A DNA stretch of 64,000 nucleotides. It comes from a virus. Both the position numbers and the translations under genes were made by a program. This document shows positions 1 to 64,000 of the stretch, piece after piece. How positions within the stretch are numbered: the stretch's first letter is position 1; each line of letters begins with the position of its first letter. Under the pieces are notes generated by a model that searched no databases, was not told the origin of the DNA, and worked only from the letters and a program-made list of their open reading frames with translations. The DNA lies in IMG/VR virus record IMGVR_UViG_3300003797_000002; one strand, given 5' to 3'.

Positions 1-894
1 GGTGCATGTGCAGGCATGTTCTGTCGTAGCACAAACGATCTATCAGCACTAGCCGTTCATTATGGTGTTGAAGTCAAGTATTACTATCTGTTCAACGAAT
101 CACTTATCACCCGCGCTCGTAACTACTGCGTAGATGAGTTCCTTCGGTCAGACTGCACACACTTGATGTTCATCGACTCAGACATTGGCTTTAACTCCAA
201 TGACGTAATGACGATGCTTGCTCTGATGAGTGAAGAATCAGAATACGACATCCTTTGTGGTCCATATCCTAAGAAGTGCATCTCATGGGAAAAGATCAAG
301 ATGGCTGTTGATAAGGGCTTTGCCGATCAGGATGCCAGTGTTCTTGAAAAGTTTGTTGGTGACTATGTTTTCAATCCTGCTAATGGCAAGAACGAAATCA
401 AGATCGCTGAACCAGCCGAAGTTCTAGAATCTGGTACTGGCTTTATGATGATCAAGCGTTCGGCTCTCGAAAAGATGACCACCGAATACCCACATCTGAT
501 GTATCGCCCTGACCACGTTCGCACAGCCGCATTTGATGGTTCGCGTGAAATCCCTTGCTTGTTTGATGCACTTATCGACAACAAGCACGCGCATATCAGC
601 AATGAGATTCGTGAGTTCTACAAGAAGAATCCTAAGGCTACTCAGGAACAAGTTGTCGCGTTCCTTGACGATGCAAAGCATTCTGCTTTTGGTTTTGAAT
701 ACTCGAATCGCTATCTATCAGAAGACTATATGTTCTGCCAGTGGGCACGTAAGATTGGTCTAAAGGTATGGCTTGCTCCATGGATTCAGCTACAGCATGT
801 TGGTTCATACGTGTTTGGTGGTTCACTCGCTGATCTAGCAGCCGTTGGCGCTGCTGCTACTGCTGATCCATCAAAGTTGGGCAAAAAGGGATAA
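1..894 (+). CDS. glycosyltransferase (GT2-like), probably 5'-truncated by window edge
   Basis: Frame open from base 1; DxD-type motif THLMFIDSDIGF; stop 892-894. Confidence 0.55.
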   Translation, partial: GACAGMFCRSTNDLSALAVHYGVEVKYYYLFNESLITRARNYCVDEFLRSDCTHLMFIDSDIGFNSNDVMTMLALMSEESEYDILCGPYPKKCISWEKIKMAVDKGFADQDASVLEKFVGDYVFNPANGKNEIKIAEPAEVLESGTGFMMIKRSALEKMTTEYPHLMYRPDHVRTAAFDGSREIPCLFDALIDNKHAHISNEIREFYKKNPKATQEQVVAFLDDAKHSAFGFEYSNRYLSEDYMFCQWARKIGLKVWLAPWIQLQHVGSYVFGGSLADLAAVGAAATADPSKLGKKG

Positions 895-928
895 AAGTCT
901 AGACTTCTGCCTATAGGTTTGTTATAAC

Positions 929-958
929 GGTGTTTCCAAGGTGATCTTTGGAAACACC
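929..958 (+). other. 11-bp perfect hairpin in intergenic spacer
   Basis: GGTGTTTCCAA (929-939) pairs with TTGGAAACACC (948-958), 8-nt loop; no U-tract follows. Confidence 0.5.
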
Positions 959-978
959 ACATTGAAAAGGATGATACT

Positions 979-1635
979 ATGAAGCTAAGTGAAAATACCC
1001 TTACTGTCCTCAAGAACTTTTCGTCAATCAATCACGGCATTCTGTTTCGCTCTGGTAATATGATTCGCACTATCTCACCACAAAAGACTGTGATGGCGAG
1101 TGCAGAAGTTCAAGAAACCTTTGACCGTGACTTTGCAATCTATGATCTATCAAAGTTTCTTGGTGCGCTATTGCTGTTTGATCAGCCAGAAATCCACTTC
1201 GGTGAAACACAGGCTACTATTGCCTCAGACAAGCGTAAGCTAGTATACACCTACGCTGATCCATCAACGTTCGTTACTTCACCCGCAAAGGATCTAAACT
1301 TCCCTGCTGCTGAAATCAATCTATCTATCACCCAAGAAGACCTCACTAAGGTTCAAAAGGCTGCTGGTGTTCTTGGTCTTCCAGAAACAATCATCTCTGG
1401 TGATGGTGAAAACATCTATCTATCGGCTGATGATAGCAAGAATCCTTCGAAGGACAAGTACAGCATCGTGGTAGGTTCTACCAATCTTGTATTCAATGCT
1501 ATCTTTAAGAATGAAAATCTTAAGCTTCTTCCTAATGACTATGATGTATCAATCTCAAAGGCGGGCATCTCAAAGTTTACTGCGACTGGTGTTACATACT
1601 TCATTGCGACAGAGAAAGATTCTTCCTTCAGTTAA
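979..1635 (+). CDS. 45: DNA polymerase sliding clamp (T4 gp45 family)
   Basis: N-terminus MKLSENTLTVLKNFSSINHGI..FAIYDLSKFLG closely parallels T4 gp45 MKLSKDTTALLKNFATINSGI..VAIYDLNGFLG. Confidence 0.9.
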   Translation: MKLSENTLTVLKNFSSINHGILFRSGNMIRTISPQKTVMASAEVQETFDRDFAIYDLSKFLGALLLFDQPEIHFGETQATIASDKRKLVYTYADPSTFVTSPAKDLNFPAAEINLSITQEDLTKVQKAAGVLGLPETIISGDGENIYLSADDSKNPSKDKYSIVVGSTNLVFNAIFKNENLKLLPNDYDVSISKAGISKFTATGVTYFIATEKDSSFS

Positions 1636-2180
1636 CCTCTTCTGGTTCTTTCTCGCAAACGATAGAAATGTGGATATTTTGGGTTGTCCAATCTTTTTCT
1701 TAGATTGATACCAGGATAAGCTTTTTCTGCTTCACCTACAGAAGAATATTGGACACCTTCACACATTACTGGACAACTGTTAGATTTCTTGATCGATTCG
1801 AAGAACTTCTGTGATTGTTTTTTACCTAGCATTCCATATGTAGCATAAGATTCTTTAGATTTGTTTTTATGATACACTTCTATTGATTTTATGAAAGTGA
1901 GAGATTTAGATGAATCGCCACCATCTCCACCTTTAGTCATATTATATTCGGGCTGAAGTTCTTTGATCCAGAATATCTCCCTCTCATTTAGTTGAGAAGT
2001 TTCTTCGATCATTGCTACAGAAAAACTATCGAATCCATATTTTCTCATGGCTCTATATAGATGTGTATTTCCTGTTTTGTGATGATAGAAGTGTCTACGA
2101 AATCTCTCTTCGATAGACTTTGATGTTTTGCCAATGTATGTTTTACCATTGACTTTGTTCGTGATCTTATATATAAACAT
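1632..2180 (-). mobile_element. free-standing GIY-YIG homing endonuclease (Seg/I-TevI-like)
   Basis: MFIYKITNKVNGKTYIGKT..RFRRH..YNMTKGG GIY-YIG motifs; opposite strand between clamp and clamp-loader genes; 3' end overlaps gp45 stop (TTAA). Confidence 0.85.
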
Positions 2181-2247
2181 AGCTGATGCTCCGTAAAAGC
2201 GTTAGAGTAGGTAGATGCTGTTACATCGTGACCTACATCTACTTATA
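2181..2247 (-). promoter_or_regulatory. conserved homing-endonuclease leader (TATAAGTA late-promoter-like box, hairpin, TCTAACGCT, GGAGCATCAGCTATG)
   Basis: Minus-strand TATAAGTA at 2240-2247. Hairpin GTAGGT(2207-2212)/ACCTAC(2231-2236). About 70 nt alignable with 16512-16581 and 43821-43889. Confidence 0.55.
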
Positions 2248-2274
2248 ATGAATCTTGTTTGAAAGGAATATATT

Positions 2275-3213
2275 ATGCTTGAAGACTTTTTGTGGGTGGA
2301 GCGATATCGGCCAAAGTCGATTGAAGATTGTATTCTTCCTGCTGATCTAAAAGAAACGTTTCAACAGTTTGTTGATCAAAAGAACATCCCAAATCTACTA
2401 CTCACGGGTGGTCCTGGTGTAGGCAAGACCACCGTTGCTCGTGCAATGCTAGAGCAACTGGACTGTGATTATATCATCATCAACGGTTCGTTGAATGCTG
2501 GTATCGATGTTCTTCGAAATGAAATCACTGGTTTTGCATCGTCTGTCTCGTTCAAGGGTGGTCGTAAATACGTCATCATTGACGAGGCAGATTATCTGTC
2601 TGCTGACAAAGTGCAGCCAGCGTTTCGTAACTTCATGGAAGAGTTTAGCCGTAACTGTGGTTTCATTCTGACATGCAACTTTAAGAATCGGCTTATCGCA
2701 CCTCTACATTCTCGGTGTTCTGTTGTTGAGTTTAACATTGCCAAGAAAGATAAGCCCGTTCTTGCGGTTCAGTTTATGAAGCGTATCTCTGGTATCCTAG
2801 ATGCTGAAGGCGTTACGTATGATAAGCCTGTAATCGCTGAGTTGATCAATCGTCACTTTCCAGATTGGAGGAGGGTTCTAAATGAACTTCAGAGGCATTC
2901 CGCGACAGGCAATATCGACAAGAGTATTCTTGGTAATAGTGGGTCTGATAGTTATAAGACACTTCTTGTTGCACTGAAAGCAAAGAACTTCTTTGCTGCT
3001 CGTAAGTGGGTAGGAGAGAACACTGACATTGATAGCACCACACTGTTTCGTGATATGTACGATAACATTGCAGATATTGTTAAAGACAACTCTATTGGTC
3101 AACTGATCCTTCACCTAGCTGAGTTTCAATACAAGTCTGCATTTGTCGCCAATCAGGAAATCAATACCGCTGCGTTCGTTCTATCGATCATGGCAGATTG
3201 CGATTTCAAGTGA
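2275..3213 (+). CDS. 44: clamp loader large subunit (T4 gp44 family, AAA+)
   Basis: YRPKSIEDCILP, Walker A GGPGVGKTT, DEAD-like IIDEAD, SRC motif HSRCSVV; collinear with T4 gp44. Confidence 0.9.
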   Translation: MLEDFLWVERYRPKSIEDCILPADLKETFQQFVDQKNIPNLLLTGGPGVGKTTVARAMLEQLDCDYIIINGSLNAGIDVLRNEITGFASSVSFKGGRKYVIIDEADYLSADKVQPAFRNFMEEFSRNCGFILTCNFKNRLIAPLHSRCSVVEFNIAKKDKPVLAVQFMKRISGILDAEGVTYDKPVIAELINRHFPDWRRVLNELQRHSATGNIDKSILGNSGSDSYKTLLVALKAKNFFAARKWVGENTDIDSTTLFRDMYDNIADIVKDNSIGQLILHLAEFQYKSAFVANQEINTAAFVLSIMADCDFK

Positions 3214-3677
3214 ACAGTGTATTCGATGTAATGAATCTTGCCAGTGATATTGTAGAGGTTGAAGAAGAGGACTTTAGGCCTAAAGCGATCTACAGCCCCT
3301 TCGATTTCATCGACAGTATCAATACACATAAGAACCTATTCAACGGACCACACGATCCAGCGCAAGTGGAGAAAGAATACAATCCTTGGATTGTCAACCG
3401 CGGGCTATCTTTGTTTCATGATACCGCAACATTAGCAAACCTTGTTAACCAATACTATCACCTAGACAAGAAACTTCAATACGATTTTTTACTAAATACT
3501 GTTAGACCAAAGTTTCGGAAGTCGAAATGGCCTAAGAAAGAAAAAGATGCCGATCTAGACATCATCAAAGAAGCATTCGGTTACTCGGACCGAAAAGCTG
3601 AAGTTGCGTTGTCTGTATTGTCATCCGAACAGGTAAAAAATATAAAGAAAAGATTAAGTAAGGGTGGAACAAAATGA
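3210..3677 (+). CDS. 62: clamp loader small subunit (T4 gp62 family)
   Basis: Position after gp44 with GTGA start/stop overlap (alternative ATG 3231); weak similarity to the gp62 pattern (RPKFRKSKWPKK region). Confidence 0.65.
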   Translation: MNSVFDVMNLASDIVEVEEEDFRPKAIYSPFDFIDSINTHKNLFNGPHDPAQVEKEYNPWIVNRGLSLFHDTATLANLVNQYYHLDKKLQYDFLLNTVRPKFRKSKWPKKEKDADLDIIKEAFGYSDRKAEVALSVLSSEQVKNIKKRLSKGGTK

Positions 3678-4069
3678 AACTGACAGTAGAGGCTCTAGTA
3701 GAGGTAACCCTAAAAGAGCCAGACGATTTCTTGAAGATTAAAGAAACGTTGACTCGCATTGGGATCGCTTCACGTAAGGACAAGATCCTGTATCAGTCCT
3801 GTCATATTCTGCATAAGCAGAAGAAATACTATATCGTTCACTTCAAAGAGTTGTTTGCTCTTGATGGCAAACCAACTGATTTCTCGGATACAGATGAAGG
3901 TCGTAGAAACACAATCATCAATCTTTTGGCAGAGTGGGGTTTACTCACTATTGTTGAACCAAAGAAAACAGAAGAACCAATCACTCCACTAAATCAAATC
4001 AAGATTTTATCATACAAAGAAAAGCATGATTGGAATCTTGTAACAAAATATAATATAGGAAAACGTTAG
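3674..4069 (+). CDS. regA: translational repressor RegA
   Basis: TLKEPDDFLKIKETLTRIGIASRKDKILYQSCHILHK..YYIVHFKE near-identical pattern to T4 RegA. Confidence 0.9.
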   Translation: MKLTVEALVEVTLKEPDDFLKIKETLTRIGIASRKDKILYQSCHILHKQKKYYIVHFKELFALDGKPTDFSDTDEGRRNTIINLLAEWGLLTIVEPKKTEEPITPLNQIKILSYKEKHDWNLVTKYNIGKR

Positions 4070-4103
4070 ATTATACAAAGACAAACTTTCAGGATGATAC
4101 ATT

Positions 4104-4277
4104 ATGCAACCATGGGAACCAGTATGGACGCCTACACCGAAGCTACCACCCTTCATATGGGAGTGGGTTGTATTTGGTGATCCTAATGCAATCGTGTTAA
4201 AGTTTAGAGAAGAGAAATCCTGGTGGTTCAGAATGAAGACCAGGATTCTTCTCGGCAGTAAGTGGAAACGTTTATAA
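4104..4277 (+). CDS. small Trp-rich hypothetical protein (57 aa, below ORF-track cutoff)
   Basis: ATG 4104 after AGGA; translated by eye MQPWEPVWTPTPKLPPFIWEWVVFG..; stop 4275-4277. Confidence 0.3.
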   Translation: MQPWEPVWTPTPKLPPFIWEWVVFGDPNAIVLKFREEKSWWFRMKTRILLGSKWKRL

Positions 4278-4280
4278 ATA
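4273..4280 (+). promoter_or_regulatory. T4-type late promoter motif TATAAATA
   Basis: Exact TATAAATA upstream of the sHSP gene. Confidence 0.45.
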
Positions 4281-4340
4281 ACTCGTCTATGCCAAATGGG
4301 TAGACATTACATCAACTCTCGCTTAAATAGGAGAACTAAT

Positions 4341-4886
4341 ATGGCTAACACTTTTTACGGCTCAAGCTTTGCTTTTACCCCAGAAATAGATAAGTTTTTT
4401 GTTGGCTTTGATCCTCTAGTACAGAAACTAGCATCAGCGGCAGAGCAGACAGCAAAGCTTTCTACGAACTACCCACCATACAACATCAAAAAGATTGATG
4501 AAAACAAGTATGTCATTGAAGTGGCAGTTGCGGGTTTCGCGCGCGAAGATATTGACGTTGAACTCTCTGATGGTAAACTAACTATTAAGGGCAATGTCAA
4601 GTCAGGTGAATCTTCTGAGAAAGATTCAGAAGGCGAATGGACTTGGCCACTATTTCTACATCAAGGATTGGCAATGCGTCCATTTACGCGCCAGTTCACA
4701 CTTGCTGATCATGTTGAAATCACTGGCGCAGAACTTCTAAAAGGGATTCTTCGCGTTGGTCTGGAGTATGTCATTCCAGAACATAAGAAACCGAAGAAGA
4801 TTGACATTCAAGACAAACATGATATCCATACAACAAAAAAATCTTCTTCTACCGCAGAATATCTGGCTGAAAGAGAAGGAAAATAA
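4341..4886 (+). CDS. small heat-shock protein (Hsp20/IbpA-like, alpha-crystallin domain)
   Basis: NYPPYNIKKIDENKYVIEVAVAGFAREDIDVEL..LTIKG parallels E. coli IbpA; start at ATG 4341 after AGGAG. Confidence 0.85.
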   Translation: MANTFYGSSFAFTPEIDKFFVGFDPLVQKLASAAEQTAKLSTNYPPYNIKKIDENKYVIEVAVAGFAREDIDVELSDGKLTIKGNVKSGESSEKDSEGEWTWPLFLHQGLAMRPFTRQFTLADHVEITGAELLKGILRVGLEYVIPEHKKPKKIDIQDKHDIHTTKKSSSTAEYLAEREGK

Positions 4887-4982
4887 ATGCTAGAAAAATA
4901 CATCGTCCCTGTATCAAGAGTTGCAGGGTTTACCATTGCAGGTCTATGTTTGATCACTATGTATAATCTTCTTGCACTATAA
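4887..4982 (+). CDS. small hydrophobic peptide (31 aa)
   Basis: TAAATG junction with the sHSP stop; MLEKYIVPVSRVAGFTIAGLCLITMYNLLAL. Confidence 0.3.
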   Translation: MLEKYIVPVSRVAGFTIAGLCLITMYNLLAL

Positions 4983-5037
4983 GGAGATTGTCTATGTGGC
5001 CATATACTGAGGACGAATGGGATTATCTAGGATAATC

Positions 5038-5045
5038 TATAAATA
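5038..5045 (+). promoter_or_regulatory. T4-type late promoter motif TATAAATA
   Basis: Exact TATAAATA, abuts the terminator hairpin, upstream of the M15 peptidase gene. Confidence 0.4.
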
Positions 5046-5077
5046 GAGAGGGGCATATTGTCCCTCTCTTTTTGTTT
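5046..5077 (+). terminator. rho-independent terminator
   Basis: GAGAGGG(5046-5052)/CCCTCTC(5062-5068), 9-nt loop, then TTTTTGTTT. Confidence 0.65.
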
Positions 5078-5091
5078 CAAGGACTATAGCG

Positions 5092-5574
5092 ATGAGTTTC
5101 TACACAGATGTAATCCAAAAGAGCCCATTGTTTCATACAACAAACATGGTAAACTCTTTAGACTTGTTATTCCCAGCGTTCAAAGCCAAAGTCGAGGCAC
5201 TTATGGCAGAATCTGCTGCTGCTGGTCAACCACTAAAGATCCTAGAAACTTATCGCTCAGATGAACGCCAGGTACAACTCTTCAATCAACATGCCACGAA
5301 GCTGAAGAATGTTGGTGTACATCACTATGGGCTTGCTTGTGATATCGTAAAGCTGGTCAATGGTCAACCTTCATTTGAAGGCGACTATACGTTCCTTTGC
5401 AGACTAGCAACAAAGCACGGTCTTATCTCTGGTGCAGATTGGGGCACTCCTAAAGCAGTACATACATTCAAGGACATGGATCATGTCCAGTTTGTTTCTG
5501 TAAAAGATCAAAACAAACTCTTCAATGGTTCATGGTACCCAGATGCCAACTATGATCCTTATCAAAATCTATAA
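5092..5574 (+). CDS. peptidase M15 (VanY / L-alanyl-D-glutamate peptidase-like), candidate endolysin
   Basis: YRSDERQ..HHYGLACDIV..MDHVQF metal-binding pattern typical of M15 cell-wall peptidases. Confidence 0.7.
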   Translation: MSFYTDVIQKSPLFHTTNMVNSLDLLFPAFKAKVEALMAESAAAGQPLKILETYRSDERQVQLFNQHATKLKNVGVHHYGLACDIVKLVNGQPSFEGDYTFLCRLATKHGLISGADWGTPKAVHTFKDMDHVQFVSVKDQNKLFNGSWYPDANYDPYQNL

Positions 5575-5577
5575 GGA

Positions 5578-6330
5578 ATGTCAATGCACAAGTTTGGTCA
5601 CTTTCTAAGAGAAGATATCTCTCTTACGTTTCAGTATCATGATGAGTTGAATCCTCTTATCTGGGATGGTGATGAACTAAAGCAGAACATCAAAGAACGT
5701 CTTCTATTGATTGGTAGAATGTTTGCTGTGTTTGCCAATATTCCAGAAGATGCTATCAAAGACATCGTGTTCACTGGTGGCAATGCAAACTATAACTATA
5801 CACCACATTCCGATCTAGACGTTCATCTACTGATCAACATTTCAAAGATTCCAGGTATCAACCGCGTGTATCTTGATGATTATCTTTATGATAAGAAACT
5901 TTTATGGGGATACAAACATCCATCGCTGACTGTCATGGGATATCCTGTTGAACTATATGCGCAGAGTTATAGAGAGAAGTTGGTGTCACCTAAAGCAAAT
6001 CGTGGTGTCTACTCTCTAATGCAAGACAAGTGGCTGTTCAAGCCAAGAAAAGAGAAGCCAGGTGACTTTCACAATGACACAGGCTTTAAGAATAGACTTG
6101 AACATCTAATCAAACAGATCGAAGATGTTCTCACAAAGACTGGTGACCATAGCGAGGACATTAAGCGCCTCAAGATCAAGATCCGCAATATGCGTTCTTC
6201 TGGTATTCACAAATCTGGTGAACTTTCTGTTGAGAACCTCCTCTTTAAGGAGTTACGTAATATGGGCTACATTGATAAGCTAAACGAATATCTGATAAAA
6301 ATGCAAGATCGACATTTATCTGTTTACTAA
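5578..6330 (+). CDS. putative Pol-beta-superfamily nucleotidyltransferase
   Basis: FTGGNANYNYTPHSDLDVHLL resembles the GS-x(n)-DxD NTase signature; otherwise unrecognised. Confidence 0.35.
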   Translation: MSMHKFGHFLREDISLTFQYHDELNPLIWDGDELKQNIKERLLLIGRMFAVFANIPEDAIKDIVFTGGNANYNYTPHSDLDVHLLINISKIPGINRVYLDDYLYDKKLLWGYKHPSLTVMGYPVELYAQSYREKLVSPKANRGVYSLMQDKWLFKPRKEKPGDFHNDTGFKNRLEHLIKQIEDVLTKTGDHSEDIKRLKIKIRNMRSSGIHKSGELSVENLLFKELRNMGYIDKLNEYLIKMQDRHLSVY

Positions 6331-6385
6331 TCTCTCGCTTTGGTGTAAGATGAGCCATTGAGAGATTCTAAACAGTTGAGGTGAT

Positions 6386-8893
6386 ATGGATTATTATACA
6401 AACACATTCATGCAGCGCGGCAAGATGTATGTACGCGGCATTCAAAACGGCAAACAAGTAAAGCAAGTTGTCAACTATAAGCCATATCTGTTTATTCCTA
6501 CAACAGAACATACGAAGTATAAAAACATCCATGGTTCTCCTGTGGGTAAGATCGACTTCGATTCGGTTGATGATGCAAAAGAGTTTCAGAAAAAATATGA
6601 AAACATCGATGGAATGCCAATCTATGGCATGACTCATTTCATCTATCCATTCATGTATGACACATTTCCAGGTGAAATCAAGTACGATCCTTCTGCAATC
6701 TCTGTTGTCAGTCTTGATATCGAAACTGTGGTTGGCGATGTAGATATTGCTACTGCCATTCAAACAACTCCAAATGAAGTGACTGCTATTACCATTTCGC
6801 GCAATGGTAAGAAAGCGGTGTTTGGTTGTGGAGATTATACACCACACGAAGACAACATCACCTACTACAAATGCAAAAATGAATACCAACTGTTTCAGAA
6901 GTTTCTAGATATCTGGAACTCCTATGATTATAGCCCAGATGTGCTGACTGGTTGGAACGTAGAGTTTTTTGACGTTCCCTATCTTGTTGGTCGCATTCGG
7001 ATGGTTCTAGGAGAAGATGCTGCGAAGCGTCTTAGCCCATGGCAAATGCTTCGCGAGTATGATGTTGAAATCAAGGGACGTAAGATGACATCATACTACA
7101 TGATGGGCATCACTGTACTTGACTGGATGGCACTTTACAAGAAGTTTACATACACATCACAGGAATCCTATCGTTTGGATCATATTGCCAAGGTCGAACT
7201 TGGTGATCAGAAGCTAGACTATAAAGCACAAGGTTACACAAGTCTACAAGATTTGTATGAAAGAAACTTTCAGCTTTACGTTGAATACAACATTCATGAC
7301 GTTCATATCGTTGATCGGCTAGAAGATAAGATGAAACTGATTGAACTGGTGTTTGCTATTGCTTATGACGCAAAGGTAAACTATCAGGATACACTAGCAT
7401 CTGTGCGCCAGTGGGACGTAATCATCCACAACTATCTGATGCAACGAAATATCGTTGTAGGCAATCAGAAGAAATCTGGTCGTAGTGATGATAGTCTTGT
7501 TGGTGGTTATGTTAAAGATCCAAAAACAGGTATGCATCGTTGGATGGTTTCATTCGACCTTAACTCTCTGTACCCACATTTGATTCAACAATACAACATC
7601 TCACCCGAGACGTTTGTTGAAAAGATGTGGGACTTCTTAAGCATCGATCAACTGTTGAGAGTTAGAGACACTGGGTTGCAAGGCTCTGAATACTCTTATG
7701 CAGCCAATGGTTGTGTATATCGCAAAGACAAGCAGGGCTTTCTTGGTGCTATCATGGCCAAGATGTATGATGATCGTGTTGTCTATAAGAAGCAGATGAT
7801 CGAAGCCAAGAAGATGTATGAAAAGACCAAAGATCCTAAGCTTGCTAAAGAGATTGCACGGCTCAACAACCTACAGATGGCGAAGAAGATTCAGCTAAAC
7901 TCCGCTTATGGCGCACTTGGCAACAAATACTTCCGTTGGTATGACATCAACCACGCTGAAGCTATTACTATGTCTGGCCAGCTTTCCATCCGCTGGATTG
8001 CTGATCGTATGAATGAATACTTGAACAAGCTATGTGGTACGACAGACTATGATTATATCATTGCATCAGATACAGATTCTATCTATGTGACACTAGCACC
8101 TCTGGTCGACAAGATCATGCCAGATGAAACGGACACAAAGAAGATCGTTGAAGTTCTAGATAAGTTTTGCCTTAGTAAGATTGAACCATTCATCGATAAA
8201 GCATATCTGGAACTATCTGTTCGGATGAATGCATATGCACAAAAGATGTTCATGAAGCGTGAAGCTATTGCCGATAAAGCCATCTGGACAGCAAAGAAGC
8301 GATACATCCTAAACGTCTGGAATCAAGAAGGGGTTGCATACGATTCGGCAAAGCTAAAGATGTCTGGCATTGAAGCGGTCAAATCATCAACACCACAATC
8401 TTGTCGTGATAACATTAAGAAGGCATTAAATCTTGTCATGAACGAAAGTGAAACGACACTGCAAACGTTCATCGCAGATTTTCGTAAAATGTTTACACAG
8501 TTGCCTTTTGAGGAAGTGGCATTCCCTCGTGGTGTCAGTGATCTAGACAAGTATGAAACCAAAGACATTGAAACGTATGCTTCTGGTACTCCTATTCATG
8601 TTCGTGGCAGTATTCTGTACAATCGTATGCTAGAGCGTCATGGACTAGGTAATAAATACGAGCAGATAACAAACGGTGATAAGGTGAAGTTCTGTTACAT
8701 GAAAACACCTAATCCCGCTAGAACAAATGTCATCTCCTGTCCATCTGAGTTGCCATCAGAGTTTGATTTGGAGAAGTACATCGACTATCCAATGCAGTTT
8801 GATAAAGCGTTCATTGCACCACTACAGGGCATTCTGGATGTGATTGGTTGGAAGTCAGAGAAGATCGCAACACTAGAGGACTTTTTCAGCTAA
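6386..8893 (+). CDS. 43: family B DNA polymerase (T4 gp43 family)
   Basis: Exo motifs (SLDIET, YNIHDV), pol motifs DLNSLYPH, KIQLNSAYGALG, IASDTDS. Confidence 0.95.
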   Translation: MDYYTNTFMQRGKMYVRGIQNGKQVKQVVNYKPYLFIPTTEHTKYKNIHGSPVGKIDFDSVDDAKEFQKKYENIDGMPIYGMTHFIYPFMYDTFPGEIKYDPSAISVVSLDIETVVGDVDIATAIQTTPNEVTAITISRNGKKAVFGCGDYTPHEDNITYYKCKNEYQLFQKFLDIWNSYDYSPDVLTGWNVEFFDVPYLVGRIRMVLGEDAAKRLSPWQMLREYDVEIKGRKMTSYYMMGITVLDWMALYKKFTYTSQESYRLDHIAKVELGDQKLDYKAQGYTSLQDLYERNFQLYVEYNIHDVHIVDRLEDKMKLIELVFAIAYDAKVNYQDTLASVRQWDVIIHNYLMQRNIVVGNQKKSGRSDDSLVGGYVKDPKTGMHRWMVSFDLNSLYPHLIQQYNISPETFVEKMWDFLSIDQLLRVRDTGLQGSEYSYAANGCVYRKDKQGFLGAIMAKMYDDRVVYKKQMIEAKKMYEKTKDPKLAKEIARLNNLQMAKKIQLNSAYGALGNKYFRWYDINHAEAITMSGQLSIRWIADRMNEYLNKLCGTTDYDYIIASDTDSIYVTLAPLVDKIMPDETDTKKIVEVLDKFCLSKIEPFIDKAYLELSVRMNAYAQKMFMKREAIADKAIWTAKKRYILNVWNQEGVAYDSAKLKMSGIEAVKSSTPQSCRDNIKKALNLVMNESETTLQTFIADFRKMFTQLPFEEVAFPRGVSDLDKYETKDIETYASGTPIHVRGSILYNRMLERHGLGNKYEQITNGDKVKFCYMKTPNPARTNVISCPSELPSEFDLEKYIDYPMQFDKAFIAPLQGILDVIGWKSEKIATLEDFFS

Positions 8894-9144
8894 TGGACGA
8901 AGATTTTGATTTTGGCTTCACATCGACCACATCGGAAGATATTGCAGCACCGATTATTGTCTCTAAGACAACAAAGAACGATCAAACGATTGACAAGCTA
9001 CTCAAAGCTATCACACCACTACTAGACAATCTAGCCAAGGATGCAGACAAAGATGTCATCCATTGGCCAAATCGTGCTGCAAAGATTGAAGAGTTTCGCA
9101 AGAAACTATACAAGATCGCTGGAAAAACATTGCCTAAGAAGTGA
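8893..9144 (+). CDS. hypothetical acidic protein
   Basis: TAATG overlap with the polymerase stop; no recognised motif. Confidence 0.45.
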   Translation: MDEDFDFGFTSTTSEDIAAPIIVSKTTKNDQTIDKLLKAITPLLDNLAKDADKDVIHWPNRAAKIEEFRKKLYKIAGKTLPKK

Positions 9145-9186
9145 TTTTGTGATACAGTGAATACTGGTTTAAACCAAGGAGATTAT

Positions 9187-10248
9187 ATGAGCATTCTAGA
9201 CAAACTACGTAAAGCAAGCACAATCAAGGAAGCAGATGTGCTATCGGATTCCAAGTTCTTTAATAAGAAGGACATGATTCAGACTTCCATTCCCATGCTC
9301 AATGTTGCACTATCAGGTAGTCTAGACGGTGGTATTACACCAGGTCTAACTCTCTGGTGTGGTCCATCAAAGCACTTCAAGTCATTCTTCTGTCTTCTAG
9401 AAGTCAAAGCGTACCTTGACAAATATCCTGAAGCTATCTGCCTCTTTTACGACTCGGAGTTTGGTGCTGGTAAGAAGTATTTTGAAACCATTGGCATTGA
9501 TACTACTCGTGTTATTCATAGTCCAATCACCGACGTTGAACAGTTCAAGTTTGATGTTATGCAGCAACTTGAAGTGATTTCTCGTGGCGACAAGGTAATC
9601 ATCTTTGTTGACTCTGTTGGTAACTTGGCTTCTAAGAAAGAAGTTGATGATGCCAAGGATGGCAAGTCTGTTGCAGATATGTCACGGGCGAAGCAGATCA
9701 AGTCTGTGTTTCGTATGATTACGCCACATCTAAACATCAAAGACATTCCAATGGTCGTTGTGAATCACACATATCAGACACAAGAAATGTACTCAAAGGC
9801 CGTCGTATCTGGTGGTACTGGTATCTATTATTCTGCTGATACAATCTTCATCATTGGTCGTCAACAAGAGAAAGATGGCACCGAAGTCACTGGTTACAAC
9901 TTCATCATCAATGTTGAAAAGTCACGCCATGTTCGTGAAAAGTCCAAGATTCCTATTGAAGTTCGTTTTGAAGGTGGTATCTCAACATGGTCTGGTCTAC
10001 TAGATGTTGCTCTAGATTCTGGTCATGTGATTAAGCCAAAGAACGGTTGGTATCAGCAAGTTGACATGGAAACTGGCGAAGTTCTACCAAAGAACTATCG
10101 CCGTGCAGATACAGACATCAAAGATTTCTGGCTTCCTGTTTTGAAATCAAAATCTTTCCGCAAGTATATTGAGGATAACTATAGACTTGCACAGGAAGAT
10201 ATGGTATCTAATGAAGATATCTCGGACATCTACGGAGAAGCGGATTGA
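9187..10248 (+). CDS. uvsX: RecA-like recombinase UvsX
   Basis: GPSKHFKS Walker A, LFYDSEFG, VDSVGNLASKKE, VNHTYQTQEM collinear with T4 UvsX; ATG 9187 after AGGAG. Confidence 0.9.
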   Translation: MSILDKLRKASTIKEADVLSDSKFFNKKDMIQTSIPMLNVALSGSLDGGITPGLTLWCGPSKHFKSFFCLLEVKAYLDKYPEAICLFYDSEFGAGKKYFETIGIDTTRVIHSPITDVEQFKFDVMQQLEVISRGDKVIIFVDSVGNLASKKEVDDAKDGKSVADMSRAKQIKSVFRMITPHLNIKDIPMVVVNHTYQTQEMYSKAVVSGGTGIYYSADTIFIIGRQQEKDGTEVTGYNFIINVEKSRHVREKSKIPIEVRFEGGISTWSGLLDVALDSGHVIKPKNGWYQQVDMETGEVLPKNYRRADTDIKDFWLPVLKSKSFRKYIEDNYRLAQEDMVSNEDISDIYGEAD

Positions 10249-10397
10249 CTAAAGAAGAGTTTGAAGTTAAGTTCAAAGAATATTTGAATGAACAAGGATC
10301 TAATCCAGGCACTGGTTGGATTAGCAAGATGGGTTGGCACTATAAAAAGCGTCAAGAGTTCGTGAGACTTATTGACTATAAGGAGGATGTTAAGTGA
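10245..10397 (+). CDS. small hypothetical protein (50 aa)
   Basis: TTG start overlapping the uvsX stop; its stop overlaps the gp41 GTG start (GTGA); coupling-type junctions only. Confidence 0.3.
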   Translation: MTKEEFEVKFKEYLNEQGSNPGTGWISKMGWHYKKRQEFVRLIDYKEDVK

Positions 10398-11839
10398 TTG
10401 AAGAACAGGTAATCTTTTCACATCTACTTTATAATGAAGAATATTGCAGAAAGGTGATCCCATTCCTGAAGACCGAATACTTCCAAACACGGCCTAACAA
10501 GATCGTGTTTGGACTTATTGACAAGTATGTCAAGACTTATTACAGGGTGCCTACAAAGGAAGCTTTGCAGTCTGAAATCTTGTCTCTCACAAATATTAGT
10601 GAAGATGAGTATTCAATCTGCAAAGATACTGTACAGACATTCAATGCAGACTTGGCTACGTCCATTGATTGGTTGTTTAACGAAACGGAGAAGTTCTGTC
10701 AAGAACGAGCCGTCTATAATGCAATCATGGACTCCATCAAGATCATTGATGGCAAAGATGACAAACGCGGTAAAGGAGCATTGCCAGAGATTCTAACTGA
10801 GGCTCTGGCAGTCTCTTTTGATACAAACATCGGGCATGACTTTCTTGGTGATGCTGAACAGAGGTATGACTTCTACCATCTGAAGGAAGAGAAGCTAGAG
10901 TTTGACCTGAAGTATTTCAATAAGATTACTAAGGGTGGTGTATCTAAGAAAACGTTGTCTTGTATTCTAGCGTCCACAGGCGTTGGTAAGACGATGTTTA
11001 TGACGCACTGTGCAGCGAATCATCTGGACATGGGCAAGAACGTTCTCTATATCACCATGGAAATGTCCGAAGAGCGGATTGCAGAACGTATTGACGCCAA
11101 CTTGATGAATATCACGATGGACGAACTTCGTGATCTACCGAAAGATTCTTTCAACAAGAAGATCAATCGAATCAAGTCATCAACACAAGGCAAGTTGATT
11201 ATCAAGGAGTATCCAACATCATCTGCTGGTGCTGCACACTTCCGGCATCTATTGCAAGAACTTCGTATTAAGAAGAACTTCAAACCAGATGTAATCTACG
11301 TTGACTATCTAAACATTTGTGCTTCTACACGTATGAAGATGGGTGGTTCTGTAAATAGTTATATGTACATCAAGTCGATTGCCGAAGAACTACGTGGTCT
11401 TGCGGTTGAGTTTGATCTACCAATCATCACGGCTACACAGTCAAATCGTGATGGTTATAACTCTTCTGATCTTGGGCTAGACAACACCTCTGAATCATTT
11501 GGCTTGCCTGCAACAGTAGACTTCATGTTTGCTCTGATGGTAACAGATGAACTGGCTGAAATGAACCAGATCCTTGTCAAGCAGTTGAAGAACCGCTATA
11601 GCGATATCAATGAAAACAAGAGGTTCGTTATCGGTGTAAACAAGTCTAAGATGCGTTTTCATGATGTGGATGATTCTGAGCAAGAGAATATTCTAGAAGG
11701 TCCTAAGAAAGATAAGTATCAGGACAAGCCGGTAATGGACAACACTCAGGTCGGTATTCGTGCCAACGAAGAAGACAATATGAAGTGGATGACTAAGGCT
11801 GCCGGCCGTAAAGATTTTAGCGGATTGAGAATGACTTGA
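10394..11839 (+). CDS. 41: replicative DNA helicase (T4 gp41 / DnaB family)
   Basis: STGVGKT Walker A, YITMEM, RIDANLMN, AEELRGLAVE collinear with T4 gp41. Confidence 0.9.
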   Translation: MIEEQVIFSHLLYNEEYCRKVIPFLKTEYFQTRPNKIVFGLIDKYVKTYYRVPTKEALQSEILSLTNISEDEYSICKDTVQTFNADLATSIDWLFNETEKFCQERAVYNAIMDSIKIIDGKDDKRGKGALPEILTEALAVSFDTNIGHDFLGDAEQRYDFYHLKEEKLEFDLKYFNKITKGGVSKKTLSCILASTGVGKTMFMTHCAANHLDMGKNVLYITMEMSEERIAERIDANLMNITMDELRDLPKDSFNKKINRIKSSTQGKLIIKEYPTSSAGAAHFRHLLQELRIKKNFKPDVIYVDYLNICASTRMKMGGSVNSYMYIKSIAEELRGLAVEFDLPIITATQSNRDGYNSSDLGLDNTSESFGLPATVDFMFALMVTDELAEMNQILVKQLKNRYSDINENKRFVIGVNKSKMRFHDVDDSEQENILEGPKKDKYQDKPVMDNTQVGIRANEEDNMKWMTKAAGRKDFSGLRMT

Positions 11840-12021
11840 TATACAGAATCAGAACGTTCGATGGTAAGTACCACATTTTTGAGACAACCACTGGGTTTAC
11901 CATCTATTCCTCAGCCGAGGAAGACAAGGTGAAATCTATCTGTCGTTTCTTAAACTCAGGAGGTGGTTTCAATGGAGCCACCCCTGCATTTTTTTGCCAC
12001 AAAGTTGACATTACCGATTGA
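11836..12021 (+). CDS. hypothetical protein
   Basis: TTG start overlapping the gp41 stop; TGA stop lies inside the next TTGACA. Confidence 0.4.
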   Translation: MIYRIRTFDGKYHIFETTTGFTIYSSAEEDKVKSICRFLNSGGGFNGATPAFFCHKVDITD

Positions 12022-12080
12022 CATTTTTTCAGAATCAGCTACATTGAGAATGTAGTTAGTGAGAAAGGTGATTCGTTATG
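12018..12080 (+). promoter_or_regulatory. early sigma70-type promoter + conserved leader cassette (copy 1)
   Basis: TTGACA 12018-23, 16 nt, TACATT 12040-45, leader GAGAATGTAGTTAGTGAGAAAGGTGATTCGTTATG; 63 bp identical to 12276-12338. Confidence 0.7.
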
Positions 12081-12269
12081 ATTAAGATTTTTGCTATTGC
12101 ATTCGCTCTGGTTGCCCTAGAACTCTTTGGGTTCAAGGAACTCGTTAGTTTTATGCATCCCATTGCGTTGATTAAGTTTTTCATCGCTATTCCGTTCGTT
12201 GCCATTGCTGCGATTACCGCTTGGTATCCCTTTGCGGTAGGCATCTGTGGCGGTCCTGAACGCTTCTGA
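12078..12269 (+). CDS. small membrane protein
   Basis: Two hydrophobic helices; cassette-driven. Confidence 0.55.
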   Translation: MIKIFAIAFALVALELFGFKELVSFMHPIALIKFFIAIPFVAIAAITAWYPFAVGICGGPERF

Positions 12270-12275
12270 TATCTC

Positions 12276-12338
12276 TTGACATTTTTTCAGAATCAGCTAC
12301 ATTGAGAATGTAGTTAGTGAGAAAGGTGATTCGTTATG
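12276..12338 (+). promoter_or_regulatory. early promoter + leader cassette (copy 2)
   Basis: Perfect 63-bp repeat of 12018-12080. Confidence 0.7.
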
Positions 12339-12572
12339 GCAAAGGCAATCGAAGCGTTCATGGGGCATGACTCCTACGGCCGTCACATTCATGCTGCTGT
12401 CCGCGAGGATGGTCAGTGGTTCTCTCGCCACTGGGGGTTCAACGGTTACGGAAACGGTTGGCTCAAGTGGAAGAAAGATCAAGAACTTCCTCGCCTCGAA
12501 GATGGTCGTGTCGAATGGGGGTTCAAGACCCTTGAGCCTATCAATCCTGAAGGCCTTCGGTTGCCAAATTAA
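12336..12572 (+). CDS. hypothetical protein
   Basis: Cassette-driven ORF; overlapping frame 12367-12615 judged a shadow. Confidence 0.5.
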   Translation: MAKAIEAFMGHDSYGRHIHAAVREDGQWFSRHWGFNGYGNGWLKWKKDQELPRLEDGRVEWGFKTLEPINPEGLRLPN

Positions 12573-12576
12573 CCAC

Positions 12577-12632
12577 TTGACATTCATCGCGAATCATGAT
12601 AGGTTCAGATCATAGACGATGGAGATGAAATG
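12577..12632 (+). promoter_or_regulatory. early promoter (copy 3, divergent leader)
   Basis: TTGACA 12577-82, 17 nt containing GCGAATC, TAGGTT 12600-05, GGAG, ATG 12630. Confidence 0.55.
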
Positions 12633-13100
12633 GAAGTTCACGTATCAGGTATCAATGCGACCAAAGCTGAGGAACTCACCGAGGCAGCAGAGTTTTTTGC
12701 GCGCCAGTTGATGGATCCTCGTATGGTTCGCAATCTATCCATTGATCTGGAGATTGAAACAAATCTAGACGCCGAAGGCGAATGTGTTGATGAGCAGGGC
12801 ACTAGGAATCCTCGGTGGTTCACGATTCGTCTCAAGCGCCAGAAGATCGACGGTATGATTAAAACTCTAGCGCACGAAATGGTCCATGTTAAGCAACACG
12901 CTAAGAATGAACTTCAACGCGGTATCGTGATCCCTACGAGGGGTGGTCTAAAGATCAGCAGCAAGTGGCAAGGCGAAATCTGGAAGCCCAAGCGGCATGA
13001 AGATAACTATTTTGATTCGCCTTGGGAGGTAGAAGCTTACGGCAAAGAAGTCGGGCTCTATCACAAGTGGTTTGCATTCATCAACGAGCGTTATAAGTAG
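12630..13100 (+). CDS. putative Zn-metallopeptidase (HExxH)
   Basis: LAHEMVHVKQH motif. Confidence 0.45.
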   Translation: MEVHVSGINATKAEELTEAAEFFARQLMDPRMVRNLSIDLEIETNLDAEGECVDEQGTRNPRWFTIRLKRQKIDGMIKTLAHEMVHVKQHAKNELQRGIVIPTRGGLKISSKWQGEIWKPKRHEDNYFDSPWEVEAYGKEVGLYHKWFAFINERYK

Positions 13101-13108
13101 AGTTATAT

Positions 13109-13185
13109 TCCCTAGGGGCCCTATCGGTAGGGGCACAAGACTGTTAATCTTGTCGTTATAGGTTCGAATCCTATCTAGGGAGCCA
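13109..13185 (+). tRNA. tRNA-Asn (GTT)
   Basis: Acceptor TCCCTAG/CTAGGGA, D stem GCCC/GGGC, anticodon stem CAAGA/TCTTG with loop CTGTTAA, T arm ATAGG-TTCGAAT-CCTAT, encoded CCA. Confidence 0.85.
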
Positions 13186-13203
13186 TTTAAAAAGGAAACT
13201 ACC

Positions 13204-13365
13204 ATGTTTCACGTATACGCATTGAACGCAGATTACGAAATGGTTGTTGAATGTCTGGTCGAAGATTATAAAGCTGCTTTAAAGCTTGCTGAAAGTCTGG
13301 ACCTAATCTATGGCAGAGATAATGTCTGTCTTGAAGTGGTGATTGATGACACTGAAAAGGTCTAA
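13204..13365 (+). CDS. small acidic hypothetical protein (53 aa)
   Basis: ATG after AAGGAA; below ORF-track cutoff. Confidence 0.45.
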   Translation: MFHVYALNADYEMVVECLVEDYKAALKLAESLDLIYGRDNVCLEVVIDDTEKV

Positions 13366-13383
13366 GTGAAATAAAGGATTGTT

Positions 13384-13782
13384 ATGAAGATTGGTATTAC
13401 ATGTTCCTGCTTTGATCTGTTTCATTCGGGTCATGTTCTTATGCTTGAAGAAGCTAAAGAACACTGTGATTTTCTTATCGCAGCACTTCAGACTGATCCT
13501 ACGATTGATCGTCCAGAAAAGAATAAGCCAGTTCAAGATGTATATGAACGTTGGTCACAGTTAAATGCCTGTAAATATGTAGACAAAATCATTCCATACT
13601 CCACTGAAGGTGACCTATATAATCTTCTACTCACCCAGAAGATTGATATTCGGTTTGTAGGAGAAGAGTATGAGTCTAAAACTTTTACTGGCAAATATAT
13701 GCCAGGCATTGAGATTTATTATAACAGACGCGAACATAACTATAGTTCTTCTGGGCTACGTGAACGTATTATGAAAGGATAA
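13384..13782 (+). CDS. cytidylyltransferase-family nucleotidyltransferase (TagD / RfaE domain II-like)
   Basis: CFDLFHSGHV (HxGH) near the N-terminus, about 130 aa. Confidence 0.7.
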   Translation: MKIGITCSCFDLFHSGHVLMLEEAKEHCDFLIAALQTDPTIDRPEKNKPVQDVYERWSQLNACKYVDKIIPYSTEGDLYNLLLTQKIDIRFVGEEYESKTFTGKYMPGIEIYYNRREHNYSSSGLRERIMKG

Positions 13783-13785
13783 AAT

Positions 13786-14346
13786 ATGTACCAGACACAT
13801 CAGTATGATCCCGAAGAGTATCTACCAGAAGTCGTTCCAAACGTAGTATTCAAGACTCGTGTGCGTGACGATTCGATTGAAGGACCAAATCCTTATCGTT
13901 GGGAAAAAAGGACTTCGTTTGACTATTTTGCAAACAAGCGCGTAGTTCTATTTTCTCTTCCTGGTGCCTTTACACCTACTTGTTCGACATATCAGCTTCC
14001 TGGTTTCGAAGAAAACTATAAAGACTTCAAGGCACTAGGCATTGATGATGTATATTGCATCTCAGTCAATGATGCCTTTGTAATGAATGCTTGGGCCAAG
14101 TCACAACAGCTTCAGAAGGTCAAGGTCATTCCAGACGGTTCTGGTACATTTACCAGTGGTATGTCGATGCTAGTGAATAAGGAAAATCTTGGCTTTGGCA
14201 CACGTTCCTGGCGTTATGCTGTAGTGGTAAACAACGGCAAGATCGAAAAGTGGTTCATTGAACCTGGCTTTGGTCACAATGTCGATGATGATCCATACGG
14301 CGAGACTGCACCTGAAAACATTATGAAATGGCTCAAAACTGCTTGA
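13786..14346 (+). CDS. peroxiredoxin (Prx5-type)
   Basis: LFSLPGAFTPTCS peroxidatic Cys motif; DAFVMNAW. Confidence 0.85.
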   Translation: MYQTHQYDPEEYLPEVVPNVVFKTRVRDDSIEGPNPYRWEKRTSFDYFANKRVVLFSLPGAFTPTCSTYQLPGFEENYKDFKALGIDDVYCISVNDAFVMNAWAKSQQLQKVKVIPDGSGTFTSGMSMLVNKENLGFGTRSWRYAVVVNNGKIEKWFIEPGFGHNVDDDPYGETAPENIMKWLKTA

Positions 14347-14423
14347 CTTATTCCACGAATCAGCTATGATGGGAATATAGAGAGACAAAGCTTCTCTCTG
14401 ATACAAAATGGAGATTGATTATG
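14343..14423 (+). promoter_or_regulatory. early promoter + leader cassette (variant -35 TTGACT)
   Basis: TTGACT 14343-48 containing the Prx TGA stop, spacer ..ACGAATCAGC, TATGAT 14365-70, leader hairpin AGAGAGA(14379-85)/TCTCTCT(14393-99), GGAG, ATG 14421. Confidence 0.55.
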
Positions 14424-14771
14424 TTTAATGTTGGTGATCGAGTTAAGCTTACCAGTTCGGCAACGGGCTATATTGACGAACCTGATAATGGACTTGATGT
14501 CGGTAGTCTGGGTACTGTCACTGAAAAAATCGATCCATATGGACAAACTGATGGGATATATTATCGGGTAAAGTTTGATTCTGGTTATTTTGGTCATCAT
14601 GACCTTTCGGTTTATATCTACAAAGATGAAATCGAGTTGGTAAAAGAGACAGTGCAAGATGACATTATCAAACTTCTAAAGCTTGCACAGGCTGCTATTA
14701 TTCATTATTCTCAAGATCCAGATGAAGCAATCGCCTTGCGTATTGAAAAGTTTCTTGCAAGCAATACTTGA
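14421..14771 (+). CDS. hypothetical protein with N-terminal MFNVGDRV SH3-like module
   Basis: N-terminus paralogous to the ORFs at 30859 and 31214. Confidence 0.5.
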   Translation: MFNVGDRVKLTSSATGYIDEPDNGLDVGSLGTVTEKIDPYGQTDGIYYRVKFDSGYFGHHDLSVYIYKDEIELVKETVQDDIIKLLKLAQAAIIHYSQDPDEAIALRIEKFLASNT

Positions 14772-14798
14772 TACATGAACATGTTTTATAAGTAGAAC

Positions 14799-15425
14799 AT
14801 GAACAACGTAACGAACTTTAAAAACTTCATTGTCGAGTCACAAAACACACTCCATGCCTTTGACATGGATGAAACTTTGTTTACTCACGATCCAGGTTCA
14901 CTCGCTATTCATGTAAACGATGAACATGGCAAGCGAGTGAAGTCTTTAAGTAATCAACAGTTCAATACGCATAAGTTAGATCCAGGTCATTCATATGACT
15001 TCTCTGACTTTAGATCATCTAGCAAGTTGCATCAAACGGGTAAACCTATTCGTAAGATGCTTGCTAAGATGAAAGCCATTCATAATAATGGCGGTAAGGT
15101 TGAGATACTAACTGCTCGGGCAGACTTTGACGATCAGCCAAAGTTTGCCGAGTTTATGAAGAAGTATGGAGTAGATATAAATAAAGTGCATGTTCGCAGG
15201 GCTGGTAATAAGCCTGGTGATCCTGCCGTAAGAAAACGTGATATTGTACACAATCTCATTAATCAGAATGGATATAAAAACGTCCATCTCTATGATGATT
15301 CTAAAGACAATCTAGCACAGTTTCTTTCATTGAAGCAACATCATCCTGGTGTTAACTTCAATGCTCATCACGTAAGTCATAACGATGACACTGGTGAGAC
15401 TACGGTACGCACAACGAAAGTTTAA
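14799..15425 (+). CDS. HAD-superfamily phosphatase (DxDxT)
   Basis: AFDMDETLF motif I, ILTAR motif II, YDDSKDN motif IV-like; same chemistry as the T4 Pnkp phosphatase domain and 5'-nucleotidases. Confidence 0.6.
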   Translation: MNNVTNFKNFIVESQNTLHAFDMDETLFTHDPGSLAIHVNDEHGKRVKSLSNQQFNTHKLDPGHSYDFSDFRSSSKLHQTGKPIRKMLAKMKAIHNNGGKVEILTARADFDDQPKFAEFMKKYGVDINKVHVRRAGNKPGDPAVRKRDIVHNLINQNGYKNVHLYDDSKDNLAQFLSLKQHHPGVNFNAHHVSHNDDTGETTVRTTKV

Positions 15426-15426
15426 T

Positions 15427-15500
15427 GCCGATATAGTATAGTGGTAATACAGTGGATTTGTAACCCTCTGACAGGAGTTCGATTCTTCTTATCGGCACCA
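15427..15500 (+). tRNA. tRNA, probably Thr (TGT)
   Basis: Acceptor GCCGATA/TATCGGC, D arm GTAT-AGTGGTA-ATAC, T arm AGGAG-TTCGATT-CTTCT, CCA encoded. Anticodon loop TTTGTAA, but its stem has two mismatches. Confidence 0.65.
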
Positions 15501-15509
15501 GACTATTTT

Positions 15510-15595
15510 GATGAACAATGATCTATTACGAACTAGACGTAAGGCGCTAGATGGTATGAAAATCAGGACCAGAACTTGAACGTTCATTGTTCATC
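15510..15595 (+). ncRNA. candidate small structured RNA between tRNA genes
   Basis: 12-bp perfect stem GATGAACAATGA(15510-21)/TCATTGTTCATC(15584-95) enclosing 62 nt; no ORF. Confidence 0.3.
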
Positions 15596-15610
15596 TAAAT
15601 AGATTATTGT

Positions 15611-15687
15611 CTACCATTAGGAAAGTCTGGTAATCCGCCTGGTTTGGGGCCAGGAGATCGGGAGTTCAAATCTCTCATGGTAGACCA
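15611..15687 (+). tRNA. tRNA-Pro (TGG)
   Basis: Acceptor CTACCAT/ATGGTAG, anticodon stem CCTGG/CCAGG with loop TTTGGGG, T arm GGGAG-TTCAAAT-CTCTC, discriminator A + CCA. Confidence 0.85.
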
Positions 15688-15692
15688 TTCCA

Positions 15693-15700
15693 TATAAATA
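15693..15700 (+). promoter_or_regulatory. T4-type late promoter motif TATAAATA
   Basis: Exact motif 6 nt before ATG 15706. Confidence 0.35.
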
Positions 15701-15705
15701 AGAGC

Positions 15706-15936
15706 ATGAAAATGAAAATATTCAAAGCTTTCAAAGAATCGACAACAGAGACACCAGAGAACATTCAGATTGAAGTTCTAGGTGTTGATGATAGCTGGCG
15801 TAGAGTTGAAGGCGGTGTTCCTAATCGTGCGCAGTCTATTGCTCGTGCATTAGAGTATACCAAAAAGAGATATCCTAAGAACCGAGTTCGTGCTGTTGGA
15901 CAGAAAACGGGCAGGTTCTACGATCTTTTGCCTTGA
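15706..15936 (+). CDS. hypothetical protein
   Basis: ORF only; 3' end overlapped convergently by the endonuclease gene. Confidence 0.5.
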   Translation: MKMKIFKAFKESTTETPENIQIEVLGVDDSWRRVEGGVPNRAQSIARALEYTKKRYPKNRVRAVGQKTGRFYDLLP

Positions 15937-16511
15937 TGTTTATTTTTTAATGTTTCGCTTATTTTTTTCTTAGTCTCTTCACTTGGAACTTTACCAAGTT
16001 GAGCAAGTCTCATTTTTTCTTTTGTTTCAGTTGATCTTTTTTTACCTACATTTTTCTTGTGTAGACTAGTTAAACGATCTATTTCTAGTTGAGTTTTGTT
16101 TCTGTTTTTGTGTGAATCTGAAAGTTTTTTTATAGTATCAGATGATCGTTTCTTCCCCTTGTTCGCAAGTCCCATTTTGATTCTCGATTCTTCAGTTAAC
16201 CCCGATCTTGGTCCTGTGTGATATTTACATCCCACATTTCCAGGTTTAGCGTCTTCCTGTACAAGATTTGCCCAAGATTTAGATTCGACAATATCATTTT
16301 CTTGTGAGAACGAAATAGCATATGCCGTAGCGTCTTCTTGGTTATAGAAGGTGTGTACTTCTAAAGTTATAGGTGTTATGTTATGCGATTTTATGTGTCT
16401 GATCCAATACTGACCAGATCCTTTATATCTGAAAGGATTTTTTGTTTTAGTGTAACCAAAATATTTCATATCACAATGACCACATTGCTTCACGTATAGA
16501 TAAATAACCAT
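15918..16511 (-). mobile_element. free-standing GIY-YIG-type homing endonuclease with NUMOD3-like repeats
   Basis: IYLYVKQC..KYFGYT..YKGSG N-terminal module. C-terminal repeats SEESRIKMGLANKGK / STETKEKMRLAQLGK / SEETKKKISETLK. Sits inside the tRNA cluster as segB does in T4. Confidence 0.75.
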
Positions 16512-16581
16512 AGCTGATGCTCCTGTTTAGCGTTAGAGTCTGTGGATATTAGTAGTATCGTGACAGACAATATTACTTATA
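16512..16581 (-). promoter_or_regulatory. conserved homing-endonuclease leader
   Basis: Minus-strand TATAAGTA at 16574-81, hairpin GTCTGT(16538-43)/ACAGAC(16563-68), TCTAACGCT, GGAGCATCAGCTATG. Confidence 0.55.
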
Positions 16582-16594
16582 TAAAACACCCTTT

Positions 16595-16668
16595 GCCTCA
16601 TTAGCATAGAATCAATGCATCTGGCTTCCACCCAGAGGAAAACGGGGAGGTACCGTTATGAGGCTCCA
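16595..16668 (+). tRNA. non-canonical tRNA-Gly(TCC)-like cloverleaf
   Basis: All four stems are perfect: acceptor GCCTCAT/ATGAGGC, D GCAT/ATGC, anticodon TCTGG/CCAGA (loop CTTCCAC), T AACGG/CCGTT. U8, A14, U33, A37 and T+CCA are present. D loop AGAATCA lacks GG, and T loop is GGAGGTA instead of TTCRANY. Confidence 0.6.
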
Positions 16669-16687
16669 ACATCATGAAAGGTAAATA

Positions 16688-16957
16688 ATGGCAGTTAGTA
16701 CACGTAAGACTAAGGTCTCAAAAGGTATTCACTCAAACGTTTCAAAAGCAACTTCAAAGCTTGTGAAGCGTGATCGTTGCACACTAACACATGAACTTGA
16801 TCTTGTTAAAGCATGGCGTGCTGGTCGTAATCCTTGGATTACCATTGTCAATCCTAATAAGAACCAGACAAACATGCTGAATATCCGTGTTCGTGCCAAT
16901 GAATATTGGGGCAACTACAAGCGTAGTTCGAACGTAACACAGGCTCAAGAAGACTAA
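16688..16957 (+). CDS. hypothetical basic protein
   Basis: ORF with AAAGG SD. Confidence 0.5.
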   Translation: MAVSTRKTKVSKGIHSNVSKATSKLVKRDRCTLTHELDLVKAWRAGRNPWITIVNPNKNQTNMLNIRVRANEYWGNYKRSSNVTQAQED

Positions 16958-16994
16958 ATAATAAATAGAGTGTAATCTAACACTCAAGGAAATA

Positions 16995-17669
16995 ATGATG
17001 CAGCGGTTGCTATCTATCCCTAGGATGTTAGCTTCCGCTGCATTTTCTTTTCTAGCAAAGCGGAAGCTGCCTCCATCGTTACCTGCAAATCAAGTCTGGC
17101 CTTACGGTCAGGCTATTGTCGTGCCTGGTACCACAGTGCTTTGTAACTCGTTCTATCTCGTTCTTTATGATGAAAAGAATATGAGAACGATTCTATCTGC
17201 TGAAGTGACACAGCCACCACATGACCACGTGGAAAGAGACGACGCATTCTGCTCTGATCCTCGCCTGAAACGGTCACCAACACCAGATGACTATACAGAC
17301 AGTGGATATGATCGCGGGCATCTAACACCCGCTGCTGACGCTGGAAACGAAGTCCAGATGCGCGACACATTTCTAATGACCAACATGACACCACAACTAC
17401 CAGATGTAAACAGGATTATCTGGAAAGAACTGGAAGCGATGGTGAGAGGGATGGAGACGCAATACGTGGTGACTGGTGCAATCTATACTGATCCATCTAC
17501 TTGTATTGGAGAACGTAGGATTCCCGTTCCATCGGCGTATTACAAAGTTGTCTATCTCAAAGATCGCTCTATCAAAGTTTATATGGCTGACAACGTTGAA
17601 GGATCTGCTCTGATAGAAAAATCTTTATCAGAGTTAGAATCTTTGGTGGGATACACATTTCCCTCTTGA
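16995..17669 (+). CDS. DNA/RNA non-specific endonuclease (Serratia NucA family), probably exported
   Basis: GYDRGHLTPAADA..NMTPQ active-site pattern; hydrophobic N-terminus. Confidence 0.8.
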   Translation: MMQRLLSIPRMLASAAFSFLAKRKLPPSLPANQVWPYGQAIVVPGTTVLCNSFYLVLYDEKNMRTILSAEVTQPPHDHVERDDAFCSDPRLKRSPTPDDYTDSGYDRGHLTPAADAGNEVQMRDTFLMTNMTPQLPDVNRIIWKELEAMVRGMETQYVVTGAIYTDPSTCIGERRIPVPSAYYKVVYLKDRSIKVYMADNVEGSALIEKSLSELESLVGYTFPS

Positions 17670-17732
17670 CATTATTCCCGAGTCGTGTATTATCAGTAAT
17701 GTAGTCAGTGAGATATAAGGTGATTCGTTATG
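17666..17732 (+). promoter_or_regulatory. early promoter + leader cassette
   Basis: TTGACA 17666-71 (contains the nuclease TGA stop), 16 nt, TATTAT 17688-93, AATGTAGTCAGTGAGA..AAGGTGATTCGTTATG. Confidence 0.7.
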
Positions 17733-17909
17733 TTTAGTTTATCTGCTTCTATCTCTGTGATTCGTAGCTACGGTATCAATATCGACGGTGTGAGCGATAT
17801 TCTCAATGTTTTGGATGATCTAGGTCAAGTTCGTAAAGATGGTTACATCGACCAAAAGAATCTTGATCGCCAGATTCAAAAATATCGCAAAGCACAAAAG
17901 GCTGCTTGA
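17730..17909 (+). CDS. small hypothetical protein (59 aa, below ORF-track cutoff)
   Basis: MFSLSASISVIRSYGINIDGV..; cassette-driven; TGA stop inside the next TTGACA. Confidence 0.6.
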   Translation: MFSLSASISVIRSYGINIDGVSDILNVLDDLGQVRKDGYIDQKNLDRQIQKYRKAQKAA

Positions 17910-17971
17910 CATATAACTCGAATCTGTTATGGTAAGAATGTAGTCAGTGAGTTTGTGGAGCAATCAATATG
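17906..17971 (+). promoter_or_regulatory. early promoter + leader cassette
   Basis: TTGACA 17906-11, 16 nt with CGAATC, TATGGT 17928-33, AGAATGTAGTCAGTGAG, GGAG, ATG 17969. Confidence 0.7.
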
Positions 17972-18163
17972 AATCTTAAGCAACTCTTTGCCCCCATCGT
18001 GATTCGTTTTCAGTCATCGGATGATCTTGAAGCGGCTCTCTTTTTCCTCTCCGAATGCAACCGTGACAAGCTGAGTGATCGCCTTGTCAAACAGGTTGAT
18101 CGAATGGAAAAGTTGATCGCAAAGGAACTGATTCGTCGTGGCGTCAAGATTTGGGAGTTTTGA
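17969..18163 (+). CDS. hypothetical protein
   Basis: Cassette-driven; ends ..WEF* in junction GGAGTTTTGATTATG. Confidence 0.55.
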   Translation: MNLKQLFAPIVIRFQSSDDLEAALFFLSECNRDKLSDRLVKQVDRMEKLIAKELIRRGVKIWEF

Positions 18164-18165
18164 TT

Positions 18166-18402
18166 ATGTTTTTCTGCAAAAATCGTGTGCATCAGTATAT
18201 TGTGACACTGGAAGTAAACGGTCGTCATCCCTATCTTGTCGATCATGATCTGGATTATTTTGAAGGCAAGAAAGATGTCCAAGTTAAAGTGACCGCAACT
18301 TCTTGGAAAAAAGCAGATCAAGCAGCGCTTGATGTTGGTCCTTGCATAAAAGCTTGGTCCTGGCGTGTTAAGTCTATTGAAAAGGTATTTAAGGAGTTTT
18401 GA
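18166..18402 (+). CDS. hypothetical protein
   Basis: ATG 18166 in the conserved junction; ends ..KEF*. Confidence 0.55.
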   Translation: MFFCKNRVHQYIVTLEVNGRHPYLVDHDLDYFEGKKDVQVKVTATSWKKADQAALDVGPCIKAWSWRVKSIEKVFKEF

Positions 18403-18404
18403 TT

Positions 18405-18617
18405 ATGTTTACTGCTGTTGTGACTATTAGTACGGTGCCTGATCATGATGGAGACACGTATTTTCTGTTTGATGGAGTTGTGCATGATGAAGAAGAATAT
18501 GCTGATCTTCTGTTTGAACTTGAACAGCGCACTCATTACAAAATAGCAGGGCATAAAGGAAAGATTACTGTCCTCTCTGAAATCACTCGTCGTACCTCTA
18601 ATGTTTTGGAGTTTTGA
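18405..18617 (+). CDS. hypothetical protein
   Basis: ATG 18405 in the conserved junction; ends ..LEF*. Confidence 0.55.
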   Translation: MFTAVVTISTVPDHDGDTYFLFDGVVHDEEEYADLLFELEQRTHYKIAGHKGKITVLSEITRRTSNVLEF

Positions 18618-18619
18618 TT

Positions 18620-18724
18620 ATGAATACGTTTTATAAAATGGTGCTGTTTACGTTTCTCGCGAATGTTGCATTCTGGGGCATCATTATCGGTGTTATCTGG
18701 CACTTTGTTGCCAAGTTTTGGTGA
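18620..18724 (+). CDS. small membrane peptide (34 aa)
   Basis: MNTFYKMVLFTFLANVAFWGIIIGVIWHFVAKFW; ATG in the third copy of the junction. Confidence 0.45.
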   Translation: MNTFYKMVLFTFLANVAFWGIIIGVIWHFVAKFW

Positions 18725-18726
18725 GA

Positions 18727-18900
18727 ATGAATATGAAAGTATTTTGGGTACTAGGCTGGGATCGTTATTATCCTGCAGAAGATAACTTCCTTAAGTCGTT
18801 TGAGACTTTGGAAGAGGCACAAAAGTATATTGATGTGTGTCTGCAAGAGGCACACCATTATGATCGCTATGACATCATTGATATCAGTGGAAGGCTGTAA
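18727..18900 (+). CDS. hypothetical protein
   Basis: ORF; ATG 18727. Confidence 0.45.
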   Translation: MNMKVFWVLGWDRYYPAEDNFLKSFETLEEAQKYIDVCLQEAHHYDRYDIIDISGRL

Positions 18901-18902
18901 TC

Positions 18903-19208
18903 ATGGCCGCAATATATCTAGATTGCACAGATGAAGAGTTTCATGGTATTCACGAATCTGTGGACAAGTATCTGAAGCGCAAGGCTCCTAATGCTCCTGT
19001 TGATAAGGAAGCACTTAACAAGCTTCTAATGGATCATGGTAAGATTATTCGTGAACTGCGATCTAAGGGTATCATCATTCTACATCGCAGCAAGCAGCCA
19101 GATAAGCCCAAGCCACCGCGTAAGCCTAGGGCACCAAAGGTAGCACCAGAGCCATCTGCACCTGCTGCTCCAAAAAAGACTAGACAACCACGTAAAACTA
19201 GTGTATAA
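18903..19208 (+). CDS. hypothetical protein with Pro/Lys-rich C-terminal tail
   Basis: KQPDKPKPPRKPRAPKVAPEPSAPAAPKKTRQPRK tail. Confidence 0.55.
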   Translation: MAAIYLDCTDEEFHGIHESVDKYLKRKAPNAPVDKEALNKLLMDHGKIIRELRSKGIIILHRSKQPDKPKPPRKPRAPKVAPEPSAPAAPKKTRQPRKTSV

Positions 19209-19223
19209 GTAAAGACAATATGA

Positions 19224-19254
19224 CCCATACCTCTGTTACATATGTATGGGTTTT
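19224..19254 (+). terminator. rho-independent terminator
   Basis: CCCATAC(19224-30)/GTATGGG(19244-50) followed by TTTT. Confidence 0.6.
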
Positions 19255-19689
19255 CTGAGCCTCTTACGCCTCTGGATGGAATCCACCATAAGCGCACCAA
19301 AGAGGACTATCCGATAACTGCTCCAGGGATGAGGAGTAAGTGTCAATCTGCGCCGAGATGGAAGCGCAGACGTATTCGCGATCAACCTAGGCACGGTCTA
19401 GAATATGTCTCATATAAATACCATTGGAAGTTCTACTTCCATTGTACTCTTACAACGCTTCAAGTCTGCGATGGCTAGTAAGCATTATATCTACAGTATC
19501 ACGTTATACTATCGATATGATTCAAACGAAACAACGACGATCTTGCATTTCCAGTAAGAGGGAAATGGATGTAGAAGATACCATATACATTTACTTTGTA
19601 TCTTCTCATAGCATAGCTGTCTGTACGGGTTGAGATACCCTATAAGACTTTCAGTTGTCGCCTAGGTCTTCGAACCTAAGAGGGAAGAA
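19255..19689 (+). other. long structured non-coding region
   Basis: No credible ORF. Hairpins: TGGAT/ATCCA 19273-85, TCTGCGC/GCGCAGA 19347-70, TGGAAGT/ACTTCCA 19425-41, ATTTCC/GGAAAT 19548-67, GAAGATAC/GTATCTTC 19574-605. Confidence 0.5.
19413..19420 (+). promoter_or_regulatory. T4-type late promoter motif TATAAATA
   Basis: Exact motif inside the non-coding region, 270 nt upstream of the SleB-like gene. Confidence 0.4.
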
Positions 19690-20139
19690 ATGTCTTACCT
19701 AAATAAAATCTTCAAGGCGATTGCCACTCTCGCACTGTTGGTTGTAATACCACAAGCAATGGCACAAACACCAAAACACGATCAAGCGCAACTAGAATGC
19801 GTAGCACAGACAATCTATTTTGAAGCCCGTGGTGAGCCACTAAATGGTCAGGTTGCAGTTGCAAATGTAATAATGAATCGTGTAAAACAAGGCTATGCTA
19901 AAACTCCATGTGAAGTTATTGCTATGAAACACCAGTTTAGCTGGATTCATCACCATCCTAAGATTGTATATCAAGACCTATATGAAAAGAATAAGCAAGT
20001 TGCTCGTTCTGTTTACTACGGACATGTAGGAGACAACATTAATGGCGCAATCTTCTATCATGCAAACTATGTAAATCCACATTGGAAGTACAAGAGAGTT
20101 GTGACGATAGGTCATCACATATTCTATAAAATCGCATAA
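19690..20139 (+). CDS. SleB-family cell-wall hydrolase with signal peptide
   Basis: LALLVVIPQAMA signal; ECVAQTIYFEARGEP..GQVAVANVIMNRV hydrolase_2 signature. Confidence 0.8.
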   Translation: MSYLNKIFKAIATLALLVVIPQAMAQTPKHDQAQLECVAQTIYFEARGEPLNGQVAVANVIMNRVKQGYAKTPCEVIAMKHQFSWIHHHPKIVYQDLYEKNKQVARSVYYGHVGDNINGAIFYHANYVNPHWKYKRVVTIGHHIFYKIA

Positions 20140-20148
20140 ATAGATTTA

Positions 20149-20171
20149 GGGGTGGCTTCGGCTGCCCCTTT
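20149..20171 (+). terminator. rho-independent terminator
   Basis: GGGGTGGC-TTCG-GCTGCCCC (two G.U pairs) followed by TTTATCTCTT. Confidence 0.6.
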
Positions 20172-20200
20172 ATCTCTTGACAAAACATACAGGATCGACT

Positions 20201-20446
20201 ATGTATAAAGTATACTCAAAGCCAGGATGCTCAAACTGTACAGCAGCCAAAAATCTTCTCACATCAAAGTCCATTCCATTCGTTGAAATGGATATCACAG
20301 ACGAAGAAACAAAGAATCGTCTACTAACTGAAGTGCCACATGCGCGCACAGTACCACAGATTTTTTATAATGAAACATACATTGGAGGGTATAATGAACT
20401 CAATGAACGAATCAAAAACGAATCTACCAACGTCCTTCTTGGATGA
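20201..20446 (+). CDS. glutaredoxin
   Basis: MYKVYSKPGCSNCTAAK (CxxC), TVPQIF, GGYNEL. Confidence 0.8.
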   Translation: MYKVYSKPGCSNCTAAKNLLTSKSIPFVEMDITDEETKNRLLTEVPHARTVPQIFYNETYIGGYNELNERIKNESTNVLLG

Positions 20447-20675
20447 TCTAAAGCATAACATCTGTCAAGTCAACTTCACAAAGAAGGACGGAACAGTACG
20501 TAAAATGCTTTGCACTCTTTCTCCAGAGATTCTACCAGAACAGAATCTTGATGAACAATCTCAAACTCGTAAATCAAATCCAGATGTCATTTCAGTATGG
20601 GATCTAGAGAACAGTGGCTGGCGATCATTCCGCAAAGATTCTGTTGTTGATTTCAGTGTAGGGTTTTTTGTATAA
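20394..20675 (+). CDS. hypothetical protein (conserved phage small-domain type)
   Basis: VNFTKKDGTVRKMLCTL..VWDLENSGWRSF pattern; overlaps the end of the glutaredoxin gene. Confidence 0.4.
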   Translation: MNSMNESKTNLPTSFLDDLKHNICQVNFTKKDGTVRKMLCTLSPEILPEQNLDEQSQTRKSNPDVISVWDLENSGWRSFRKDSVVDFSVGFFV

Positions 20676-20854
20676 TGAACGAACTAACACGCTGGGAATA
20701 TATCCGAGCATTTATTGCTAAGTGGATCGTGATCAACATTGCAGCACGTATTAGCAGCCTCGCAGTGGCGTCACTGATGATAGAAACCTATGAACTTTAT
20801 CATCAAAAACTAACAGAAGAAATGGAAGCGGTGGAACCAAATGAGCAATCATGA
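20675..20854 (+). CDS. small membrane-associated hypothetical protein (59 aa)
   Basis: TAATG junction; below ORF-track cutoff. Confidence 0.4.
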   Translation: MNELTRWEYIRAFIAKWIVINIAARISSLAVASLMIETYELYHQKLTEEMEAVEPNEQS

Positions 20855-21800
20855 CCTAATGGAACGTAATGAGTTAAACAAGAACTCAAAGGGTGGTACA
20901 GAACTACTACAAGAACGTCTATATGCGGGTGGTGTTCCTCGTGAACTTCTAGAAGACACACAGATTGTTTTCTCACGCGCTCGTGAACTAGACGAAACCA
21001 AGACGAAGATTTACTACTGTCACGATCTACCAGAAGATCCAGAGTCGTCGCGACTTTCTGATCCCATGTACCGTAAGAAGTTTGATAAGTTTGTTTTCGT
21101 TTCAAACTGGCAGATGGAACAATACAACAACGTTCGTGGTGTACCATATAGCGATTCTGTTGTCATTAAAAACTCTATTGAACCTATCGACACTACAGCA
21201 AAGACTGTAGATGATAAAAAGATCCGATTGATCTACACACCTACTCCACATCGTGGTCTAGATATTCTGGTACCAGTCTTCATCAAGCTAGCCGAGAACG
21301 ATCCTAACATCACATTGGATGTCTATTCATCATTCAAGTTGTATGGTTGGGAACAACGCGATCAACAGTATGAAGACCTGTTTGAAGTCTGTCGCCAGCA
21401 TCCACAGATTAACTATCACGGCTCTGTAAGCAACGAAGATTTGCGCAGCGCATTGTTGAACGCAGACATCTTTGCATATCCTTCAATCTGGAAAGAAACC
21501 TCCTGTCTCTGTTTGATCGAAGCTATGTCTGCTGGTCTACTCTGCATTCATCCTAATCTAGCAGCACTACCAGAAACTTCTATGGGCTTGACATGGATGT
21601 ATCAGTGGAGCGAAGATAAGAATCATCATGCAAACTCATTCTATCAGGTTCTTTCACAGGGTATCAACGTTATGCGTAATCAAAGAGACTTGATTGCACA
21701 GGATCTTTATCTACAGAAAATCCAAGCAGATCGTACATACAACTGGAACACTAAAGCAATGGAATGGTCGGGTCTTCTAGAATCTCTAAAAAATAAGTAA
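20841..21800 (+). CDS. glycosyltransferase (GT-B, GT1/GT4-like)
   Basis: YPSIWKETSCLCLIEAMSAGL resembles the E..G..EAMA.G motif. Confidence 0.65.
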   Translation: MSNHDLMERNELNKNSKGGTELLQERLYAGGVPRELLEDTQIVFSRARELDETKTKIYYCHDLPEDPESSRLSDPMYRKKFDKFVFVSNWQMEQYNNVRGVPYSDSVVIKNSIEPIDTTAKTVDDKKIRLIYTPTPHRGLDILVPVFIKLAENDPNITLDVYSSFKLYGWEQRDQQYEDLFEVCRQHPQINYHGSVSNEDLRSALLNADIFAYPSIWKETSCLCLIEAMSAGLLCIHPNLAALPETSMGLTWMYQWSEDKNHHANSFYQVLSQGINVMRNQRDLIAQDLYLQKIQADRTYNWNTKAMEWSGLLESLKNK

Positions 21801-21819
21801 TGGTAGAGAGGAGACTTGT

Positions 21820-22188
21820 GTGAATACCAACACAGCTATTTCTACTAATGTTTCTGTTGAGATACGTTCAAACATCATTCAGTTCCCGTTGAAAAATAGA
21901 ACAAACTTTACCCAAGATCATCTTGAAGAGATGAGAGAGCAGGCTCTTCTAAACAAAATAGAGTTTGTTCATTTCGTGACGGATGAGATGACCGAAGAGT
22001 TGTTCTATAAGATTGGTATGCTAGGGTTCAACTTTGATGACGATGACTTCAGCAAAGATGTTGCACTAGTCATCGAATCCCTACGGTCATTGATCCTCAA
22101 GAGTATGGGAGTCAATCATGGGCTGCAACAAGCAGCAGAACAGTTGATTGACTTTCCAGACATCGATGAAGAATATTTTGACGAATAA
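21820..22188 (+). CDS. hypothetical acidic protein
   Basis: GTG start after GGAGA. Confidence 0.45.
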   Translation: MNTNTAISTNVSVEIRSNIIQFPLKNRTNFTQDHLEEMREQALLNKIEFVHFVTDEMTEELFYKIGMLGFNFDDDDFSKDVALVIESLRSLILKSMGVNHGLQQAAEQLIDFPDIDEEYFDE

Positions 22189-22250
22189 CTCTTTACAATG
22201 ATCTAAAAATGTTGTATATATAGATCATAACAACGTGAGAACAACCTAAC

Positions 22251-23096
22251 ATGATTATCCTAGATTTGTCACAAGTCATGATTTCGACTCTTATGGTCCA
22301 GATCGGTAACCATAAAAATGTCAAGATCGAAGAAGATATCATTCGGCATATGGTGTTGAACGCTCTACGCGCACACAAGGTAAAGTTTACTGCCGAGTTT
22401 GGTGAGATGGTCATTGCTTGTGATGACAAGAACTACTGGCGCAAGCAAGTTTATCCTTATTACAAAGCTAATCGCAAGAAGGAACGCGATGCTTCTGAAC
22501 TTGACTGGAATGCAGTGTTTGAAACACTCAACAAGATTCGTCAAGAAATCAAGGACTTCTTTCCTTACAAAGTCATTCAGGTAGAACACGCTGAAGCTGA
22601 TGATGTTATCGCTACTCTTGTCAAAGAGTATCATTTGCGTGAAAACATTTTGGTGCTGTCTGGCGATAAAGACTTTGGTCAGTTGCAGAAGTATCCTAAC
22701 GTCAAGCAATATAGCCCTGTCCTCAAGAAGTACATTACTTGTACCAATCCTGACTTGTTCCTCAAAGAACATATCATGAAGGGCGATGCATCTGATGGCA
22801 TTCCCAACTTTCTATCGGCTGATAATGTGTTCGTTATGGGCATTCGGCAGTCTCCTGTGTCTGCTAAGAAGCTGTCTTCTTGGATTCTTCAAGAACCTGA
22901 ACAGTTCTGCAATGAAACCATGCTGCGTAACTATAAGCGCAATCAACAGTTGATCGATCTTGATTGTATTCCTACTGAAATCTCAGAGCAAGTTCTGGAA
23001 CAGTACAATACTCAGAAGAAAGATCGTAGCAAACTGTTCAACTATTTTGTAGAAAATCGTTTGAAGAACCTTTTGGAATGTGTAGGTGATTTTTAA
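22251..23096 (+). CDS. rnh: RNase H / 5'-3' flap endonuclease (T4 rnh family)
   Basis: ILDLSQV.., YYKANRKK, EADDVIATLVK, SGDKDFGQLQKYPNVKQYSP collinear with T4 Rnh. Confidence 0.9.
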   Translation: MIILDLSQVMISTLMVQIGNHKNVKIEEDIIRHMVLNALRAHKVKFTAEFGEMVIACDDKNYWRKQVYPYYKANRKKERDASELDWNAVFETLNKIRQEIKDFFPYKVIQVEHAEADDVIATLVKEYHLRENILVLSGDKDFGQLQKYPNVKQYSPVLKKYITCTNPDLFLKEHIMKGDASDGIPNFLSADNVFVMGIRQSPVSAKKLSSWILQEPEQFCNETMLRNYKRNQQLIDLDCIPTEISEQVLEQYNTQKKDRSKLFNYFVENRLKNLLECVGDF

Positions 23097-23248
23097 TGGT
23101 AAGAAAAAGAGTTGGGCCACCAAAGATCAGTAAAGTTAAAACAACAAAAAGCGGCTCAACTCGCACATACACAAAAAGTTTGAGCGGTAAATGGTCTATA
23201 CAGGTTGGAGTGGAAAGACTCCTCGAAGAAAGAAATGATAGGGAATAA
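23096..23248 (+). CDS. small basic hypothetical protein (50 aa)
   Basis: TAATG junction with rnh. Confidence 0.35.
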   Translation: MVRKRVGPPKISKVKTTKSGSTRTYTKSLSGKWSIQVGVERLLEERNDRE

Positions 23249-23251
23249 ACA

Positions 23252-23752
23252 ATGTTAGGTATCTCAGAGATTTTGAATAAGATTGACGCTGAACCAGATT
23301 ACGAAAAGCGTCGTAGTATGCTAGCCGCAAACGTAAACAATCCTACGTTTATGGAAATCCTAAAGATGACATATCATCCTGGTGTTCGCTGGCTTCTACC
23401 AGAAGGTGCACCTCCATACAAGCCATGTCAGTTTCTAGATCAGCAAGCAATGCTCTATAACACTTTCCGCAAGATGTATCTTTGGGTTGGGCCAGAAAAT
23501 CCAAACATCTCGAAGGCAAAGCGTGAAGCATTGTTCGTAAACTTTTTGGAAGCACTTGATCCTGCTGATGCTAAACTTATCTTGGCAGTCAAGGATCGCA
23601 ATCTTCCATATGTAAACATCGATGAACAACTCGTTCGTAGTGTATTCACACTTTTGCTTCCACCTAAGCAGGAAGCAGATACAACAGTAGCAGAACCAGC
23701 CCCAGTCAAACGAGGTCGCGGGCGCCCTAAGAAAGAAACGGTAAATGCATAA
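23252..23752 (+). CDS. hypothetical protein with C-terminal AT-hook
   Basis: PVKRGRGRPKKE at the C-terminus. Confidence 0.55.
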   Translation: MLGISEILNKIDAEPDYEKRRSMLAANVNNPTFMEILKMTYHPGVRWLLPEGAPPYKPCQFLDQQAMLYNTFRKMYLWVGPENPNISKAKREALFVNFLEALDPADAKLILAVKDRNLPYVNIDEQLVRSVFTLLLPPKQEADTTVAEPAPVKRGRGRPKKETVNA

Positions 23753-23762
23753 GAAGAAGGTC

Positions 23763-23912
23763 ATGAAGTTCAAGGACTGGTACGAAGAAGACGAAGTGAA
23801 CAATACTTCTCAGTTGCGAGAGTATCGGGAACACAAGAAACAAAAACGTCTAAATAGAGCGATCAGGACACTTGATATTGACCAACTATTAGAAATGGAA
23901 GACGATGAGTAA
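23763..23912 (+). CDS. small charged hypothetical protein (49 aa)
   Basis: ATG after GAAGG; abuts the next ATG. Confidence 0.4.
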   Translation: MKFKDWYEEDEVNNTSQLREYREHKKQKRLNRAIRTLDIDQLLEMEDDE

Positions 23913-24275
23913 ATGAGTTATTGGGGTTATCACCTACTTTTGGATTGCGGCGGATGTGATATCGCTTCAATCACAAATCCAGAAAAACTAGAGCATTGGG
24001 TAAAGGAACTTGTCAAACGTATTGACATGATTCCTTATGGTGAGCCTCAGATTCTACATTTCGGTCACAATGAAGTCCATCTAGAAGGATGGACAGTGAT
24101 TCAACTCATAGAGACAAGCAACATCATTGCACACTTCAACGATCATACAGGAGAAGGTTATATTGACATCTTCTCCTGCCGTGAATATGACATCGATGAT
24201 GCTATCAATGTTGTCAATGAGTTTTTCAGCCCAGCTAGAATCCGCAAGACTTTTATCACGCGGCAAGCAGACTGA
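23913..24275 (+). CDS. speD: S-adenosylmethionine decarboxylase proenzyme-like (SpeD)
   Basis: WGYHLLLDCGGCD and LIETSNIIAHF (pyruvoyl-forming ES-type site). Confidence 0.65.
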   Translation: MSYWGYHLLLDCGGCDIASITNPEKLEHWVKELVKRIDMIPYGEPQILHFGHNEVHLEGWTVIQLIETSNIIAHFNDHTGEGYIDIFSCREYDIDDAINVVNEFFSPARIRKTFITRQAD

Positions 24276-24304
24276 TTTTATAAGTAATCGTAAGGAGTAA
24301 CTAC

Positions 24305-24616
24305 ATGCCAATGTACCAATACCTCATTCCTGAAACACAAGAAACGTGGGACGAGTTGTGGTCTTATGCATCACACAAGCAGTTTCTCCAAGACAATCCA
24401 CACATTCAGCAAGTATTTCATATGCCTATGCTCGTAGGTGGTACTGGTGATCGTGTAAAAACAGACAGTGGAATGAACGATGTTCTAAGTCGAATCGCCG
24501 CTGCTAATCCATTTTCTCCCCTCGCAGAGAAACATGGCTCTAAGAGTGTTAAAGAAACAAAGACCCGCGAAGCTGTCAACAAAGTAAAAAAGAAGCTTGG
24601 TGGTGCTTTGACATAA
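24305..24616 (+). CDS. hypothetical protein
   Basis: ORF with AAGGAG SD. Confidence 0.5.
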   Translation: MPMYQYLIPETQETWDELWSYASHKQFLQDNPHIQQVFHMPMLVGGTGDRVKTDSGMNDVLSRIAAANPFSPLAEKHGSKSVKETKTREAVNKVKKKLGGALT

Positions 24617-24655
24617 TGTGCCGGTGACTTAACGTAAAAACGATTAAGGAGTCTT

Positions 24656-25444
24656 ATGGCTACGACAAGAGCGGAAAAGCGAGACCGTAATAGACAGAGT
24701 AGACAAAGCAAAGAGAGAACCACAGAAGATAAACTGAAACTGCACTTATCTCAAATCACACCTGCTACAGACAATCAACGCAGGTCGTTCGAATACTATG
24801 ATGATGGCAAGAACCTTTTGCTCCACGGAGTTCCTGGTTCTGGCAAATCATTCATCAGTCTTTATCTTGCTCTTGAAGAGGTAATGGAAGACTTAAACAA
24901 ACCTCGTAAAGTAGTCATTATTAGAAGCGCACAATCATCTAAGTCCATCGGCTTCTTGCCTGGCACCGCGGCTCAGAAGATGGAAGTCTTTGAGGCGCCA
25001 TATATCTCCATCTGTGCAAAGTTATTCAAGCGTGGAGACGCATACAGCATCCTAAAACAAAAAGGCATTGTTGAGTTCGAATCAACATCATTCCTTCGTG
25101 GTACAACCATCGACAACGCTATTGTGATTCTAGATGAATGTCAGAATCTAGGTTATAACGAACTTAAAACAGTCTTGACACGTATTGGCGAAAATGCTAA
25201 AGTTATCGTATGCGGTGACATCAATCAAGATGACTTGACAAGTTCTCGTTATAATGAAGAGTCTGGTTTAAAATCTATGATGAGAGTTTTAGATAAGATT
25301 CCTTCTATCCGAAAAGTTGAGTTAGAAGTGGACGATATTGTTCGTTCTGGATTTGTCCGTGAGTTTATTTTAGCAGAACTACAACAGATTGGTTATTTTC
25401 GTGATACAAAAAAAGTTCAAACACAACACGACAACACTGCCTAG
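24656..25444 (+). CDS. phoH: PhoH-like ATPase
   Basis: HGVPGSGKSF Walker A, ILDECQN Walker B. Confidence 0.85.
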   Translation: MATTRAEKRDRNRQSRQSKERTTEDKLKLHLSQITPATDNQRRSFEYYDDGKNLLLHGVPGSGKSFISLYLALEEVMEDLNKPRKVVIIRSAQSSKSIGFLPGTAAQKMEVFEAPYISICAKLFKRGDAYSILKQKGIVEFESTSFLRGTTIDNAIVILDECQNLGYNELKTVLTRIGENAKVIVCGDINQDDLTSSRYNEESGLKSMMRVLDKIPSIRKVELEVDDIVRSGFVREFILAELQQIGYFRDTKKVQTQHDNTA

Positions 25445-26102
25445 TATTGACAGGATTGATGGTGATGAGAACACGGGGAGACTTTATCGTCTCCCCGATG
25501 GTTCTAAAGTTCCTTCTGTAACCACTGTCCTAGGGTGGTATAAGAAGCCTCAACTAGCAGAATGGCGTAAGCGGCTAGGTGAAGAAGAAGTTCAAAAGGT
25601 TTTGAGAAGAACTTCTAGTCGTGGTACCAAAGTTCATGCTATCTGTGAAGATTATCTACACAATAAAGAGATTGACAAAGACAAAGTAGATCCGTTTGCA
25701 TTGTTTTTGTTTACATCCATTCAAAAGTTTATTGATCGTATTGACAATGTTCTTGGTGTTGAGTTGCAGATGTACTCCAATCATCTTGGAGTTGCTGGAA
25801 CTGCTGACGTTATTGCAGACTTTGATGACCGTAGGTCTATCATCGACTTCAAGACATCAGATAAACCTAAGAAAGAGGAGTGGATTGATACATACTTCAT
25901 GCAGATGGCCATCTATGCGGTCATGTATGAAGAACTAACTGGTGTACCTGTGAATAATCTTGTTGTTATCATTGCAGTAGAGAACAGCGAACCTCAGTTG
26001 TTCATCCAAAGAAGAAACCAGTGGATTGGAAAAGCAGTCAATGTCATCAACACATACTACGATTATCACGGATTAACTCGTGGACAAATCACCAAAGTTT
26101 AA
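25389..26102 (+). CDS. PD-(D/E)XK nuclease (Cas4/RecB-like exonuclease)
   Basis: GTADVIADF..IIDFKTS..QMAIYAVMYE; start uncertain (non-ATG, overlaps phoH). Confidence 0.55.
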   Translation: MVIFVIQKKFKHNTTTLPSIDRIDGDENTGRLYRLPDGSKVPSVTTVLGWYKKPQLAEWRKRLGEEEVQKVLRRTSSRGTKVHAICEDYLHNKEIDKDKVDPFALFLFTSIQKFIDRIDNVLGVELQMYSNHLGVAGTADVIADFDDRRSIIDFKTSDKPKKEEWIDTYFMQMAIYAVMYEELTGVPVNNLVVIIAVENSEPQLFIQRRNQWIGKAVNVINTYYDYHGLTRGQITKV

Positions 26103-26268
26103 GAAACGCTATTTTCTGATTTTTATAACAGAAGAATCGGGTCGTGAAACCGATATCGACTATATCGGGCTGAACGCAAAGTCATTCAAAGACGCAAAAC
26201 GAATCGCTAGATGTGTCTATGGTGAGCATGGACCAAATCATATAGTTTACAAAAACGTGGAGATTTAA
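26080..26268 (+). CDS. hypothetical protein
   Basis: GTG start; ORF only. Confidence 0.3.
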   Translation: MDKSPKFKKRYFLIFITEESGRETDIDYIGLNAKSFKDAKRIARCVYGEHGPNHIVYKNVEI

Positions 26269-26269
26269 T

Positions 26270-26680
26270 ATGAAAGTTGGTGTAACGGGAACTCGCTCAG
26301 GAATGACCGAATCTCAATATGATGCCGTTAAGTTTTGGTTAAAAAGTCTAGATGCTAAAGAACTTCATCACGGCGATTGTGTTGGTGTAGACGTTGAAGT
26401 AGCAATCTTGGCCTCTAGTCTTGGTTACTATATTGTTAATCATCCGCCTATTAAAGATGATCTTCGTGCTTATCATCATTCGCACCAGCATCGCAATCCA
26501 CTGTCTTATTTTGCTCGAAACCGTAACATCGTTGATGAGTGTGATATTCTCATGGTGGTACCACATCAGATGGAGTGGCAACCTAATGGCGGCACATGGT
26601 ACACACATGATTATGCTGTCAAAAAACAAAAATATCTTATCATTTTTTATCCTGACGGATCAACTTCCACACGAATCTAG
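26270..26680 (+). CDS. SLOG/DUF2493-like protein
   Basis: VGVTGTRSG..HHGDCVGVDVEVA pattern. Confidence 0.4.
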   Translation: MKVGVTGTRSGMTESQYDAVKFWLKSLDAKELHHGDCVGVDVEVAILASSLGYYIVNHPPIKDDLRAYHHSHQHRNPLSYFARNRNIVDECDILMVVPHQMEWQPNGGTWYTHDYAVKKQKYLIIFYPDGSTSTRI

Positions 26681-26681
26681 C

Positions 26682-26746
26682 TTGACATTTTATCGCGAAT
26701 CGTCTATTGTCAGAAAGTAGACAGAGAGAGAAAGTGATTCGTCATG
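26682..26746 (+). promoter_or_regulatory. early promoter + leader cassette
   Basis: TTGACA 26682-87, 17 nt with GCGAATCG, TATTGT 26705-10, AAAGTAGACAGAGAGAGAAAGTGATTCGTCATG. Confidence 0.7.
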
Positions 26747-27028
26747 GTCAAGTTTGAAAAAGCCAACTTCGAATATCACGGTGGATACCTTCACTACAAC
26801 CACAACGGCGAACGTAAGTTTGTCGCCCGCTTCAAGCATCGTGGTCCAGTCAACAAGGCTAAGTTTGTTGCGGTTCTGAAGAAGCACTACAGCGTTGACG
26901 AATATTTTGCCAAGATTGCTGCTGGTCGCGCTCCTCTTCAGATTTTTGAAGATGATGGTCTTCTGTCGTTTCATTACGGTGAGCATGGCGCTCACAACTA
27001 CTTTGTTCTTGATGGAAAGGTTATCTGA
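26744..27028 (+). CDS. hypothetical protein
   Basis: Cassette-driven ORF. Confidence 0.55.
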   Translation: MVKFEKANFEYHGGYLHYNHNGERKFVARFKHRGPVNKAKFVAVLKKHYSVDEYFAKIAAGRAPLQIFEDDGLLSFHYGEHGAHNYFVLDGKVI

Positions 27029-27234
27029 TGATAAATTTCTATAAGTGGTTGGGTACCGCGTTCGTGTTAATTTCTGTTTTATGTCGAGCATTGGGATATC
27101 GCGATGCTGATATGATGTTTGGAATGGTCGGTGCCTTTATCTGGACTTTTGTTGGCATTTATTTGAAAGATAATGCTTTGGTTACCGTCAATGCTATTAT
27201 CTACCTAGTTCTCTTGTATGGGATTTTGCATTAA
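27028..27234 (+). CDS. small membrane protein
   Basis: Two hydrophobic helices; TGATG junction. Confidence 0.5.
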   Translation: MINFYKWLGTAFVLISVLCRALGYRDADMMFGMVGAFIWTFVGIYLKDNALVTVNAIIYLVLLYGILH

Positions 27235-27235
27235 T

Positions 27236-27589
27236 ATGACTGTTGAAGTACGAAATCGTTCCCCAGAATCATGGGGACCACTAGCTGACACTGATGAAAA
27301 GACTTTTTGTTCTATTATCAATGGTCGTGATGCCAAAGATAATCTGAAGGCACATATCAAGAAGCAGAAGAAACTGAAGACATTTCGGGTGACATACGTC
27401 CGTCAACTGGTGTCGGACTTCTTTGAAGTTCGATCGGTAGACAGTTATGGTGTTGACGCCGCAGCCCGAAAGTTTTATCAAGAAAACAAAGACCAGATTG
27501 TGTTTCGGAAAAAGGTGAAGTCCGATTGGGCGAAAAGGTATAATGATGACGAATACGATTCTATTTCTTTTACACAGGTGAGTAAATGA
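27236..27589 (+). CDS. hypothetical protein
   Basis: ATG 27236 after the upstream TAA. Confidence 0.5.
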   Translation: MTVEVRNRSPESWGPLADTDEKTFCSIINGRDAKDNLKAHIKKQKKLKTFRVTYVRQLVSDFFEVRSVDSYGVDAAARKFYQENKDQIVFRKKVKSDWAKRYNDDEYDSISFTQVSK

Positions 27590-27696
27590 AAACTTTTCTA
27601 TATGCAGCCGGCATTCCTCTGGCTTTATTCACAATCTTTTATGGGCTTCCTCGTCTGGATCGTGACGGCAAACCCATGTGTAATACAGGAAACTGA
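27586..27696 (+). CDS. small membrane peptide (36 aa)
   Basis: ATGA overlap; MKTFLYAAGIPLALFTIFYGL.. Confidence 0.35.
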   Translation: MKTFLYAAGIPLALFTIFYGLPRLDRDGKPMCNTGN

Positions 27697-27697
27697 A

Positions 27698-27844
27698 ATG
27701 ACTGTTACTGAAATCGTTAATGAACTTCTACTAGAAATGGAACTTCTAGAAATGCAAGAATACACGCTAGCCGCTGAAACCATTCGGAAGTTTCTTCGCA
27801 TCGCCACTCCGATTCAGGTCAAGGCTCTCGAAGATTTCGTTTGA
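27698..27844 (+). CDS. small hypothetical protein (48 aa)
   Basis: ATG 27698 after AGGAAA; TGA stop inside the next TTGACA. Confidence 0.45.
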   Translation: MTVTEIVNELLLEMELLEMQEYTLAAETIRKFLRIATPIQVKALEDFV

Positions 27845-27903
27845 CATTATTCACGAATCGTGTATGGTGAGAATGTAGCAAAGAGAAAAGGTGATTCGTT
27901 ATG
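27841..27903 (+). promoter_or_regulatory. early promoter + leader cassette (near-consensus)
   Basis: TTGACA 27841-46, TTATTCACGAATCGTG, TATGGT 27863-68, GAGAATGTAGCAAAGAGAAAAGGTGATTCGTTATG. Confidence 0.75.
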
Positions 27904-28266
27904 GAAGTTCAAGTTCTTCATTTTGATCGCGACGGTCTCGGCAATCGTTGGTTTGAGCATATGGCTACGATTGATCTGTCAAGCTACATGTTTGATAATA
28001 TGGGAGTACAAGACGCTCTGGAATATGCCTATCGTCACACTCAGAACATCGGTGGTTCCTGGTCGATGGAACGAATGATCGATTATAAGGGCGAACTTTA
28101 TGAGAATCCCGATTTCAATCCTCATGTGATTGTTGTAAAGCCTCTTGACTGTTTCGCCGGCGAAAAGTGGGGTCATCGCTCGTCTATGGTCGGTGACCGT
28201 ATGATCATTGATGGTGAAGTTTTTGAGGTTGATACGTTTGGCTTCAAGCTTGTGGAGGGCGAATAA
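27901..28266 (+). CDS. hypothetical protein
   Basis: Cassette-driven ORF. Confidence 0.55.
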   Translation: MEVQVLHFDRDGLGNRWFEHMATIDLSSYMFDNMGVQDALEYAYRHTQNIGGSWSMERMIDYKGELYENPDFNPHVIVVKPLDCFAGEKWGHRSSMVGDRMIIDGEVFEVDTFGFKLVEGE

Positions 28267-28466
28267 TGTCTTTTAATCATCGTCACGGTGGTCCTTATGA
28301 TCGTGGTAGTGCTGATGCCTATTATGGTCGCCCCTACAAGCCACACTTTTATGAAAAAGCTACGTATGCATCACCTCTTGTGGAAAAGTCTGATATGACC
28401 CCAGAGCAGATTAACGAATATGATGCTGGCTTTTATGGTGAGTCAGATCGAAAATCTTTTCGATGA
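28266..28466 (+). CDS. hypothetical protein
   Basis: TAATG junction. Confidence 0.5.
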   Translation: MSFNHRHGGPYDRGSADAYYGRPYKPHFYEKATYASPLVEKSDMTPEQINEYDAGFYGESDRKSFR

Positions 28467-28478
28467 TCGAAAATACGG

Positions 28479-28535
28479 TTGACATTAATCGCGAATCGTG
28501 CTAGGTATACATAATAGAAAACGGAGATTGTCATG
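28479..28535 (+). promoter_or_regulatory. early promoter (divergent leader)
   Basis: TTGACA 28479-84, 17 nt with GCGAATCGTG, TAGGTA 28502-07, GGAG, ATG 28533. Confidence 0.6.
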
Positions 28536-28769
28536 AACGCAGATTATTTTTCAGTTTCAACAGACACATCTTTCATGAACGGTGTCTGCACTGCTTCCAA
28601 GATGATCCTAAACACTCCAGAGAACGTTCGCGATATTCCCTGCGATACATGCCCGAACGCTGACATATGCGCTCTGGCCGTGACTGACTGCGTTGCATCG
28701 CGTGTTTGGTACACTACTGGTGATTTTCTTGACAAAGACGTTGCGCGTCTCATCCGAAAGGCTAAGTGA
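28533..28769 (+). CDS. Cys-rich hypothetical protein
   Basis: Seven Cys, including CDTCPNADIC. Confidence 0.5.
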   Translation: MNADYFSVSTDTSFMNGVCTASKMILNTPENVRDIPCDTCPNADICALAVTDCVASRVWYTTGDFLDKDVARLIRKAK

Positions 28770-28770
28770 A

Positions 28771-29172
28771 ATGACTAAGATTGTTTACAACTCTTCCTAT
28801 GGTGGTTTCGGTCTATCGCATGAGGCTGTTATGCGTTATGCTGAAATCAAGGGAATCACTCTGTACGATCATCGTAGCTGGGGTTATTCGTATACTACTG
28901 TTCCTTTGGAAGAATGGGAACGTATCTATGAGGAATGCCATAAAGAACGTGACTACCGCCGTTCGGATGAACTAACTTTCAGCGACCGTAGTATTAGTCG
29001 TACCGATCCTGCTTTGGTTCAGGTTGTAGAAGAACTTGGTGATGCTGCTAATGATATTTACGCCAAGCTGCTGATCAAAGAACTTCCTGCTGGTACTCTG
29101 TATCGTATTGATGAGTATGATGGTAATGAAACTGTCATGACACAAGATGACTATGATTGGAGTGTTGCTTGA
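28771..29172 (+). CDS. hypothetical protein
   Basis: ATG 28771 right after the upstream TGA. Confidence 0.5.
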   Translation: MTKIVYNSSYGGFGLSHEAVMRYAEIKGITLYDHRSWGYSYTTVPLEEWERIYEECHKERDYRRSDELTFSDRSISRTDPALVQVVEELGDAANDIYAKLLIKELPAGTLYRIDEYDGNETVMTQDDYDWSVA

Positions 29173-29336
29173 TGGAAACGGAAAAATCATTCTCATCCTT
29201 TGAAGCACTAACACACTTCTCAGAAGTATATGATCTACTTGACAATATTACATATTATGATCCTATTCGCGGTTGGGTGTTGATTCTCGATGAAGATTTC
29301 GATGAAGATTATGAAGGTCCTCAGCAAGGTTGCTGA
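29172..29336 (+). CDS. small acidic hypothetical protein (54 aa)
   Basis: TGATG junction; overlaps the deaminase 5' region, so one of the two starts is uncertain. Confidence 0.3.
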   Translation: METEKSFSSFEALTHFSEVYDLLDNITYYDPIRGWVLILDEDFDEDYEGPQQGC

Positions 29337-29700
29337 AGCCTCGGAACCGTTTGCTAGGGCCAAGATAGCCGCTGCTCTCGTTTACAAAAACGAAATCATC
29401 GCGATTGGCACTAACAAGAACAAAACGCATCCACTTCAAGGCAGATATGCAAAACATGAAGAAGCTATATATCTCCATGCAGAAATAGATGCAATCGCTA
29501 ACGCACTGCGTAGGCATGATGCTGATACCGTGGCTAAATCCAAACTCTACATCTATCGGTGTAAGTGGACACATAGCAAGAAACCTATGATCACTCAGGG
29601 ATTGGCTAAGCCGTGTGAAGGCTGTATGCGCGCTATTGCAGCGTTTGATATCAAGCATGTTTGTTATACATTAGAGGACGAAGGTTATGAGTGGTTATAA
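29290..29700 (+). CDS. cd: dCMP deaminase
   Basis: HAEIDAI and PCEGC zinc-binding motifs; true start may be ATG 29311. Confidence 0.85.
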   Translation: MKISMKIMKVLSKVAEASEPFARAKIAAALVYKNEIIAIGTNKNKTHPLQGRYAKHEEAIYLHAEIDAIANALRRHDADTVAKSKLYIYRCKWTHSKKPMITQGLAKPCEGCMRAIAAFDIKHVCYTLEDEGYEWL

Positions 29701-30233
29701 TGGGTAAACGAAGTGACTTTGACAGAGTAGAACGTGACTTCTATCCTACTCCGATGGAAGCCGTTCTGCCTCTGTTGCCACATCTGAAGAAGTATTCTAA
29801 CTTCTATGAACCATGCGCTGGCGATGGCAGATTGATTGATCATCTTGATTATCACAATCATACTTGTATTGAAGCATGGGACATTGAACCACAAGAACAG
29901 TGGATTCTACAGTCAAATGCTCTTGATATTCAGTTCAATCCAGTATATTATGGATGGAATATAGATTACATCATCACCAATCCACCTTGGGATCGCAAGA
30001 TTCTTCATCCCATGATCGAACACTTCAGCAATCAACTTCCCACTTGGCTGCTGTTTGATGCAGACTGGATGCACACCAAGCAATCATCCGCGCTGATGAA
30101 ACGCTGCGAAATGGTTGTATCTGTGGGTCGTGTAAAGTGGATTGAGGGAAGCAAGACAAGCGGGAAAGACAACTGTGCTTGGTATCTGTTTACAAATACA
30201 ACAAACGCTAAAACTGTTTTTTATGGAAGGTAA
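29700..30233 (+). CDS. DNA methyltransferase (N6-adenine/N4-cytosine type)
   Basis: YEPCAGDGRL (motif I) and IITNPPW (motif IV). Confidence 0.75.
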   Translation: MGKRSDFDRVERDFYPTPMEAVLPLLPHLKKYSNFYEPCAGDGRLIDHLDYHNHTCIEAWDIEPQEQWILQSNALDIQFNPVYYGWNIDYIITNPPWDRKILHPMIEHFSNQLPTWLLFDADWMHTKQSSALMKRCEMVVSVGRVKWIEGSKTSGKDNCAWYLFTNTTNAKTVFYGR

Positions 30234-30466
30234 TGATTATGGATAAGTTTATTATTGGTTTGTTTACTGTTTTTGGCACTATCGTTCTCGGTTGTGCTTA
30301 TGGTCTGTTGATGTCATGGCCTGTTATGTGGCTATGGAATGCTGATCTTGTTCCTGCTATGACTATTTTGCGACCTATTGGTTGGATCCAAGCTTGGGGC
30401 ATCTCCATTCTAGTATCGCTTCTTGTTACTCGTGCGAGTGTGAGTAAAGATTGGAGTAAGGATTAA
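30233..30466 (+). CDS. small membrane protein
   Basis: Hydrophobic helices. Confidence 0.5.
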   Translation: MIMDKFIIGLFTVFGTIVLGCAYGLLMSWPVMWLWNADLVPAMTILRPIGWIQAWGISILVSLLVTRASVSKDWSKD

Positions 30467-30468
30467 TC

Positions 30469-30780
30469 ATGGCAATCTTTATTATTGAAACTGTTTCTTC
30501 ACATCGTATGCGTTATGCGGTAGAAGCACATACTCTTGAAGATGCTAAGAATGAAGTAGCGGTAAAGACAGAAATCTATGATGATGACTGGCGTGAAATG
30601 TCACAATATCATATCGGTGAGGTTATCTCTAGTGGACGCGAAGTTTCTCCTGAAGAATATCTTAAGGTCTTCAACGAGGATAACGATTACCTATCTGCAT
30701 GGCCAGATGAACAAAAGTTCCAACAAATCAATCATGTAGAGTATCCAGGCATCAAGGCTATCGATCTGGACGATATCTGA
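30469..30780 (+). CDS. hypothetical acidic protein
   Basis: ORF only. Confidence 0.5.
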   Translation: MAIFIIETVSSHRMRYAVEAHTLEDAKNEVAVKTEIYDDDWREMSQYHIGEVISSGREVSPEEYLKVFNEDNDYLSAWPDEQKFQQINHVEYPGIKAIDLDDI

Positions 30781-30799
30781 TTTTTTCTGAAAAAACTGG

Positions 30800-30861
30800 T
30801 TGACATTTATCTCCCTTTTGATATGATGAGTTATCAGACAGCGAAAGGAAGATTTTTTATG
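30800..30861 (+). promoter_or_regulatory. early promoter (divergent leader)
   Basis: TTGACA 30800-05, 16 nt, TATGAT 30822-27, AAGGAAG, ATG 30859. Confidence 0.6.
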
Positions 30862-31053
30862 ATTAAAGTTGGTGATTCGGTCCGCTCGTGCATTTGGCCC
30901 AACAAGGATCGCGTTGGTGTTGTCGCCGATGTCGATGGCAAGTTGATCAAAGTGTTCTATGGGCGTGAATATGCTCCGCCTTTTCCTGAACCCTTCTGGC
31001 TATATGTCAAAGAAGAACTGACGGTCGTTCATCCTCTTGAACTTTATAAGTGA
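30859..31053 (+). CDS. small protein with MIKVGDSV SH3-like module
   Basis: Paralogous N-terminus to the ORFs at 14421 and 31214. Confidence 0.5.
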   Translation: MIKVGDSVRSCIWPNKDRVGVVADVDGKLIKVFYGREYAPPFPEPFWLYVKEELTVVHPLELYK

Positions 31054-31059
31054 GTCTTT

Positions 31060-31221
31060 ATGATTGATCCTGATGTGTATGAAGATGCGTATGGTCGTCG
31101 TGGCTGCAATCCTATTGATTGTATGGTCTGTGGTGGCAGTGGTGTAGAATATGGTGAAACTTGCGTCGTTTGTGGTGGTGAAGGTTTCTTGATTGAAGAT
31201 GAGGAAGAAGATTATGTTTAA
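31060..31221 (+). CDS. DnaJ-type zinc-finger mini-protein (53 aa)
   Basis: Two CxxCxGxG repeats: CMVCGGSG and CVVCGGEG; below ORF-track cutoff. Confidence 0.5.
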   Translation: MIDPDVYEDAYGRRGCNPIDCMVCGGSGVEYGETCVVCGGEGFLIEDEEEDYV

Positions 31222-31384
31222 GATTGGTGATAGGGTGTATGCCACGCGAGATATTGGACTTGTTAACGAAAATCAAGTAGGAACAGTGGTTGATGTTCTG
31301 GAAGATTATCTTCCCTTTCCTTATATCGTAGATTTTGGTGCGGAAGATATGCCATGCAAAGAAAAGGAGATTGCACTTGATTAG
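31214..31384 (+). CDS. small protein with MFKIGDRV SH3-like module
   Basis: ATG 31214; paralogue of 30859. Confidence 0.5.
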   Translation: MFKIGDRVYATRDIGLVNENQVGTVVDVLEDYLPFPYIVDFGAEDMPCKEKEIALD

Positions 31385-32444
31385 GTTTCCCTCTATTGAA
31401 CAGTTCCGTTCCACGATTCATCATGTCAAGAACCATACGCGGTATGCTGGCAAGGATGCTGATGGCAATGCTGTGTATGATCATTCTCGCCCGCTTCCTA
31501 CGCTGAAGTTTCGTGGTACTGTCAAGCTGCATGGTACCAACGCGGGTATCGTGTATGACGTTGCCACCGACACTATTAGCTATCAGTCGCGTGAACGTGA
31601 ACTGTCGCTGACTTCTGACAATGCTGGCTTCATGCTTTGGGCTAAGAGTCACGAATCAATCTTTATTCAGTATTTTGAAGCATGTTTCCACAACGGTCTT
31701 ATGGAACAGTTTGCTCCGCGCAAGACCAATAAAATGCCAACAAAACTAGTTTTGTTTGGTGAATGGTGCGGTGGTAATATCCAAAAGGGTGTTGCTCTTA
31801 CTGGTCTGGACAAGATGTTTGTTGTGTTTGCATATAAAGAAATGTATGCAGATGATGATTCTGTCTGGGCAAACATGCCAAGTTTCATTGAAGTGAGTCA
31901 ACGGGCTGTCCCTAATATTTACTGGATCAATGAGTTTCCTACCTACGAAATCGACATTGACTTCAACTTTCCTGAAATCGCTCAGAACAAGATGATCGAA
32001 ATCACGGAAGCTGTTGAAGCCGAATGCCCTGTCGGTAAGCACTTTGGTGTTAGCGGCATTGGCGAAGGTGTTGTGTGGACTTGCGTCACTCCTGGTTATA
32101 ACGACTCGGGCACTTGGTTTAAAGTCAAGGGCGAAAAGCATTCTTCTTCGAAGGTCAAGACTCTTGCTGCTGTTGATGTTGAAGCAGTAGAGAACATGAA
32201 GGCTTTCATCGAATCAGTTGTCACTGAATCGCGTCTTGAACAGGGTCTAGACAATCTGGTTCGCGAACAACTGCTGCCCTTTGATATGAAGTCTCTCGGC
32301 GATTTTATCCGTTGGGTCTACAATGATGTCGTCAAGGAAGAAGCTGATACCATCGTTGCGAATCAGATTGATACCAAGAAGCTGGGATCTGCTATTGCGA
32401 ATGTAGCACGCCCATGGTATATCCAGCGGTATAATGCCTCTTGA
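31377..32444 (+). CDS. rnlB: RNA ligase 2-like (Rnl2 family)
   Basis: Motif I KLHGTN (T4 Rnl2 KIHGTN), FGEWCGGNIQKGV (motif III), GEGVVW (IV), WFKVKGEKH (V). TTG 31377 follows AAGGAG. Confidence 0.8.
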   Translation: MIRFPSIEQFRSTIHHVKNHTRYAGKDADGNAVYDHSRPLPTLKFRGTVKLHGTNAGIVYDVATDTISYQSRERELSLTSDNAGFMLWAKSHESIFIQYFEACFHNGLMEQFAPRKTNKMPTKLVLFGEWCGGNIQKGVALTGLDKMFVVFAYKEMYADDDSVWANMPSFIEVSQRAVPNIYWINEFPTYEIDIDFNFPEIAQNKMIEITEAVEAECPVGKHFGVSGIGEGVVWTCVTPGYNDSGTWFKVKGEKHSSSKVKTLAAVDVEAVENMKAFIESVVTESRLEQGLDNLVREQLLPFDMKSLGDFIRWVYNDVVKEEADTIVANQIDTKKLGSAIANVARPWYIQRYNAS

Positions 32445-32500
32445 CATTTAATACGAATCGTGTATGGTGAGAATGTAGCAGAGTGAAAGATTGAACAATG
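32441..32500 (+). promoter_or_regulatory. early promoter + leader cassette
   Basis: TTGACA 32441-46 (contains the Rnl2 TGA), ..ACGAATCGTG, TATGGT 32463-68, GAGAATGTAGCAGAGTGAAAG, ATG 32498. Confidence 0.7.
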
Positions 32501-33751
32501 AACTATGAGTTTCCTCACATCACCAACATCGCTGATGTGCTGCCTGCTATTGAAGGTCGTTACGAGTTCGTTGTGGCTGAGAAGGAAGGCTACACGGTCA
32601 TCAACTACAACGTGATGATGTCCGATACGTTTCCTGATGTGCCAGTTGATATGAAGTGGCAGGAGCCTCTCAATCGTATTGCTTTTGGTGAGTACGATCC
32701 CACCGCAGCAATCCGTCGTGAATGTCGTGGTATCATCTTTGATACTGAAACTGGTTATATCATTCGTCGCCCGTTCCATAAGTTCTTCAATGTGAACGAG
32801 CGTGAGGAGACGCAGGATCATGTCATTGATCTGTCGCGCCCTCATGCTATCCTTGAGAAGCTGGATGGTTCCATGATCGCTCCGTTCATTGTGAATGGTC
32901 AAATGATCTGGGGCACGAAGATGGGTGCTACCGACGTGGCAAAGCCTGTTGAGGAGTTCGTCAAGAACAAACCTCAGTATGAGAAGTTTGCTACTTCCTG
33001 CATTGCCAACGGTGTAACTCCTATCTTTGAATGGTGTTCGCGTAAGCAGCGCATTGTTCTGGACTACAAGGAAGATCAACTGATCCTCACCGCTCTTCGC
33101 GATATGCATACTGGCGAATATATCAAACTGTTCGGTGATGGTCGTATCAACCGATTGCATGTTGAAGATTGGGATATCCCTGTCGTCCGTGCATTTGAGT
33201 TCACTAACTATGGTGAACAGAATGATATGAAGGCTTTCCTTGAATACGTCCACGATCTGGAAGACCTTGAAGGGTTCGTGGTTCGTTTTGATGATGGTCA
33301 TATGTTGAAGTTGAAGTGCCATTGGTATCTCCAGATTCACAAGGCGAAGGAAGCTATCCTGCAAGATCGCAACATCGTTGAACTGATTCTGGAAGAAAAG
33401 CTGGATGACATCAAGGCTCATCTGCCTGCCGAAGATCGTGATCGGCTGACTCAGTTTGAGAGCAATATTCATTTTGATATTGCCCGTCGCGTAAGGCTGA
33501 TTGGTATGAAGCTGGAATATCTCCGTGAGCGTGGTATTGATCGTAAAACGTTTGCAATCGATCCGAAGCACAGTGTTGGTGTTGATGCTTTCATTCGTCC
33601 TATTATTTTCAAGAACTTTGATAACGACATTATCAGTGGTCTGAAGATTGGCGAAGACGTTCGCAAAACGATCCGTAATAACCTTGGTCGCACGGCAAAG
33701 TATGAAGCGATCCGTGATGCTTGGTTTCCGGGAGTGAAGTACAATGACTGA
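32498..33751 (+). CDS. rnlA: RNA ligase 1-like (T4 RnlA family)
   Basis: ECRGIIFD, HKFFNVNE, motif I EKLDGSM, FEWCSRKQRIVLDY, EGFVVRFDDGHMLKLKCHWY, all collinear with T4 Rnl1. Confidence 0.9.
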   Translation: MNYEFPHITNIADVLPAIEGRYEFVVAEKEGYTVINYNVMMSDTFPDVPVDMKWQEPLNRIAFGEYDPTAAIRRECRGIIFDTETGYIIRRPFHKFFNVNEREETQDHVIDLSRPHAILEKLDGSMIAPFIVNGQMIWGTKMGATDVAKPVEEFVKNKPQYEKFATSCIANGVTPIFEWCSRKQRIVLDYKEDQLILTALRDMHTGEYIKLFGDGRINRLHVEDWDIPVVRAFEFTNYGEQNDMKAFLEYVHDLEDLEGFVVRFDDGHMLKLKCHWYLQIHKAKEAILQDRNIVELILEEKLDDIKAHLPAEDRDRLTQFESNIHFDIARRVRLIGMKLEYLRERGIDRKTFAIDPKHSVGVDAFIRPIIFKNFDNDIISGLKIGEDVRKTIRNNLGRTAKYEAIRDAWFPGVKYND

Positions 33752-33887
33752 TCGTGAACTTTTGGAAATGGCGCTTGATGACCTTGATTGGGCAAAGGCC
33801 ATGCTTGAGTTAGACGGCACCGATTCGCACGAATGCCTTGATGATGTGATTGCTGCCATCAAGCAGCGGTTGGAAAATAACGATTGA
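33744..33887 (+). CDS. small acidic hypothetical protein (47 aa)
   Basis: ATGACTGA overlap with the rnlA stop; TGA stop inside the next TTGACA. Confidence 0.45.
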   Translation: MTDRELLEMALDDLDWAKAMLELDGTDSHECLDDVIAAIKQRLENND

Positions 33888-33946
33888 CATTTTTTCATAA
33901 TCAGCTATATTGAAAATGTAGCAGATAGATGGAGTGATTCGAGATG
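33884..33946 (+). promoter_or_regulatory. early promoter + leader cassette
   Basis: TTGACA 33884-89, 16 nt, TATATT 33906-11, GAAAATGTAGCAGATAGATGGAGTGATTCGAGATG. Confidence 0.7.
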
Positions 33947-34429
33947 ACTAAGCGTATTATCATGCTCGTTGGTGTTCCTGCTTCTGGCAAGTCCACTTGG
34001 ATTGAAAAAGAGTTTCAAGGCGAATGTGTTGTTATCTCTACCGATAACATTGTTGAAGAAATCGCAGAAGCCGCAGGCAAGACCTATAATGATGTTTGGG
34101 CTAACAGCATCAAAGCTGCTGAACGTATCATGTGGGAAGAGTTTGATCGTGCTGTGGAAACAAAGCAGTATCCCATTGTTATTGATCGTACCAACCTGAA
34201 CGCTAAGGTTCGTAAGAAGTTCTTTGATCGTCTTAAGAACTTTCATCCTAATCATGGTTATGAGATTGAAGCGGTTGTGTTTCCTACTCCTGAGAAAGAA
34301 GAATGGGAACGTAGGTTGAACAGTCGCCCTGGCAAAAACATTCCCCAAACTGTTCTTGACAGTATGGTACAATCTATGCAACAGCCAACATTGTCTGAGG
34401 GATTTTCTAAAATCGATATTTCTTCTTGA
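33944..34429 (+). CDS. polynucleotide 5'-kinase (kinase domain only, T4 Pnkp N-domain-like)
   Basis: P-loop GVPASGKSTW, VIDRTNL, RLNSRPGKNIP..VLDSM parallel to T4 Pnkp residues 1-150; no phosphatase domain. Confidence 0.75.
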   Translation: MTKRIIMLVGVPASGKSTWIEKEFQGECVVISTDNIVEEIAEAAGKTYNDVWANSIKAAERIMWEEFDRAVETKQYPIVIDRTNLNAKVRKKFFDRLKNFHPNHGYEIEAVVFPTPEKEEWERRLNSRPGKNIPQTVLDSMVQSMQQPTLSEGFSKIDISS

Positions 34430-34481
34430 CATTTTTTCGGATCTGAGTTATAAGGAATGAGTAACAAGGAGACTGACAATG
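34426..34481 (+). promoter_or_regulatory. early promoter (divergent leader)
   Basis: TTGACA 34426-31 (contains the kinase TGA), 17 nt, TATAAG 34449-54, AAGGAG, ATG 34479. Confidence 0.6.
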
Positions 34482-34640
34482 TTTGATTTCTATATTATCG
34501 CCTCAGTTATCGTCAATATTTTTATGTTCATCATTTGGCGTCGAGGAGATTTGTTTAACTTGAGCCTCAAGATTCTGTTTCTGATTCTGTCTGTTTCTGG
34601 CGGACTTGTTGTGATAAACAACTATCACCTTATTCATTGA
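34479..34640 (+). CDS. small membrane protein (53 aa)
   Basis: MFDFYIIASVIVNIFMFIIW..; below ORF-track cutoff. Confidence 0.5.
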   Translation: MFDFYIIASVIVNIFMFIIWRRGDLFNLSLKILFLILSVSGGLVVINNYHLIH

Positions 34641-34649
34641 GTATAAAAT

Positions 34650-35267
34650 ATGTCCAATCGTTTTGTAATCTCTGACACTCACTTTGGGCACACCAACTCG
34701 TGGGAAAAGTTCAAGCTACCAAACGGCGATCCGCTGCGCTCGTTCACTTCCACTGAGGAAATGGATGAAGCGATGGTAGAGCGTTGGAACGCTAAGGTCG
34801 GTCCTAATGACACGGTGTATCATCTGGGCGATGTTGTTATCAATCGCAAGTCGTTGCATCATGTCAAGCGCCTGAACGGTAAGAAGCGTTTGATTCTCGG
34901 CAATCATGATATCTTTAAGAATCAGGATTACCGTGATGTTGGCTTTGATACACTGTATGGTGTTCGGGTGTTTGTGGACCAGTTCATTTTGAGCCATATT
35001 CCGCTGCATCCTGATTGTGTGTCTGGTCGATTCCGTGTCAATGTGCATGGACACCTTCATGCGAATGAGGTGCAGTGGCGTCCACTAAATGCCATGAATA
35101 CGCTGGCGCGTGAACCTGATCCTCGCTACCTGTGTGTCTCTGTTGAACACACCAACTATGAACCGCTGTCTTTTGAAGAAGTGGAAGCACGTATTCAGAA
35201 GCGTTGGGCTGATACTGGTTATGCACCTGTTGCTAGGGCTTGGGGTAATGGAAGTGGACCAAACTAA
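34650..35267 (+). CDS. calcineurin-like metallophosphoesterase
   Basis: ISDTHFGH, HLGDVV, LGNHD, SHIPLH, VHGHLH motif series. Confidence 0.85.
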   Translation: MSNRFVISDTHFGHTNSWEKFKLPNGDPLRSFTSTEEMDEAMVERWNAKVGPNDTVYHLGDVVINRKSLHHVKRLNGKKRLILGNHDIFKNQDYRDVGFDTLYGVRVFVDQFILSHIPLHPDCVSGRFRVNVHGHLHANEVQWRPLNAMNTLAREPDPRYLCVSVEHTNYEPLSFEEVEARIQKRWADTGYAPVARAWGNGSGPN

Positions 35268-35440
35268 TGATTGACTGGTCAGAAATGTTGCATGTGCGTA
35301 AGCCAACCTCACAAGAGAAGGCACTTTATAATCGCTGGCGACTATACTTTAAAACTTGGTGCCCAGAATACGATGAAGAGAAGGTTCACAAATATTGTTC
35401 CCGTAATGCAGAAGTAGGCGAGGAACCACCAGATGCCTGA
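35267..35440 (+). CDS. small hypothetical protein (57 aa)
   Basis: TAATG junction; below ORF-track cutoff. Confidence 0.4.
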   Translation: MIDWSEMLHVRKPTSQEKALYNRWRLYFKTWCPEYDEEKVHKYCSRNAEVGEEPPDA

Positions 35441-35618
35441 TAACTTTTCTGATAAAACACTAGATATCGCTCTTGCGAAAACTGGAGAAGCTGTCGAACT
35501 GGCTTATGCTATCTATTGCTTAATCACCGGTGGTGATCCTGAAGACGCAGCATTTCTGCTTGAACAGTATGGTTACACAGATGAGAACGGTGACTGGAAG
35601 TATGATGAAGATCAATAA
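35433..35618 (+). CDS. small acidic hypothetical protein
   Basis: ATGCCTGA overlap junction. Confidence 0.45.
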   Translation: MPDNFSDKTLDIALAKTGEAVELAYAIYCLITGGDPEDAAFLLEQYGYTDENGDWKYDEDQ

Positions 35619-35784
35619 GAAAGCAGCACTTGCAACCATAAAGTTTTGGTTGTTCATCATTGCTATGGTTCTTGTTTTTTTATTGTGCTTCAAATATCCT
35701 GATATCGCCCTGCCTTTTCTCTTGACAGTTTGGTTTATTTTTGTTACACATTGCGTATACAAGATGTACGAAAGGTCTCTGTAA
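35602..35784 (+). CDS. small membrane protein
   Basis: ATG 35602/35605; two hydrophobic helices. Confidence 0.45.
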   Translation: MMKINKKAALATIKFWLFIIAMVLVFLLCFKYPDIALPFLLTVWFIFVTHCVYKMYERSL

Positions 35785-36321
35785 GTGAATATCTTCTATG
35801 TGGATCAAGATCCCATCATCGCTGCACAATGTCTTGTTGATAAACATTGCGTCAAGATGATCGTTGAGACGGCACAACTGTTGTCTACTGCACATCGCAT
35901 TCTTGACGGTGATGAGTATGTTGGTGAATCTAAAACTGGTCGTAAAGCAAAGCGTTGGCGATTAAATGATGGTCGTCAAGATGTTTTGTATTCTGCTAGT
36001 CATATCAATCACCCTTCTGCTGTGTGGGTGCGACAGTCGGTAGAAAACTACAACTGGCTTGTTGACCACATGTTTGCTCTTGGTGATGAGTACACTTATC
36101 GTTACGGCAAGAAGCATTCGACAATCGAAAAGCTTGGTTATCAGTTGCAGTCTCCACCTTACAAGTTGAAAGAATGGGACTGGACTCCAATGCCTTGCTG
36201 TATGCCAGACGAATACAAAGTGTCAGATGATCCTGTATTGAACTATCGCGAATACTACAAGATTGGTAAAGCAAATCTTCACAAGTGGACTAAGCGTGAT
36301 GCACCAGATTGGATGTCATAA
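35785..36321 (+). CDS. conserved protein of the MNIF..D.DP..AAQ..DKH..KM..E.AQLL family (possibly pyrimidine-dimer glycosylase-like)
   Basis: N-terminal pattern recalled from a widespread phage/bacterial family; function assignment uncertain. Confidence 0.35.
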   Translation: MNIFYVDQDPIIAAQCLVDKHCVKMIVETAQLLSTAHRILDGDEYVGESKTGRKAKRWRLNDGRQDVLYSASHINHPSAVWVRQSVENYNWLVDHMFALGDEYTYRYGKKHSTIEKLGYQLQSPPYKLKEWDWTPMPCCMPDEYKVSDDPVLNYREYYKIGKANLHKWTKRDAPDWMS

Positions 36322-36343
36322 ATACTCCTAAAAGGAGAATGAC

Positions 36344-37087
36344 ATGGTGGCCCAACAGGGATTTCAATACGAAATAAATGCATGTGATCTGTTGAAAAAA
36401 TATGGATTTGTGCCTAGTAACTTCAGACCAGCCGGTGCCGGACACAATCAACCCGATCTAATGCTTCTCTATAAAGGTAAAGAAGCAGGATGTGAGTTGA
36501 AGATTTCTGCTGCATCGGCTGGTTCTTTGGTTTTAAAGTACAACTCAAACAATAAATCAAATCCTTGGGGTTTTTCTGATATATCTGAGCAAGATGAAGA
36601 AAAGATTTTCATAAAAAATCTAGCAAATGATATTAAACTTTTCGATCTAATCAAACAATATTGGAAAGAAGTTCCTTATAAAAGAGACAAAGATGCTCTC
36701 TGGATGGCCACTGCCGGTAAACTATCAAAGAAGCAAGTATACGAAAGAGACCGCGACACCTTCAAAGATATAAGGGGCGAAATACCTGCCAGTAAAATCG
36801 AACAGTATTATAATAAGAAAAACACATACTATGTTAATGTGGGAACACACGGATTTTATCTGATGGGATCTAGAAATCCATTAGGACTAAAAGATGTTCC
36901 AAGATTTGGTTCTTCAGCAAAAGCAACATATAGAGCAAGAGTTCAATATAAGGGATCTGATAACTATCAGTTTACTTTTGAAATGCAGTTCTCTATATCA
37001 TCAAAGTCTACTTACAACATTGCGCCTGTTGATGGTAAGTCAGTAAAGATACAAGAGAACAAACTTAACTTGTCTTGCTTTATATAA
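36344..37087 (+). CDS. PD-(D/E)XK-fold nuclease-like protein
   Basis: QPDLMLLYKGKEAGCELK gives a D..ExK arrangement. Confidence 0.4.
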   Translation: MVAQQGFQYEINACDLLKKYGFVPSNFRPAGAGHNQPDLMLLYKGKEAGCELKISAASAGSLVLKYNSNNKSNPWGFSDISEQDEEKIFIKNLANDIKLFDLIKQYWKEVPYKRDKDALWMATAGKLSKKQVYERDRDTFKDIRGEIPASKIEQYYNKKNTYYVNVGTHGFYLMGSRNPLGLKDVPRFGSSAKATYRARVQYKGSDNYQFTFEMQFSISSKSTYNIAPVDGKSVKIQENKLNLSCFI

Positions 37088-37090
37088 ATA
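37083..37090 (+). promoter_or_regulatory. T4-type late promoter motif TATAAATA
   Basis: Exact motif 27 nt before ATG 37117. Confidence 0.5.
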
Positions 37091-37116
37091 CAACATAATC
37101 CAGCAATCAAGGCATA

Positions 37117-38280
37117 ATGATGATCAACTTCCTATCATTCTTATCAGAAGCAGTAGAACACATCGGTGGTATCCAACATATTGAGCATCCGTCAGACAGA
37201 ACTTTCGATGGACCAGAAGCAGCAAAACATGCGGTAGACACGCTACGTGGTGCAGCAACAGGAACTGCTCCAATCTCACGTAAGATTGACGATAAGATGT
37301 CATACAATGTCATCAAGACTCCTGATGGTCGCGTTGGTGTAAAATACAAGGGCAAAGGTTCGCATTACAACTTCACCAGCGAAGATGTCGATACACAGCA
37401 TGGGCACAAGCCATATCTTGCTCATCCTCTGAAGCTATTACTAGAGCATCTACCAAAAGTCCTACCTGATCGCCCAGGCGAGTGGCAGGGTGGTTATATG
37501 AGCGATCCATCAATGAGAACAATCTCAAATGGTCGTATCTCACATCAACCAAACACAATCGAATATTCTGTACCAACAGACACGAAAGAGGGGCAGAAGC
37601 TTCGCAACTCTAAAGTCTCTACAGTTATTCACAGCGAACTTACAGGTCCGAACAGGGAAGCACATCCTGTTACGGACCTTTCTGAGTTTAAAGAGAATCC
37701 AGACGTTCACATGGTGAGTCATCTAGTATCACACGATGAACAACATGGCATTGATCCTGTTGCAAAGCGTCAAGCATTGACACATCTAGACCGCGCTGAA
37801 AAGCTAATGAAGAACCACACCTATGATCATTTAGCTGGTCACGAGATTCCACTTCGCACTTATATCAACTCAACAGTATCGTCTGGTGAAGAGCCTACGG
37901 TTGAAGGATATAAAGAGCATCTTGGTCGTTCTCATCAAAAGAAAATCGATGCTGTTAAGATGCAAAAGACCAAAGAAGCTAAGACAGCCGAACGCGATGC
38001 TGCAATGAAACACGTTGAAGAGAATGCAAAGTCTTTTGGTAAGTCGCTAAAGATTCATGGGCACGTTCAAAATGCTACCAACATTCTAGCAAGAGCATTG
38101 GCCAAGTCTGCACATGGCGGATATGGGCACGCGATTGAAGGCAAAGAAACTGGACCAGAAGGTTTCGTTTCAAACGGGCTAAAGATCGTTGATCGTGGTG
38201 AAGGTGGCTTCAGTCAAGCGAATCGTGCAAGAAGTGCCATCCTCAAGGCTTCCCCCAAACTCTCAAAGATGGTATCATAA
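37117..38280 (+). CDS. hypothetical protein, possibly nucleotidyltransferase/ligase-like
   Basis: N-terminal IQHIEHPSD..ISRKIDDKMS..GVKYKG resembles the HLED..KxDG-type phage family; weak. Confidence 0.3.
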   Translation: MMINFLSFLSEAVEHIGGIQHIEHPSDRTFDGPEAAKHAVDTLRGAATGTAPISRKIDDKMSYNVIKTPDGRVGVKYKGKGSHYNFTSEDVDTQHGHKPYLAHPLKLLLEHLPKVLPDRPGEWQGGYMSDPSMRTISNGRISHQPNTIEYSVPTDTKEGQKLRNSKVSTVIHSELTGPNREAHPVTDLSEFKENPDVHMVSHLVSHDEQHGIDPVAKRQALTHLDRAEKLMKNHTYDHLAGHEIPLRTYINSTVSSGEEPTVEGYKEHLGRSHQKKIDAVKMQKTKEAKTAERDAAMKHVEENAKSFGKSLKIHGHVQNATNILARALAKSAHGGYGHAIEGKETGPEGFVSNGLKIVDRGEGGFSQANRARSAILKASPKLSKMVS

Positions 38281-38281
38281 C

Positions 38282-39097
38282 ATGGGCGATTTTTACGATA
38301 AGATTACAAAGAGAATCGAAGCTGCCAAGGGCACACAGTCTGCTATTCAAGCTGGTGCAACTATGACTGGTTCTCAGCCAAATCAGATTCTAATCAATCC
38401 AGACGTTCAACTTCGTACCGAAGCTGCTGATCCTGATATGTTTCGCAAGCATCATACACTGTTCTGGGGTCGTGCAAATCCACCACATGCTGGGCATGAA
38501 GCAGCATATGATGTTGTCAAAAAAACAGCAAAGAAGAATGGTGGCACATCATCGATGGTTCTTACACGATCACAAGATCCAAAGAAGAACCCATTGACAC
38601 CAGCACAAAAGGAAGAACATGCTAAGGCTGCTTTCCCTGATGTGAATACTTCTGTAACAGATAAAGAGCATCCTACACTAATGCACCACTTATCAAAACT
38701 ACACGAGAATGGTGTTACTGATCTACATCTAGTTGCTGGTTCTGATCGTATTCCAGAATATCAGAGATTGCTTGGCCAATACAATGGTGTTCATGGCAAT
38801 CATGGATACTACAACTTCAAGACAATCAATATCCATTCGTCTGGTGATCGCGATCCAGACGCTGAAGGCGTTGCTGGTATCTCTGCATCGGTCATGCGCG
38901 CACACGCTGGTGCTGGTCGCCAGAAAGAGTTTGAAGCTGGTGCGCCATCTGCAATGAAGCCAGAACAAAGAACAAAGATGTATAATGACGTTCGCGCTGG
39001 CATGGCTGCTGGTAAGGGCAAGAAGGGTCTGAAAGAAAGCATGGAAGACTGTGATATCTGCGGCAGAACAGGATGCTTGGTTCATAGAAGAAAGTAA
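38282..39097 (+). CDS. nucleotidyltransferase of the HxGH/ISxxxxR (cytidylyl/adenylyltransferase) superfamily
   Basis: FWGRANPPHAGHEAAY and GISASVMRAH motifs; C-terminal CDICGRTGC. Confidence 0.55.
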   Translation: MGDFYDKITKRIEAAKGTQSAIQAGATMTGSQPNQILINPDVQLRTEAADPDMFRKHHTLFWGRANPPHAGHEAAYDVVKKTAKKNGGTSSMVLTRSQDPKKNPLTPAQKEEHAKAAFPDVNTSVTDKEHPTLMHHLSKLHENGVTDLHLVAGSDRIPEYQRLLGQYNGVHGNHGYYNFKTINIHSSGDRDPDAEGVAGISASVMRAHAGAGRQKEFEAGAPSAMKPEQRTKMYNDVRAGMAAGKGKKGLKESMEDCDICGRTGCLVHRRK

Positions 39098-39102
39098 TAA
39101 TC

Positions 39103-40236
39103 ATGGACAAAATGCCGATCAAACCACCTACAAGGGTGAATAAGCCATTAGATAATCGTGCCAAACCAATGCTAAAGACTGGATCTATTGGCAACAATCC
39201 AGGATTTCAAAGTAAACCGGCGGTCAATACATTATCGAGGGCCGTCACATATCAGAATCAGTCTATCCACAAGGACATTGGCGGCAACAAAGATCGAGCA
39301 AAAGTAGCAAAACTTGGCGCAAAGATCGTTGTCGATAATGCAAAACGTGCTGCTGAAGCGGCCGCGAAACGTGCCAAAGCAGAAACTATGCATGACAAGC
39401 AACAGGTTCAAGCTGGACAACTACATCAACGTTCTATTGGTTATGCTAATGCTTCTAGAACCAATCCTGCACGACCAGCAAATCCACAGAATGCAGGTTC
39501 ACGAAATCAATTTGAAGAAGTAAAGCCAAAGAAGTACAAGAAAGCACCAAACTACAAAGATAAGCAGATCATGGGGCTTAATGCCACTTTTGGTGGTAAC
39601 AATCAGAGTCAAGGAGATACAACAGGCGTGACTACAAATCCATACGAAAGTGCCCGATACAACATTCCTTTTGATCGTGCTGACTCAGACGATAAGCCTA
39701 TTGGTCTAGACAAAGACCTCGAATCAAAAGACACCACAAAGCAACTGAAGCGCCGCAAAGCCATGAAGTTGGTGAAAGCTTATGTCGATGAAGAAGGCAT
39801 TGGCGGTGAAGGCACTTCAGGTGGTTGGGGAGCAGAGAATGCTGGTGACCCAGGTGCTTCTGCTAGTGGTGGTCAGAACTATACACTAGCAAAGAATGCA
39901 AACTCTAAAGGCTACAAGAAAGCCAAGACATTCAAGGCGATGAAAGAATCGCTTTTTTCTGAAATGGGTTTCGATGGCATCTCTGGTGCAACTGATGCAA
40001 GCCCAAATCAAGACGAAATAAATACTGGTACTATCGGACAGCCATTGACGATTGACTCAGCCATCAGCAATGAGAAGCGCAAAGCCAAGAAAAAGGCAGT
40101 CAAAGAGGAAATCGAAGTATCACTTGGAACCACAGGGAAACGCAAGAAAGTGTTTTCATCAAAAGTTCCTATTCGTATGGCAGACGGTTCTATTAAATCA
40201 TTACCACCTGGTAAAAGTGGAAGTTCAGGGCATTAA
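39103..40236 (+). CDS. Lys/Ala/Gly/Asn-rich protein (virion-internal or scaffold-like?)
   Basis: Low-complexity basic composition in a late-promoter-driven block. Confidence 0.4.
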   Translation: MDKMPIKPPTRVNKPLDNRAKPMLKTGSIGNNPGFQSKPAVNTLSRAVTYQNQSIHKDIGGNKDRAKVAKLGAKIVVDNAKRAAEAAAKRAKAETMHDKQQVQAGQLHQRSIGYANASRTNPARPANPQNAGSRNQFEEVKPKKYKKAPNYKDKQIMGLNATFGGNNQSQGDTTGVTTNPYESARYNIPFDRADSDDKPIGLDKDLESKDTTKQLKRRKAMKLVKAYVDEEGIGGEGTSGGWGAENAGDPGASASGGQNYTLAKNANSKGYKKAKTFKAMKESLFSEMGFDGISGATDASPNQDEINTGTIGQPLTIDSAISNEKRKAKKKAVKEEIEVSLGTTGKRKKVFSSKVPIRMADGSIKSLPPGKSGSSGH

Positions 40237-40238
40237 TA

Positions 40239-42227
40239 GTGAATGAGAAAGAGAAAAAACTTCTGAATAATCTATCTAGACTTCTGGGCAATCCAGAAGT
40301 TTCAGAAAGTGCATTTAAGCAGATTGAAGAAGCGGCTGCAAAGAAAGAGAAAGAGCGCAAACTATTAGAACAGTTTGAGAATGCTCTACTTGGCATCCAA
40401 ATCAAACCAACGGAAAAGCAAAACGAAACACTTCACAACTCTCTTGTTGATAGCATGGAAGAGTTTGTGGAGCCTATTGTCGTTGAAGATACATTTGCTG
40501 ACATAAAGAACGCTAACTCTAGAGAAGTCACTGTTCCTAACTCTCAGGCTACTCCAGTACAACCACAGCCTGTATTGCCTGATAGTTTCATAAACAAAGT
40601 GGCAGACACAATCACTAAGACTGCAAAGAAGTCTGAAGGACCAGAAGTAGTCAAGGTTGATCCTGTTCGTGCTGAAATCCAGCAAATGAAACAGTCGATC
40701 ACTGATCTACATTCATTTGCATCCCGCATGTCACAAATGGGAGGCGGTGGTGAAGTCAATCTTCGCTATCTAGATGACATCGACAAGTCAACTTTTGTCA
40801 ATAACTATTTTCTAAGTTACAGTTCAAGTACCAATAACTTTTTGTTCGCTAATGTTACAACTGCGGTTGATTGGTTACACATACCTTCAAGTATAAATCC
40901 CGATGTTTCACTAGCCCATTCTCTAGGAAACAACACCAATCGTTGGGAATCTTTGTGGGTTGGTTCTAACTCTATCACTTTCTCTGATACTCTTGGTGGA
41001 CCTGACCAAGTTCTGTCTCTCGCGAATCAAGTATTCTATATCACACAAGGTTCAGGATCTAACACCACATTTAACGCAAACGCTGGCTTCAATGCTGGTG
41101 GTGTTATTCTACAGAACTATACCATCAGACTAGCTGATGCTCAACACGACTTTACTATCGGTTCTCCTGGTGACGGCGGTAGAATCATAATCCAAAGAAC
41201 GCTAGACATCGGTAACTCTGTAGCAAATGCTGCTGTATCTGCATTTGAAGTGGCTAACAACGGATTAACAACAATCCGTAATAATCTACAGATTATCAAT
41301 CCTATCACACAAACCAACGCTGCACCATTCACCATTCAGTCACAGCTAGGAACTCCACAAGGATTTACTGATCCTGGTGTGACGATGTATGCTATCAACT
41401 CTGCGAATGTCAGCAATCGTCTTGTTATGGACACTTATGGTAATGGTGTATACAACTCTATTGCTGGCAGAACATCAAGAGGAACAATCAGCGCACCTAC
41501 TTCTTTAGCATCAAATGATGTTATCTTACGTATTAGCGGTAATGGATATGATGGCGCAGGATTTCCTTCTACTGGAACAGCAAGGATCGACTTTGTTACA
41601 GCGGAAAACTTCTCTGTAGCAAACCAAGGGTCGTCATTAAGATTTTGGACAACACCACTAGGAACTAATACAGTTACTGTAACGATGTTAATGACATCAA
41701 ACGCAACTACAGTAAATGGAGCATTTACAGCAAATAATACGTATGTATATGGCGATCTAAGTGTTACAGGCAATACAACATCTAACAATGCTACATTCTC
41801 AGGCAACGTGGCAATATACGGAAACACGTTAGCAAACAATATTACGCTTGAAGCAAATGCAGGCATTACTTTCCCTGATAACACCACACAAAGTACTGCA
41901 TACAAAGCACCAAATGTACGAATTGATGCCGCTATATCGAATACTGTGTTAATTGACTTTGCTTCTGATAATATTATTTATGTGCATACTAATGGTGCAA
42001 CATTGACTGCTAACATTCAGAATCTAAGTTCAGGTGCTGGTAGATCAATTGAATTATTCATTTTTAATAATATTGGTGGTACTCAACAGTTCAATCATAG
42101 TCTAAGATCAGGAACACAAGCAACTGGTGGGCAGTCATTTTACTTATGTACACACAATTTAATGTATGTAAAGTACTTTTGTTTAGATGGAAATACATAT
42201 AACACATTTGTCACTGCTATTGTTTAA
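40239..42227 (+). CDS. tail-fibre-like structural protein
   Basis: Charged coiled N-terminus, then long Thr/Asn/Gly/Ser-rich beta-type repeats. Confidence 0.5.
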   Translation: MNEKEKKLLNNLSRLLGNPEVSESAFKQIEEAAAKKEKERKLLEQFENALLGIQIKPTEKQNETLHNSLVDSMEEFVEPIVVEDTFADIKNANSREVTVPNSQATPVQPQPVLPDSFINKVADTITKTAKKSEGPEVVKVDPVRAEIQQMKQSITDLHSFASRMSQMGGGGEVNLRYLDDIDKSTFVNNYFLSYSSSTNNFLFANVTTAVDWLHIPSSINPDVSLAHSLGNNTNRWESLWVGSNSITFSDTLGGPDQVLSLANQVFYITQGSGSNTTFNANAGFNAGGVILQNYTIRLADAQHDFTIGSPGDGGRIIIQRTLDIGNSVANAAVSAFEVANNGLTTIRNNLQIINPITQTNAAPFTIQSQLGTPQGFTDPGVTMYAINSANVSNRLVMDTYGNGVYNSIAGRTSRGTISAPTSLASNDVILRISGNGYDGAGFPSTGTARIDFVTAENFSVANQGSSLRFWTTPLGTNTVTVTMLMTSNATTVNGAFTANNTYVYGDLSVTGNTTSNNATFSGNVAIYGNTLANNITLEANAGITFPDNTTQSTAYKAPNVRIDAAISNTVLIDFASDNIIYVHTNGATLTANIQNLSSGAGRSIELFIFNNIGGTQQFNHSLRSGTQATGGQSFYLCTHNLMYVKYFCLDGNTYNTFVTAIV

Positions 42228-42318
42228 TCCAACTATAATCAATCCCAAAGACCAAAGTAGTATTTTGCAAATACGGTATATATTCCTGCTATACGTATTC
42301 AGTATGCCTAACTAGAAG

Positions 42319-42326
42319 TATAAATA
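42319..42326 (+). promoter_or_regulatory. T4-type late promoter motif TATAAATA
   Basis: Exact motif 19 nt before ATG 42345. Confidence 0.5.
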
Positions 42327-42344
42327 ATAGAAACAGGAAATGTA

Positions 42345-42731
42345 ATGAAAACATATCTAGGATACATCATCGAGGAAAGTGAAGTTGCTTCTATTCCTGC
42401 TGGTCCACAAGGCCAGCAAGGGCAACCACAACCTAAACAGGATGTGTTAAAGAATCCTTCTCTTATGTACAATGACAGAAACGGCGCATTCAATGCGGCT
42501 TCGAAGATGGCTTCAGAGCAAACCAATCCAGATGATCGTGCATATGTTCTCTCTTATAGAGACTACCAACAAGCACACGTTAAACAGTTTGTCGTCATAT
42601 ATAATAAGACCCTACTTTCGCAAGCACCCGACTGGAAAGAAAGAGGCTACTCGATTATCGGTTGGGTTTCTATCAAAGATGGTAAAGTAACCAAAACACC
42701 CGACGGCAGATATGTAAAGGAACAACAATGA
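42345..42731 (+). CDS. hypothetical protein
   Basis: ORF after a late-promoter motif. Confidence 0.5.
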   Translation: MKTYLGYIIEESEVASIPAGPQGQQGQPQPKQDVLKNPSLMYNDRNGAFNAASKMASEQTNPDDRAYVLSYRDYQQAHVKQFVVIYNKTLLSQAPDWKERGYSIIGWVSIKDGKVTKTPDGRYVKEQQ

Positions 42732-43168
42732 CAACACTGATAGATTCTTTGAAAGTAGCATTAGCAGATGCTTTTGCGTTTTATTTAAAGTCACACAACT
42801 ATCACTTTAATGTAATAGGAAACAACTTCTATGAATATCACACATTTCTAGAAAAGATATACACTCAAGTATTCGAAGAGTTTGATTCTATCGGTGAAAA
42901 GATCAGAACACTAAACGAATACACACCAGCATCCTTTACTCGGTTTATAGAGTTAACTAATATTGATGATGCACTTACTGTTCCTTCTAGCCAAAGAATG
43001 TTTGAAACACTGCACGAAGATAATCTAATACTTACACAATCTCTAGAAACTGCATATCATGCGGCTGAACTTGCTGGTGAAATAGGAATCAGCAACTTCC
43101 TTCAAGATTTGGTTGACAAACACAATAAACTATCTTGGATGTTAAAGGCAACCATATCTACGATCTGA
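42728..43168 (+). CDS. dps: Dps/ferritin-like DNA-protection protein
   Basis: LADAFAFYLKSHNYHFNVIGNNFYEYHTFLEKIY..EFDSIGEKIR typical Dps ferroxidase-site pattern. Confidence 0.75.
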   Translation: MTTLIDSLKVALADAFAFYLKSHNYHFNVIGNNFYEYHTFLEKIYTQVFEEFDSIGEKIRTLNEYTPASFTRFIELTNIDDALTVPSSQRMFETLHEDNLILTQSLETAYHAAELAGEIGISNFLQDLVDKHNKLSWMLKATISTI

Positions 43169-43820
43169 TCTTCATTTTACACTTATCGCCATGATGTTTT
43201 GCAAAGTTACCAGGATCGAGATAGTTTAAACAATGAGGACATTCTTTTTTCTTCAGAAACGGATGAGTTCCATCTTTGAATCTTTTACGGTTCATTTCAC
43301 CACCCAATAAATGGTGTGTTCCATTTTCTACTCTTTTTTTATTAGATTGTCTCTGTATTTCACCACCTAGAAATGGATGTGTGCCTTCTTCTACTCTTTT
43401 GTTGTTTATATCGCTTCCTAGAAAGTGGTGAGTTCCTTCTTCTATACGTTTTCTTTGAACTTCACCACCTAAAAAGTTGTGTGTTCCATTTTGAATCTTT
43501 TCTTTATTCCATCTTTTATGATTTTCTTTATCCAAAAAAGGATGTGTACCATCTTCAAGCCTTTTTGTTTGAACAAGCTTGGCCAAGTTAGACTTTTCTT
43601 CTGCACTAATGGACATTCTCTGTGAGATACGTAAACAGGCTGCCCAATCGTTTTGAGAATAATGTATGTTATAGTGTTCTTGTATCGTTATGCAAACTAA
43701 GTTGGAAATATCGTTGTTCTTACGATTGCCGTCTATATGATGAATCTCGTATGATCTACCATTCTCATCTTTAGGAATGGGACCGAAATGACGAGTCCAG
43801 ATTCTGCGATAAATATTCAT
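43158..43820 (-). mobile_element. free-standing HNH homing endonuclease with six tandem GTHxFL repeats
   Basis: YEIHHIDGNRKNNDISNL..H HNH core. Repeats DGTHPFL, NGTHNFLGG, EGTHHFLGS, EGTHPFLGG, NGTHHLLGG, DGTHPFL. 3' end overlaps the dps stop. Confidence 0.8.
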
Positions 43821-43889
43821 GCTGATGCTCCTTATAAGCGTTAGAGTCTGTGGATATTTCCAGTATCGTGACAGACATCAATACTTATA
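43821..43889 (-). promoter_or_regulatory. conserved homing-endonuclease leader
   Basis: Minus-strand TATAAGTA at 43882-89, hairpin GTCTGT(43846-51)/ACAGAC(43871-76), TCTAACGCT, GGAGCATCAGCATG. Confidence 0.55.
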
Positions 43890-43909
43890 TAAGTGATGTA
43901 ATCAGTTTT

Positions 43910-43917
43910 TATAAATA
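43910..43917 (+). promoter_or_regulatory. T4-type late promoter motif TATAAATA
   Basis: Exact motif 28 nt before ATG 43945; divergent from the minus-strand motif at 43882-89. Confidence 0.5.
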
Positions 43918-43944
43918 CAGAAAAGAATCCTGTAGGAGCGCCCG

Positions 43945-45570
43945 ATGCCAATCAATAAAGATACACCAACATCTGAAATCATTCATGACTTTGTGAAATC
44001 AAAGAATCCAAAGTTCGCGGGCAAGAGTAAGGCCGAGCGAGTGAAACAGGCTGTTGCTGCATCTTATAAGGTTCATGGTGAAAAAGTTGAAGAATCAAAC
44101 AACACACCATATGTGAGAAAGAGCAAGACAAATCCAAATGCTTGGGATGCAATGAACAAGCACGGTAAGGTAAAGACGTTTGGTGCAGAGTTTAAAGATT
44201 CTGCTATGCGTCATGCTGGCATTTCAGAAGATATTGAGCAGGTCGATGAAGAAAAGCCAAAGAAAGATTTCATGTCTTTATTTCCAGCCAGAACTGATGG
44301 TCCAGGAAAGTTTACAATCTCTGATATTGAAAATATCACAAAAGTGAAATCTTCTAAAAATAACATCAAGAAAGAAGAAACCGAACTAGACGAAGCACGT
44401 GGTCGACCAAAGAAGGATCTTGGCTACACTGTCAATCCTAACAACAAAGAAAAGTTGTATCATGACAATCCAGAGCATATGGATCGCATTCGCAGACTTC
44501 GCAAGAATGGTGTCCTACCGCCAGAGCAACATGCGCCATCAGAACACATCATCAACAGACTAAGACAAGCTTCTACCAATCAGACTGGTGGTCAAGACAT
44601 CAAGTATGAGAATGGTAAGACACATCACGTTTCAGGCTCTATGGCATCAAAGACATTAGATCACTATAATAGTCTACCAAAGCCTGCGGATAAAGAAGCA
44701 TTTCAAGCCAAGATTCGTAAATCACATGAAGAACACAAATCAGCACTAGGAGAACAAGTAATGTCCGAAGAAACAAAAGCGCCACTTTGGGGTGTAAGTT
44801 CATCAAACAAGTTCCGTACACTTGATGAAAAGTTGGATCCTACAAAATGGGGCATTAAAGGCGCACTAGCAGGCGGCGCACTAGGTGCAGTTGCTGGTGG
44901 TATGGCTGCGGCGCCGCATGTACATCATGATCCAATGGCCATCAAAGGCGGAGCAACTCTAGGTGCTGCTGGTGGCGCTGTTGCAGGTGGTACTGCTGGT
45001 ACTGCACTTGCTAAAGGCATCAACAAGATTGGTGAGATTGGCAATAAACTCAAAAAGAAAGTTACCGCCAAAGAAGAAGCCGAACTAGAAGAAAAGAAGC
45101 TAATCGGCAAGCAGAAGAAGCTTGACAAGAATCACAATGATAAGCTAGACGCTGAAGACTTCAAGATGCTTCGTAAAGAAGAGTTGATGGATCATTTCGC
45201 AGATGCACTTGAAGAAGGTATCTTTGACGAGTCAGATATTGATCGTCTAGTTGAAAATGAACTAGAAGAAATGGACAAATCTCCAGAAACCAAGTTTGAT
45301 CGTGCAGGACAAGATCGTGCTAAAGATAAAACAGCAACTCCAATCGGTGCAAAGAAGTTTGCCAAAGATGCCGAAGTTGCAATGAATAAGTCTTTCAGTA
45401 AAGAAGAAGCCATCCGCGAATCAGTAGTAACACCTTATACTGCTGCTTCGCGCTATCATGCTGTCGAATCTGCTGTTCGTGATATCATGTCACAAAATCA
45501 GAATCTAAAGAAGATCGCTGAAGAAGAAACATTTCGTAGAAACAATCCAGGTCTATTCAAGGATAAATAA
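43945..45570 (+). CDS. large charged protein with AT-hook and glycine-zipper segment
   Basis: EARGRPKKD AT-hook; GALAGGALGAVAGGMAAA..GGATLGAAGGAVAGGTAGTA segment. Confidence 0.5.
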   Translation: MPINKDTPTSEIIHDFVKSKNPKFAGKSKAERVKQAVAASYKVHGEKVEESNNTPYVRKSKTNPNAWDAMNKHGKVKTFGAEFKDSAMRHAGISEDIEQVDEEKPKKDFMSLFPARTDGPGKFTISDIENITKVKSSKNNIKKEETELDEARGRPKKDLGYTVNPNNKEKLYHDNPEHMDRIRRLRKNGVLPPEQHAPSEHIINRLRQASTNQTGGQDIKYENGKTHHVSGSMASKTLDHYNSLPKPADKEAFQAKIRKSHEEHKSALGEQVMSEETKAPLWGVSSSNKFRTLDEKLDPTKWGIKGALAGGALGAVAGGMAAAPHVHHDPMAIKGGATLGAAGGAVAGGTAGTALAKGINKIGEIGNKLKKKVTAKEEAELEEKKLIGKQKKLDKNHNDKLDAEDFKMLRKEELMDHFADALEEGIFDESDIDRLVENELEEMDKSPETKFDRAGQDRAKDKTATPIGAKKFAKDAEVAMNKSFSKEEAIRESVVTPYTAASRYHAVESAVRDIMSQNQNLKKIAEEETFRRNNPGLFKDK

Positions 45571-45771
45571 GTGCCTATTATAGCACATAATATTATTATC
45601 ACGAATAAGCAGGAAGCCGTACCTCAGATCAAACACCAAGAAGAGGTGCATCTGAAGGTATCGGCTCCTCCTGTTGTGAAAGTAACGGCTAATGTTGCTG
45701 TGGTGCAAATCCCAGACTTTGTTGAGAAGCCATCTGACTACGTTTCAAGCATGTTTCATTTGCATAAATAG
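45571..45771 (+). CDS. hypothetical protein
   Basis: GTG start abutting the upstream stop. Confidence 0.35.
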   Translation: MPIIAHNIIITNKQEAVPQIKHQEEVHLKVSAPPVVKVTANVAVVQIPDFVEKPSDYVSSMFHLHK

Positions 45772-45809
45772 ATAAATAATCAGAAAAAGAACTCGCAAGG
45801 AGAATACGA

Positions 45810-47852
45810 ATGTCTTTATGGAAATCAACAGATCAAGCTAACTCTGCACCAAAGTTTTATGGCATTACTGCAAAAGATAAAGCTTATGCACAGCAAGCTA
45901 ACGTCACTACAACTGGAACATTTACTCAAGGTAGTAATGTCATCACTTCAATGGCATCAACTGTAGGTGTTACAGTCAATCAGCTAGTCATTTCAAACAC
46001 TGTGCTGGCTAACCTATCATCTGGTGCTATCGTTACAGGTATCATCAACTCAACCGCAGTTCAAATGTCACAGACATTTTCAGGTACAACTGCTGCTAGT
46101 GCAAATATTACTTTTGAATATAACCACGTAACTGGTTATAACCTATACAACAACACTACACCAAATGCATTCCAGAACAATCAAGCACTTGGCGTATTCA
46201 ATATGTTGAATATTCCAAACTATGTTACTGTAACTGCAAACACCATTGCTGGCAATAACGTTCTAACCAACCCAACTCCAGCATTTGCAAATACACAGAC
46301 AGGCACCCTTTCACAGGGTAACGCGATCATGACCGGTCTAACATCGACCTCAAACATCGCTCCTGGTATGGCAATCTATGGTACTGCTGCTAATACGACT
46401 GGCGGTTCACCCGTTTGGTCAAATACTGGCGCATACGCTGCTGTTGCTAACGTAATCAACTCATCGGCTGTTCTACTAAGTGGCGTATCACCACTAACAA
46501 ACGCATCAGCAACATTCTTCTTCTCAAAGATTGCACCAGGTATGGTTGCTTCTGGTAATAACTTACCAACACTACCAACACTTTATGGTACAACTTCAAC
46601 AAACACCGCAACAATCACTGGCACCATTTCAAATGGTACAATCGGTTCAAATGGTAACATTCTAAACGTTACATCATTTACTGGTCCAGTTCTTTGCATT
46701 GGTCAAGAACTACTTGCTAACGCAACTCTCGGTATCGCAAACGGCACTTATGTTGTTTCATCAACTGCCACAAACGGTATCGGTAACTACGTTCTAAGCG
46801 GTAACTCAATCTCAAACGGCGCTTCTGGTGCTACTGTTACAATGTCAACTGTTCTTCCTAAGGTTGTTGCAGTCAACGCTACTACAGTTACACTATCATC
46901 AAACGCTTATGCGACTGGTTCTTCTACTGGCAACACTGTAAACTTCTCAACATATGAACAAACAGTATTTGGCCACAGCCAACATGCTGGTTGGACAGAA
47001 GTTCGTTACGGTTCAGGTCCAGTTGCTACATTCACTGTTAACTCAACTTCAACTTCAGGTTATGCTAACGGCGAAACAGTCATCGTATCTGGTGGTTCTG
47101 CTAATGCTCTCGGCATTATCACAACTAACGCTGGTGCTGCTGGTTCAGGCGCTAACATCGCTTCTGTTGCACTTGCTTATCCAGGTGCTGGTTTCACCAA
47201 CACTTCAGTTGCTTCACTAACCTATCAGCATCAGCTACACGTTGCTAACGTTACAGCAACCGGTACGCCTTCAGGCTATGTTGCTGGTGATATTGTTACT
47301 GTCACTGCTACTTTTGCTCTCGCATCATTCACTGGTGTTATTGCTAATGGTATCCTAACTGCATCATCAGTAACAGGTACGATCACAGTCGGCAATATCA
47401 TCACTGGTACAGGCGTTGCTACAGGTACACAGATCCTTGCACAGCTATCAGGTACTGCTGGTGGTGCTGGAACATATGTCGTAACTAAGAGTGTTAACGT
47501 TGCTAGTGCTTCTATGGCATCATCTGGTCAGATTGTTGCTGCTACTGCAAACCTAACATCAACTTCAGTTGCAAACTCAAACATCACGATCACAAACCCA
47601 GGATTGTTCACAAACGGTCTAACAACTGCTAACCTAGTATTCACTTACTCAAATTCGAGCGGTGGTACAGGTACAGGTACAGGCATTACGTTTGCTGGTT
47701 CATTTGGTGCAGCATCTTCAGGTGCACCAGTCAACGTGACACTTGGTGGTCGTTCTGGTCGTACATACGTTGAAACACTAGTTGCTCTAACTGGTACTTC
47801 ACCATATGTATCTGAAAACGCTGCTGATAATGGTACATTCCCTAACTCATAA
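45810..47852 (+). CDS. Thr/Ala/Gly/Ser/Asn/Val-rich structural (fibre or decoration-like) protein
   Basis: 680 aa with very few charged residues; AAGGAG SD; ATAAATA motifs at 45764-70 and 45772-78. Confidence 0.5.
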   Translation: MSLWKSTDQANSAPKFYGITAKDKAYAQQANVTTTGTFTQGSNVITSMASTVGVTVNQLVISNTVLANLSSGAIVTGIINSTAVQMSQTFSGTTAASANITFEYNHVTGYNLYNNTTPNAFQNNQALGVFNMLNIPNYVTVTANTIAGNNVLTNPTPAFANTQTGTLSQGNAIMTGLTSTSNIAPGMAIYGTAANTTGGSPVWSNTGAYAAVANVINSSAVLLSGVSPLTNASATFFFSKIAPGMVASGNNLPTLPTLYGTTSTNTATITGTISNGTIGSNGNILNVTSFTGPVLCIGQELLANATLGIANGTYVVSSTATNGIGNYVLSGNSISNGASGATVTMSTVLPKVVAVNATTVTLSSNAYATGSSTGNTVNFSTYEQTVFGHSQHAGWTEVRYGSGPVATFTVNSTSTSGYANGETVIVSGGSANALGIITTNAGAAGSGANIASVALAYPGAGFTNTSVASLTYQHQLHVANVTATGTPSGYVAGDIVTVTATFALASFTGVIANGILTASSVTGTITVGNIITGTGVATGTQILAQLSGTAGGAGTYVVTKSVNVASASMASSGQIVAATANLTSTSVANSNITITNPGLFTNGLTTANLVFTYSNSSGGTGTGTGITFAGSFGAASSGAPVNVTLGGRSGRTYVETLVALTGTSPYVSENAADNGTFPNS

Positions 47853-47888
47853 GTAATAGTATAACAACAACACACTAGGGTTTTGAAT

Positions 47889-48797
47889 ATGTCAAATGGT
47901 CCGATTAAGATTACACAACTACCTGTTGCAACGACAACAAATCCTACACAGGACTTGATGATCATTGTACAGAATACTGCCGGTACCAATACGACATATT
48001 CTATTACTCCTAGTGTGTTGTTAGCACAAACTGCTTTCTATACTGCAAACAACGCAAACTATCTAGGTGGAGTTGCTGCTGCTTCTTATCAGCTAAACTC
48101 CACCCTTGGTGCAAATATCGCATCATATCTACCAACATATGCTGGCGTAGTCAATGCATCCTCTTATACTGTTGGTTCTTTCTTCTTAGCAAACTCAACC
48201 GCAACTTACATTGGCAACACTTCTGCAAACGTACAGATCGGTGGGCTAAACGTTGCTGGTACACCATCCTCACTTGCTGGTTTTGGTAGTTCTAATAGTT
48301 CTGTTGATATCGTCATCAACAATGCCAACAATGGTGTCAATGCATCATCCGACTTTGCTGCTTATGATAATAACGGTCTAGTTGGTAACAACTTTATTGA
48401 CATGGGTATCAGTTCTTCTGGTTATTCAAATACATTTTGGACTATCAATGGTCCATCTGATGGATATCTATATACAGGCAATACAAATCTTTCAATCGGT
48501 ACAGCATCTTATGGTGGTGGCACAAACTACATCAACTTCTTTACTGGTGGTACTCTAGCCGCCAATGAACGTATGCGTATCACATCGACGGGTAAAGTTG
48601 CCATTGGAACAACAACACCAGGCACAAGCACTATTCTTGATGTGCAATCAACCACTGCTGGCGTTCGCTTCCCAAATATGACAACAACACAAAAGACTGC
48701 ACTAACACCTGCTGCGGGTACTATTGTTTTTGATACAACATTATCAAAACTATGTCTGTATACTGGAGCAGCTTGGCAAACGATTACCTCGGCTTAA
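47889..48797 (+). CDS. tail-fibre-like protein
   Basis: Gly/Asn/Ser/Thr-rich. C-terminal FPNMTTTQKTALTPAAGTIVFDTTLSKLCLYTGAAWQTI motif, common at fibre C-termini. Confidence 0.55.
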   Translation: MSNGPIKITQLPVATTTNPTQDLMIIVQNTAGTNTTYSITPSVLLAQTAFYTANNANYLGGVAAASYQLNSTLGANIASYLPTYAGVVNASSYTVGSFFLANSTATYIGNTSANVQIGGLNVAGTPSSLAGFGSSNSSVDIVINNANNGVNASSDFAAYDNNGLVGNNFIDMGISSSGYSNTFWTINGPSDGYLYTGNTNLSIGTASYGGGTNYINFFTGGTLAANERMRITSTGKVAIGTTTPGTSTILDVQSTTAGVRFPNMTTTQKTALTPAAGTIVFDTTLSKLCLYTGAAWQTITSA

Positions 48798-48809
48798 TGA
48801 TTTTTTATA

Positions 48810-49202
48810 ATGCATGAAAAACTTGATGAAACAAACTTTTTATTATATTCAGCTAAACATTATGAAAATGCACAATGTTATGACACTGTGGAGTTTTATG
48901 ATGACTTGAAGAGATTCAAGTATCTGAAAAGACTATTCAACATCTATTCTGAAAATGGTGATTTGAGGGAGCGGCTGATACTGAATCATATTATCGTCAT
49001 CTATAATGTGTTCGGTTTAGTACCAGCCACTCGTATGTTGTTCTTCAAGTTATACGAATACAAAGAAATGTTGAAGCCCTTCCTTGAACTTCTAAACTAT
49101 ATGCCAGATCATGTTGTGAATATCGGGCTACAAGGTATAAACATTAAAAACACAGACATTGAGTCTGATATATACATCAAGAAGAGGCTAGAGTCAATAT
49201 GA
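48810..49202 (+). CDS. hypothetical protein
   Basis: ORF only. Confidence 0.5.
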   Translation: MHEKLDETNFLLYSAKHYENAQCYDTVEFYDDLKRFKYLKRLFNIYSENGDLRERLILNHIIVIYNVFGLVPATRMLFFKLYEYKEMLKPFLELLNYMPDHVVNIGLQGINIKNTDIESDIYIKKRLESI

Positions 49203-49483
49203 AAAGCTTAAGAGAACTTCAAGAAGAAGTCAAAAAGAAGCCATGCAAAGCATGTCAAGAAATGAAGTGTGGTTGCAGTAAAGAAGTCAAGGAAGATGTT
49301 GAGTACCAAATGGCTCGTACAGAACTTGAAACAGCAAAGCGCGCTTGTGAAAATCTATTGAAGATGCTCAAAGGCGAAGGTGATCTTCCTGCTTGGGTAC
49401 AAACAAAGATTGCTAAAGGCTCTGGCATGTTAGACGCTGCTGCTGACTATATGATGTCAGGCAAAGAAACAGGCGACGAATAA
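49199..49483 (+). CDS. hypothetical protein
   Basis: ATGA overlap junction. Confidence 0.5.
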   Translation: MKSLRELQEEVKKKPCKACQEMKCGCSKEVKEDVEYQMARTELETAKRACENLLKMLKGEGDLPAWVQTKIAKGSGMLDAAADYMMSGKETGDE

Positions 49484-49866
49484 TGGAAAGCTTTGCTTCT
49501 TTTTGTGAAATGAAAGATGATCCTTGCTGGAAGGGTTATCAGATGGTGGGCAAAAAGAAAAAGAATGGCAAAGAAGTTCCTAACTGTGTCCCCGTCAAGG
49601 AAGATGTTCTTGTAGAGCGCGGCGCAGACTCTAAGGGATACTATCGCTCTACCGAATCTGGTGCTGGATTGACAGCAAAGGGCGCTAAACATTTTGGCAT
49701 TCATACTGCTGTTACAAAGAAGCCTAGCGAACTCAATCCAGAAGGTAAAGCAGCCAAGCGCAGAAAATCATTTTGTGCTAGAATGAAGGGCAATCCAGGT
49801 CCTATGAAAGACGACAAGGGGCGCCCAACACGCAAAGCAATGTCTCTAAGAAGGTGGCACTGCTAA
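49483..49866 (+). CDS. hypothetical basic protein
   Basis: DPCWKGYQMVGKKKKNGKEVPNCVP motif seen in many small phage proteins. Confidence 0.5.
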   Translation: MESFASFCEMKDDPCWKGYQMVGKKKKNGKEVPNCVPVKEDVLVERGADSKGYYRSTESGAGLTAKGAKHFGIHTAVTKKPSELNPEGKAAKRRKSFCARMKGNPGPMKDDKGRPTRKAMSLRRWHC

Positions 49867-50117
49867 TGAAAAAGTTTAGAGATTTCAGAAGCGATCTAAA
49901 CGAGACTTCTGGTGCGGCACCAGCGGTGGTGGACGCAGGTCTTGCTAGTGTGATAGATCCCAACACAGGAAAGCCAGCATCGCCTCCAGTGTACAGGAAA
50001 AAGCAAAAAACCTACCAAGAAAAAGAAGCTGATCGCCAGAAAGAATACGCTAAAGGTCCATCACAGATGCAAAGACGTGTAATGGGTGGCGTAAATATGG
50101 GCGGATTCGGTGCTTAA
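49866..50117 (+). CDS. hypothetical protein
   Basis: TAATG junction. Confidence 0.45.
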   Translation: MKKFRDFRSDLNETSGAAPAVVDAGLASVIDPNTGKPASPPVYRKKQKTYQEKEADRQKEYAKGPSQMQRRVMGGVNMGGFGA

Positions 50118-50517
50118 CTTTGTGTCAAATCTTTGGAGTACAGTTAAGGGATTTTCACCTTCTGGTATTCTTACGTCTTTGGCCCCATATGGCATTGCAC
50201 TATTGATTGGTGTACTTGGATACAACTATGTTTATGATAAAGGTTACAATGCAGCTAAGTCACAATGCAATGCTGCTGTGATCCAATCGACGGTAGATGC
50301 TCAAACGATACAAATAAATAACTTGAAGAAACAACTTTCAGACGAACAAACTGCTTTAGCGGCCGCACAGACCAAGAAGCAGATTATCGTTCAAAAAGTT
50401 ATACAGGCAAAACAGGTGATCGACCATGAAGTACAAGACATTCCTAGCTGCGATGTTGATGCTACCGTTATCGGCGTGCTTAACGGCGCCCGCACGACCA
50501 CCAGTAATAGTAACTAA
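50110..50517 (+). CDS. i-spanin (Rz-like)
   Basis: N-terminal TM (LAPYGIALLIGVLGY), then a coiled-coil region; contains the start of a lipoprotein ORF in another frame. Confidence 0.55.
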   Translation: MLNFVSNLWSTVKGFSPSGILTSLAPYGIALLIGVLGYNYVYDKGYNAAKSQCNAAVIQSTVDAQTIQINNLKKQLSDEQTALAAAQTKKQIIVQKVIQAKQVIDHEVQDIPSCDVDATVIGVLNGARTTTSNSN

Positions 50518-50695
50518 TCCTTGCAATCCACCTGTTGCTTTCACAGCAAAACACGGTGACTTGCCAAAGGTAACACAAACAAAGTTAACAGAAAAACAAG
50601 TGATCGATTTGTGGTTAGATGATATCCAAGCATATAATGACCTTAATGTTGATCATTCGTCATTGATAGACTGGGTTCAGACTCACTGCAAATAA
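50426..50695 (+). CDS. o-spanin (Rz1-like lipoprotein)
   Basis: Signal + lipobox MLMLPLSAC; Pro-rich mature part; overlaps the 3' end of the i-spanin gene. Confidence 0.7.
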   Translation: MKYKTFLAAMLMLPLSACLTAPARPPVIVTNPCNPPVAFTAKHGDLPKVTQTKLTEKQVIDLWLDDIQAYNDLNVDHSSLIDWVQTHCK

Positions 50696-50705
50696 GAGGA
50701 ATACA

Positions 50706-51056
50706 ATGTCAGACTTAGAAACTAAAGTTGCCATACTAGAACGTGATGTGTCGCAAGTGTCAAGCTATTGCGATAAGATCGATGTTACTATGGAAAAACT
50801 CACAGATATTTCTATTTCATTAAAAGAAATGCTTGCTGTACATGAACATAAACTTGGTCAACATGCACTAGCAGACGAAGACCTTTATTCTCTTCACCAA
50901 GAAACCAACAAACGAATCGATACTCTGCATTCTGAGTTAAACGGAATCAAGACCAAGCAAGACCTACACAAGTGGTACTTTACTGCCACAGGCGTTATAG
51001 CTTGCTTTATTCTTTTCAAAATGGGACTCATTCCATTTATGGCACCTTTTCTCTAA
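50706..51056 (+). CDS. coiled-coil protein with C-terminal TM anchor
   Basis: WYFTATGVIACFILFKMGLIPFMAPFL tail. Confidence 0.5.
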   Translation: MSDLETKVAILERDVSQVSSYCDKIDVTMEKLTDISISLKEMLAVHEHKLGQHALADEDLYSLHQETNKRIDTLHSELNGIKTKQDLHKWYFTATGVIACFILFKMGLIPFMAPFL

Positions 51057-51063
51057 AAAACCC

Positions 51064-51111
51064 TTGACATTGGTCTACGGTTGGCGTATTATACAACTGT
51101 AGATTCAGATG
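51064..51111 (+). promoter_or_regulatory. early promoter
   Basis: TTGACA 51064-69, 17 nt, TATTAT 51087-92, ..CTGTAGATTCAG, ATG 51109. Confidence 0.6.
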
Positions 51112-52146
51112 TATAGGATGAATATGAGTGACTTGTACCTAGATGTTATGTATTGTAATCTTCTATCCAACAGGCTAGAACGATTCAAAGTAAAGAAGTC
51201 ATCGCCATACGTATCTAACTTTAGATGCCCATTCTGTGGTGATTCGCAGAAGAACAAATACAAAGCCCGTGCATATCTGTTTCAGCACAAGGGCAAGACA
51301 TACTTCAAGTGTTACAACTGTGGTCTTGCCCATGGCTTCTCCAACTTTCTAAAGCAAATCGATACTACTCTACACCAAGAGTATGTCGTAGAGAAGTTCA
51401 AAGACAGCGCGAAGATGCGCCCTAAAGAACCACCAAAACAAGATATCGCTAGGTTTACACCACCAGCTTTTCTAAAGTCTGGTTCACCTCTACGTAAGTT
51501 GAAGAAGATATCTCAACTGACATACGATCATCCTGCTAAGAAGTATATACTCTCTAGGAAGATCGAAAACAAACATCATGCAAAGTTGTTCTACTGCACC
51601 AAGTTTGCGGAGTGGACTAACAGCATGATTCCAGATAAGCTGGATACGAAACAAGATGAGCCTAGACTGATCATTCCGTTTCTTGATGAAGACGGAAACA
51701 TGTTTGGCTATCAGGGTAGAAGTTTTAATCCAAAGTCAAATCTACGCTATATAACTATCATGCTGGATGACAGGCCAAAAATCTTTGGTCTTGACACTGT
51801 TGATAAAAACAAAAGGGTATACTGCTTTGAAGGACCACTCGACTCACTTTTTGTGGCAAATAGTCTTGCTATGGGCGGTGCTGATGTTACTCTGGATCAA
51901 TCCTTTGTGGACGTTGTTTACGTTCTTGATAATGAGCCTCGCAATAAAGAAATCGTAAAACGTCTTGACAAAATGATCGATAAGGGTTATAGTGTAATGA
52001 TATGGGACGATACGTTCAAGGGCAAAGATATCAATGACATGATTCTGAATGGAGCAGATGTTGAACATATCACAATCGTCCTAGAGAAGCGAACATTTAG
52101 CGGTCTAGAGGCTCGTGTTGAACTTATGAAATGGAAGAAAGTATGA
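51109..52146 (+). CDS. 61: DNA primase (T4 gp61 family)
   Basis: Zn finger FRCPFCGDS..CYNC, EPRLIIPF, YQGR, YITI, EGPLDSLF, VLDNEPRN collinear with T4 gp61. Start may be ATG 51124. Confidence 0.88.
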   Translation: MYRMNMSDLYLDVMYCNLLSNRLERFKVKKSSPYVSNFRCPFCGDSQKNKYKARAYLFQHKGKTYFKCYNCGLAHGFSNFLKQIDTTLHQEYVVEKFKDSAKMRPKEPPKQDIARFTPPAFLKSGSPLRKLKKISQLTYDHPAKKYILSRKIENKHHAKLFYCTKFAEWTNSMIPDKLDTKQDEPRLIIPFLDEDGNMFGYQGRSFNPKSNLRYITIMLDDRPKIFGLDTVDKNKRVYCFEGPLDSLFVANSLAMGGADVTLDQSFVDVVYVLDNEPRNKEIVKRLDKMIDKGYSVMIWDDTFKGKDINDMILNGADVEHITIVLEKRTFSGLEARVELMKWKKV

Positions 52147-52292
52147 GTGTGTATCCAGGACTTTACAATGACGGTAAAGTCATAGTTGATGATAATGGTC
52201 GCATTTCGTTCGCAAGCATGGAAGCAGTAGTAGAATACTACTCATTGCCTGATGCATATTACAAGAACATTATGGAGGATGATAAGGAATGA
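52143..52292 (+). CDS. small hypothetical protein (49 aa)
   Basis: ATGA overlap with the primase stop. Confidence 0.35.
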   Translation: MSVYPGLYNDGKVIVDDNGRISFASMEAVVEYYSLPDAYYKNIMEDDKE

Positions 52293-52414
52293 CTATTACT
52301 ATTCCTATTTGGTTGATGTGGCTTATTGGTGTTCCTCTCGGAATGATTGGGGGTTTTTTTACAGTGTTTGGCGCTATTATGATGTATGCTTTAAAGGATG
52401 GGATTTATAAATGA
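52289..52414 (+). CDS. small membrane peptide (41 aa)
   Basis: ATGA overlap; MTITIPIWLMWLIGVPLGMIGGFF.. Confidence 0.35.
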   Translation: MTITIPIWLMWLIGVPLGMIGGFFTVFGAIMMYALKDGIYK

Positions 52415-52539
52415 GCAGCGTTAATCTTGTAGGCATTACTCAGCCTGATTATGAGTATACTGGTTGTACAGATGCATCCGAACTAGTTCGAGTCGTTCAG
52501 GAAGAAAATAATGAATGGGATTGGGTTTCAAATGACTGA
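52411..52539 (+). pseudogene. thyX 5' remnant fused to unrelated tail (42-aa ORF)
   Basis: MSSVNLVGITQPDYEYTGCTDASELV versus intact ThyX MSTVNLIGITQPDYEYTGCIDAQELV; most nucleotide differences are synonymous. Confidence 0.6.
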
Positions 52540-52711
52540 TTCTACTGCTTTAGATGAAGCAATTGAAGGTATAGCAGATTCCTATTGGCGCATTATGCAC
52601 ATAGCTGTAGCTGCCAGAGATGTTGATACCATATTTGACACTGCTATCTCTTTGAAGGCTATTGAAGAAACTAGGATCAATATGAAGAAAAGGATTGAAA
52701 GTGGTGTTTGA
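52511..52711 (+). CDS. hypothetical protein
   Basis: ORF only. Confidence 0.4.
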   Translation: MNGIGFQMTDSTALDEAIEGIADSYWRIMHIAVAARDVDTIFDTAISLKAIEETRINMKKRIESGV

Positions 52712-52877
52712 ATATAATATCAAGACCGTGTTCAGCCAAACGATGACCACGAAAGAATTGAATGTGTTTGGTTTGGAGGGATGGGAACTTGTGCTGATAC
52801 TACCTGATAATCGTCACATTCCCGCTGCTAATCATTATCATTTTAAGCGACAGATTCACGGTGTTACAAATGACTGA
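52695..52877 (+). CDS. hypothetical protein (DUF4177-like)
   Basis: ELNVFGLEGWELVLI pattern; non-ATG start. Confidence 0.4.
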   Translation: MKVVFEYNIKTVFSQTMTTKELNVFGLEGWELVLILPDNRHIPAANHYHFKRQIHGVTND

Positions 52878-53061
52878 AATAGTTCCAAAAACATCTAAGC
52901 ATTCTTTCTGGGATCGTGGTAAAGAATACCAGTACACAAAGGTTACTTTTTCCGAATCGACACCAACAAGTGATGCATATGCAGAATCATTAGCCAAGAG
53001 TTTGGTAGTTGAAACTTATGAGATCCATAGTGGTCCAAATCTATTGAAGGATAAAGAATGA
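52870..53061 (+). CDS. hypothetical protein
   Basis: ATGACTGA overlap junction. Confidence 0.4.
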   Translation: MTEIVPKTSKHSFWDRGKEYQYTKVTFSESTPTSDAYAESLAKSLVVETYEIHSGPNLLKDKE

Positions 53062-53726
53062 GTACCGTAAATCTAATCGGAATCACACAGCCTGATTATG
53101 AATACACTGGTTGCATTGATGCACAAGAACTGGTGGCATGGTGTGCTAGAATCAGCAACCCAAGCAATCAGAATAACACACAAACAGCACCTAAGTTGTT
53201 GAAGTATCTGATTACACATAAGCACTTTAGCCCACTCGAAATGGTAGATGTGTCGCTAGAGATTCGCACAACTAGGGATATTGCCCGTCAGATGCTTCGC
53301 CATCGTTCGTTTGTATTTCAGGAATACAGTCAGCGTTATGCTGATCCCACTAAGGACTTGAAGTTCGTTACTCGTGAAGCGCGTTTGCAGGATCCAAAGA
53401 ACCGTCAGAATAGTGTTGATGTTGATGATGAAGACTTACATGATTCTTGGTTGGATTTACAAGCAGAAGTATTGGAAGTTACGAAAAGAGCATATCGTTT
53501 TGCTATTGAGGAAGGCATCGCTAAAGAACAGGCTCGTGCCGTTCTTCCAGAAGGTCTAACTGAATCTGTAATCATTATGAAAGGTAGCCTTCGTAGCTGG
53601 GTACATTATTGTCAGATTCGCATGGACAAAGCAACGCAGAAGGAACATCGTATCTTAGCAGAACAGTGCTGGGAAATCATTGGTGAGCGATTCCCTGCTA
53701 TTTTGGAAGCATTGAAAGATGACTGA
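53058..53726 (+). CDS. thyX: flavin-dependent thymidylate synthase ThyX
   Basis: RHRSFVFQEYSQRY ThyX signature. Confidence 0.9.
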   Translation: MSTVNLIGITQPDYEYTGCIDAQELVAWCARISNPSNQNNTQTAPKLLKYLITHKHFSPLEMVDVSLEIRTTRDIARQMLRHRSFVFQEYSQRYADPTKDLKFVTREARLQDPKNRQNSVDVDDEDLHDSWLDLQAEVLEVTKRAYRFAIEEGIAKEQARAVLPEGLTESVIIMKGSLRSWVHYCQIRMDKATQKEHRILAEQCWEIIGERFPAILEALKDD

Positions 53727-53973
53727 ATGGAACACGTTTGCAGAATCTCGCCCAGAAAATGGACGCAGATTTATTGCTTTATACTCTGATGGTTCTGGAT
53801 CGCAAATGTTCTATCGTTGTGATAGTGTTTGTGTTGATCAAGATGGAGATGATCATCACATTGATGATATAGATAATGGATATTTTTTCTTTTGGTATTA
53901 TCTACCAGATAACTTCAAGATGTGGTGTGAAACGCGATCAGATGATCCTGTTATCTTTCCAGATGTTAAATAA
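53719..53973 (+). CDS. hypothetical protein
   Basis: ATGA overlap junction. Confidence 0.5.
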   Translation: MTEWNTFAESRPENGRRFIALYSDGSGSQMFYRCDSVCVDQDGDDHHIDDIDNGYFFFWYYLPDNFKMWCETRSDDPVIFPDVK

Positions 53974-54028
53974 GAAACTTTACTAGAATACCATTTACAT
54001 GATGACGGTTCTGTGATACTAAGGAAGA

Positions 54029-54499
54029 ATGATGACACATAATGAACGAATCGTAATACTAGGCAAGATTGGTGAAAATATTGTTTCTAACTGGTTGAGT
54101 CGTACTGGTCATGTGGTTGAGTTGTCTCTAGACAACTATGATCGTCAAAAAGATATGACAGTCGATGGTGAACGTCTAGTAGAAGTTAAGACAGAGCAGC
54201 CATACGTAATGCGCAACTGTGTTTCTTTCCGACCAAGTCAGTTAAAGAAATGTAGTTCTGTTGATGACCTCTATGTTGTCACATCACCTGCATTGATCAA
54301 TACGAGTTATAAACACAACGGCAAAATCTTCAGGATTGATCCAAAAAACTTTAATAGTTTCAGGTATACAACCAAGTTTGGTGTTGATATGATTGGTATT
54401 CCATTTGATCAACCTGCGGTGGAAGAAGTATACATACTCAGTGAAAAAGAAAAGCGTGAGTTGATGAAATACTCACATTCTGAATACAAGCGTATGTAG
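54029..54499 (+). CDS. PD-(D/E)XK-fold nuclease-like protein
   Basis: GENIVSNWL..DMTVDGERLVEVKTE arrangement. Confidence 0.45.
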   Translation: MMTHNERIVILGKIGENIVSNWLSRTGHVVELSLDNYDRQKDMTVDGERLVEVKTEQPYVMRNCVSFRPSQLKKCSSVDDLYVVTSPALINTSYKHNGKIFRIDPKNFNSFRYTTKFGVDMIGIPFDQPAVEEVYILSEKEKRELMKYSHSEYKRM

Positions 54500-54510
54500 G
54501 AGAATAAGTA

Positions 54511-54723
54511 ATGTCAGTAAGTTACTCAGCAGTATTTCTAGCGAATGGTACACAGATAGGTACTACTACAGGTCAAACATCAGGCATTGACATTCAAGAA
54601 GAAATGAATGATGTTGCCAACTACTTCAGAGGTAATACTCTTGGAGTTTCGACTCTAGGAGTACAAAACTGGGACACTTTGAACATTACAGCGAACAGTC
54701 AACAATATTCATTTAATAGGTAA
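54511..54723 (+). CDS. hypothetical protein
   Basis: ORF with GGAG SD. Confidence 0.45.
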   Translation: MSVSYSAVFLANGTQIGTTTGQTSGIDIQEEMNDVANYFRGNTLGVSTLGVQNWDTLNITANSQQYSFNR

Positions 54724-54729
54724 TAATGC

Positions 54730-56997
54730 ATGATCCATGTTTCTAAACGCGATGGTAGTAAAGAACCTCTAGACCTAAACAAGTTCCATCGTGTATGTCA
54801 GTTTGCGTGTGAAGGGCTTTCTGGTGTATCTGTATCAGAACTTGAAATCAAAACAAAGATTCAGTTTCACAATGGCATCACGTCCAAGGACATTCAAGAA
54901 ACGCTGATCAAAGCCGCGGCTGATCTTATCTCTGAAGAAACACCTAACTACCAATACGTTGCTGGTCGTCTAATCAACTATCAGTTGCGTAAGGAAGTTT
55001 ATGGTCGATATGATCCCAAGCCTTTATTGCAACATCATGATAGAGTTGAAAGTCTAGGTTATTATGATAGAAATCTTTCAAAGGTGTATTCTTGGGATGA
55101 ATGGGCAGAACTTGGTGATTATATCGACCATGACCGTGACAATCTGCTTACCTATGCTGCAATGGAGCAGTTTCGTGGTAAGTATCTGATTCGCAATCGT
55201 GTCACAGGAAAGTTCTACGAAACGCCTCAGATGGCATTCATGTTGATCGCCATGACATTGTTTCAAAACTATAAAACAGACCGTATCAAGTGGGTAAAGG
55301 AACTATACGATGCTATCTCTACATTTGACATTAGCTTGCCTACTCCTATTATGGCTGGAGTTCGTTCTCCTCAGCGTCAGTTTAGTTCTTGCGTGCTTAT
55401 TGAGTCGGATGATTCTCTCGATTCTATCAACGCTACTTCCTCTGCAATCGTTAAGTACGTTTCTCAGAAGGCTGGAATCGGAATTGGTGGTGGCCTCATT
55501 AGGGCTATTGGCTCTCCCATTCGCGGTGGCGACGCTGTTCATACTGGCGTTGTGTCATTTTGGAAGCATTTTCAAAGCGCTGTTAAGTCGTGTTCGCAAG
55601 GCGGCGTAAGAGGTGGTGCAGCAACCATCTACTATCCTCTTTGGCATCTTGAAGTAGAAGACCTTTTAGTTCTTAAAAATAACAAGGGCACAGAAGACAA
55701 TCGCATTCGGCATATGGACTATGGTGTCCAGTTCAACAAGGTGATGTATGAAAGACTTCTATCTGGTGGTAACATCACCCTCTTCTCGCCTTCTGATGTG
55801 CCGGATCTCTACAAATGTTTCTTCACAAACACCGACGAGTTCCGAACCCTCTATGAGAAGTATGAACGAAACACCAAAATCAGAAAGAAAACTGTATCTG
55901 CAATTGACCTTTTTTCGTCCTTCATGCAAGAGCGAAAAGATACAGGACGAATCTATCTGATGAACGTTGACCATGCCAATGATCATGGTTCGTTTGTCAA
56001 GGAAAAAGCACCAATCAAAATGAGCAATCTCTGCTGTGAGATTACTTTGCCAACAATACCACTAAAGGACATCAATGATGAAGAAGGTGAGATTTCTCTC
56101 TGCACTCTTGCGGCTATCAATTGGGGCAAAATCAAAAAGCCTAGCGATTTTGAGAAGCCTTGTACAATTGCTGTTAGATGCCTTGACGCTCTTCTGGATT
56201 ATCAGTCTTATCCCGTTCGTGCTGCCTATTTGGGGACTATGGCACGTAGGCCGTTGGGTGTGGGCATCATCAATTTCGCTTATTGGTTGGCTCGTAATGA
56301 TAGCACTTATTCCAGCCCTAATCTTGGTCTTATTCATAGTTACGCTGAAGCGTGGTCTTACTATCTTATTAAGGCATCTGTCGATCTTGCAGAAGAGTTT
56401 GGCAAGTGTGGTAAGTCGGATGAGACAAAATATGGTCTAGGCATTATGCCAGTTGATACATACAAGAAAGATGTTGACGATCTAGTAGAACCATGCTATA
56501 ATATGGATTGGGATCTACTAAAAGATAGATCCGAAATGTATGGCATTCGCAACTCAACTTTGATGGCTCTTATGCCTGCTGAAACTTCTGCACAGATTAG
56601 CAACTCTACTAATGGTATCGAACCGCCTCGTGCATTGGTATCAATCAAGCAGAGTAAAGATGGTGTTCTAAAGCAGGTTGTTCCTGATATCAAGAAACTA
56701 AAGAATAAGTATGAGTTGCTATGGGACCAGAAGTCACCAGAGGGTTATCTGAAGATCATGGCAGTTCTACAGAAGTTTGTCGATCAAGCTATCTCCGTGA
56801 ACACCTCCTACAATCCAGCCCACTATCCAGAGGGTAAGATTCCTCTATCAGAGATGATCGGGCACTTGCTGATGTTTTATAAACTCGGAGGCAAAAACCT
56901 ATACTATTTCAACACCAATGATCAGTCTGGTGAGATTGAAGATACACTAGCACCAGGTGAAGTTGATCAGGAAGATTGTGATAGTTGTAAAATCTGA
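54730..56997 (+). CDS. nrdA: ribonucleotide reductase class Ia alpha subunit
   Basis: ATP-cone start VSKRDGSKEPLDLNKF, SSCVLI, NLCCEI active-site motifs. Confidence 0.95.
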   Translation: MIHVSKRDGSKEPLDLNKFHRVCQFACEGLSGVSVSELEIKTKIQFHNGITSKDIQETLIKAAADLISEETPNYQYVAGRLINYQLRKEVYGRYDPKPLLQHHDRVESLGYYDRNLSKVYSWDEWAELGDYIDHDRDNLLTYAAMEQFRGKYLIRNRVTGKFYETPQMAFMLIAMTLFQNYKTDRIKWVKELYDAISTFDISLPTPIMAGVRSPQRQFSSCVLIESDDSLDSINATSSAIVKYVSQKAGIGIGGGLIRAIGSPIRGGDAVHTGVVSFWKHFQSAVKSCSQGGVRGGAATIYYPLWHLEVEDLLVLKNNKGTEDNRIRHMDYGVQFNKVMYERLLSGGNITLFSPSDVPDLYKCFFTNTDEFRTLYEKYERNTKIRKKTVSAIDLFSSFMQERKDTGRIYLMNVDHANDHGSFVKEKAPIKMSNLCCEITLPTIPLKDINDEEGEISLCTLAAINWGKIKKPSDFEKPCTIAVRCLDALLDYQSYPVRAAYLGTMARRPLGVGIINFAYWLARNDSTYSSPNLGLIHSYAEAWSYYLIKASVDLAEEFGKCGKSDETKYGLGIMPVDTYKKDVDDLVEPCYNMDWDLLKDRSEMYGIRNSTLMALMPAETSAQISNSTNGIEPPRALVSIKQSKDGVLKQVVPDIKKLKNKYELLWDQKSPEGYLKIMAVLQKFVDQAISVNTSYNPAHYPEGKIPLSEMIGHLLMFYKLGGKNLYYFNTNDQSGEIEDTLAPGEVDQEDCDSCKI

Positions 56998-57052
56998 TGT
57001 TGGATACTGGAATATCGCGAGTCACATCTTATTTATATAAAGGAGTTTTGTT

Positions 57053-57505
57053 ATGAAGTATTTCATGGATTGTGAATATAACGGCTTCGGAGGGCAGCTA
57101 CTTAGTCTAGCTTTGGTACGTGAAGACGGGCATAGCCTATATATCAAATATGAGACAATCCAAGAGATTGATCCATGGGTTGCTATAAATGTTATGCCCG
57201 TCATTATTAATGTACCCAAAGGCGTTAAGATGCAAGTTGCTTCTCTATTGGACAATCGCGGCGCACATATGATCCAAGAGTTCTTCGGTGATGATCCATG
57301 CCCTGTGATTACTACAGATTGGCCAGATGACATCAAGTATCTTTGTCAGGCAATGATTACTGGTCCAGGTGAGATGATTGCCGTTCCTAGGATCATCTTT
57401 GATATGGTGCGCGTTGATGCTTATCCAACTACACTACCTGGTGCTATTCGACACAATGCTTGGTGGGATGCTTCTGCACTAAAGCACATGTTTGAAAGTG
57501 TCTAG
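57053..57505 (+). CDS. DEDD 3'-5' exo(ribo)nuclease, Rv2179c-like
   Basis: MKYFMDCEYNGFGGQLLSLALVREDG matches the M.YF.DTEF..G....LISIG.V.EDG family N-terminus. Confidence 0.55.
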   Translation: MKYFMDCEYNGFGGQLLSLALVREDGHSLYIKYETIQEIDPWVAINVMPVIINVPKGVKMQVASLLDNRGAHMIQEFFGDDPCPVITTDWPDDIKYLCQAMITGPGEMIAVPRIIFDMVRVDAYPTTLPGAIRHNAWWDASALKHMFESV

Positions 57506-57507
57506 TT

Positions 57508-57696
57508 ATGCGATATATTCGAATAAATAATAACAAATGGGAAGAGAACGGCAAAGTCTACGAGGTGGTTGAAGCTAAGAACTATTCAAACTCCACCAAG
57601 ATTGACTTTGTTTTAAAAGATGAAACTCATGTTTGGCGACAAACTTTTCCTGCAAATCAAGTAGAATGGATAGACGAAAGCGATGTCAGTTTTTAA
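57508..57696 (+). CDS. hypothetical protein
   Basis: ORF only. Confidence 0.45.
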   Translation: MRYIRINNNKWEENGKVYEVVEAKNYSNSTKIDFVLKDETHVWRQTFPANQVEWIDESDVSF

Positions 57697-58780
57697 TAAC
57701 AACAGATTTGACGCAACACAACAGACTTGCTTCTTTGGTGAGAATGTAAACATCGCTAGATATGACAAACAACGCTATCCAATCTTTGAAAAACTAACTG
57801 ATAAACAACTCGGTTTCTTCTGGCGACCAGAAGAAGTTGATCTGTCTCGCGATGGCAAAGACTTCAAGGCACTAAATGACCATGAGAAACACATTTTTAC
57901 CTCGAACCTTAAGCGTCAGATTCTACTTGATTCTGTACAAGGTCGGGCTCCTTCGCTTGCTTTCCTCCCTGTGTGTTCGCTACCAGAGTTGGAGACCTGG
58001 ATCCAAACTTGGGCTTTCAGTGAGACGATTCATAGTAGATCGTACACTCACATCATTCGCAATGTATACAGTGATCCAAGTAGAGTATTCGATGAGATGC
58101 TCGACATCCCAGAAATCTTAGACTGTGCCGAGGATATCAGCAAGTATTATGATGATTTGATTACTCTAAACAATACACTTGGTTGTCCAGAATCGGAATA
58201 TGGTTATACGCCAAAGTATCGATATGATCACAAGAAAGCATTATGGTTATGTCTCAATGCTGTCAATGCTCTAGAAGGAGTTAGATTCTATGTATCATTC
58301 GCCTGCTCTTGGGCATTTGCTGAAGTCAAGAAAATGGAAGGCAATGCTAAGATCATTAAACTCATTGCCAGAGACGAGAACGTTCATCTTGCCTCAACTC
58401 AAAATCTCCTCAAGATACTACCGAAAGAGGATGAAGACTTTGCGAGAATACGGGAAGAGACACGGGATGAATGTGCTGCTATCTTTCACCGAGTCATCGA
58501 TCAAGAAAAGGGGTGGGCACGCTATCTCTTTCATCAGGGGTCGATGATTGGTCTAAATGAACAACTGCTGTGTGACTATGTAGATCACATTGCAGCAAAG
58601 CGTATGAGCAATATCGGTCTTCCAGGTAAGTCAGGACCTAATCCTCTACCATGGACTGCTAAATGGATTAGTGGTTCTGATGTACAAGTAGCACCCCAGG
58701 AAACAGAGATTACCAGTTATGTTTCTGGTGGCGTGAAAAAAGATATCACGGACACGACATTTTCTAACTTTACCCTATGA
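57683..58780 (+). CDS. nrdB: ribonucleotide reductase class Ia beta subunit
   Basis: FFWRPEEVD, WAFSETIHSRSYTHI, LEGVRFY, RDENVHL diiron/tyrosyl motifs. Confidence 0.95.
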   Translation: MSVFNNNRFDATQQTCFFGENVNIARYDKQRYPIFEKLTDKQLGFFWRPEEVDLSRDGKDFKALNDHEKHIFTSNLKRQILLDSVQGRAPSLAFLPVCSLPELETWIQTWAFSETIHSRSYTHIIRNVYSDPSRVFDEMLDIPEILDCAEDISKYYDDLITLNNTLGCPESEYGYTPKYRYDHKKALWLCLNAVNALEGVRFYVSFACSWAFAEVKKMEGNAKIIKLIARDENVHLASTQNLLKILPKEDEDFARIREETRDECAAIFHRVIDQEKGWARYLFHQGSMIGLNEQLLCDYVDHIAAKRMSNIGLPGKSGPNPLPWTAKWISGSDVQVAPQETEITSYVSGGVKKDITDTTFSNFTL

Positions 58781-59226
58781 CAACTTATATAAGTATACGT
58801 GAAGCAACCGAGGTTGACTATCCTAGAATGATAGAGATAGAGAAAGCCTCATTTGAAACAGACACGATTACGATTGATGAACTTGAAGACTACCAATCAT
58901 TTGGTTGTAATGTCAATGTTCTTCAGATCAATGATGATATAGCAGGCTTCTATATAAGTTATGTCTATGATGACGATCAAGATCAATCTGAATATCTAGA
59001 AACTTTAGAGATTGACCCACAATACCGCGGGCAAGGATACTCTAAACTGCTTTTACAACACTATATCGATAATAAGACTATACCATGGTCCCCTCTCACT
59101 TTACACTGTAGAGTAGAGAACGATGTGGCTCTGTCTTTATATAATGCATACGGTTTTACTATTATTGAGTTGGTCCTTGGCTTTTACGATGATGGAGGTA
59201 ATGCATACAAACTCGTAAGGAGCTAA
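58777..59226 (+). CDS. GNAT-family N-acetyltransferase (RimI-like)
   Basis: LEIDPQYRGQGYSKLLL (motif A), NDVALSLYNAYGF. Confidence 0.75.
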   Translation: MTTYISIREATEVDYPRMIEIEKASFETDTITIDELEDYQSFGCNVNVLQINDDIAGFYISYVYDDDQDQSEYLETLEIDPQYRGQGYSKLLLQHYIDNKTIPWSPLTLHCRVENDVALSLYNAYGFTIIELVLGFYDDGGNAYKLVRS

Positions 59227-59235
59227 TACCCAGAA

Positions 59236-59922
59236 ATGAAGACCAAGATACACCCTATCTTTGGTAATGTTTCGCAATACGATTTACAAGTTTACGATTT
59301 AGAACTAGACCTGGAAAACTCGCGTGAAGTGGACGCCCTCGAACAAGGTTGGTTGATTAACGATAGAAAGTGGTATAACTCACGTTCTGTCCGCATCGAC
59401 TGCAATCTATTCGATAAGAAAACTAAACCACTAAAGGGTTATAAAGTAACCCACGTTGAATCGATTGAGGATATGTCAGACGTTGGTACCGTATTCGGTA
59501 TGTTTACAGCAAGACGTAACCTCGATGACATTTATACAATAGAAATCGATCTAGATCGTGCAACATGGATTCTTGTGCATAACAATGCAGGAGACTTGGT
59601 TGCATTTTCTAAGATGACAACTTATGACGGTGGGCTTGAAACACAGTTTACCGCATGGGACTATTCAGAACCAAAAGCTTCTATCTCACGCCACTTAGTG
59701 GCATATGAAGTAGAGTTAGCCAAGAAGATGGGATATTATCATCTTTACATTGGTTCTGGCTATGGAAATATTGGTATCTACAAGTCACAGTTCAAAGGTT
59801 TTGAATGGTGGGATGGAAAACAGTGGTCTACCGACATTGATAAGTATGTCGAAGTCTGCCACAGAGATGACTCCATCAAAACCCTTCAAGACTTATCTGG
59901 ATTGATTAATGGCCCTACCTAA
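59236..59922 (+). CDS. aminoacyl-tRNA-protein transferase-like protein (ATE/Bpt C-terminal-domain-like)
   Basis: FTAWDYSEP..ISRHLVAYEVELAKKMGYYHLYIGSGY..IYKSQFKGFEWWDGKQW parallels the Bpt pattern FYTFFEP..SLG..YLYLGY..NYK..F...E......W. Confidence 0.45.
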   Translation: MKTKIHPIFGNVSQYDLQVYDLELDLENSREVDALEQGWLINDRKWYNSRSVRIDCNLFDKKTKPLKGYKVTHVESIEDMSDVGTVFGMFTARRNLDDIYTIEIDLDRATWILVHNNAGDLVAFSKMTTYDGGLETQFTAWDYSEPKASISRHLVAYEVELAKKMGYYHLYIGSGYGNIGIYKSQFKGFEWWDGKQWSTDIDKYVEVCHRDDSIKTLQDLSGLINGPT

Positions 59923-60382
59923 AGTTCATAGTTTTCGTGTCCATACAATGCTTCACGATCCTGCCTTTCAAAAAGAGATTGGTAGGACCGTGAAGATCAT
60001 TAACAAGTATGATGTTCCTTATGTTGCTGGTTATTCCAAAGACAGTAAAGACATCTACATTGATAGACACATGAACGTTGACTTTAATGGTACAGATATC
60101 ACAAAATACCTCCTTGTTCACGAAAGAGTGGAGAAGGCCTTGATAGATGTGTTTGGGCTTCGATACCAAGAAGCCCATCACATTGCGTTAGCAGTAGAGC
60201 ATGATGCAGTTGTTGGGGATGGGCTAAACTGGAGAGCATACGATAAGTTTGTTGATAAATACGTCAAGAAACTTGATCATGAAAACCTCAAGTTATCACC
60301 ACCAAATCTAGACCTCACGCCCTACGAAGACGAAAAGGACTTCTCCAAGTTCGTGAAAAAACGGAGTAAACAAAATGATTGA
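59909..60382 (+). CDS. hypothetical protein
   Basis: ORF overlapping the upstream gene end. Confidence 0.5.
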   Translation: MALPKVHSFRVHTMLHDPAFQKEIGRTVKIINKYDVPYVAGYSKDSKDIYIDRHMNVDFNGTDITKYLLVHERVEKALIDVFGLRYQEAHHIALAVEHDAVVGDGLNWRAYDKFVDKYVKKLDHENLKLSPPNLDLTPYEDEKDFSKFVKKRSKQND

Positions 60383-60536
60383 TTGGATCGAATGTTCTGT
60401 CTGTGAAACAGAATACAAGTTGATTAGTAAAGAACCAGGCATACAAGTTGAGTTTTGTCCATTTTGTGGCGTTGATGCTGATAGCCAGTTCACACCAGAA
60501 GAAGTAGACGACGAAGATGAAGAGTTCGATAGTTAA
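60375..60536 (+). CDS. zinc-ribbon mini-protein (53 aa)
   Basis: CSVC..17 aa..CPFC followed by an acidic tail; below ORF-track cutoff. Confidence 0.45.
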   Translation: MIDWIECSVCETEYKLISKEPGIQVEFCPFCGVDADSQFTPEEVDDEDEEFDS

Positions 60537-60956
60537 ATGGATTATGAAAATCCATGGATCTACGATGGGGAACCCTTTACTGATGCACAGGCTGATGGTC
60601 ATTTTGCATTTGTTTACTTGATAACAAACAAAGTTACTGGTCGAAAATATCTTGGCAAAAAACTCTTTACAATGGCTGGCTATAAGACTATAAAGGGTAA
60701 GAAGAAGAAGATTCGCAAGCCTAGCGATTGGAAGACCTATTATGGTTCTTCTCCAAGTCTGAAAGCAGATGTTGAAGACTTAGGCAAAGAAAACTTTTCT
60801 CGCCAGATACTAAAAGTTGTTGACAATAGATCATCCGCCAGTTATTATGAAGCGAAAGAGATGTTTGCTGTGGATGCGATTCTCTCAGATGAGTATTATA
60901 ATGATTGGTGTACTATAAAGATTTCATCGATGCATGTGAAAGCAATCTATAAATGA
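60537..60956 (+). CDS. GIY-YIG domain protein (short, no DNA-binding extension)
   Basis: FAFVYLITNKVTGRKYLGKK..YYGSS..R.IL..YEAKE. Confidence 0.55.
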   Translation: MDYENPWIYDGEPFTDAQADGHFAFVYLITNKVTGRKYLGKKLFTMAGYKTIKGKKKKIRKPSDWKTYYGSSPSLKADVEDLGKENFSRQILKVVDNRSSASYYEAKEMFAVDAILSDEYYNDWCTIKISSMHVKAIYK

Positions 60957-61031
60957 GATAGGTTCTGTCAGTTGTACCTTAAACGACTGTCAAATGTTAT
61001 AACATTGTTTTATTTTAATGGAGAATACTGA

Positions 61032-61505
61032 ATGAAGAATCTTATGTTTGCCCTCGCGGCTCTTACCGCTGTTGCTGCTACTCCTGCAATGGCAGACAGC
61101 TTTGTCGGCCCTCGTGTAACTGGCGTTGTCGGCTATCAGGACATCACTGCAATCCCATCAAACCGTTCATTCACTTATGGTGTTGAAGCTGGTTATGACA
61201 GCAAGCTTGTTGGTCCTGTTACCGTAGGCGTTGAAGCTGGTCTAGACAACGTATTTGACCGCACCGATGTTAACGTTGGTGGTCGTCTTGGCTATGAAGT
61301 AACTCCACATACTCTAGTGTATGCTGGTCTAGGTTATGACAACCTCCGTGATCTAGAAGCACACAATCTCCAGGGTCTTCGCGCTACCGCAGGTCTTGAC
61401 GTTAACGTCATTGGTCATGTTTCGGTTGGTGCTCAGTACACCCACACCGATCTTGGCGCAGTCAAGAACAATGGTGCGGCTGGTACGGTGACCTTCCGCT
61501 TCTGA
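61032..61505 (+). CDS. outer-membrane beta-barrel protein (OmpA-like/OMP_b-brl porin family) with signal peptide
   Basis: Signal MKNLMFALAALTAVAATPAMA. Alternating amphipathic strands with YxxGxGY patterns. C-terminal ..GTVTFRF. Visibly more GC-rich than its neighbours. Confidence 0.75.
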   Translation: MKNLMFALAALTAVAATPAMADSFVGPRVTGVVGYQDITAIPSNRSFTYGVEAGYDSKLVGPVTVGVEAGLDNVFDRTDVNVGGRLGYEVTPHTLVYAGLGYDNLRDLEAHNLQGLRATAGLDVNVIGHVSVGAQYTHTDLGAVKNNGAAGTVTFRF

Positions 61506-61533
61506 TAAATAGAAGTACCACACCCCAGTGAGA

Positions 61534-61569
61534 ATGCCCTCGGAGTTTCGGCTTCGGGGGCATTTTTTG
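61534..61569 (+). terminator. rho-independent terminator
   Basis: AATGCCCTCG/CGGGGGCATT stem (one G.U pair) followed by TTTTTT. Confidence 0.75.
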
Positions 61570-61572
61570 TGG

Positions 61573-61636
61573 TTGACATTTTTGGCGAATCGTGTACATT
61601 GAGAAAGTAGTCAATGAGAAAAGGTGATTCGCAATG
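61573..61636 (+). promoter_or_regulatory. early promoter + leader cassette
   Basis: TTGACA 61573-78, TTTTTGGCGAATCGTG, TACATT 61595-600, GAGAAAGTAGTCAATGAGAAAAGGTGATTCGCAATG. Confidence 0.75.
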
Positions 61637-61918
61637 AGCATCGCAGTTATCATTCGTGACCAGATCAAAGCCATTGATCCTCGCGCACTGTGGGCTTGGG
61701 GTGCTAAAGACCTCGTGAACATGGGCGATGGGCTGAAGTTCAAATCCAGCGGGATGGCCAAGTGGAAGGGCTATGTTTACGTCAAGTACAACGAAGGCAA
61801 AGACCTTTACGACATTGACTTCTTCAAGATTCGTGGCATTGATGTAAAGTATGTCAAGAAACTCGAAGGCATCTATGTCGAAGATTTGGTCAGTGTGATT
61901 GATGAAGTTGTCGGTTAA
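61634..61918 (+). CDS. hypothetical protein
   Basis: Cassette-driven ORF. Confidence 0.55.
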   Translation: MSIAVIIRDQIKAIDPRALWAWGAKDLVNMGDGLKFKSSGMAKWKGYVYVKYNEGKDLYDIDFFKIRGIDVKYVKKLEGIYVEDLVSVIDEVVG

Positions 61919-61929
61919 GGAGATTTGTT

Positions 61930-62130
61930 ATGATCACGAAGCTTTCAGGTGGTGCATTCGAACTTCAAACAGGTCGCCCATGGACTTGGGGTATCTCGCC
62001 ATTTCGTGAAGGTGAAGCACTGAAACTGAAACGAGAAGAGTCTGGTCGCTGGTTCTTTGAAATCAACGAGGTGCAATATTCTGCCAAGCAGATCGCGCCA
62101 CACCTCAAAGATATCCAAATGCACTCTTGA
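61930..62130 (+). CDS. hypothetical protein
   Basis: AAGGAG SD; TGA stop inside the next TTGACA. Confidence 0.55.
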   Translation: MITKLSGGAFELQTGRPWTWGISPFREGEALKLKREESGRWFFEINEVQYSAKQIAPHLKDIQMHS

Positions 62131-62190
62131 CATTTATCCAGAATCGTCTATGGTAAGAATGTAGTCATTGAGAAAGGTTGATTCGCTATG
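62127..62190 (+). promoter_or_regulatory. early promoter + leader cassette
   Basis: TTGACA 62127-32, 16 nt, TATGGT 62149-54, AAGAATGTAGTCATTGAGAAAGGTTGATTCGCTATG. Confidence 0.75.
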
Positions 62191-62610
62191 GGACGTTCAG
62201 TTGATTATGCCAGTGGCGCCGGCGCTGTGGTCTATGTTGATGTTTCGTACATTCAGGACTCCTGGGAATGGGATGACTTTGTAGATGATGTGCAGAGCAT
62301 CGTCAAGGATGCCTACAAATCGTTTGACAACGAAGACAAGTGGATTGGGCGTGAACTTCGTGCCATTCTGGAAAACAGGTTCGCTCAAGTTGTAGTTTCG
62401 GAATACTGTGGGCTGGCCAGCATTTCTCTGGTCGCCAAAGAGTACGATTGCTACTACAGCGATGAGATTTCTTTGCAGAATCTTGCCCATGCTTGGGTCA
62501 ATCGGATTGCACCCAACTTTGAAAAGGTGTTGAACAAGGCTTTCAACTGCTATGCCAAGATCGGCAGTTTCAGCAACGGCGAAGGTGTTTACGAAAAAAT
62601 CGCTGCTTGA
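62188..62610 (+). CDS. hypothetical protein
   Basis: Cassette-driven ORF; the 156-aa antisense ORF is judged a shadow. Confidence 0.55.
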   Translation: MGRSVDYASGAGAVVYVDVSYIQDSWEWDDFVDDVQSIVKDAYKSFDNEDKWIGRELRAILENRFAQVVVSEYCGLASISLVAKEYDCYYSDEISLQNLAHAWVNRIAPNFEKVLNKAFNCYAKIGSFSNGEGVYEKIAA

Positions 62611-62668
62611 CATTATTCCTGATTCTGTTATGATGAAAAAGTAGTCAGTGAGAGAGATTCGAATCATG
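62607..62668 (+). promoter_or_regulatory. early promoter + leader cassette
   Basis: TTGACA 62607-12, 16 nt, TATGAT 62629-34, GAAAAAGTAGTCAGTGAGAGAGATTCGAATCATG. Confidence 0.7.
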
Positions 62669-62833
62669 AAAATGTTTGTTGCTCGTAATCACAATGGGAC
62701 TTTCATTGCTAAAGGTGTTGACCTTGGAAATCTGATGGAAGAAGTCATGATCTATGAAGAAGTGACTGGCAATCGGTGCACCGTCGGCCGAGAAGAGTTT
62801 GAAGTTGAACTCAAGCGCAACATTTATCGCTGA
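62666..62833 (+). CDS. small hypothetical protein
   Basis: ATG 62666 at the cassette end. Confidence 0.5.
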   Translation: MKMFVARNHNGTFIAKGVDLGNLMEEVMIYEEVTGNRCTVGREEFEVELKRNIYR

Positions 62834-62844
62834 GGAGAAGTTAA

Positions 62845-63051
62845 ATGAAAATCCTAAAAGTAACCGTAACCGACAAGAACGCAGTTTATGTGAATGACAC
62901 TCGTATCACTGGACGCGGATCAAAGTGGGGGATTCATTACACTGTTGACGAGTTTCGATGCGCTGCAAAAAATGTCCGAAATAGGTTGATTCAACGTGGT
63001 TATGGGAATATTCGGCTAGATGCAGATTATGCCGCTGAATTCGGAATTTAA
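62845..63051 (+). CDS. hypothetical protein
   Basis: GGAGAAG SD. Confidence 0.5.
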   Translation: MKILKVTVTDKNAVYVNDTRITGRGSKWGIHYTVDEFRCAAKNVRNRLIQRGYGNIRLDADYAAEFGI

Positions 63052-63062
63052 GGAGAGTTAAA

Positions 63063-63233
63063 ATGTTGTCTCGTATCCTGTTCGCACTAGGTATTGCACT
63101 GTTCTGTGGAATTGGTTTTTATATTCCTGACTATGTTAAGGGAACACTTGACCGAGCCGACATCGCTGTCCCGATGATGGCATATATTGCTTCATACATC
63201 ACGTTGTCTATCAGGGATCGCCATGACTACTAA
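63063..63233 (+). CDS. small membrane protein (56 aa)
   Basis: GGAGAG SD; MLSRILFALGIALFCGIGFY.. Confidence 0.4.
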   Translation: MLSRILFALGIALFCGIGFYIPDYVKGTLDRADIAVPMMAYIASYITLSIRDRHDY

Positions 63234-63283
63234 ATCCTATCTTTACATTCTGGCAACTTGTTTCATTCTGATGGCTGCTTAAT

Positions 63284-63682
63284 ATGACAATGCATCTCCT
63301 AGGTCCTGCTTATACCACAAACTCAACTAAGAAACGCAAGCCGCAACTAAACACGGCGAAGTATGCTCAAGATTGGGTAGACTATAACAAGCAGATGAAG
63401 CGGCTTGGATCAAAAACCAAGACGTTCCAAGAGTATGTTGCATATCGACAAGGCAATGCCGCATACAAAACAAAGACCGTTAAGACTGGTATGGAAGCTT
63501 CCACATACGTTCGCAATGCGCCCAAGTATGAGACTGGTGATGGCATCGGTGTGACGTTTGCCAAAGCGCCTAACACATATACGGGCGACAAGCTGCTCGG
63601 CATCGCCACGATGCATAAGAGCAATCTGGTACCTGTCTTCAGTCAGGAAGACGCGGAAGATATTTCTAAAATGAGGCGATGA
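63284..63682 (+). CDS. hypothetical basic protein
   Basis: ORF only. Confidence 0.5.
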   Translation: MTMHLLGPAYTTNSTKKRKPQLNTAKYAQDWVDYNKQMKRLGSKTKTFQEYVAYRQGNAAYKTKTVKTGMEASTYVRNAPKYETGDGIGVTFAKAPNTYTGDKLLGIATMHKSNLVPVFSQEDAEDISKMRR

Positions 63683-63686
63683 CCGC

Positions 63687-63750
63687 TTGACATTTATCCC
63701 GAATCGTGTATGGTAAGAATATAGACAGAGAGAAGGGTTGATTCGTTATG
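63687..63750 (+). promoter_or_regulatory. early promoter + leader cassette
   Basis: TTGACA 63687-92, TTTATCCCGAATCGTG, TATGGT 63709-14, AAGAATATAGACAGAGAGAAGGGTTGATTCGTTATG. Confidence 0.75.
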
Positions 63751-64000
63751 GCTTACATGTCTCAGGAAAAGAAAGCTGCTATCGCTCCCAAGGTCAAAGC
63801 GATCCTCAAGAAGTACAATATGAAGGGTAGTCTGTCGGTTCGCCATCACAGCACTCTGATTCTGACCTTGAAAGAAGGTCCTCTGAAGTTCGCTCAGAAC
63901 GAAAACGGTTATAGTCAGATGCACTTTTATCATCTGGAAAGCAACTATCAGGGCAAGGAACTTCAGTTCTTGAAGGAACTTCGTGTTGCTATGAACGACG
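63748..64000 (+). CDS. hypothetical protein, 3'-truncated by window edge
   Basis: MAYMSQEKKAAIAPKVKAILKKYNMKGSLSVRHHSTLILTLKEG..; frame open to the window end. Confidence 0.55.
   Translation, partial: MAYMSQEKKAAIAPKVKAILKKYNMKGSLSVRHHSTLILTLKEGPLKFAQNENGYSQMHFYHLESNYQGKELQFLKELRVAMND

Follow-up and report, generated by a model that had tools for sequence, protein, structure and literature searches.

A repeated early-promoter and leader cassette in a T4-like myovirus that probably also serves recombination

A unit of about 65 bases, made of a predicted early promoter and a leader, recurs before many small early genes in a 64,000-nt stretch of viral DNA (IMG/VR record IMGVR_UViG_3300003797_000002; this whole stretch is called the window below). 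The repeat is real. Judging by its genes, the window comes from a new, uncultured T4-like myovirus. Its gp43 shares no more than 51% identity with that of any isolate, the nearest being cyanophage/cyanomyovirus gp43. The T4 gene order gp45, gp44, gp62, regA, gp43 is kept, and UvsX, a gp41-type helicase, a primase, NrdAB and RNase H are also encoded.

Anatomy and copy number of the cassette

The full unit, present in 12 copies, begins with an A-rich tract and CCGC, followed by a perfect -35 element (TTGACATT), a spacer of 16-17 nt carrying CGAATCG, and a TAnnnT -10 box. A purine-rich leader of ~30 nt then leads through the GTAG/CAGTGAGA block (GTAG-TCAGTGAGA) to GTGATTCG-NN-ATG. The -10 boxes (TATGGT, TACATT) are weak by E. 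coli standards. All 18 copies listed in the initial annotation lie on the + strand directly 5′ of a start codon, and the terminal ATG of each opens an ORF; no minus-strand cassette copies were found in the window.

The strict promoter pattern TTGACA-N15-19-TAnnnT matched the window 26 times versus 5.9 ± 2.5 times in shuffles. It caught 15 of the 18 listed starts, all on the + strand, and missed 14343 (TTGACT), 28479 (-10 TAGGTA) and 34426 (TATAAG). The leader 16-mer, with three or fewer mismatches, gave 11 matches against 1.0 expected.

Using the 12 best copies, we built a cassette profile HMM, which by construction recovers its source copies (E ≤ 5e-14). Two of these full copies, at 12018..12080 and 12276..12338, are identical over 63 nt and head a 63-aa ORFan (12078-12269) and a 78-aa ORFan (12336-12572), respectively. 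The copy at 17666..17732 (spacer CGAGTCG) heads a 59-aa ORFan, and that at 17906..17971 has a full promoter and GTAGTCAGTGAG with a divergent Shine-Dalgarno region. Others lie at 26682..26746, at 27841..27903 and, before Rnl1 (32498-33751), at 32441..32500 (full promoter, GTAG box, divergent Shine-Dalgarno region). The cassette at 33884..33946 (spacer TAATC) heads an AAA_33 (Pnk-like) kinase (33944-34429). The set is completed by 61573..61636, 62127..62190 (before a 140-aa ORFan), 62607..62668 (spacer TGATTCT, leader GATTCGAATC) and 63687..63750 (before a conserved ORF, MAYMSQEKK...). Pairwise identity among the 12 averages 72% (range 58-100%) and falls to 26% in the 64-nt flanks on either side.

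The HMM also detected three partial copies, which keep the -35, the CGAATC spacer and a TAG box and differ in their leaders. The copy at 14343..14423 (E 1.5e-6; TTGACT, CGAATCA spacer) has its leader split by an 18-nt hairpin-forming insert. The one at 12577..12632 (E 8e-4), which combines a CGAATCA spacer with a different short leader, lies before a 156-aa ORF, and that at 28479..28535 (E 9e-4; CGAATCG spacer) has an atypical -10 and a short leader.

Three listed sites were rejected as cassette copies, being indistinguishable from ordinary sigma70-like sites. The site at 30800..30861 (E 0.16) offers a sigma70-like promoter, a Shine-Dalgarno sequence and ATG only, and lacks the spacer motif and conserved leader; that at 34426..34481 (E 0.52; TATAAG -10) lacks the cassette leader. 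The site at 51064..51111, before the primase gene (51109-52146), is a good sigma70-like promoter (11 of 12 matches) that has no HMM match and neither cassette spacer nor leader.

By these sequence criteria, 12 to 15 of the 18 are genuine, so that the annotated number was an overcount: 12 are full, three partial and three only promoter-like. The blocks 1-12,000 (replication) and 35,000-61,500 contain no listed copy except 51064. The Rnl1, Pnk kinase and primase assignments given earlier were confirmed, and the statement that cassettes head mostly small ORFs of no assigned family agrees with our search, in which none of the 10 small cassette-headed ORFs tested matched a Pfam family.

Across IMG/VR contigs we found 217 cassette matches in 97 distinct versions. 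The cassette is present even in relatives whose genes are only 65-72% identical in nucleotides, and its consensus is almost unchanged across three divergence classes; many divergent relatives have CGAATCT in the spacer. Because the motif blocks persist in relatives this distant, they are under selection as signals rather than being simply the product of recent duplication.

Gene-content breakpoints in close relatives

We compared gene order with IMG/VR contigs 92-99% identical to the window. These were found through the cassette search, so that the comparison covered cassette-rich neighbourhoods, and "deletion" and "insertion" are named relative to the window, with no direction of gain or loss implied. 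The 25 structural differences give 50 breakpoints, 14 of which fall inside cassettes (binomial P ~1e-11); of the sequence that could be assessed, cassettes take up 2.4%. Of the 12 cassette-headed gene starts, 9 or 10 carry a breakpoint, and of the 74 remaining starts 14 do so (Fisher P 2e-4 to 3e-5).

The events are of several kinds. The genes at 12078 and 12336 are swapped in five contigs, with every junction in cassettes, and the 12336 gene, which lies between two cassettes, is missing from two contigs; the 12276 cassette is a junction in both the swap and this deletion. The partial copy at 12577 is likewise a recombination junction. Between 17666 and 17906, which form the left and right edges of a replacement, two different ORFs take the place of the 59-aa gene in three contigs. 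Four contigs lacking ~1.16 kb carry a chimeric cassette with its 5′ half from 26682 and its 3′ half from 27841. Six others, lacking ~1.0 kb that includes the 62127 cassette, carry the corresponding chimera of 61573 (5′ half) and 62607 (3′ half), with the crossover within AAAGTAGTCA; in one of these six and in similar contigs, an additional 99-aa gene and a second cassette are present at 63687. Two relatives have a 1.37-kb deletion whose microhomology junction is the -10 box of the 32441 cassette, and in one of them the 33884 cassette marks one end of a replacement. In two further contigs, a homolog of the gene headed by 61573 adjoins Rnl1, the two being 29 kb apart in the window.

Could the copies resemble one another only through independent selection for strong promoters and ribosome sites, with the breakpoints being gene-boundary indels or assembler mis-joins? 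Indels in phage variable regions do tend toward gene boundaries, and several of the non-cassette events are exact gene deletions at short microhomologies. We nevertheless consider this explanation scarcely tenable. Breakpoints are far commoner at cassette-headed starts than at other starts, and the chimeras combine halves of copies 1 kb apart. The exact identity shared at crossovers (~10 nt; median 11 nt) is too short for k-mer assembly errors, and different samples yielded the same chimeric junctions, in 4 to 6 contigs. In addition, the 12018 and 12276 copies, identical in the window, are not the same in relatives, which points to exchange between copies.

Cassettes are one driver among several, since 16 of the 25 differences do not involve them. 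Those differences involve homing endonuclease genes, microhomology and a 17-nt ribosome-site repeat, GGAGTTTTGATTATGTT, a "half cassette" without a promoter. Its two + strand copies bound a 222-bp deletion in relatives (18154..18170 at the left end, 18393..18409 at the right). The proposal that the unit is a mobile or recombinogenic regulatory module is supported by cassette-bounded deletions, a swap, a replacement and an insertion, and comparing gene order between relatives, as had been suggested, placed gene-content breakpoints at cassettes.

Stem-loop, translational and GcrA readings of the conserved blocks

The conservation of the spacer and leader blocks in divergent lineages is not accounted for by recombination alone. 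The cassette had been likened to PeSLs (promoter-early stem-loops), which are known from the T4-type phages RB49/phi1, T4/PST and KVP40/nt-1 and have crossovers between -10 and ATG (Arbiol et al. 2010, PMC2839356; Comeau et al. 2014, PMC4122927); few were reported in the cyanophage S-PM2 (PMC4503421). PeSLs and the cassette alike are composite units repeated in T4-type genomes, and they combine a sigma70-type early promoter with an A/T-rich tract, a Shine-Dalgarno sequence and a start codon. They cluster before ORFans in hyperplastic regions, accompany indels and replacements that distinguish close relatives, and leave behind chimeric units in which the crossover falls between -10 and ATG. Unlike a PeSL, the cassette has no regular stem-loop/terminator or GGGG...CCCC-type motif, and it has a conserved spacer and a ~30-nt leader that include two GANTC sites. 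The lineage differs as well, being uncultured and nearest to cyanomyoviruses by gp43. Neither a consistent stem-loop nor covariation was found. These results support a variant that resembles a PeSL in how it works and is not a strict PeSL.

An inverted repeat in the unit might still fold into a hairpin, acting as a PeSL-type terminator/attenuator or hiding the ribosome site in read-through transcripts, as for T4 lysozyme, soc and I-TevI. The proposed arms are the spacer CGAATC and leader GATTCG, which are reverse complements, and CTAYAT and ATGTAG around the -10. Decent hairpins were obtained for 12018, 33884 and 61573 (z -1.6 to -2.5). However, folding 11 copies gave no common structure (z -2.5 to +1.5), and over 67 distinct cassettes one arm varies and the other stays as it is, without compensatory change: mismatches comprise T/T (10), A/C (9) and A/G (12), and four spacers with GATTC face an unchanged GATTC. 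The -10/GTAG pairs are not more complementary than column shuffles, and terminator-like hairpins lie upstream of only 2 of the 18 copies, at 11962-11982 (36 nt before 12018) and at ~61534-61568 (GC-rich, with a T-run, before 61573). The hairpin reading is disfavoured, and we regard it as very improbable.

A more plausible, still tentative, possibility is that the 3′ leader block (AAGGUGAUUCGUUAUG) acts in translation, as an extended Shine-Dalgarno sequence, a RegA operator, or both. Cassette genes would then receive coordinated strong translation followed by coordinated shut-off. The 16S 3′ end (anti-Shine-Dalgarno) is GGAUCACC, with which GGUGAUUC can pair over 8 bp, including one G-U. Window genes without a cassette have ordinary AAGGA/GGAG sites with varied spacers and lack the 3′ leader block. 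The window also encodes a full-length homolog of regA, the translational repressor of early mRNAs (3674..4069, + strand; PF01818, E 8e-46), and RegA is a candidate trans-factor for the conserved leader AUUCGUUAUG.

The presence of regA is shared with T4 and RB69, whose RegA translational operators are known (Uzan and Miller 2010, PMC3014915). T4 RegA sites are unstructured and overlap the AUG or lie just 5′ of it, and the SELEX consensus is AAAAUUGUUAUGUAA (PMC3014915). The cassette's conserved unstructured stretch, which takes in the AUG and the bases just 5′ of it, resembles this consensus, and the leader AUUCGUUAUG equals AUUGUUAUG plus one inserted C. Nevertheless, the window's gp44, gp45 and regA, whose T4 counterparts are RegA targets, have start regions that do not look like the leader, and T4 operators differ from the cassette in being more A/U-rich and in not being repeated, near-identical units. 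The translational reading is compatible with the cassette model and leaves the spacer motif and the GTAG/CAGTGAGA block unexplained.

Two more blocks of the unit are conserved, both of them GANTC sites that match the GcrA-box consensus (YGAKTCK, TGATTCG); they lie at about -18 and +20. By analogy with Caulobacter and other Alphaproteobacteria, methylated GANTC sites might be read by the host sigma70 cofactor GcrA, which would help RNA polymerase to open promoters with weak -10 boxes. We consider this unlikely; it is compatible with the cassette model and would add to it, not replace it. GcrA is reported to recognise TGATTCG or, more broadly, YGAKTCK, at sites centred narrowly around -20, and at +2 or +5 to +30 (PMC4647560, PMC9976885). 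The leader TGATTCG equals the published consensus, and the bottom strand of the spacer CGAATCG is CGATTCG, its top strand having GAATC as in the PcsM site. YGAKTCK stands at a fixed 13-14 nt offset from the -35 in 14 of the 18 units, and exact TGATTCG lies 51-55 nt from the -35 in ten. The window's YGAKTCK excess (110 observed versus 84 ± 9 expected) sits wholly in cassettes, and the G, A, T and C of GANTC are kept when its central base changes among A, T and G. Weak -10 boxes would also suit an activator of open-complex formation.

Against this, TGATTC is also explained by pairing with the 16S rRNA 3′ end, the CGAATCT of many divergent relatives falls outside YGAKTCK, and GANTC is neither enriched nor depleted genome-wide. 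The T4-like Caulobacter phage Cr30 has no such promoters. OMP homologs, isolate phages and bacterial genomes gave no hint of the host, and no GcrA/CcrM-like gene was found among the ~70 window ORFs scanned or with an approximate GcrA query. GcrA/CcrM-dependent promoters of Caulobacter crescentus (Haakonsen et al. 2015, PMC4647560; Wu et al. 2023, PMC9976885) likewise are sigma70 promoters with extended GANTC motifs, placed between -35 and -10 and within the first 30 bases transcribed. They mostly have one box, however, versus two in this phage promoter, and the cassette's spacer site (~-18 if the -10 starts at -12) is 2 bp nearer the -10 than in PcsM.

A probable standardised early-expression cassette

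The reading we favour, with good though not full confidence, is that this T4-like myovirus uses the unit as a standardised early-expression cassette, which also serves recombination. T4 early promoters, the "uber" UP/-35/TGn/-10 type that achieves immediate takeover of host RNA polymerase (Hinton 2010, PMC2988021), similarly join very good sigma70 elements to extra conserved positions. The cassette departs from them in lacking the TGn extended -10, in its weaker -10, and in its conserved extras, the GANTC-containing spacer and the transcribed leader.

From these sequence features we infer early promoter activity, start sites and timing. Host sigma70 RNA polymerase would start ~7 nt past the -10 immediately on infection, so that each small early gene would have its own transcript with a common 5′ UTR and a strong ribosome site. 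The comparison shows a dozen or more same-orientation copies within variable regions, which the phage recombination system uses as short homology patches. Exchange between two copies deletes, inserts, swaps or replaces the intervening genes and leaves a cassette that is chimeric yet intact, so that every recombination product would remain expressible. In this reading the cassettes act as recombination joints and as expression signals at once.

Anatomy and copy number of the promoter-leader cassettes

The window belongs to a T4-like myovirus, with the gp45 clamp, gp44, gp62, regA and gp43 in T4 order at 979-8893, and with further genes for UvsX, a DnaB-type helicase, RNase H, PhoH, ThyX, primase, NrdB and NrdA as well as the RNA-related Rnl2, Rnl1 and a Pnk-like kinase. 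Performing tblastn with gp43, we found only T4-like phages, at identities of at most 51%, the best being cyanomyoviruses. Megablast of 10 kb against 50,697 phage records returned no nucleotide-level match and no close isolate relative, and the consensus cassette likewise gave no blastn match in cultured phages among 50,697 records. Several gene neighbourhoods of the window recur in the Caulobacter phage Cr30, namely those of primase, thymidylate synthase, nrdA and nrdB; of PhoH and an exonuclease; and of RNA ligases with a phosphoesterase.

The cassette is a unit of about 65 nt, promoter plus leader, placed before a start codon. The pattern TTGACA-N15-19-TAnnnT matched 26 times in the window compared to 5.9 ± 2.5 times in shuffled sequences, and the leader 16-mer AAGGTGATTCGYTATG, with up to 3 mismatches, occurred 11 times against 1.0 expected. 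The aligned units read TTGACATT at -35, followed by a spacer of 16-17 nt that holds CGAATC(G/A) at a constant position, and a -10 box of TAnnnT. After the -10 come nAGAAWGTAG, then (T/A)CAGWGAGA and a brief A/G run; the conserved block of the leader is GAUUCGUU. The 3′ end is GTGATTCG-NN-ATG; a Shine-Dalgarno sequence and an ORF-opening ATG close every copy. In the wider cassette family, an A-tract and CCGC lie upstream of the promoter. From these elements, the cassette is predicted to carry a sigma70-type early promoter with an A/T-rich tract upstream.

The initial annotation had counted 18 copies. The strict promoter pattern recovers 15 of these 18 coordinates, on the plus strand in every case, and TTGACA-N16/17-TAnnnT is present in 15 copies. 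We trained a profile HMM on the 12 best copies, whose own E-values (≤ 5e-14) are by construction. The model scored three plus-strand units as partial copies, at 14343 (E 1.5e-6), 12577 (E 8e-4) and 28479 (E 9e-4). The sites at 30800, 34426 and 51064 did not rise above noise; each is a good sigma70-like site and not a cassette copy. The mean identity among the 12 full copies is 72%, compared to 26% in the flanks on both sides, and the cassettes at 12018 and 12276 run for 63 nt without a difference. From the HMM scores and the copy versus flank identities, the repeat is real and the original observation still holds, while the count becomes 12 full, 3 partial and 3 promoter-only units. An extra degenerate copy at about 26185-26272 was unconvincing.

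The cassettes are confined to two variable stretches (12-34.5 kb and 61.5-64 kb), and the replication block at 1-12 kb has none. All 10 small cassette-headed ORFs tested lack a Pfam family, in agreement with the earlier description of small unknown ORFs downstream. The variable region also holds tRNA genes on the plus strand for Asn-GTT (13109-13185), Thr-TGT (15427-15500) and Pro-TGG (15611-15687); an Rfam search of the window detected three tRNAs and no other known RNA family.

The genes of an RNA-repair-type cluster at 31335-35267 (plus strand) encode an Rnl2-family ligase, Rnl1, an AAA_33 (Pnk-like) kinase and a metallophosphoesterase, and cassettes head two of them. A 511-codon ORF without a Pfam match runs antisense to Rnl1 at 32363-33898 (minus strand), and more long antisense ORFs face Rnl2 and the kinase. 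Since the plus strand around 32363-33898 is G+T-rich (GC skew +0.13), the 511-codon ORF is probably a compositional artefact.

Performing two pattern scans of IMG/VR, we collected 172 loci, which BLAST against the window sorted into three identity groups (92-99%, about 77-85% and 65-72%). The HMM recognized 217 cassette instances in the IMG/VR loci, 97 of them distinct. Across the three groups the consensus is near-constant: an A-rich tract, cGC, TTGACATT, CGAATC, TA...T, A.AA.GTAG, CAG.GAG and GTGATTCG..ATG. The spacer and leader blocks are kept across the 12 copies and the relatives. Because the variable positions drift freely in the relatives while the blocks stay unchanged in all three groups, the pattern points to selection of the blocks as signals, beyond recent copying alone. 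The ORF under the 63687 cassette shows 63-67% amino-acid identity in the divergent group and is cassette-headed there too.

Structural variation among close relatives

The cassettes had been suggested to form a mobile or recombinogenic module. Chaining of BLAST segments between the window and the contigs 92-99% identical to it gave 25 distinct structural differences. The breakpoints are enriched within cassettes: 14 of 50 fall there, while the share of cassettes in the assessable sequence is 2.4% (P about 1e-11 by a binomial test). A comparison of gene junctions, a stricter null than the per-base test, gave breakpoints at 9 or 10 of the 12 cassette-headed starts versus 14 of the 74 others (Fisher P 2e-4 to 3e-5).

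The comparison of gene order revealed cassette-bounded deletions, a swap, a replacement and an insertion. Six contigs from different samples (L059, L139, L148, L169, L171 and L132) carry a single, chimeric cassette, its 5′ part from the 61573 copy and its 3′ part from the 62607 copy; the crossover falls within the common AAAGTAGTCA. These contigs lack the intervening DNA of roughly 1.0 kb. A chimera of the 26682 and 27841 cassettes, found in L060, L094, L006 and L050, lacks about 1.16 kb. The ORFans at 12078 and 12336 stand in reverse order in five contigs (L164, L134, L020, L145 and L138), all three junctions of the swap lying within cassettes, and the 12336 gene between two cassettes is missing from L146 and L167. 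Between the cassettes at 17666 and 17906, the window has one 59-aa ORF versus two unrelated ORFs in L134, L138 and L155. At the 63687 site, several contigs show a cassette, a 99-aa ORF, a second cassette and then the conserved gene, where the window has one cassette. L128 and L150 show a long-range relocation: the homolog of the gene under the 61573 cassette immediately precedes Rnl1, whereas 29 kb separate the two in the window.

Assembly error is an unlikely source of these arrangements because the exact identity at the crossovers is short (about 10 nt) and the same junctions recur in several samples. In L146 (minus strand), the cassette matching that at 12577 has GTGCTAGGTTCAGAAC doubled in tandem, with CTAGCACGC between the copies. 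This internal duplication suggests slippage or unequal exchange inside the cassette.

The cassettes are a major and not the sole driver of variation, since 16 structural differences bypass them. Free-standing homing-endonuclease-type genes are a second source, independent of cassettes: a GIY-YIG gene at 1632-2180 (minus), a NUMOD3-type gene at 15918-16511 (minus), an HNH gene at 43158-43820 (minus) and a SegE-like GIY-YIG gene at 60537-60956 (plus). The first two are polymorphic for presence, 1631-2258 being missing from L142 and 15912-16652 from L134, L138, L145 and L020. Copies of the 16.3-kb gene, 69% identical, adjoin gp43 in L074 and nrdA in L169.

A 17-nt direct repeat, GGAGTTTTGATTATGTT, at 18154-18170 and 18393-18409 holds a Shine-Dalgarno sequence and ATG and is without a promoter. 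The 222-bp segment it flanks is deleted in L134, L138, L155, L162 and L160; therefore, conserved ribosome sites alone can act as recombination joints. Also among the 16 is a 1.37-kb deletion whose ends meet at 7 nt of microhomology, GTATGGT, the -10 box of the 32441 cassette. The contig L074, about 95% identical overall, has a 279-nt insertion in the gp43 coding region (window 7804-7843) and a replaced segment at the end of uvsX (window 10026-10377); intein or intron sequence, or allelic divergence, could account for them.

Candidate functions of the spacer and leader blocks

The block in the spacer is the reverse complement of that in the leader, yet the two do not covary. We rejected a hairpin, attenuator or cruciform formed from the internal inverted repeats: folding 11 copies gave z-scores of -2.5 to +1.5 and no common structure, and the two internal inverted repeats showed no compensatory change across 67-71 distinct cassettes. 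A T4-type hairpin that sequesters the ribosome site, as for lysozyme, soc and I-TevI, was likewise set aside, with no compensatory changes among 67 distinct cassettes. A terminator-like hairpin lies upstream of only two copies, those at 12018 and 61573. Directly before the terminator and cassette at 61573 is an outer-membrane beta-barrel gene (PF13505; 61032-61505, plus strand).

The leader block may act in translation, as an extended Shine-Dalgarno sequence and/or a candidate RegA operator, a more ordinary reading than the one through GcrA considered below. Its GGUGAUUC can presumably pair with the 3′ end of 16S rRNA. RegA is a translational repressor, and the phage encodes a full-length homolog at 3674-4069 (plus strand; PF01818, E 8e-46) in the gene order 45-44-62-regA-43. 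The leader is unstructured and its AUUCGUUAUG resembles the T4 RegA SELEX consensus AAUUGUUAUG (= AUUGUUAUG) (PMC3014915). Non-cassette genes of the window do not share the block. The start regions of the window's own gp44, gp45 and regA differ from the leader.

The most interesting possibility is that the conserved blocks outside the sigma70 elements are GcrA boxes. The host RNA polymerase and the methylation-sensing GcrA would then read the early promoters, and the host would be an alphaproteobacterium; we regard this as improbable. Both blocks are GANTC sites in which the middle base can vary and the surrounding G, A, T and C are conserved. Together with the adjoining bases, the spacer site is CGAATCG (CGATTCG on the bottom strand) and the leader site TGATTCG. 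The Caulobacter GcrA binding consensus is 'TGATTCG or, more broadly, YGAKTCK', and GcrA-activated sigma70 promoters have sites 'narrowly centered around -20', and at +2/+5 to +30 (PMC4647560, PMC9976885); a GcrA-dependent promoter would be expected to have its site at -20 ± 1 or -30 ± 2 in the spacer, or at +5 to +30. YGAKTCK occurs in the spacer of 14 of the 18 units, 13-14 nt past the start of the -35, and the exact TGATTCG in the leader of 10, at 51-55 nt; the excess of YGAKTCK in the window is confined to cassettes. With standard promoter-to-start distances, the sites would fall at about -18 and +20. Placing the first base of the -10 hexamer at -12, GAATC of the spacer would occupy -20 to -16, centered on -18, and the leader site about +18 to +24.

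The fit in sequence and position is striking, yet circumstantial, because several observations run against it. The spacer site lies about 2 bp nearer the -10 than in PcsM, the GcrA-activated promoter used for the published cryo-EM structure (PMC9976885), and many divergent relatives carry CGAATCT, one base off YGAKTCK. Genome-wide, GANTC is neither avoided nor enriched (272 observed versus 235-304 expected). Cr30, a T4-like phage of Caulobacter, is without such promoters; its early intergenic regions carry another repeated promoter-like motif, TTTACTT...TA.AGTT, and almost no GANTC. No GcrA, CcrM or methyltransferase gene was found among about 70 window ORFs scanned with Pfam or PHROGs. A tblastn search of the window with a GcrA N-terminal sequence, a weak test, gave no match. 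The host search also yielded no assignment. All 17 homologs found for the beta-barrel gene are metagenomic, and isolate phages gave none; the SleB-like hydrolase resembles, at <40% identity, proteins of phages that infect many different hosts; and the cassette pattern gave one chance match, in a Lactobacillus relative, among 185,579 bacterial genomes. If the GcrA reading were true, early transcription would hinge on GANTC methylation gained during passage through the previous host, and a 65-nt unit would serve at once as epigenetic promoter, standard leader and recombination joint.

Relation to PeSLs and meaning for T4-like phages

PeSLs, the promoter-early stem-loops of T4-type phages, combine an A/T-rich tract and a strong sigma70-like promoter with a terminating stem-loop, a Shine-Dalgarno sequence and ATG. 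They are described as crowding into hyperplastic regions and accompanying indels; they form both chimeras and mini-circles, and their crossovers fall between the -10 and ATG (PMC2839356, PMC4122927). The cassettes likewise occur in a T4-type myovirus genome, have a predicted early promoter after an A/T-rich tract, and end in the Shine-Dalgarno sequence and start codon of the next gene. They are dense in hyperplastic regions, mostly before ORFans; indels and replacements among close relatives coincide with them, and chimeric units are found. Unlike a PeSL, the cassette has no stable stem-loop as a constituent. Because all the PeSL features compared here recur except the stem-loop, we take the cassette to be a promoter-leader variant that works like a PeSL. 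The PeSL comparison made in the initial annotation accordingly stands for promoter, placement, breakpoints and chimeras, and the stem-loop drops out of the unit; its interpretation as a recombinogenic regulatory module comparable to PeSLs is supported. A known mechanism is thereby carried over to a new lineage of uncultured phages, whose cassette has an architecture of its own and whose junction evidence at the population level is unusually clear.

The unusually conserved spacer and 5′-UTR make the cassette a compact candidate for studying the joint on/off switching of early phage genes, and it offers a specific test of phage use of the host methylation-reading GcrA system. Its motif is a sensitive metagenome marker for this phage lineage and its early genes. 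PeSL-type shuffling has so far rested on three pairs of cultured phages (RB49/phi1, T4/PST and KVP40/nt-1). The present lineage contributes data from natural populations: dozens of metagenomic genomes, near-identical to one another, have alternative gene arrangements whose junctions are readable to the single base within cassettes. Such junctions are direct evidence for short regulatory repeats organizing gene flux in the variable regions of T4-like phages beyond those of enterobacteria and Vibrio.

Follow-up and report, generated by a model that had tools for sequence, protein, structure and literature searches.

To judge from its sequence, the 74-nt element at positions 16,595-16,668 on the + strand of the viral DNA analysed here (the window, 64,000 nucleotides in all) is probably a true tRNA-Gly(UCC) gene, carried by a distant T4-like phage, that belongs to a conserved family with a recoded elbow and gives rise to a working tRNA. 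It represents a family rather than a single oddity. The members are apparently undescribed phage glycine tRNAs, the kind of tRNA itself being known, and the literature yielded no account of an elbow like this in phage tRNAs.

The element forms a cloverleaf with stems of 7, 4, 5 and 5 bp, in which 21 of 21 pairs are Watson-Crick. The acceptor stem (GCCUCAU, 16,595-16,601, with AUGAGGC, 16,658-16,664) is followed by U8 A9 (16,602-16,603) and by the D stem (GCAU, 16,604-16,607, with AUGC, 16,615-16,618), which closes the D loop AGAAUCA (16,608-16,614). After a single A comes the anticodon stem (UCUGG, 16,620-16,624, with CCAGA, 16,632-16,636), closing the loop CUUCCAC (C32 U33 U34 C35 C36 A37 C38, 16,625-16,631) with the anticodon UCC at 16,627-16,629. 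The 4-nt variable loop GGAA (16,637-16,640) leads into the T stem (AACGG, 16,641-16,645, with CCGUU, 16,653-16,657) and T loop GGAGGUA (16,646-16,652), and the gene ends with U73 (16,665) and an encoded CCA (16,666-16,668). The preliminary description had read the same four stems, and the conserved features that it listed (U8, A14, A21, U33, A37, the 4-nt variable loop, the discriminator and the CCA) are all in place.

Few nucleotides in biology are as conserved as G18, G19, T54, Psi55, C56 and A58, and the elbow that they form is recognised in bacteria by the ribosome, RNase P, RNase Z and modification enzymes. In the window element T54, Psi55, C56 and A58 are all replaced, the T loop reading G54 G55 A56 G57 G58 U59 A60, as had been noticed, so that only purine 57 is kept of T-Psi-C-R-A. 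The D loop lacks GG. This, too, had been seen, but the numbering U18 C19 then given has to be changed: because T4 tRNA-Gly has the same 74-nt layout, the loop is numbered A14 R15 A16 A18 U19 Y20 A21 throughout the family and A14 G15 A16 A18 U19 C20 A21 in the window, G18G19 being replaced by A18 U19.

The minimum-free-energy fold (-23.2 kcal/mol, z = -1.98) is exactly the cloverleaf. With lax filters, the Rfam tRNA model (RF00005) matched the element over model positions 1-71 of 71 with 42.2 bits, against a gathering score of 29, and with E = 1.4e-5 for both strands of the whole 64-kb window, which places the element beyond chance. At the gathering threshold with default filters it was lost in the whole-window scan, and ARAGORN, which called the tRNAs for Asn, Thr and Pro in the window, did not call it; the expectation that scanners would stumble over this gene was correct. 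The bacterial glycine identity set consists of U73, G1-C72, C2-G71, C35, C36 and (G10-Y25):G45 (PMC9976931), and the window element carries all of it. Together with the Rfam score, the covariation within the family and the position in a tRNA cluster, this set bears out the original assignment as a tRNA of the Gly(UCC) type.

Relatives were sought in IMG/VR with three patterns: one combining the Gly anticodon loop with the aberrant T loop, a second fixing the D arm and anticodon loop and leaving the T arm free, and a third fixing a degenerate T loop and leaving the D arm free. A cloverleaf filter was applied to the matches. The resulting family has at least 8 distinct sequences on at least 10 uncultivated viral contigs, the window type included; the others are referred to by their loci L068, L069, L070, L193, L194, L214 (identical to L290) and L251. 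All eight members, even those detected with the D arm free, have the D loop ARAAUYA; their T loops read GGAGGUA, GGAAGUA or AGAGUUA (consensus RGARKUA), also where the T arm had been left free. Among the tRNA-shaped matches listed, a fixed T loop was always accompanied by the D loop ARAAUYA and a fixed D arm always by the T loop RGARKUA. Because each scan fixed part of the sequence, loop conservation is partly a matter of ascertainment, and the cross-anchored scans show co-occurrence of the loops rather than their full range of variation. A broader D-loop pattern gave only three extra matches, all of them non-tRNA chance matches. The sequence CUUCCA is invariant in the family, but was required by every search pattern.

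Across the eight members, 168 of 168 stem pair cells hold standard pairs. Fifteen of the 21 pairs are changed on both sides, and the acceptor, D, anticodon and T stems all differ between members. None of 500 shuffles reached the covariation score or the percentage paired and one of 500 reached the number of pairs changed on both sides, while controls slid along the sequence were only 33-50% paired. Homologues in related phages, envisaged in the preliminary description, therefore exist; their stems are intact, and the two loops, suspected from one sequence of having changed together, do co-occur in every relative found among the matches listed.

Other features vary more. CCA is not encoded in three of the eight members, which have CAA or CTT; L251 has G2-C71 instead of C2-G71; G10-Y25 is present in seven members (A10-U25 in L251) and G45 in five. 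The Levitt pair 15-48 follows no consistent pattern across members. ARAGORN made no call for the elements of the window, L001, L002, L068-L070, L193, L214 and L251, and L194 was the only member called, as Gly-tcc. Megablast and blastn searches of 50,697 GenBank phage records with the locus and three family sequences found no member. One suggestive GenBank match, in Lak-A2, proved to be an intron-containing, otherwise canonical tRNA-Gly(UCC). The matches listed from a pattern scan of bacterial and archaeal genomes were chance matches, with no cloverleaf among them.

The members lie in tRNA clusters, with at least 16 other tRNAs in L070, at least 10 in L194, at least 12 in L251, where a canonical Gly(GCC) follows 6 nt downstream, and 6 in L068. 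In the clusters examined for this (L070, L194 and L251) the member is the sole Gly(UCC). Almost all of the approximately 35 other tRNAs in the members' clusters have a TTCRANY T loop and the D-loop GG, and the elbow anomaly is thus specific to Gly(UCC). In four of the six fully readable contexts a nuclease gene lies directly beside the member. L070 carries at 668-1294, about 300 bp from its member, a true SegB homologue (56% over 96 aa to the catalytic domain of T4 SegB, E 2e-35), and an HTH-DUF559 nuclease gene immediately follows the member in L069 and L070 and immediately precedes it in L194. No endonuclease gene adjoins the members in L068 and L251. Of these, L068 is a more distant relative within the lineage of the window (nucleotide identity of about 74% across the nrd genes) and has an 89%-identical allele; since this allele has no endonuclease neighbour, the allele type is native to the lineage and not merely cargo of an endonuclease.

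The window itself comes from a large phage whose replication module is of the T4 type (family B DNA polymerase, DnaB-like helicase and NrdA). Its DNA polymerase is about 50% identical to cyanomyovirus polymerases, and no match to the window at the DNA level was found among GenBank phages. Upstream of the element, on the same strand, ARAGORN placed tRNA-Asn(GUU) at 13,109-13,185, tRNA-Thr(UGU) at 15,427-15,500 and tRNA-Pro(UGG) at 15,611-15,687, each with a canonical TTCRANT T loop, and these are followed by a 76-aa ORF (15,706-15,936, +). Between this ORF and the element, antisense to the tRNA cluster, lies a free-standing Seg-like homing endonuclease gene of 197 aa (15,918-16,511, - strand). 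Its product has a putative N-terminal GIY...YIG / Y-x-GSG region and NUMOD3 repeats (Pfam NUMOD3, E 4.8e-7, 30 bits against a cut-off of 20.4), matches PHROG 314 'homing endonuclease' with E 1e-11 and shows some 30% identity with annotated Seg-like GIY-YIG endonucleases; the Pfam GIY-YIG model gave no match to it. Orthology with SegB was ruled out, BLASTP against T4 SegB giving E ~0.3; a comparison with PDB sequences yielded nothing informative. The parallel drawn earlier with T4 segB consequently holds for a Seg-like gene in a T4-like tRNA cluster and fails for SegB itself. An 89-aa gene (gene 16688, phrog_23239; 16,688-16,957, +) lies 19 nt 3' of the tRNA, and a non-specific nuclease gene (16,995-17,669, +) follows. 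Three members had given the impression of a sigma-70 promoter directly upstream; a scan found none, and no excess over shuffles.

The 89-aa gene served as an anchor for comparing this region among relatives in IMG/VR, JGI metagenomes and an assembly index. The phage is present in freshwater samples, among them JGI 3300021130, 3300021142 and 3300032677. With flanks 93-99% identical to the window, the slot between them was found to hold one of four Gly(UCC) alleles or a deletion. Allele A is identical to the window and always comes with the endonuclease gene. The search from the flanking gene also brought up alleles B, C and E. The first of these, allele B (for example in L003), occurs without the endonuclease gene, is 74 nt long with D loop AGAGAUU and T loop UUUGAGU, and is called Gly-tcc by ARAGORN; allele C (L009) has a canonical T loop and precedes a second tRNA; and allele E (L030) is 81 nt long with a long variable arm. 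All of them keep G1-C72, C2-G71, U73, CCA and the anticodon loop CUUCCA, and the 42.2 bits of the window element lie within the range of the other alleles (B 49.7, C 40.9). Alleles A and B have 45 of 74 bases in common; six pairs are changed in both bases, with all pairing preserved.

By BLAST boundaries, the variable block of the window extends over 15,906-16,652 (747 bp) and takes in the 3' end of the 76-aa ORF, whose last codons overlap the 3' end of the endonuclease gene, the endonuclease gene itself, a spacer of 83 bp and the greater part of the tRNA gene. Its counterpart in relatives that lack the endonuclease gene is a block of 89 bp (L003 2877-2965). Absence of the endonuclease gene from 97-99% identical relatives, combined with divergence of the flanking sequence, is the signature of co-conversion. 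All nine contigs in which the exact endonuclease and the slot were covered have exact allele A, so that the two genes behave as one unit. This unit is also dispensable, since of 23 contigs read that have the exact anchor protein 17 were of the deletion type, four had the endonuclease gene with allele A and two had allele B. In L010, L029, L310 and L312 the deleted segment corresponds to 16,023-16,673 (651 bp), and about two-thirds of the endonuclease gene and the whole tRNA are gone. In this population the tRNA gene and the Seg-like homing endonuclease gene, probably of the GIY-YIG type, would form a single mobile unit. T4 segB, a GIY-YIG gene, resembles the window gene in being free-standing within a T4-like tRNA cluster, in its presence or absence between near-identical phages and in the co-inheritance of flanking tRNA genes. 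The two enzymes have no significant similarity, however, and T4 keeps canonical T arms in its tRNA genes.

Linkage of this kind could suggest a hitch-hiking relic, that is, a once functional tRNA-Gly with crippled loops that is now neutral and is kept by the co-conversion tract of the endonuclease. Such a relic would be expected to be linked always with the endonuclease gene, as in the window's population, to be lost often together with it, to be rejected by ARAGORN and to serve codons that are little used, and all of this is seen. Yet the T loop departs from TTCRANT at five of its seven positions, whereas the 21 stem pairs are all still Watson-Crick, and perfect stems beside replaced loops disfavour neutral decay, which would not spare stems. 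The same two loops moreover recur in eight diverged sequences on unrelated phage contigs with 15 co-varying pairs, and the L068 and L251 members have no endonuclease gene beside them. Insofar as sequences can decide the matter, conservation of the family largely refutes the relic, which we consider very unlikely.

The slot comparison also bears on the proposal that the element acts in cis on the mRNA of gene 16688, either as a tRNA-like 5' processing signal or through a leader ORF coupled to this gene. The T loop does contain GGAGG 7 nt 5' of an AUG in the acceptor strand, this AUG opens an 8-codon ORF (MRLQHHER, 16,658-16,684) that stops 3 nt before the start of gene 16688, and the tRNA end always lies 19 nt before gene 16688 in close relatives. 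The motif and the ORF pointed out in the preliminary description are therefore real; their functional reading is not conserved in the family, as GGAGG occurs in only four of the eight members, the others having GGAAG or AGAGU, and the acceptor-strand AUG is confined to the acceptor type of the window and L068 and, without a Shine-Dalgarno sequence, to allele B. Both Shine-Dalgarno sequence and AUG are buried in stable helices or loops of the cloverleaf, and what comes after a member in other phages is either a further tRNA or an unrelated gene. That gene 16688 needs the element for 5' processing is contradicted by the commonest relatives, which have lost the element but retain gene 16688, complete with an AAAGG ribosome-binding site of its own. 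No tRNA lies upstream of the distant homologues of the 89-aa protein (36-51% identity, 34 loci, plus phiM12), which speaks against a cis-acting role and is uninformative on the element as such. The mini-ORF and a role as processing signal only were rejected for lack of conservation, and we give a cis-acting function hardly any credence.

A tRNA gene proper is the reading that we prefer, and its known counterpart in T4, tRNA-Gly(UCC) (T4t006), is like the element in its 74 nt, its 7-nt D loop (AAUGGUA in T4), 4-nt variable loop, C32-U33-UCC-A37, U73 and encoded CCA, and in its place in a cluster with Thr(UGU) and Pro(UGG); L069-type members even share its 3' acceptor strand, TATCCGC. It is unlike the family in its canonical G18G19 and UUCGAUU, where the window has A18U19 and GGAGGUA, and no member has canonical loops. 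In 8/8 members G19-C56 can be replaced by U19-A56, and the 19-56 pair of homologous phage tRNA-Gly is accordingly found in three Watson-Crick versions, U19-A56 in the family, A19-U56 in allele B and G19-C56 in T4. G18.Psi55 is lost and Y20.G55 is possible in 8/8 members, and U54.A58 has become G54.G58, or A54-U58 in L194 and L214. These substitute contacts are ones that we infer, since nothing co-varies there within the family, U19-A56 never varying; the U19-A56 pair is a possible one, compatible with the data rather than proven by them.

Expression, processing, charging and decoding of the element we infer to proceed as follows. It would be transcribed with the + strand tRNA cluster and trimmed to its encoded CCA end, and the host glycyl-tRNA synthetase would charge it by way of U73, G1-C72, C2-G71, C35 and C36. 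The L-shape would be held by U19-A56 as a substitute outer pair for G19-C56, with Y20.G55 and G54.G58 (A54-U58 in two members) in place of the other canonical contacts. The partners of the elbow, namely the ribosomal L1 stalk, L5 and RNase P, bind it mostly by stacking against the flat side of the 19-56 pair (PMC4810234), a surface that a U-A pair would leave intact. Once charged, the element would decode GGA and GGG, and possibly all four GGN codons owing to C32: it depends on position 32 whether all four Gly codons are read by an unmodified UCC anticodon (PMC7826273), and C32 is invariant in the family, in a loop fixed by the search patterns.

Known tRNAs with altered elbows indicate both what such a molecule may do and where it may fail. 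The tRNA-Pyl of Desulfitobacterium hafniense and Methanosarcina resembles the element in lacking G18G19 and T54-Psi55-C56 and in having G55, A56 and purine 57 (PMC1851642), and it still translates in bacteria, working with bacterial EF-Tu and ribosomes (PMC1851642). It differs in keeping U54-A58 and in its 5-nt D loop, 3-nt variable loop and 6-bp anticodon stem, and it has one base between acceptor and D stems, where the geometry of the element is that of a fully standard cloverleaf. The loss of U54-A58, Psi55 and G18 in the family goes further than in tRNA-Pyl, and counts against a working tRNA. D/T contacts are likewise replaced or lost in metazoan mitochondrial tRNAs, which still function; these use co-evolved ribosomes, RNase P and synthetases (PMC4810234), whereas the phage element must use ordinary bacterial machinery. 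The staphylococcal tRNA-Gly(UCC) isoacceptors NP1-NP3, used in cell-wall pentaglycine synthesis, are by their description also like the element, being bacterial-type tRNAs with UCC, G55 (UGC/UGU in the T loop) and U19, and they demonstrate that a Gly(UCC) tRNA can be diverted to another use by changes in its elbow and T loop (PMC7826273). That a staphylococcal tRNA-Gly(UCC) with G55 and U19 is inactive on ribosomes (PMC7826273) again counts against a working tRNA, as do the low use of GGA and GGG and the deletion of the gene in the commonest relatives. The NP tRNAs retain U54 and a pyrimidine at 56, in contrast to the element, which is changed at 54, 55, 56 and 58; they are chromosomal in Gram-positive cocci with Fem transferases, and the family consists of phage genes with no Fem-like partner seen. 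Codon usage gave weak support to the element, GGA and GGG making up 18% of Gly codons in the window as against 39% ACA and 48% CCA for the neighbouring tRNAs.

The NP tRNAs suggest that the element could be a glycine tRNA outside translation or a decoy, charged or only bound and kept off EF-Tu and the ribosome by its altered T arm and elbow. It might then donate glycyl groups to a non-ribosomal reaction, or else occupy a tRNA-directed defence enzyme of the host as a sink or surrogate substrate. NP1-3 of S. aureus, with the same UCC, G55 and U19, bind EF-Tu weakly and ribosomes not at all (PMC7826273), and a role of this kind would suit the little use made of GGA and GGG in the window, the canonical Gly(GCC) that coexists with the L251 member and the restriction of the anomaly to Gly among some 35 neighbouring tRNAs. 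Against it, neither a Fem-type transferase nor another aminoacyl-tRNA-using gene was seen beside any member, and phage tRNA sets that are nearly complete would lack Gly(UCC) if the members were not there. No common EF-Tu-weakening pattern emerges in the T stem, where the pairs 49-65, 50-64 and 51-63 differ freely between members, and the fully canonical anticodon loop would be needless for a pure donor or decoy. We regard a non-translational role as unlikely, and a tRNA that works in translation as the probable reading.

Why a working tRNA should have acquired such an elbow could be explained by the neighbouring endonucleases. T4 SegB recognises a site of 27 bp, and the core essential to it, GGTTCRANTCC, is the DNA of the T arm in tRNA genes (PMC2330249). 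A genome-wide SITE-seq map of 2026 gave the motif RAWTSGAAC, the reverse complement of this core, and segB homologues cluster with tRNA genes (PMC13096335). The family T arm, GG GGAGGTA CC, has lost five of the nine specified positions of the SegB core, and in allele B the core C is lost and the matching G19-to-A change is present. We therefore propose, as a tentative possibility, that the elbow was recoded by loss of the T-arm DNA motif cut by SegB-type endonucleases while a foldable tRNA was kept. More tentative still is the fuller version, in which the core was recoded under selection because a canonical T arm was a liability in phage tRNA clusters, and repair by U19-A56 produced an endonuclease-immune tRNA-Gly gene that spread beside endonuclease genes. 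The hypervariable slot would then be the footprint of an arms race between endonuclease and tRNA gene, and an immune gene co-converted with endonuclease genes would explain the linkage, the hypervariability of the slot and the patchy spread of the family.

Some observations speak for evasion and others against it. In its favour are the SegB homologue close to the L070 member, the four of six contexts with an adjoining nuclease gene and the fact that endonuclease and allele A are inseparable in the window's population. On the other side, the window enzyme has no detectable SegB similarity, the L068 and L251 members have no adjacent endonuclease gene, and other tRNA genes of the same genomes keep perfect SegB cores, namely that for Asn in the window and that for Ile beside segB in L070.

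Because ARAGORN and the Rfam default filters miss these genes, the tRNA repertoires of phages are probably under-counted. The family is a natural experiment on how much elbow sequence the ordinary bacterial machinery needs, and it offers a testable link between homing endonucleases that read the DNA of tRNA genes and the evolution of tRNA tertiary structure.

The slot, the hypervariable tRNA-Gly(UCC) position upstream of the 89-aa gene, and the tRNA cluster around it hold further tRNAs in relatives of the window. Allele E (L030 805-885) is a tRNA-Gly(UCC) of 81 nt whose variable arm is long and class-II-like, a feature that is unusual in glycine tRNA; it was called by ARAGORN and was absent from the Rfam scan list. 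In two other relatives a second tRNA directly follows allele C (L009 2911-2982, equal to L028 2411-2482). Its anticodon was given as Gly-tcc by ARAGORN and would be CCA (Trp) if a 7-nt loop with U33 is assumed, and one anticodon-stem mismatch is present under both readings. The relatives of the deletion type L010 and L029 carry an extra tRNA-Glu(UUC) between the Thr and Pro genes (L010 2487-2564, equal to L029 1987-2064), which the window does not have.

Milder T-loop deviations were also seen in other tRNAs of two viral contigs whose phage tRNA clusters contain family members, namely L070 6789-6861 (Ile-gat), L070 6175-6247 (His) and L194 2904-2977, their T loops being ATCGTAA and ATCGTGC, with an A54...U58 swap, plus TTAGATC. 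In the GenBank record of the megaphage Prevotella phage Lak-A2 (MK250019.1), which is unannotated, an apparently intron-containing tRNA-Gly(UCC) was found at ~33234-33360, and ARAGORN made no call for this tRNA. At the end of the L194 tRNA cluster, a group I intron match (76-298, minus strand; 99 bits in Rfam) and a tmRNA-like match (272-662, minus strand; 46.6 bits, just below the gathering score of 47) overlap each other. Between tRNA genes of the window lies a HAD-family protein gene (14799-15425, plus strand) with a PHROG match to 'polynucleotide kinase', which recalls T4 Pnk and its role in tRNA repair.

A cassette of ~70 nt with the consensus CTTGACATTTTTCCnGAATCnGnTATGGTGAGAATGTAGTCAGTGAGAAAGGnTGATTCGTTATG is reiterated on the plus strand of the window, at ~12018-12087, 12271-12338, 17664-17736, 17905-17951, 27841-27903, 62125-62190, 62606-62656 and 63719-63751, and a further copy was found in a more distant member of its lineage (L068 5758-5832). 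The cassette brings together sigma-70-like boxes at -35 and -10, a leader that is conserved, a ribosome-binding site (AAAGG) and a start codon. Its copies are probably early promoter-leader units preceding many small genes.

Beside family members in three viral contigs stands a conserved gene of ~280 aa (L069 1055-1879, L070 ..232 and L194 1986-2837, all on the minus strand), the product of which has a GcrA/sigma-r4-like HTH at the N-terminus, a Cys-rich middle and a C-terminal DUF559 domain (Vsr/restriction-endonuclease-like). In L069 and L070 it is the immediate downstream neighbour of the family member, in L194 the immediate upstream one. It seems to encode a nuclease of the homing type, inserting beside the tRNA gene of the family. 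Further endonuclease genes, absent from the window, were present in the close relatives L310 and L312: in both, a NUMOD3 gene of 221 aa (2966-3631, minus strand) overlaps the Endonuclease_NS gene at the latter's end, and in L312 the 74-aa ORF is preceded upstream by an HNH_2 gene (1014-1577, minus strand). This part of the genome is a hotspot for the gain and loss of homing endonuclease genes.

Follow-up and report, generated by a model that had tools for sequence, protein, structure and literature searches.

Organization of the locus

The 64,000-nucleotide window analysed here (IMG/VR record IMGVR_UViG_3300003797_000002) carries four ORFs on the plus strand, encoding an Rnl2-like ATP-dependent RNA ligase (31377..32444, 355 aa), an Rnl1-like RNA ligase (32498..33751, 417 aa), a stand-alone P-loop kinase of the polynucleotide-kinase type (33944..34429, 161 aa) and a binuclear metallophosphoesterase of the aq_1665 type (MPE; 34650..35267, 205 aa). 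Sequence searches establish the family identity of all four enzymes and their catalytic motifs are intact; the Pfam, PHROG and PDB profile matches agree with the assignments made in the first-pass annotation, whose coordinates are correct. Two short plus-strand ORFs lie among these genes. The first, of 47 aa (33744..33887), is located between the Rnl1-like ligase and the kinase, is 91–100% identical in close relatives and 47% identical in the metagenomic relative L095, and gave no match in Pfam or PHROG family searches. The second, of 53 aa (34479..34640), has two hydrophobic segments, is predicted to be a small membrane protein and is 98–100% conserved among close relatives; L095 and L012 lack it, their kinase gene directly abutting or overlapping that of the MPE. 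A cd gene is found at 29290-29700 and a DenV-like gene lies directly downstream of the cluster. The window contains three tRNA genes (Asn, Thr and Pro) at 13.1–15.7 kb, 16–18 kb from the cluster.

The motif TTGACATT-N14-TA occurs 13 times in the window, always on the plus strand, against 0.37 occurrences expected. Two of these occurrences are promoter-like cassettes that precede the Rnl1-like ligase (TTGACA-16-TATGGT, 32441..32468) and the kinase (TTGACA-16-TATATT, 33884..33911), the copy at 32441 belonging to the repeated cassette TTGACATTT..CGAATCGTGTATGGT. The consensus scan missed a weaker plus-strand cassette (TTGACA-17-TATAAG, 34426..34454) that inspection of the sequence revealed; it precedes the membrane ORF and the MPE and overlaps the stop codon of the kinase. 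The separate promoter cassettes proposed earlier for the Rnl1-like ligase, the kinase and the membrane ORF–MPE pair hold at the level of sequence.

Two RNA ligases of different families

The Rnl2-like ORF starts with TTG, preceded by AAGGAGA, and matches PF09414 RNA_ligase (E 7.9e-14) and phrog_548 (9e-64). Motif I is KLHGTN (residues 50-55, K50) and is accompanied by FGEWCG, GEGVVW and FKVKG, while the C-terminal domain is all-helical. T4 Rnl2 is the sole PDB match of the family profile, and a Foldseek search with the AF2 model (pLDDT 81.6) returned full-length T4 Rnl2 (2hvr/2hvq, E 9e-12) at the top, followed by TbREL1. The gene is an indel relative to the close relatives L013, L015 and L127-132, and its linkage to the other three genes is confined to near relatives; the four-gene array is lineage-specific.

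The Rnl1-like ORF matches PF09511 RNA_lig_T4_1 (E 5e-35), phrog_562 (2e-72) and structures of T4 Rnl1 (2c5u and 5tt6, E ∼2e-23), with a weak match to T4_Rnl1_C (20 bits, under the cut-off). EKLDGS (residues 120-125, K121) corresponds to motif I, and PIFEW, LEGFVV and LKLK occur as well.

A stand-alone kinase of the polynucleotide-kinase type

The kinase matches AAA_33 (E 3.8e-20), and its closest solved relatives are the kinase domains of T4 Pnk (1ly1, 2e-6) and of Clostridium thermocellum Pnkp (CthPnkp; 4gp7, 6e-5). Its alignment to the 301-aa T4 PseT is confined to PseT residues 2-145, so that the match is to the kinase half of T4 Pnkp only, as had been noted from the sequence. Each of the best 120 of 459 kinase homologues stands alone as a protein of 122-173 aa whose only Pfam domains are of the P-loop-kinase kind. 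The kinase carries GVPASGKST, D34, R124 and R128, and the family alignment indicates that the P-loop, the catalytic aspartate (T4 D35) and the lid arginines (T4 R122, R126) are kept across the family. The same alignment reveals that the DxxR arginine is missing in the whole family, the position of T4 R38, which is essential in T4 Pnk, being occupied by Ile or Val. This sets the kinase apart from characterised polynucleotide kinases.

The metallophosphoesterase

The MPE, a calcineurin-type enzyme, matches phrog_547 (2e-52), and PDB 1xm7 is a full-length match of its family profile (E 5e-11). All metal-binding motifs are present (SDTHFGH, GD, GNHD, H116 and HGHLH), and S8, D9, H11, H14, R30, D61, N85, H86, D87, H116, H135 and H137 each recur in 90% or more of the 45 homologues that are linked to a kinase. 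The GNH(D/E) histidine, a determinant of 2',3'-cyclic phosphodiesterase activity in the superfamily (PMC3675462), is retained, and the MPE is a candidate 2',3'-cyclic phosphodiesterase/3'-phosphatase. The structure model is poor (pLDDT 63) and a fold search with it is meaningless.

A HAD ORF with the motif DMDET exists at 14799-15425 and had been put forward as an alternative 3'-end-healing enzyme. This suggestion was not supported: the ORF failed the PF25109 HAD_PNKP test, has no similarity to T4 PseT, belongs to a family whose profile has no PDB match, and has homologues fused to Glyco_hydro_19 and LysM domains. A tblastn search of the 64-kb window detected no T4-type phosphatase, HD, PTP or second MPE.

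Linkage of the kinase to its neighbours

Of 80 IMG/VR loci centred on kinase homologues, 51 also encode an MPE of the same family, on the same strand in every case. Its distance from the kinase is at most 1 kb in 35 loci and at most 150 bp in 18, and both gene orders occur. Clustering the kinases at 70% identity gives 32 clusters, of which 16 include the MPE, 11 of them within 1 kb. The MPE leads the neighbour families of the kinase with 47 loci, ahead of a DSP/PTP-like phosphatase (45) and a short PF09511 ligase (39); the fourth family occurs in 14. The kinase and MPE genes are contiguous in L012 and overlap by 8 nt in L095, which suggests co-translation. By contrast, in L024, L027, L049, L063 and L075 the kinase adjoins a stand-alone PF25109 HAD_PNKP and the MPE is absent within 5 kb, an apparent mutual exclusion between the MPE and the T4-type phosphatase.

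Adjacency or overlap of the Rnl1 and kinase genes recurs in the GenBank phages Cr30, DSS3P8, RHph_I1_18, vB_OspM_OC and BUCT-ZZ01, in the metagenomic relatives L008, L010, L012 and L095, and in many other metagenomic contigs. In RHph_I1_18 the pair adjoins CCA-adding and Thg1-like genes and two tRNAs. Kinase loci have 3.6 tRNA genes per 10 kb, and 29 of the 80 have at least five. These observations uphold the general reading of the locus as an RNA healing-and-sealing module, and comparative genomics supports the view that the cluster forms a functional unit.

The picture from the MPE side is different. Among loci centred on close MPE homologues, a kinase lies within 1.5 kb in 13 of 63 and within 4 kb in 13 of 47. 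In L097-L103 the MPEs are 91-96% identical to that of the window and are followed by an HD_4 gene, with kinase and ligase absent from the available flank (3.4-8 kb upstream and 0.9-8 kb downstream of the MPE). The usual upstream neighbour of the MPE in the clade is a replicative gp41-type helicase gene, and Rnl1 and the kinase resemble a variable insert there. The MPE is also far more widespread, being matched by at least 7954 protein clusters and 1935 GenBank phage records against 459 and 173 for the kinase, and is better conserved than its partners, with identities of 83%, 73% and 69% where the kinase shows 63%, 60% and 51%. In 80 bacterial loci with MPE homologues, a kinase homologue is nearby in two and an Rnl1-type ligase in none, and a Paenibacillus homologue sits in a housekeeping region. 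The repair unit may then consist of Rnl1 and the kinase, with or without Rnl2, next to an MPE that is a backbone enzyme of the clade at the insertion spot. Such an MPE could hydrolyse cyclic or other nucleotide signals, scavenge nucleotides or dephosphorylate proteins, and 3'-end healing would fall to an enzyme encoded outside the window or be absent altogether; Iyer et al. (2021, PMC7824862) assign predicted counter-nucleotide functions to certain calcineurin-like and HD enzymes of phages. We regard this arrangement as a serious though clearly less probable alternative to a repair role for the MPE. It does not readily account for direct kinase–MPE adjacency that recurs in both orders in distant lineages, with MPE identities of 29-55% and examples outside the clade of the window (BUCT-ZZ01, phiN3), for the absence of the MPE where a HAD_PNKP gene adjoins the kinase, or for the overlap in L095.

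For the proposal that the MPE heals 3' ends, the strong kinase-to-MPE linkage and the apparent exclusion with HAD therefore speak in favour, and the weak reverse linkage against. Because of that weak reverse linkage, and the lack of repair context in the bacterial homologues, 3'-end healing by the MPE is a good inference and not a demonstrated activity.

A proposed split healing-and-sealing system

On balance we favour reading the cluster as an RNA healing-and-sealing system of a T4-like phage that is split over several proteins, with tRNA the most likely substrate, and in which the MPE takes the place of the T4 HAD phosphatase domain in trans. The 161-aa kinase would phosphorylate the 5'-OH end of the RNA, and the MPE would open the cyclic phosphate and then remove it to leave a 3'-OH. 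Breaks in single-stranded loops would be sealed by the Rnl1-like ligase, the Rnl2-like ligase being an optional additional sealing enzyme for nicks in duplex RNA. We infer what the kinase and the MPE act on, in which order the steps follow and that the purpose is anti-defence. Besides the wide distribution of the MPE, points that weigh against this view are the missing DxxR arginine of the kinase, the lack of a match between the MPE and the CthPnkp clade and the restriction of the four-gene array to one lineage. Countering of anticodon nucleases, as suggested in the first-pass annotation, is a plausible purpose by analogy with T4.

T4 Pnkp works on both DNA and RNA, and the kinase and MPE might be general end-processing enzymes acting chiefly on DNA ends (5'-OH, 3'-phosphate) in partnership with a DNA ligase. 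DNA ligase genes do lie a few kb from the kinase in L010, L019, PBC2, RHph_I1_18 and DSS3P8, the MPE weakly matches TIGR04123 (PdeM, a ligase-associated DNA-damage-response endonuclease; 32.6 bits against a cut-off of 150) and the DenV-like gene is close downstream in the window. We nevertheless consider this improbable, given that the kinase is constantly partnered by an Rnl1-type RNA ligase (39/80 loci, against 2/80 for DNA ligase), that kinase loci are rich in tRNA genes and that DNA ligase is not detectable in the 64-kb window.

In many contigs the cassette lies in or next to large phage tRNA arrays, which could point to a housekeeping role in maturation or turnover of the phage's own tRNA or other RNA, and not to the countering of host nucleases. 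This seems very unlikely: the window has only three tRNA genes, at a distance of 16–18 kb, the T4 precedent is the repair of host tRNA-Lys cleaved by PrrC, and we know of no step in phage tRNA maturation for which a 5' kinase, a 3' phosphoesterase and an ATP-dependent ligase would all be required.

Comparison with known RNA repair systems

The proposed split system shares its ligase families (PF09511 and the Rnl2 fold) with T4, which encodes Pnkp/pseT, Rnl1/rnlA and Rnl2/24.1, and its kinase shares the fold and catalytic residues of T4 Pnkp (P-loop, Asp and two lid Arg). The repair genes are early in both, and rnlA and pseT are neighbours in T4 with cd nearby, as cd is in the window. However, the kinase of the cluster is a separate 161-aa protein that has neither the HAD_PNKP domain nor the DxxR arginine, the candidate 3'-end healer is an unrelated metallophosphoesterase encoded in trans, and Rnl2, located elsewhere in the T4 genome, adjoins Rnl1. 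The phosphatase domain of T4 has probably, but not certainly, been replaced here by the MPE.

CthPnkp, of the bacterial Pnkp/Hen1 system, brings together the same kinds of enzyme as the cluster, namely a P-loop polynucleotide kinase, a binuclear metallophosphoesterase and an ATP-dependent ligase, and its kinase domain (4gp7) is matched by the cluster kinase (E 6e-5). They form one polypeptide in CthPnkp but three separate proteins in the cluster, where the ligase is of the T4 Rnl1 type. The MPE, being of the aq_1665 type, does not detectably resemble the lambda-phosphatase-like domain of CthPnkp; searches with the MPE gave no match to the lambda-phosphatase/CthPnkp clade even at E values up to 10. 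No Hen1 partner was identified for the cluster. The earlier comparison with Pnkp/Hen1-type repair consequently stands as an analogy only.

Split or alternative end-healing enzymes are also encoded by Roseobacter phage DSS3P8 (gp099 and gp106, a stand-alone HAD_PNKP and a stand-alone kinase) and Bacillus phage PBC2 (gp158), whose kinases belong to the same clade at 33-39% identity. In both, as in the cluster, the kinase adjoins an RNA ligase, which precedes it in PBC2, but the phosphoesterase partner is HAD or HD and not an MPE, the PBC2 kinase having a C-terminal extension with an HD-like motif; the phosphoesterase partner of the kinase thus appears interchangeable. In the literature searched, we found no description or biochemical test of the widespread kinase–MPE (aq_1665 type) gene pair in T4-like or uncultivated phages.

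A comparative-genomic 'syntax' of RNA repair systems was reportedly set out by Burroughs and Aravind in 2016. The features of this syntax, also treated by Iyer et al., namely ligase, kinase and phosphoesterase modules and domain displacement, are common to the cluster. Calcineurin-like phosphatases had already been proposed to act in phage RNA repair; the proposal, by Iyer et al. (2021, PMC7824862), is a prediction made for jumbo phages at the level of a survey, and the cluster would represent a split version of the T4 tRNA-repair kit.

Results

The window encodes T4-like phage markers (a gp43-type DNA polymerase, UvsX, a gp41-type helicase and NrdA), and since megablast of the region returned no close relative among 50,697 GenBank phage records, the phage is not a described one. 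The first-pass annotation had proposed a split RNA-repair module of four adjacent enzymes. All four ORFs lie where it had placed them, a short way downstream of a cd gene, and matches to PF09414, PF09511, AAA_33 and phrog_547 in HMM and structure searches agree with its family assignments. Also upstream, a methyltransferase-like ORF (29691-30233) falls in a family of phage DNA methyltransferases.

The Rnl2-like ligase (31377-32444, + strand) starts with TTG, preceded by AAGGAGA, and matches PF09414 (52.6 bits, cut-off 27) and phrog_548. Its score for the Rnl2 equivalog TIGR02307 is 39 bits, so far under the threshold of 197 that we name the ORF Rnl2-like and not canonical Rnl2. Motif I (K-x-H-G-T-N) and motifs III, IV and V are present, the residues K50, H52, G53, N55, E129, E230, K249 and K251 are invariant among 27 homologues, and the motif residues align with the motif I region of T4 Rnl2, which is the only PDB match for a profile of these homologues. 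The AlphaFold model (pLDDT 81.6) folds into two domains, of which the C-terminal one is helical, and its best Foldseek matches are full-length T4 Rnl2 structures (2hvr/2hvq, E 9e-12 to 1e-9, ∼377 aligned columns), followed by the trypanosome editing ligase TbREL1; the TM-score against T4 Rnl2 is just 0.44-0.49, a low value that probably reflects domain orientation. Among the IMG/VR loci centred on kinase or phosphoesterase homologues (numbered with the prefix L), the region 31096-32461, comprising this gene and the small ORFs that precede it, is absent from close relatives L013, L015 and L127-L132, in which the flanks are 93-95% identical. Both the gene and these ORFs are present in L095, and this distribution indicates that the gene was recently gained or lost between two promoter cassettes. 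Linkage of Rnl2 to other repair genes was seen only in near relatives of the window and, loosely, in phage Cr30.

The Rnl1-like ligase (32498-33751, + strand) matches PF09511 with 121.8 bits (cut-off 28.3, E 5e-35) and T4 Rnl1 structures with E 2e-23, and does not reach the stricter equivalog TIGR02308 (149 bits, cut-off 242). All nucleotidyltransferase motifs are present, with EKLDGS, PIFEW, LEGFVV and LKLK aligning with motifs I (the KxDG lysine), III, IV and V of T4 Rnl1. The C-terminal tRNA-specificity domain PF20819 is matched weakly (20.4 bits, E 7e-4, cut-off 27), and the alignment with T4 Rnl1 extends to residue 357.

The 161-aa kinase (33944-34429, + strand) is an AAA_33 P-loop protein; among solved structures it is closest to the kinase domains of T4 Pnkp and Clostridium thermocellum Pnkp (CthPnkp). 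Its alignment covers only residues 2-145 of T4 PseT, in which the HAD_PNKP phosphatase domain (PF25109) occupies residues 159-301; the window's protein stops after the kinase domain. Residues G10, P12, G15, K16, T18, D34, R124 and R128, corresponding to the P-loop, the catalytic aspartate (T4 D35) and the lid arginines (T4 R122 and R126), are invariant in an alignment of 11 family members including T4. The DxxR arginine (T4 R38, CthPnkp R41), which binds the acceptor nucleotide, is replaced by Val37 in the window and by Ile or Val in the other aligned family members. The kinase belongs to a distinct stand-alone clade: the best 120 of 459 homologues, at 122-173 aa, all stand alone, with no fusion among them.

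This kinase lies directly 3' of Rnl1, or overlaps it, in the GenBank phages Cr30, DSS3P8, vB_RpoS-V10, MD18, RcXuper, RpAliso, vB_OspM_OC, BUCT-ZZ01 and RHph_I1_18, the last of which also holds a CCA-adding enzyme, a Thg1-like gene and two tRNAs in the cluster. The gene order of the window is kept in metagenomic relatives, where Rnl2, Rnl1, kinase and metallophosphoesterase (MPE) follow one another in L095 (kinase and MPE genes overlapping by 8 nt), Rnl1, a 59-aa ORF, kinase and MPE are contiguous in L012, and a DNA ligase stands between kinase and MPE in the otherwise complete series of L010. Because rnlA and pseT are near neighbours in T4, with cd nearby, the clustering is partly inherited synteny. 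In L008/L009, a relative of the window's phage, two paralogous AAA_33 kinases (3730-4197 and 6001-6483, sharing 49% and 63% identity with the kinase of the window) were observed, one after Rnl1 and the other before the MPE. A 472-aa DUF2828/DUF7788 (vWA-like) protein is encoded close to the kinase cassette at 11 loci (L020, 4850-6274, and 10 others).

Promoter-like cassettes punctuate the region. The pattern TTGACATT-N14-TA has 13 matches in the window where 0.37 would be expected, and every one is on the + strand. The long, conserved form TTGACATTT..CGAATCGTGTATGGT, in many copies followed by GAAAATGTAGCAGA, is repeated 5' of many small genes, with copies by sequence pattern at 12018, 12276, 17666, 27841, 30800, 32441, 33884, 61573, 62127, 62607 and 63687 (+ strand); it resembles a family of phage early promoters that share a conserved spacer and a downstream element. 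Copies stand 5' of Rnl1 and 5' of the kinase, and a weaker one, overlapping the kinase stop codon, precedes a 53-aa membrane ORF and the MPE. At the sequence level this bears out the earlier proposal that Rnl1, the kinase and the membrane-ORF/MPE pair each have their own putative promoter.

The MPE (34650-35267, + strand) is a binuclear metallophosphoesterase (phrog_547, 2e-52) with DxH, GD, GNH(D/E), H and GHxH motifs; at least 90% of 45 diverse homologues retain each of D9, H11, D61, N85, H86, D87, H116, H135 and H137. PF12850 scores 25.4, slightly under its cut-off of 27. The family profile gives a full-length match to the uncharacterised Aquifex protein aq_1665 (1xm7) and nothing else significant; CthPnkp and lambda phosphatase were not matched in the PDB at E up to 10, and a literature search for 1XM7 found nothing. 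A structure model of the MPE was set aside (pLDDT 62.7, shallow alignment of 74-92% identity), and its Foldseek matches were discarded as meaningless (LpxH at TM ∼0.3). The C-terminus (35244-35264) forms a near-invariant WGNGSGPN tail in the window's clade, absent from distant family members.

An IMG/VR scan with the kinase alignment yielded 80 kinase-centred loci, the kinases being 39-80% identical. Of these 80 loci, 51 carry a homologue of the window's MPE, invariably on the kinase strand and in both gene orders; the two genes are separated by no more than 150 bp in 18 loci and by no more than 1 kb in 35. After clustering of the kinases at 70% identity, the MPE was present in 16/32 clusters and within 1 kb in 11/32. 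As an internal control, all same-strand neighbours within 4 kb of the kinase were clustered: the MPE was the commonest family (47 loci), followed by a DSP/PTP-like Cys phosphatase (45), a short PF09511 ligase of ∼308 aa (39) and the next commonest family at 14. The reverse linkage, from MPE to kinase, is weak. Among 80 MPE-centred loci, sampled from close homologues (62-100% identity), a kinase lay at most 1.5 kb upstream in 13 of the 63 eligible loci, and at most 4 kb upstream in 13/47. The earlier suggestion that the MPE may heal 3' ends gains from the association seen from the kinase and loses from that seen from the MPE.

The MPE is a backbone gene in the window's clade, often directly 3' of a helicase gene, and is better conserved and much more abundant than its partners; the Rnl1 and kinase genes there resemble a variable insertion. 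In L097-L103 the MPEs are 91-96% identical to that of the window and are followed by an HD_4 gene, with no kinase or ligase in the available flank (up to 8 kb). Such HD_4 (RelA/SpoT-type HD) genes lie 107-1106 bp 3' of the MPE in relatives that have neither kinase nor ligase (L097-L103 and L141-L150), where the two may constitute a nucleotide-signal-degrading pair. A search around bacterial MPE homologues revealed unrelated contexts and no RNA-repair genes. In relatives (L012, L005, L006, L095 and 23 MPE-centred loci), SPFH/Band-7 genes are repeatedly found close to the MPE or to the repair genes.

The kinase's phosphoesterase partner appears to be interchangeable. In the five cases where a stand-alone T4-type HAD_PNKP gene lies no more than 1.5 kb from the kinase, there is no MPE within 5 kb; DSS3P8 encodes a stand-alone HAD_PNKP, and in Bacillus phage PBC2 the kinase of gp158, encoded after an RNA ligase gene, continues into an HD-like C-terminal region. 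In many uncultivated phages the kinase-MPE pair is accompanied by the Cys phosphatase (∼160 aa, HCxxGxxRS; weakly DSPc, PTP-SAK and Tc-R-P) and by the short Rnl1-type ligase, which has no T4 C-terminal domain (L026, L033-L037, L043, L044, L046, L052, L066 and others); neither is present in the window. By tblastn the window contains no PF25109-like sequence, and no Band_7, CCA-adding enzyme, Thg1, DNA ligase, HD or PTP. Two apparent parallels were rejected: Cr30 gp033, an MPE beside Rnl2, is not homologous to the window's MPE, the true Cr30 homologue being ∼22 kb away, and the 341-aa ORF 3' of the MPE in BUCT-ZZ01 is not a Rnl2 homologue.

The HAD protein at 14799-15425 had been offered as the alternative 3' phosphatase, for which the sole hint is a phrog_415 match labelled 'polynucleotide kinase' (E 2e-11). 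This assignment fails: the protein has no PF25109 match and no BLASTP similarity to T4 PseT or DSS3P8 gp099, and its family profile matches nothing in the PDB at E up to 10. Its homologues (835 matches) are often domains within 300-1300-aa proteins fused to Glyco_hydro_19 (chitinase/lysozyme-like) and LysM domains, company that suggests an envelope- or virion-associated role and not RNA repair. No other candidate 3' healer was found within the 64-kb window. The HAD gene stops 1 nt short of a tRNA-Thr gene at 15427, and right after the tRNA-Thr and tRNA-Pro genes a NUMOD3-motif ORF (homing-endonuclease-like, 15918-16511) lies on the opposite (−) strand.

The kinase loci are rich in tRNA genes (3.6 per 10 kb; at least 5 in 29/80 loci). 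Large arrays were observed on kinase-bearing contigs, with 38 tRNAs in 20 kb in L060, 21 in L037, and 17 plus a tmRNA in L057. L036 carries an amber-suppressor-like tRNA with a CTA anticodon, called Pyl by ARAGORN.

Discussion

Phages classically counter host anticodon nucleases by healing and sealing RNA, and defence systems that cleave tRNA are now recognised as common. Family membership, catalytic motifs and gene linkage were observed directly. We are highly confident that Rnl1 pairs with the kinase in RNA repair, and moderately so that the window encodes a split RNA healing-and-sealing system. For substrates, order of steps and defence target, we infer a scheme in which the kinase would phosphorylate the 5' end, the MPE would open the cyclic phosphate and then remove it, Rnl1 would seal breaks in loops, and Rnl2 might seal nicks in duplex regions. 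The gene neighbourhood makes the MPE a candidate RNA 2',3'-cyclic phosphodiesterase/3'-phosphatase, and the histidine of its conserved GNHD motif is tied to cyclic phosphodiesterase activity in the superfamily (PMC3675462). We regard the chances that it is the 3'-end healer of the Rnl1/kinase pair as about evenly balanced.

We found no paper describing or testing a kinase-MPE pair of this type. More tentatively, and with slightly less than even confidence, we propose that this pair, often found with an Rnl1-type ligase and a DSP/PTP-like phosphatase and often beside phage tRNA arrays, constitutes an RNA-repair system, widespread in phages and biochemically uncharacterised, in which an aq_1665-type MPE has displaced the HAD domain of T4 Pnkp as healer of 2',3'-cyclic phosphate and 3'-phosphate ends. 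Such displacement would provide a first function for the very abundant phage phosphoesterase family phrog_547. An MPE healer would also be a third independent phage solution to 3'-end healing, beside HAD and HD, and would leave a compact three-protein kit (kinase, MPE and Rnl1) for reconstitution and possibly for RNA-end-repair reagents. If the MPE is not the healer, what remains is the ordinary case of a split Pnk and two RNA ligases in a T4-like phage.

In architecture the system resembles a disassembled bacterial Pnkp, with kinase, MPE and ligase as three separate ORFs in place of one polypeptide. The MPE is of the aq_1665 type and outside the lambda-phosphatase/CthPnkp clade, so that the first-pass comparison with bacterial Pnkp/Hen1 is an analogy only. 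The kinase family is without the DxxR arginine of the Cth kinase. Calcineurin-like domains have been named as suppliers of phosphatase activity in phage RNA repair in a survey-level statement on jumbo phages (PMC7824862). Compared with T4 Pnkp, the window's kinase keeps the P-loop, aspartate and lid arginines, but has neither the DxxR arginine nor a fused HAD_PNKP, and the system as a whole would work like T4 Pnkp together with Rnl1.
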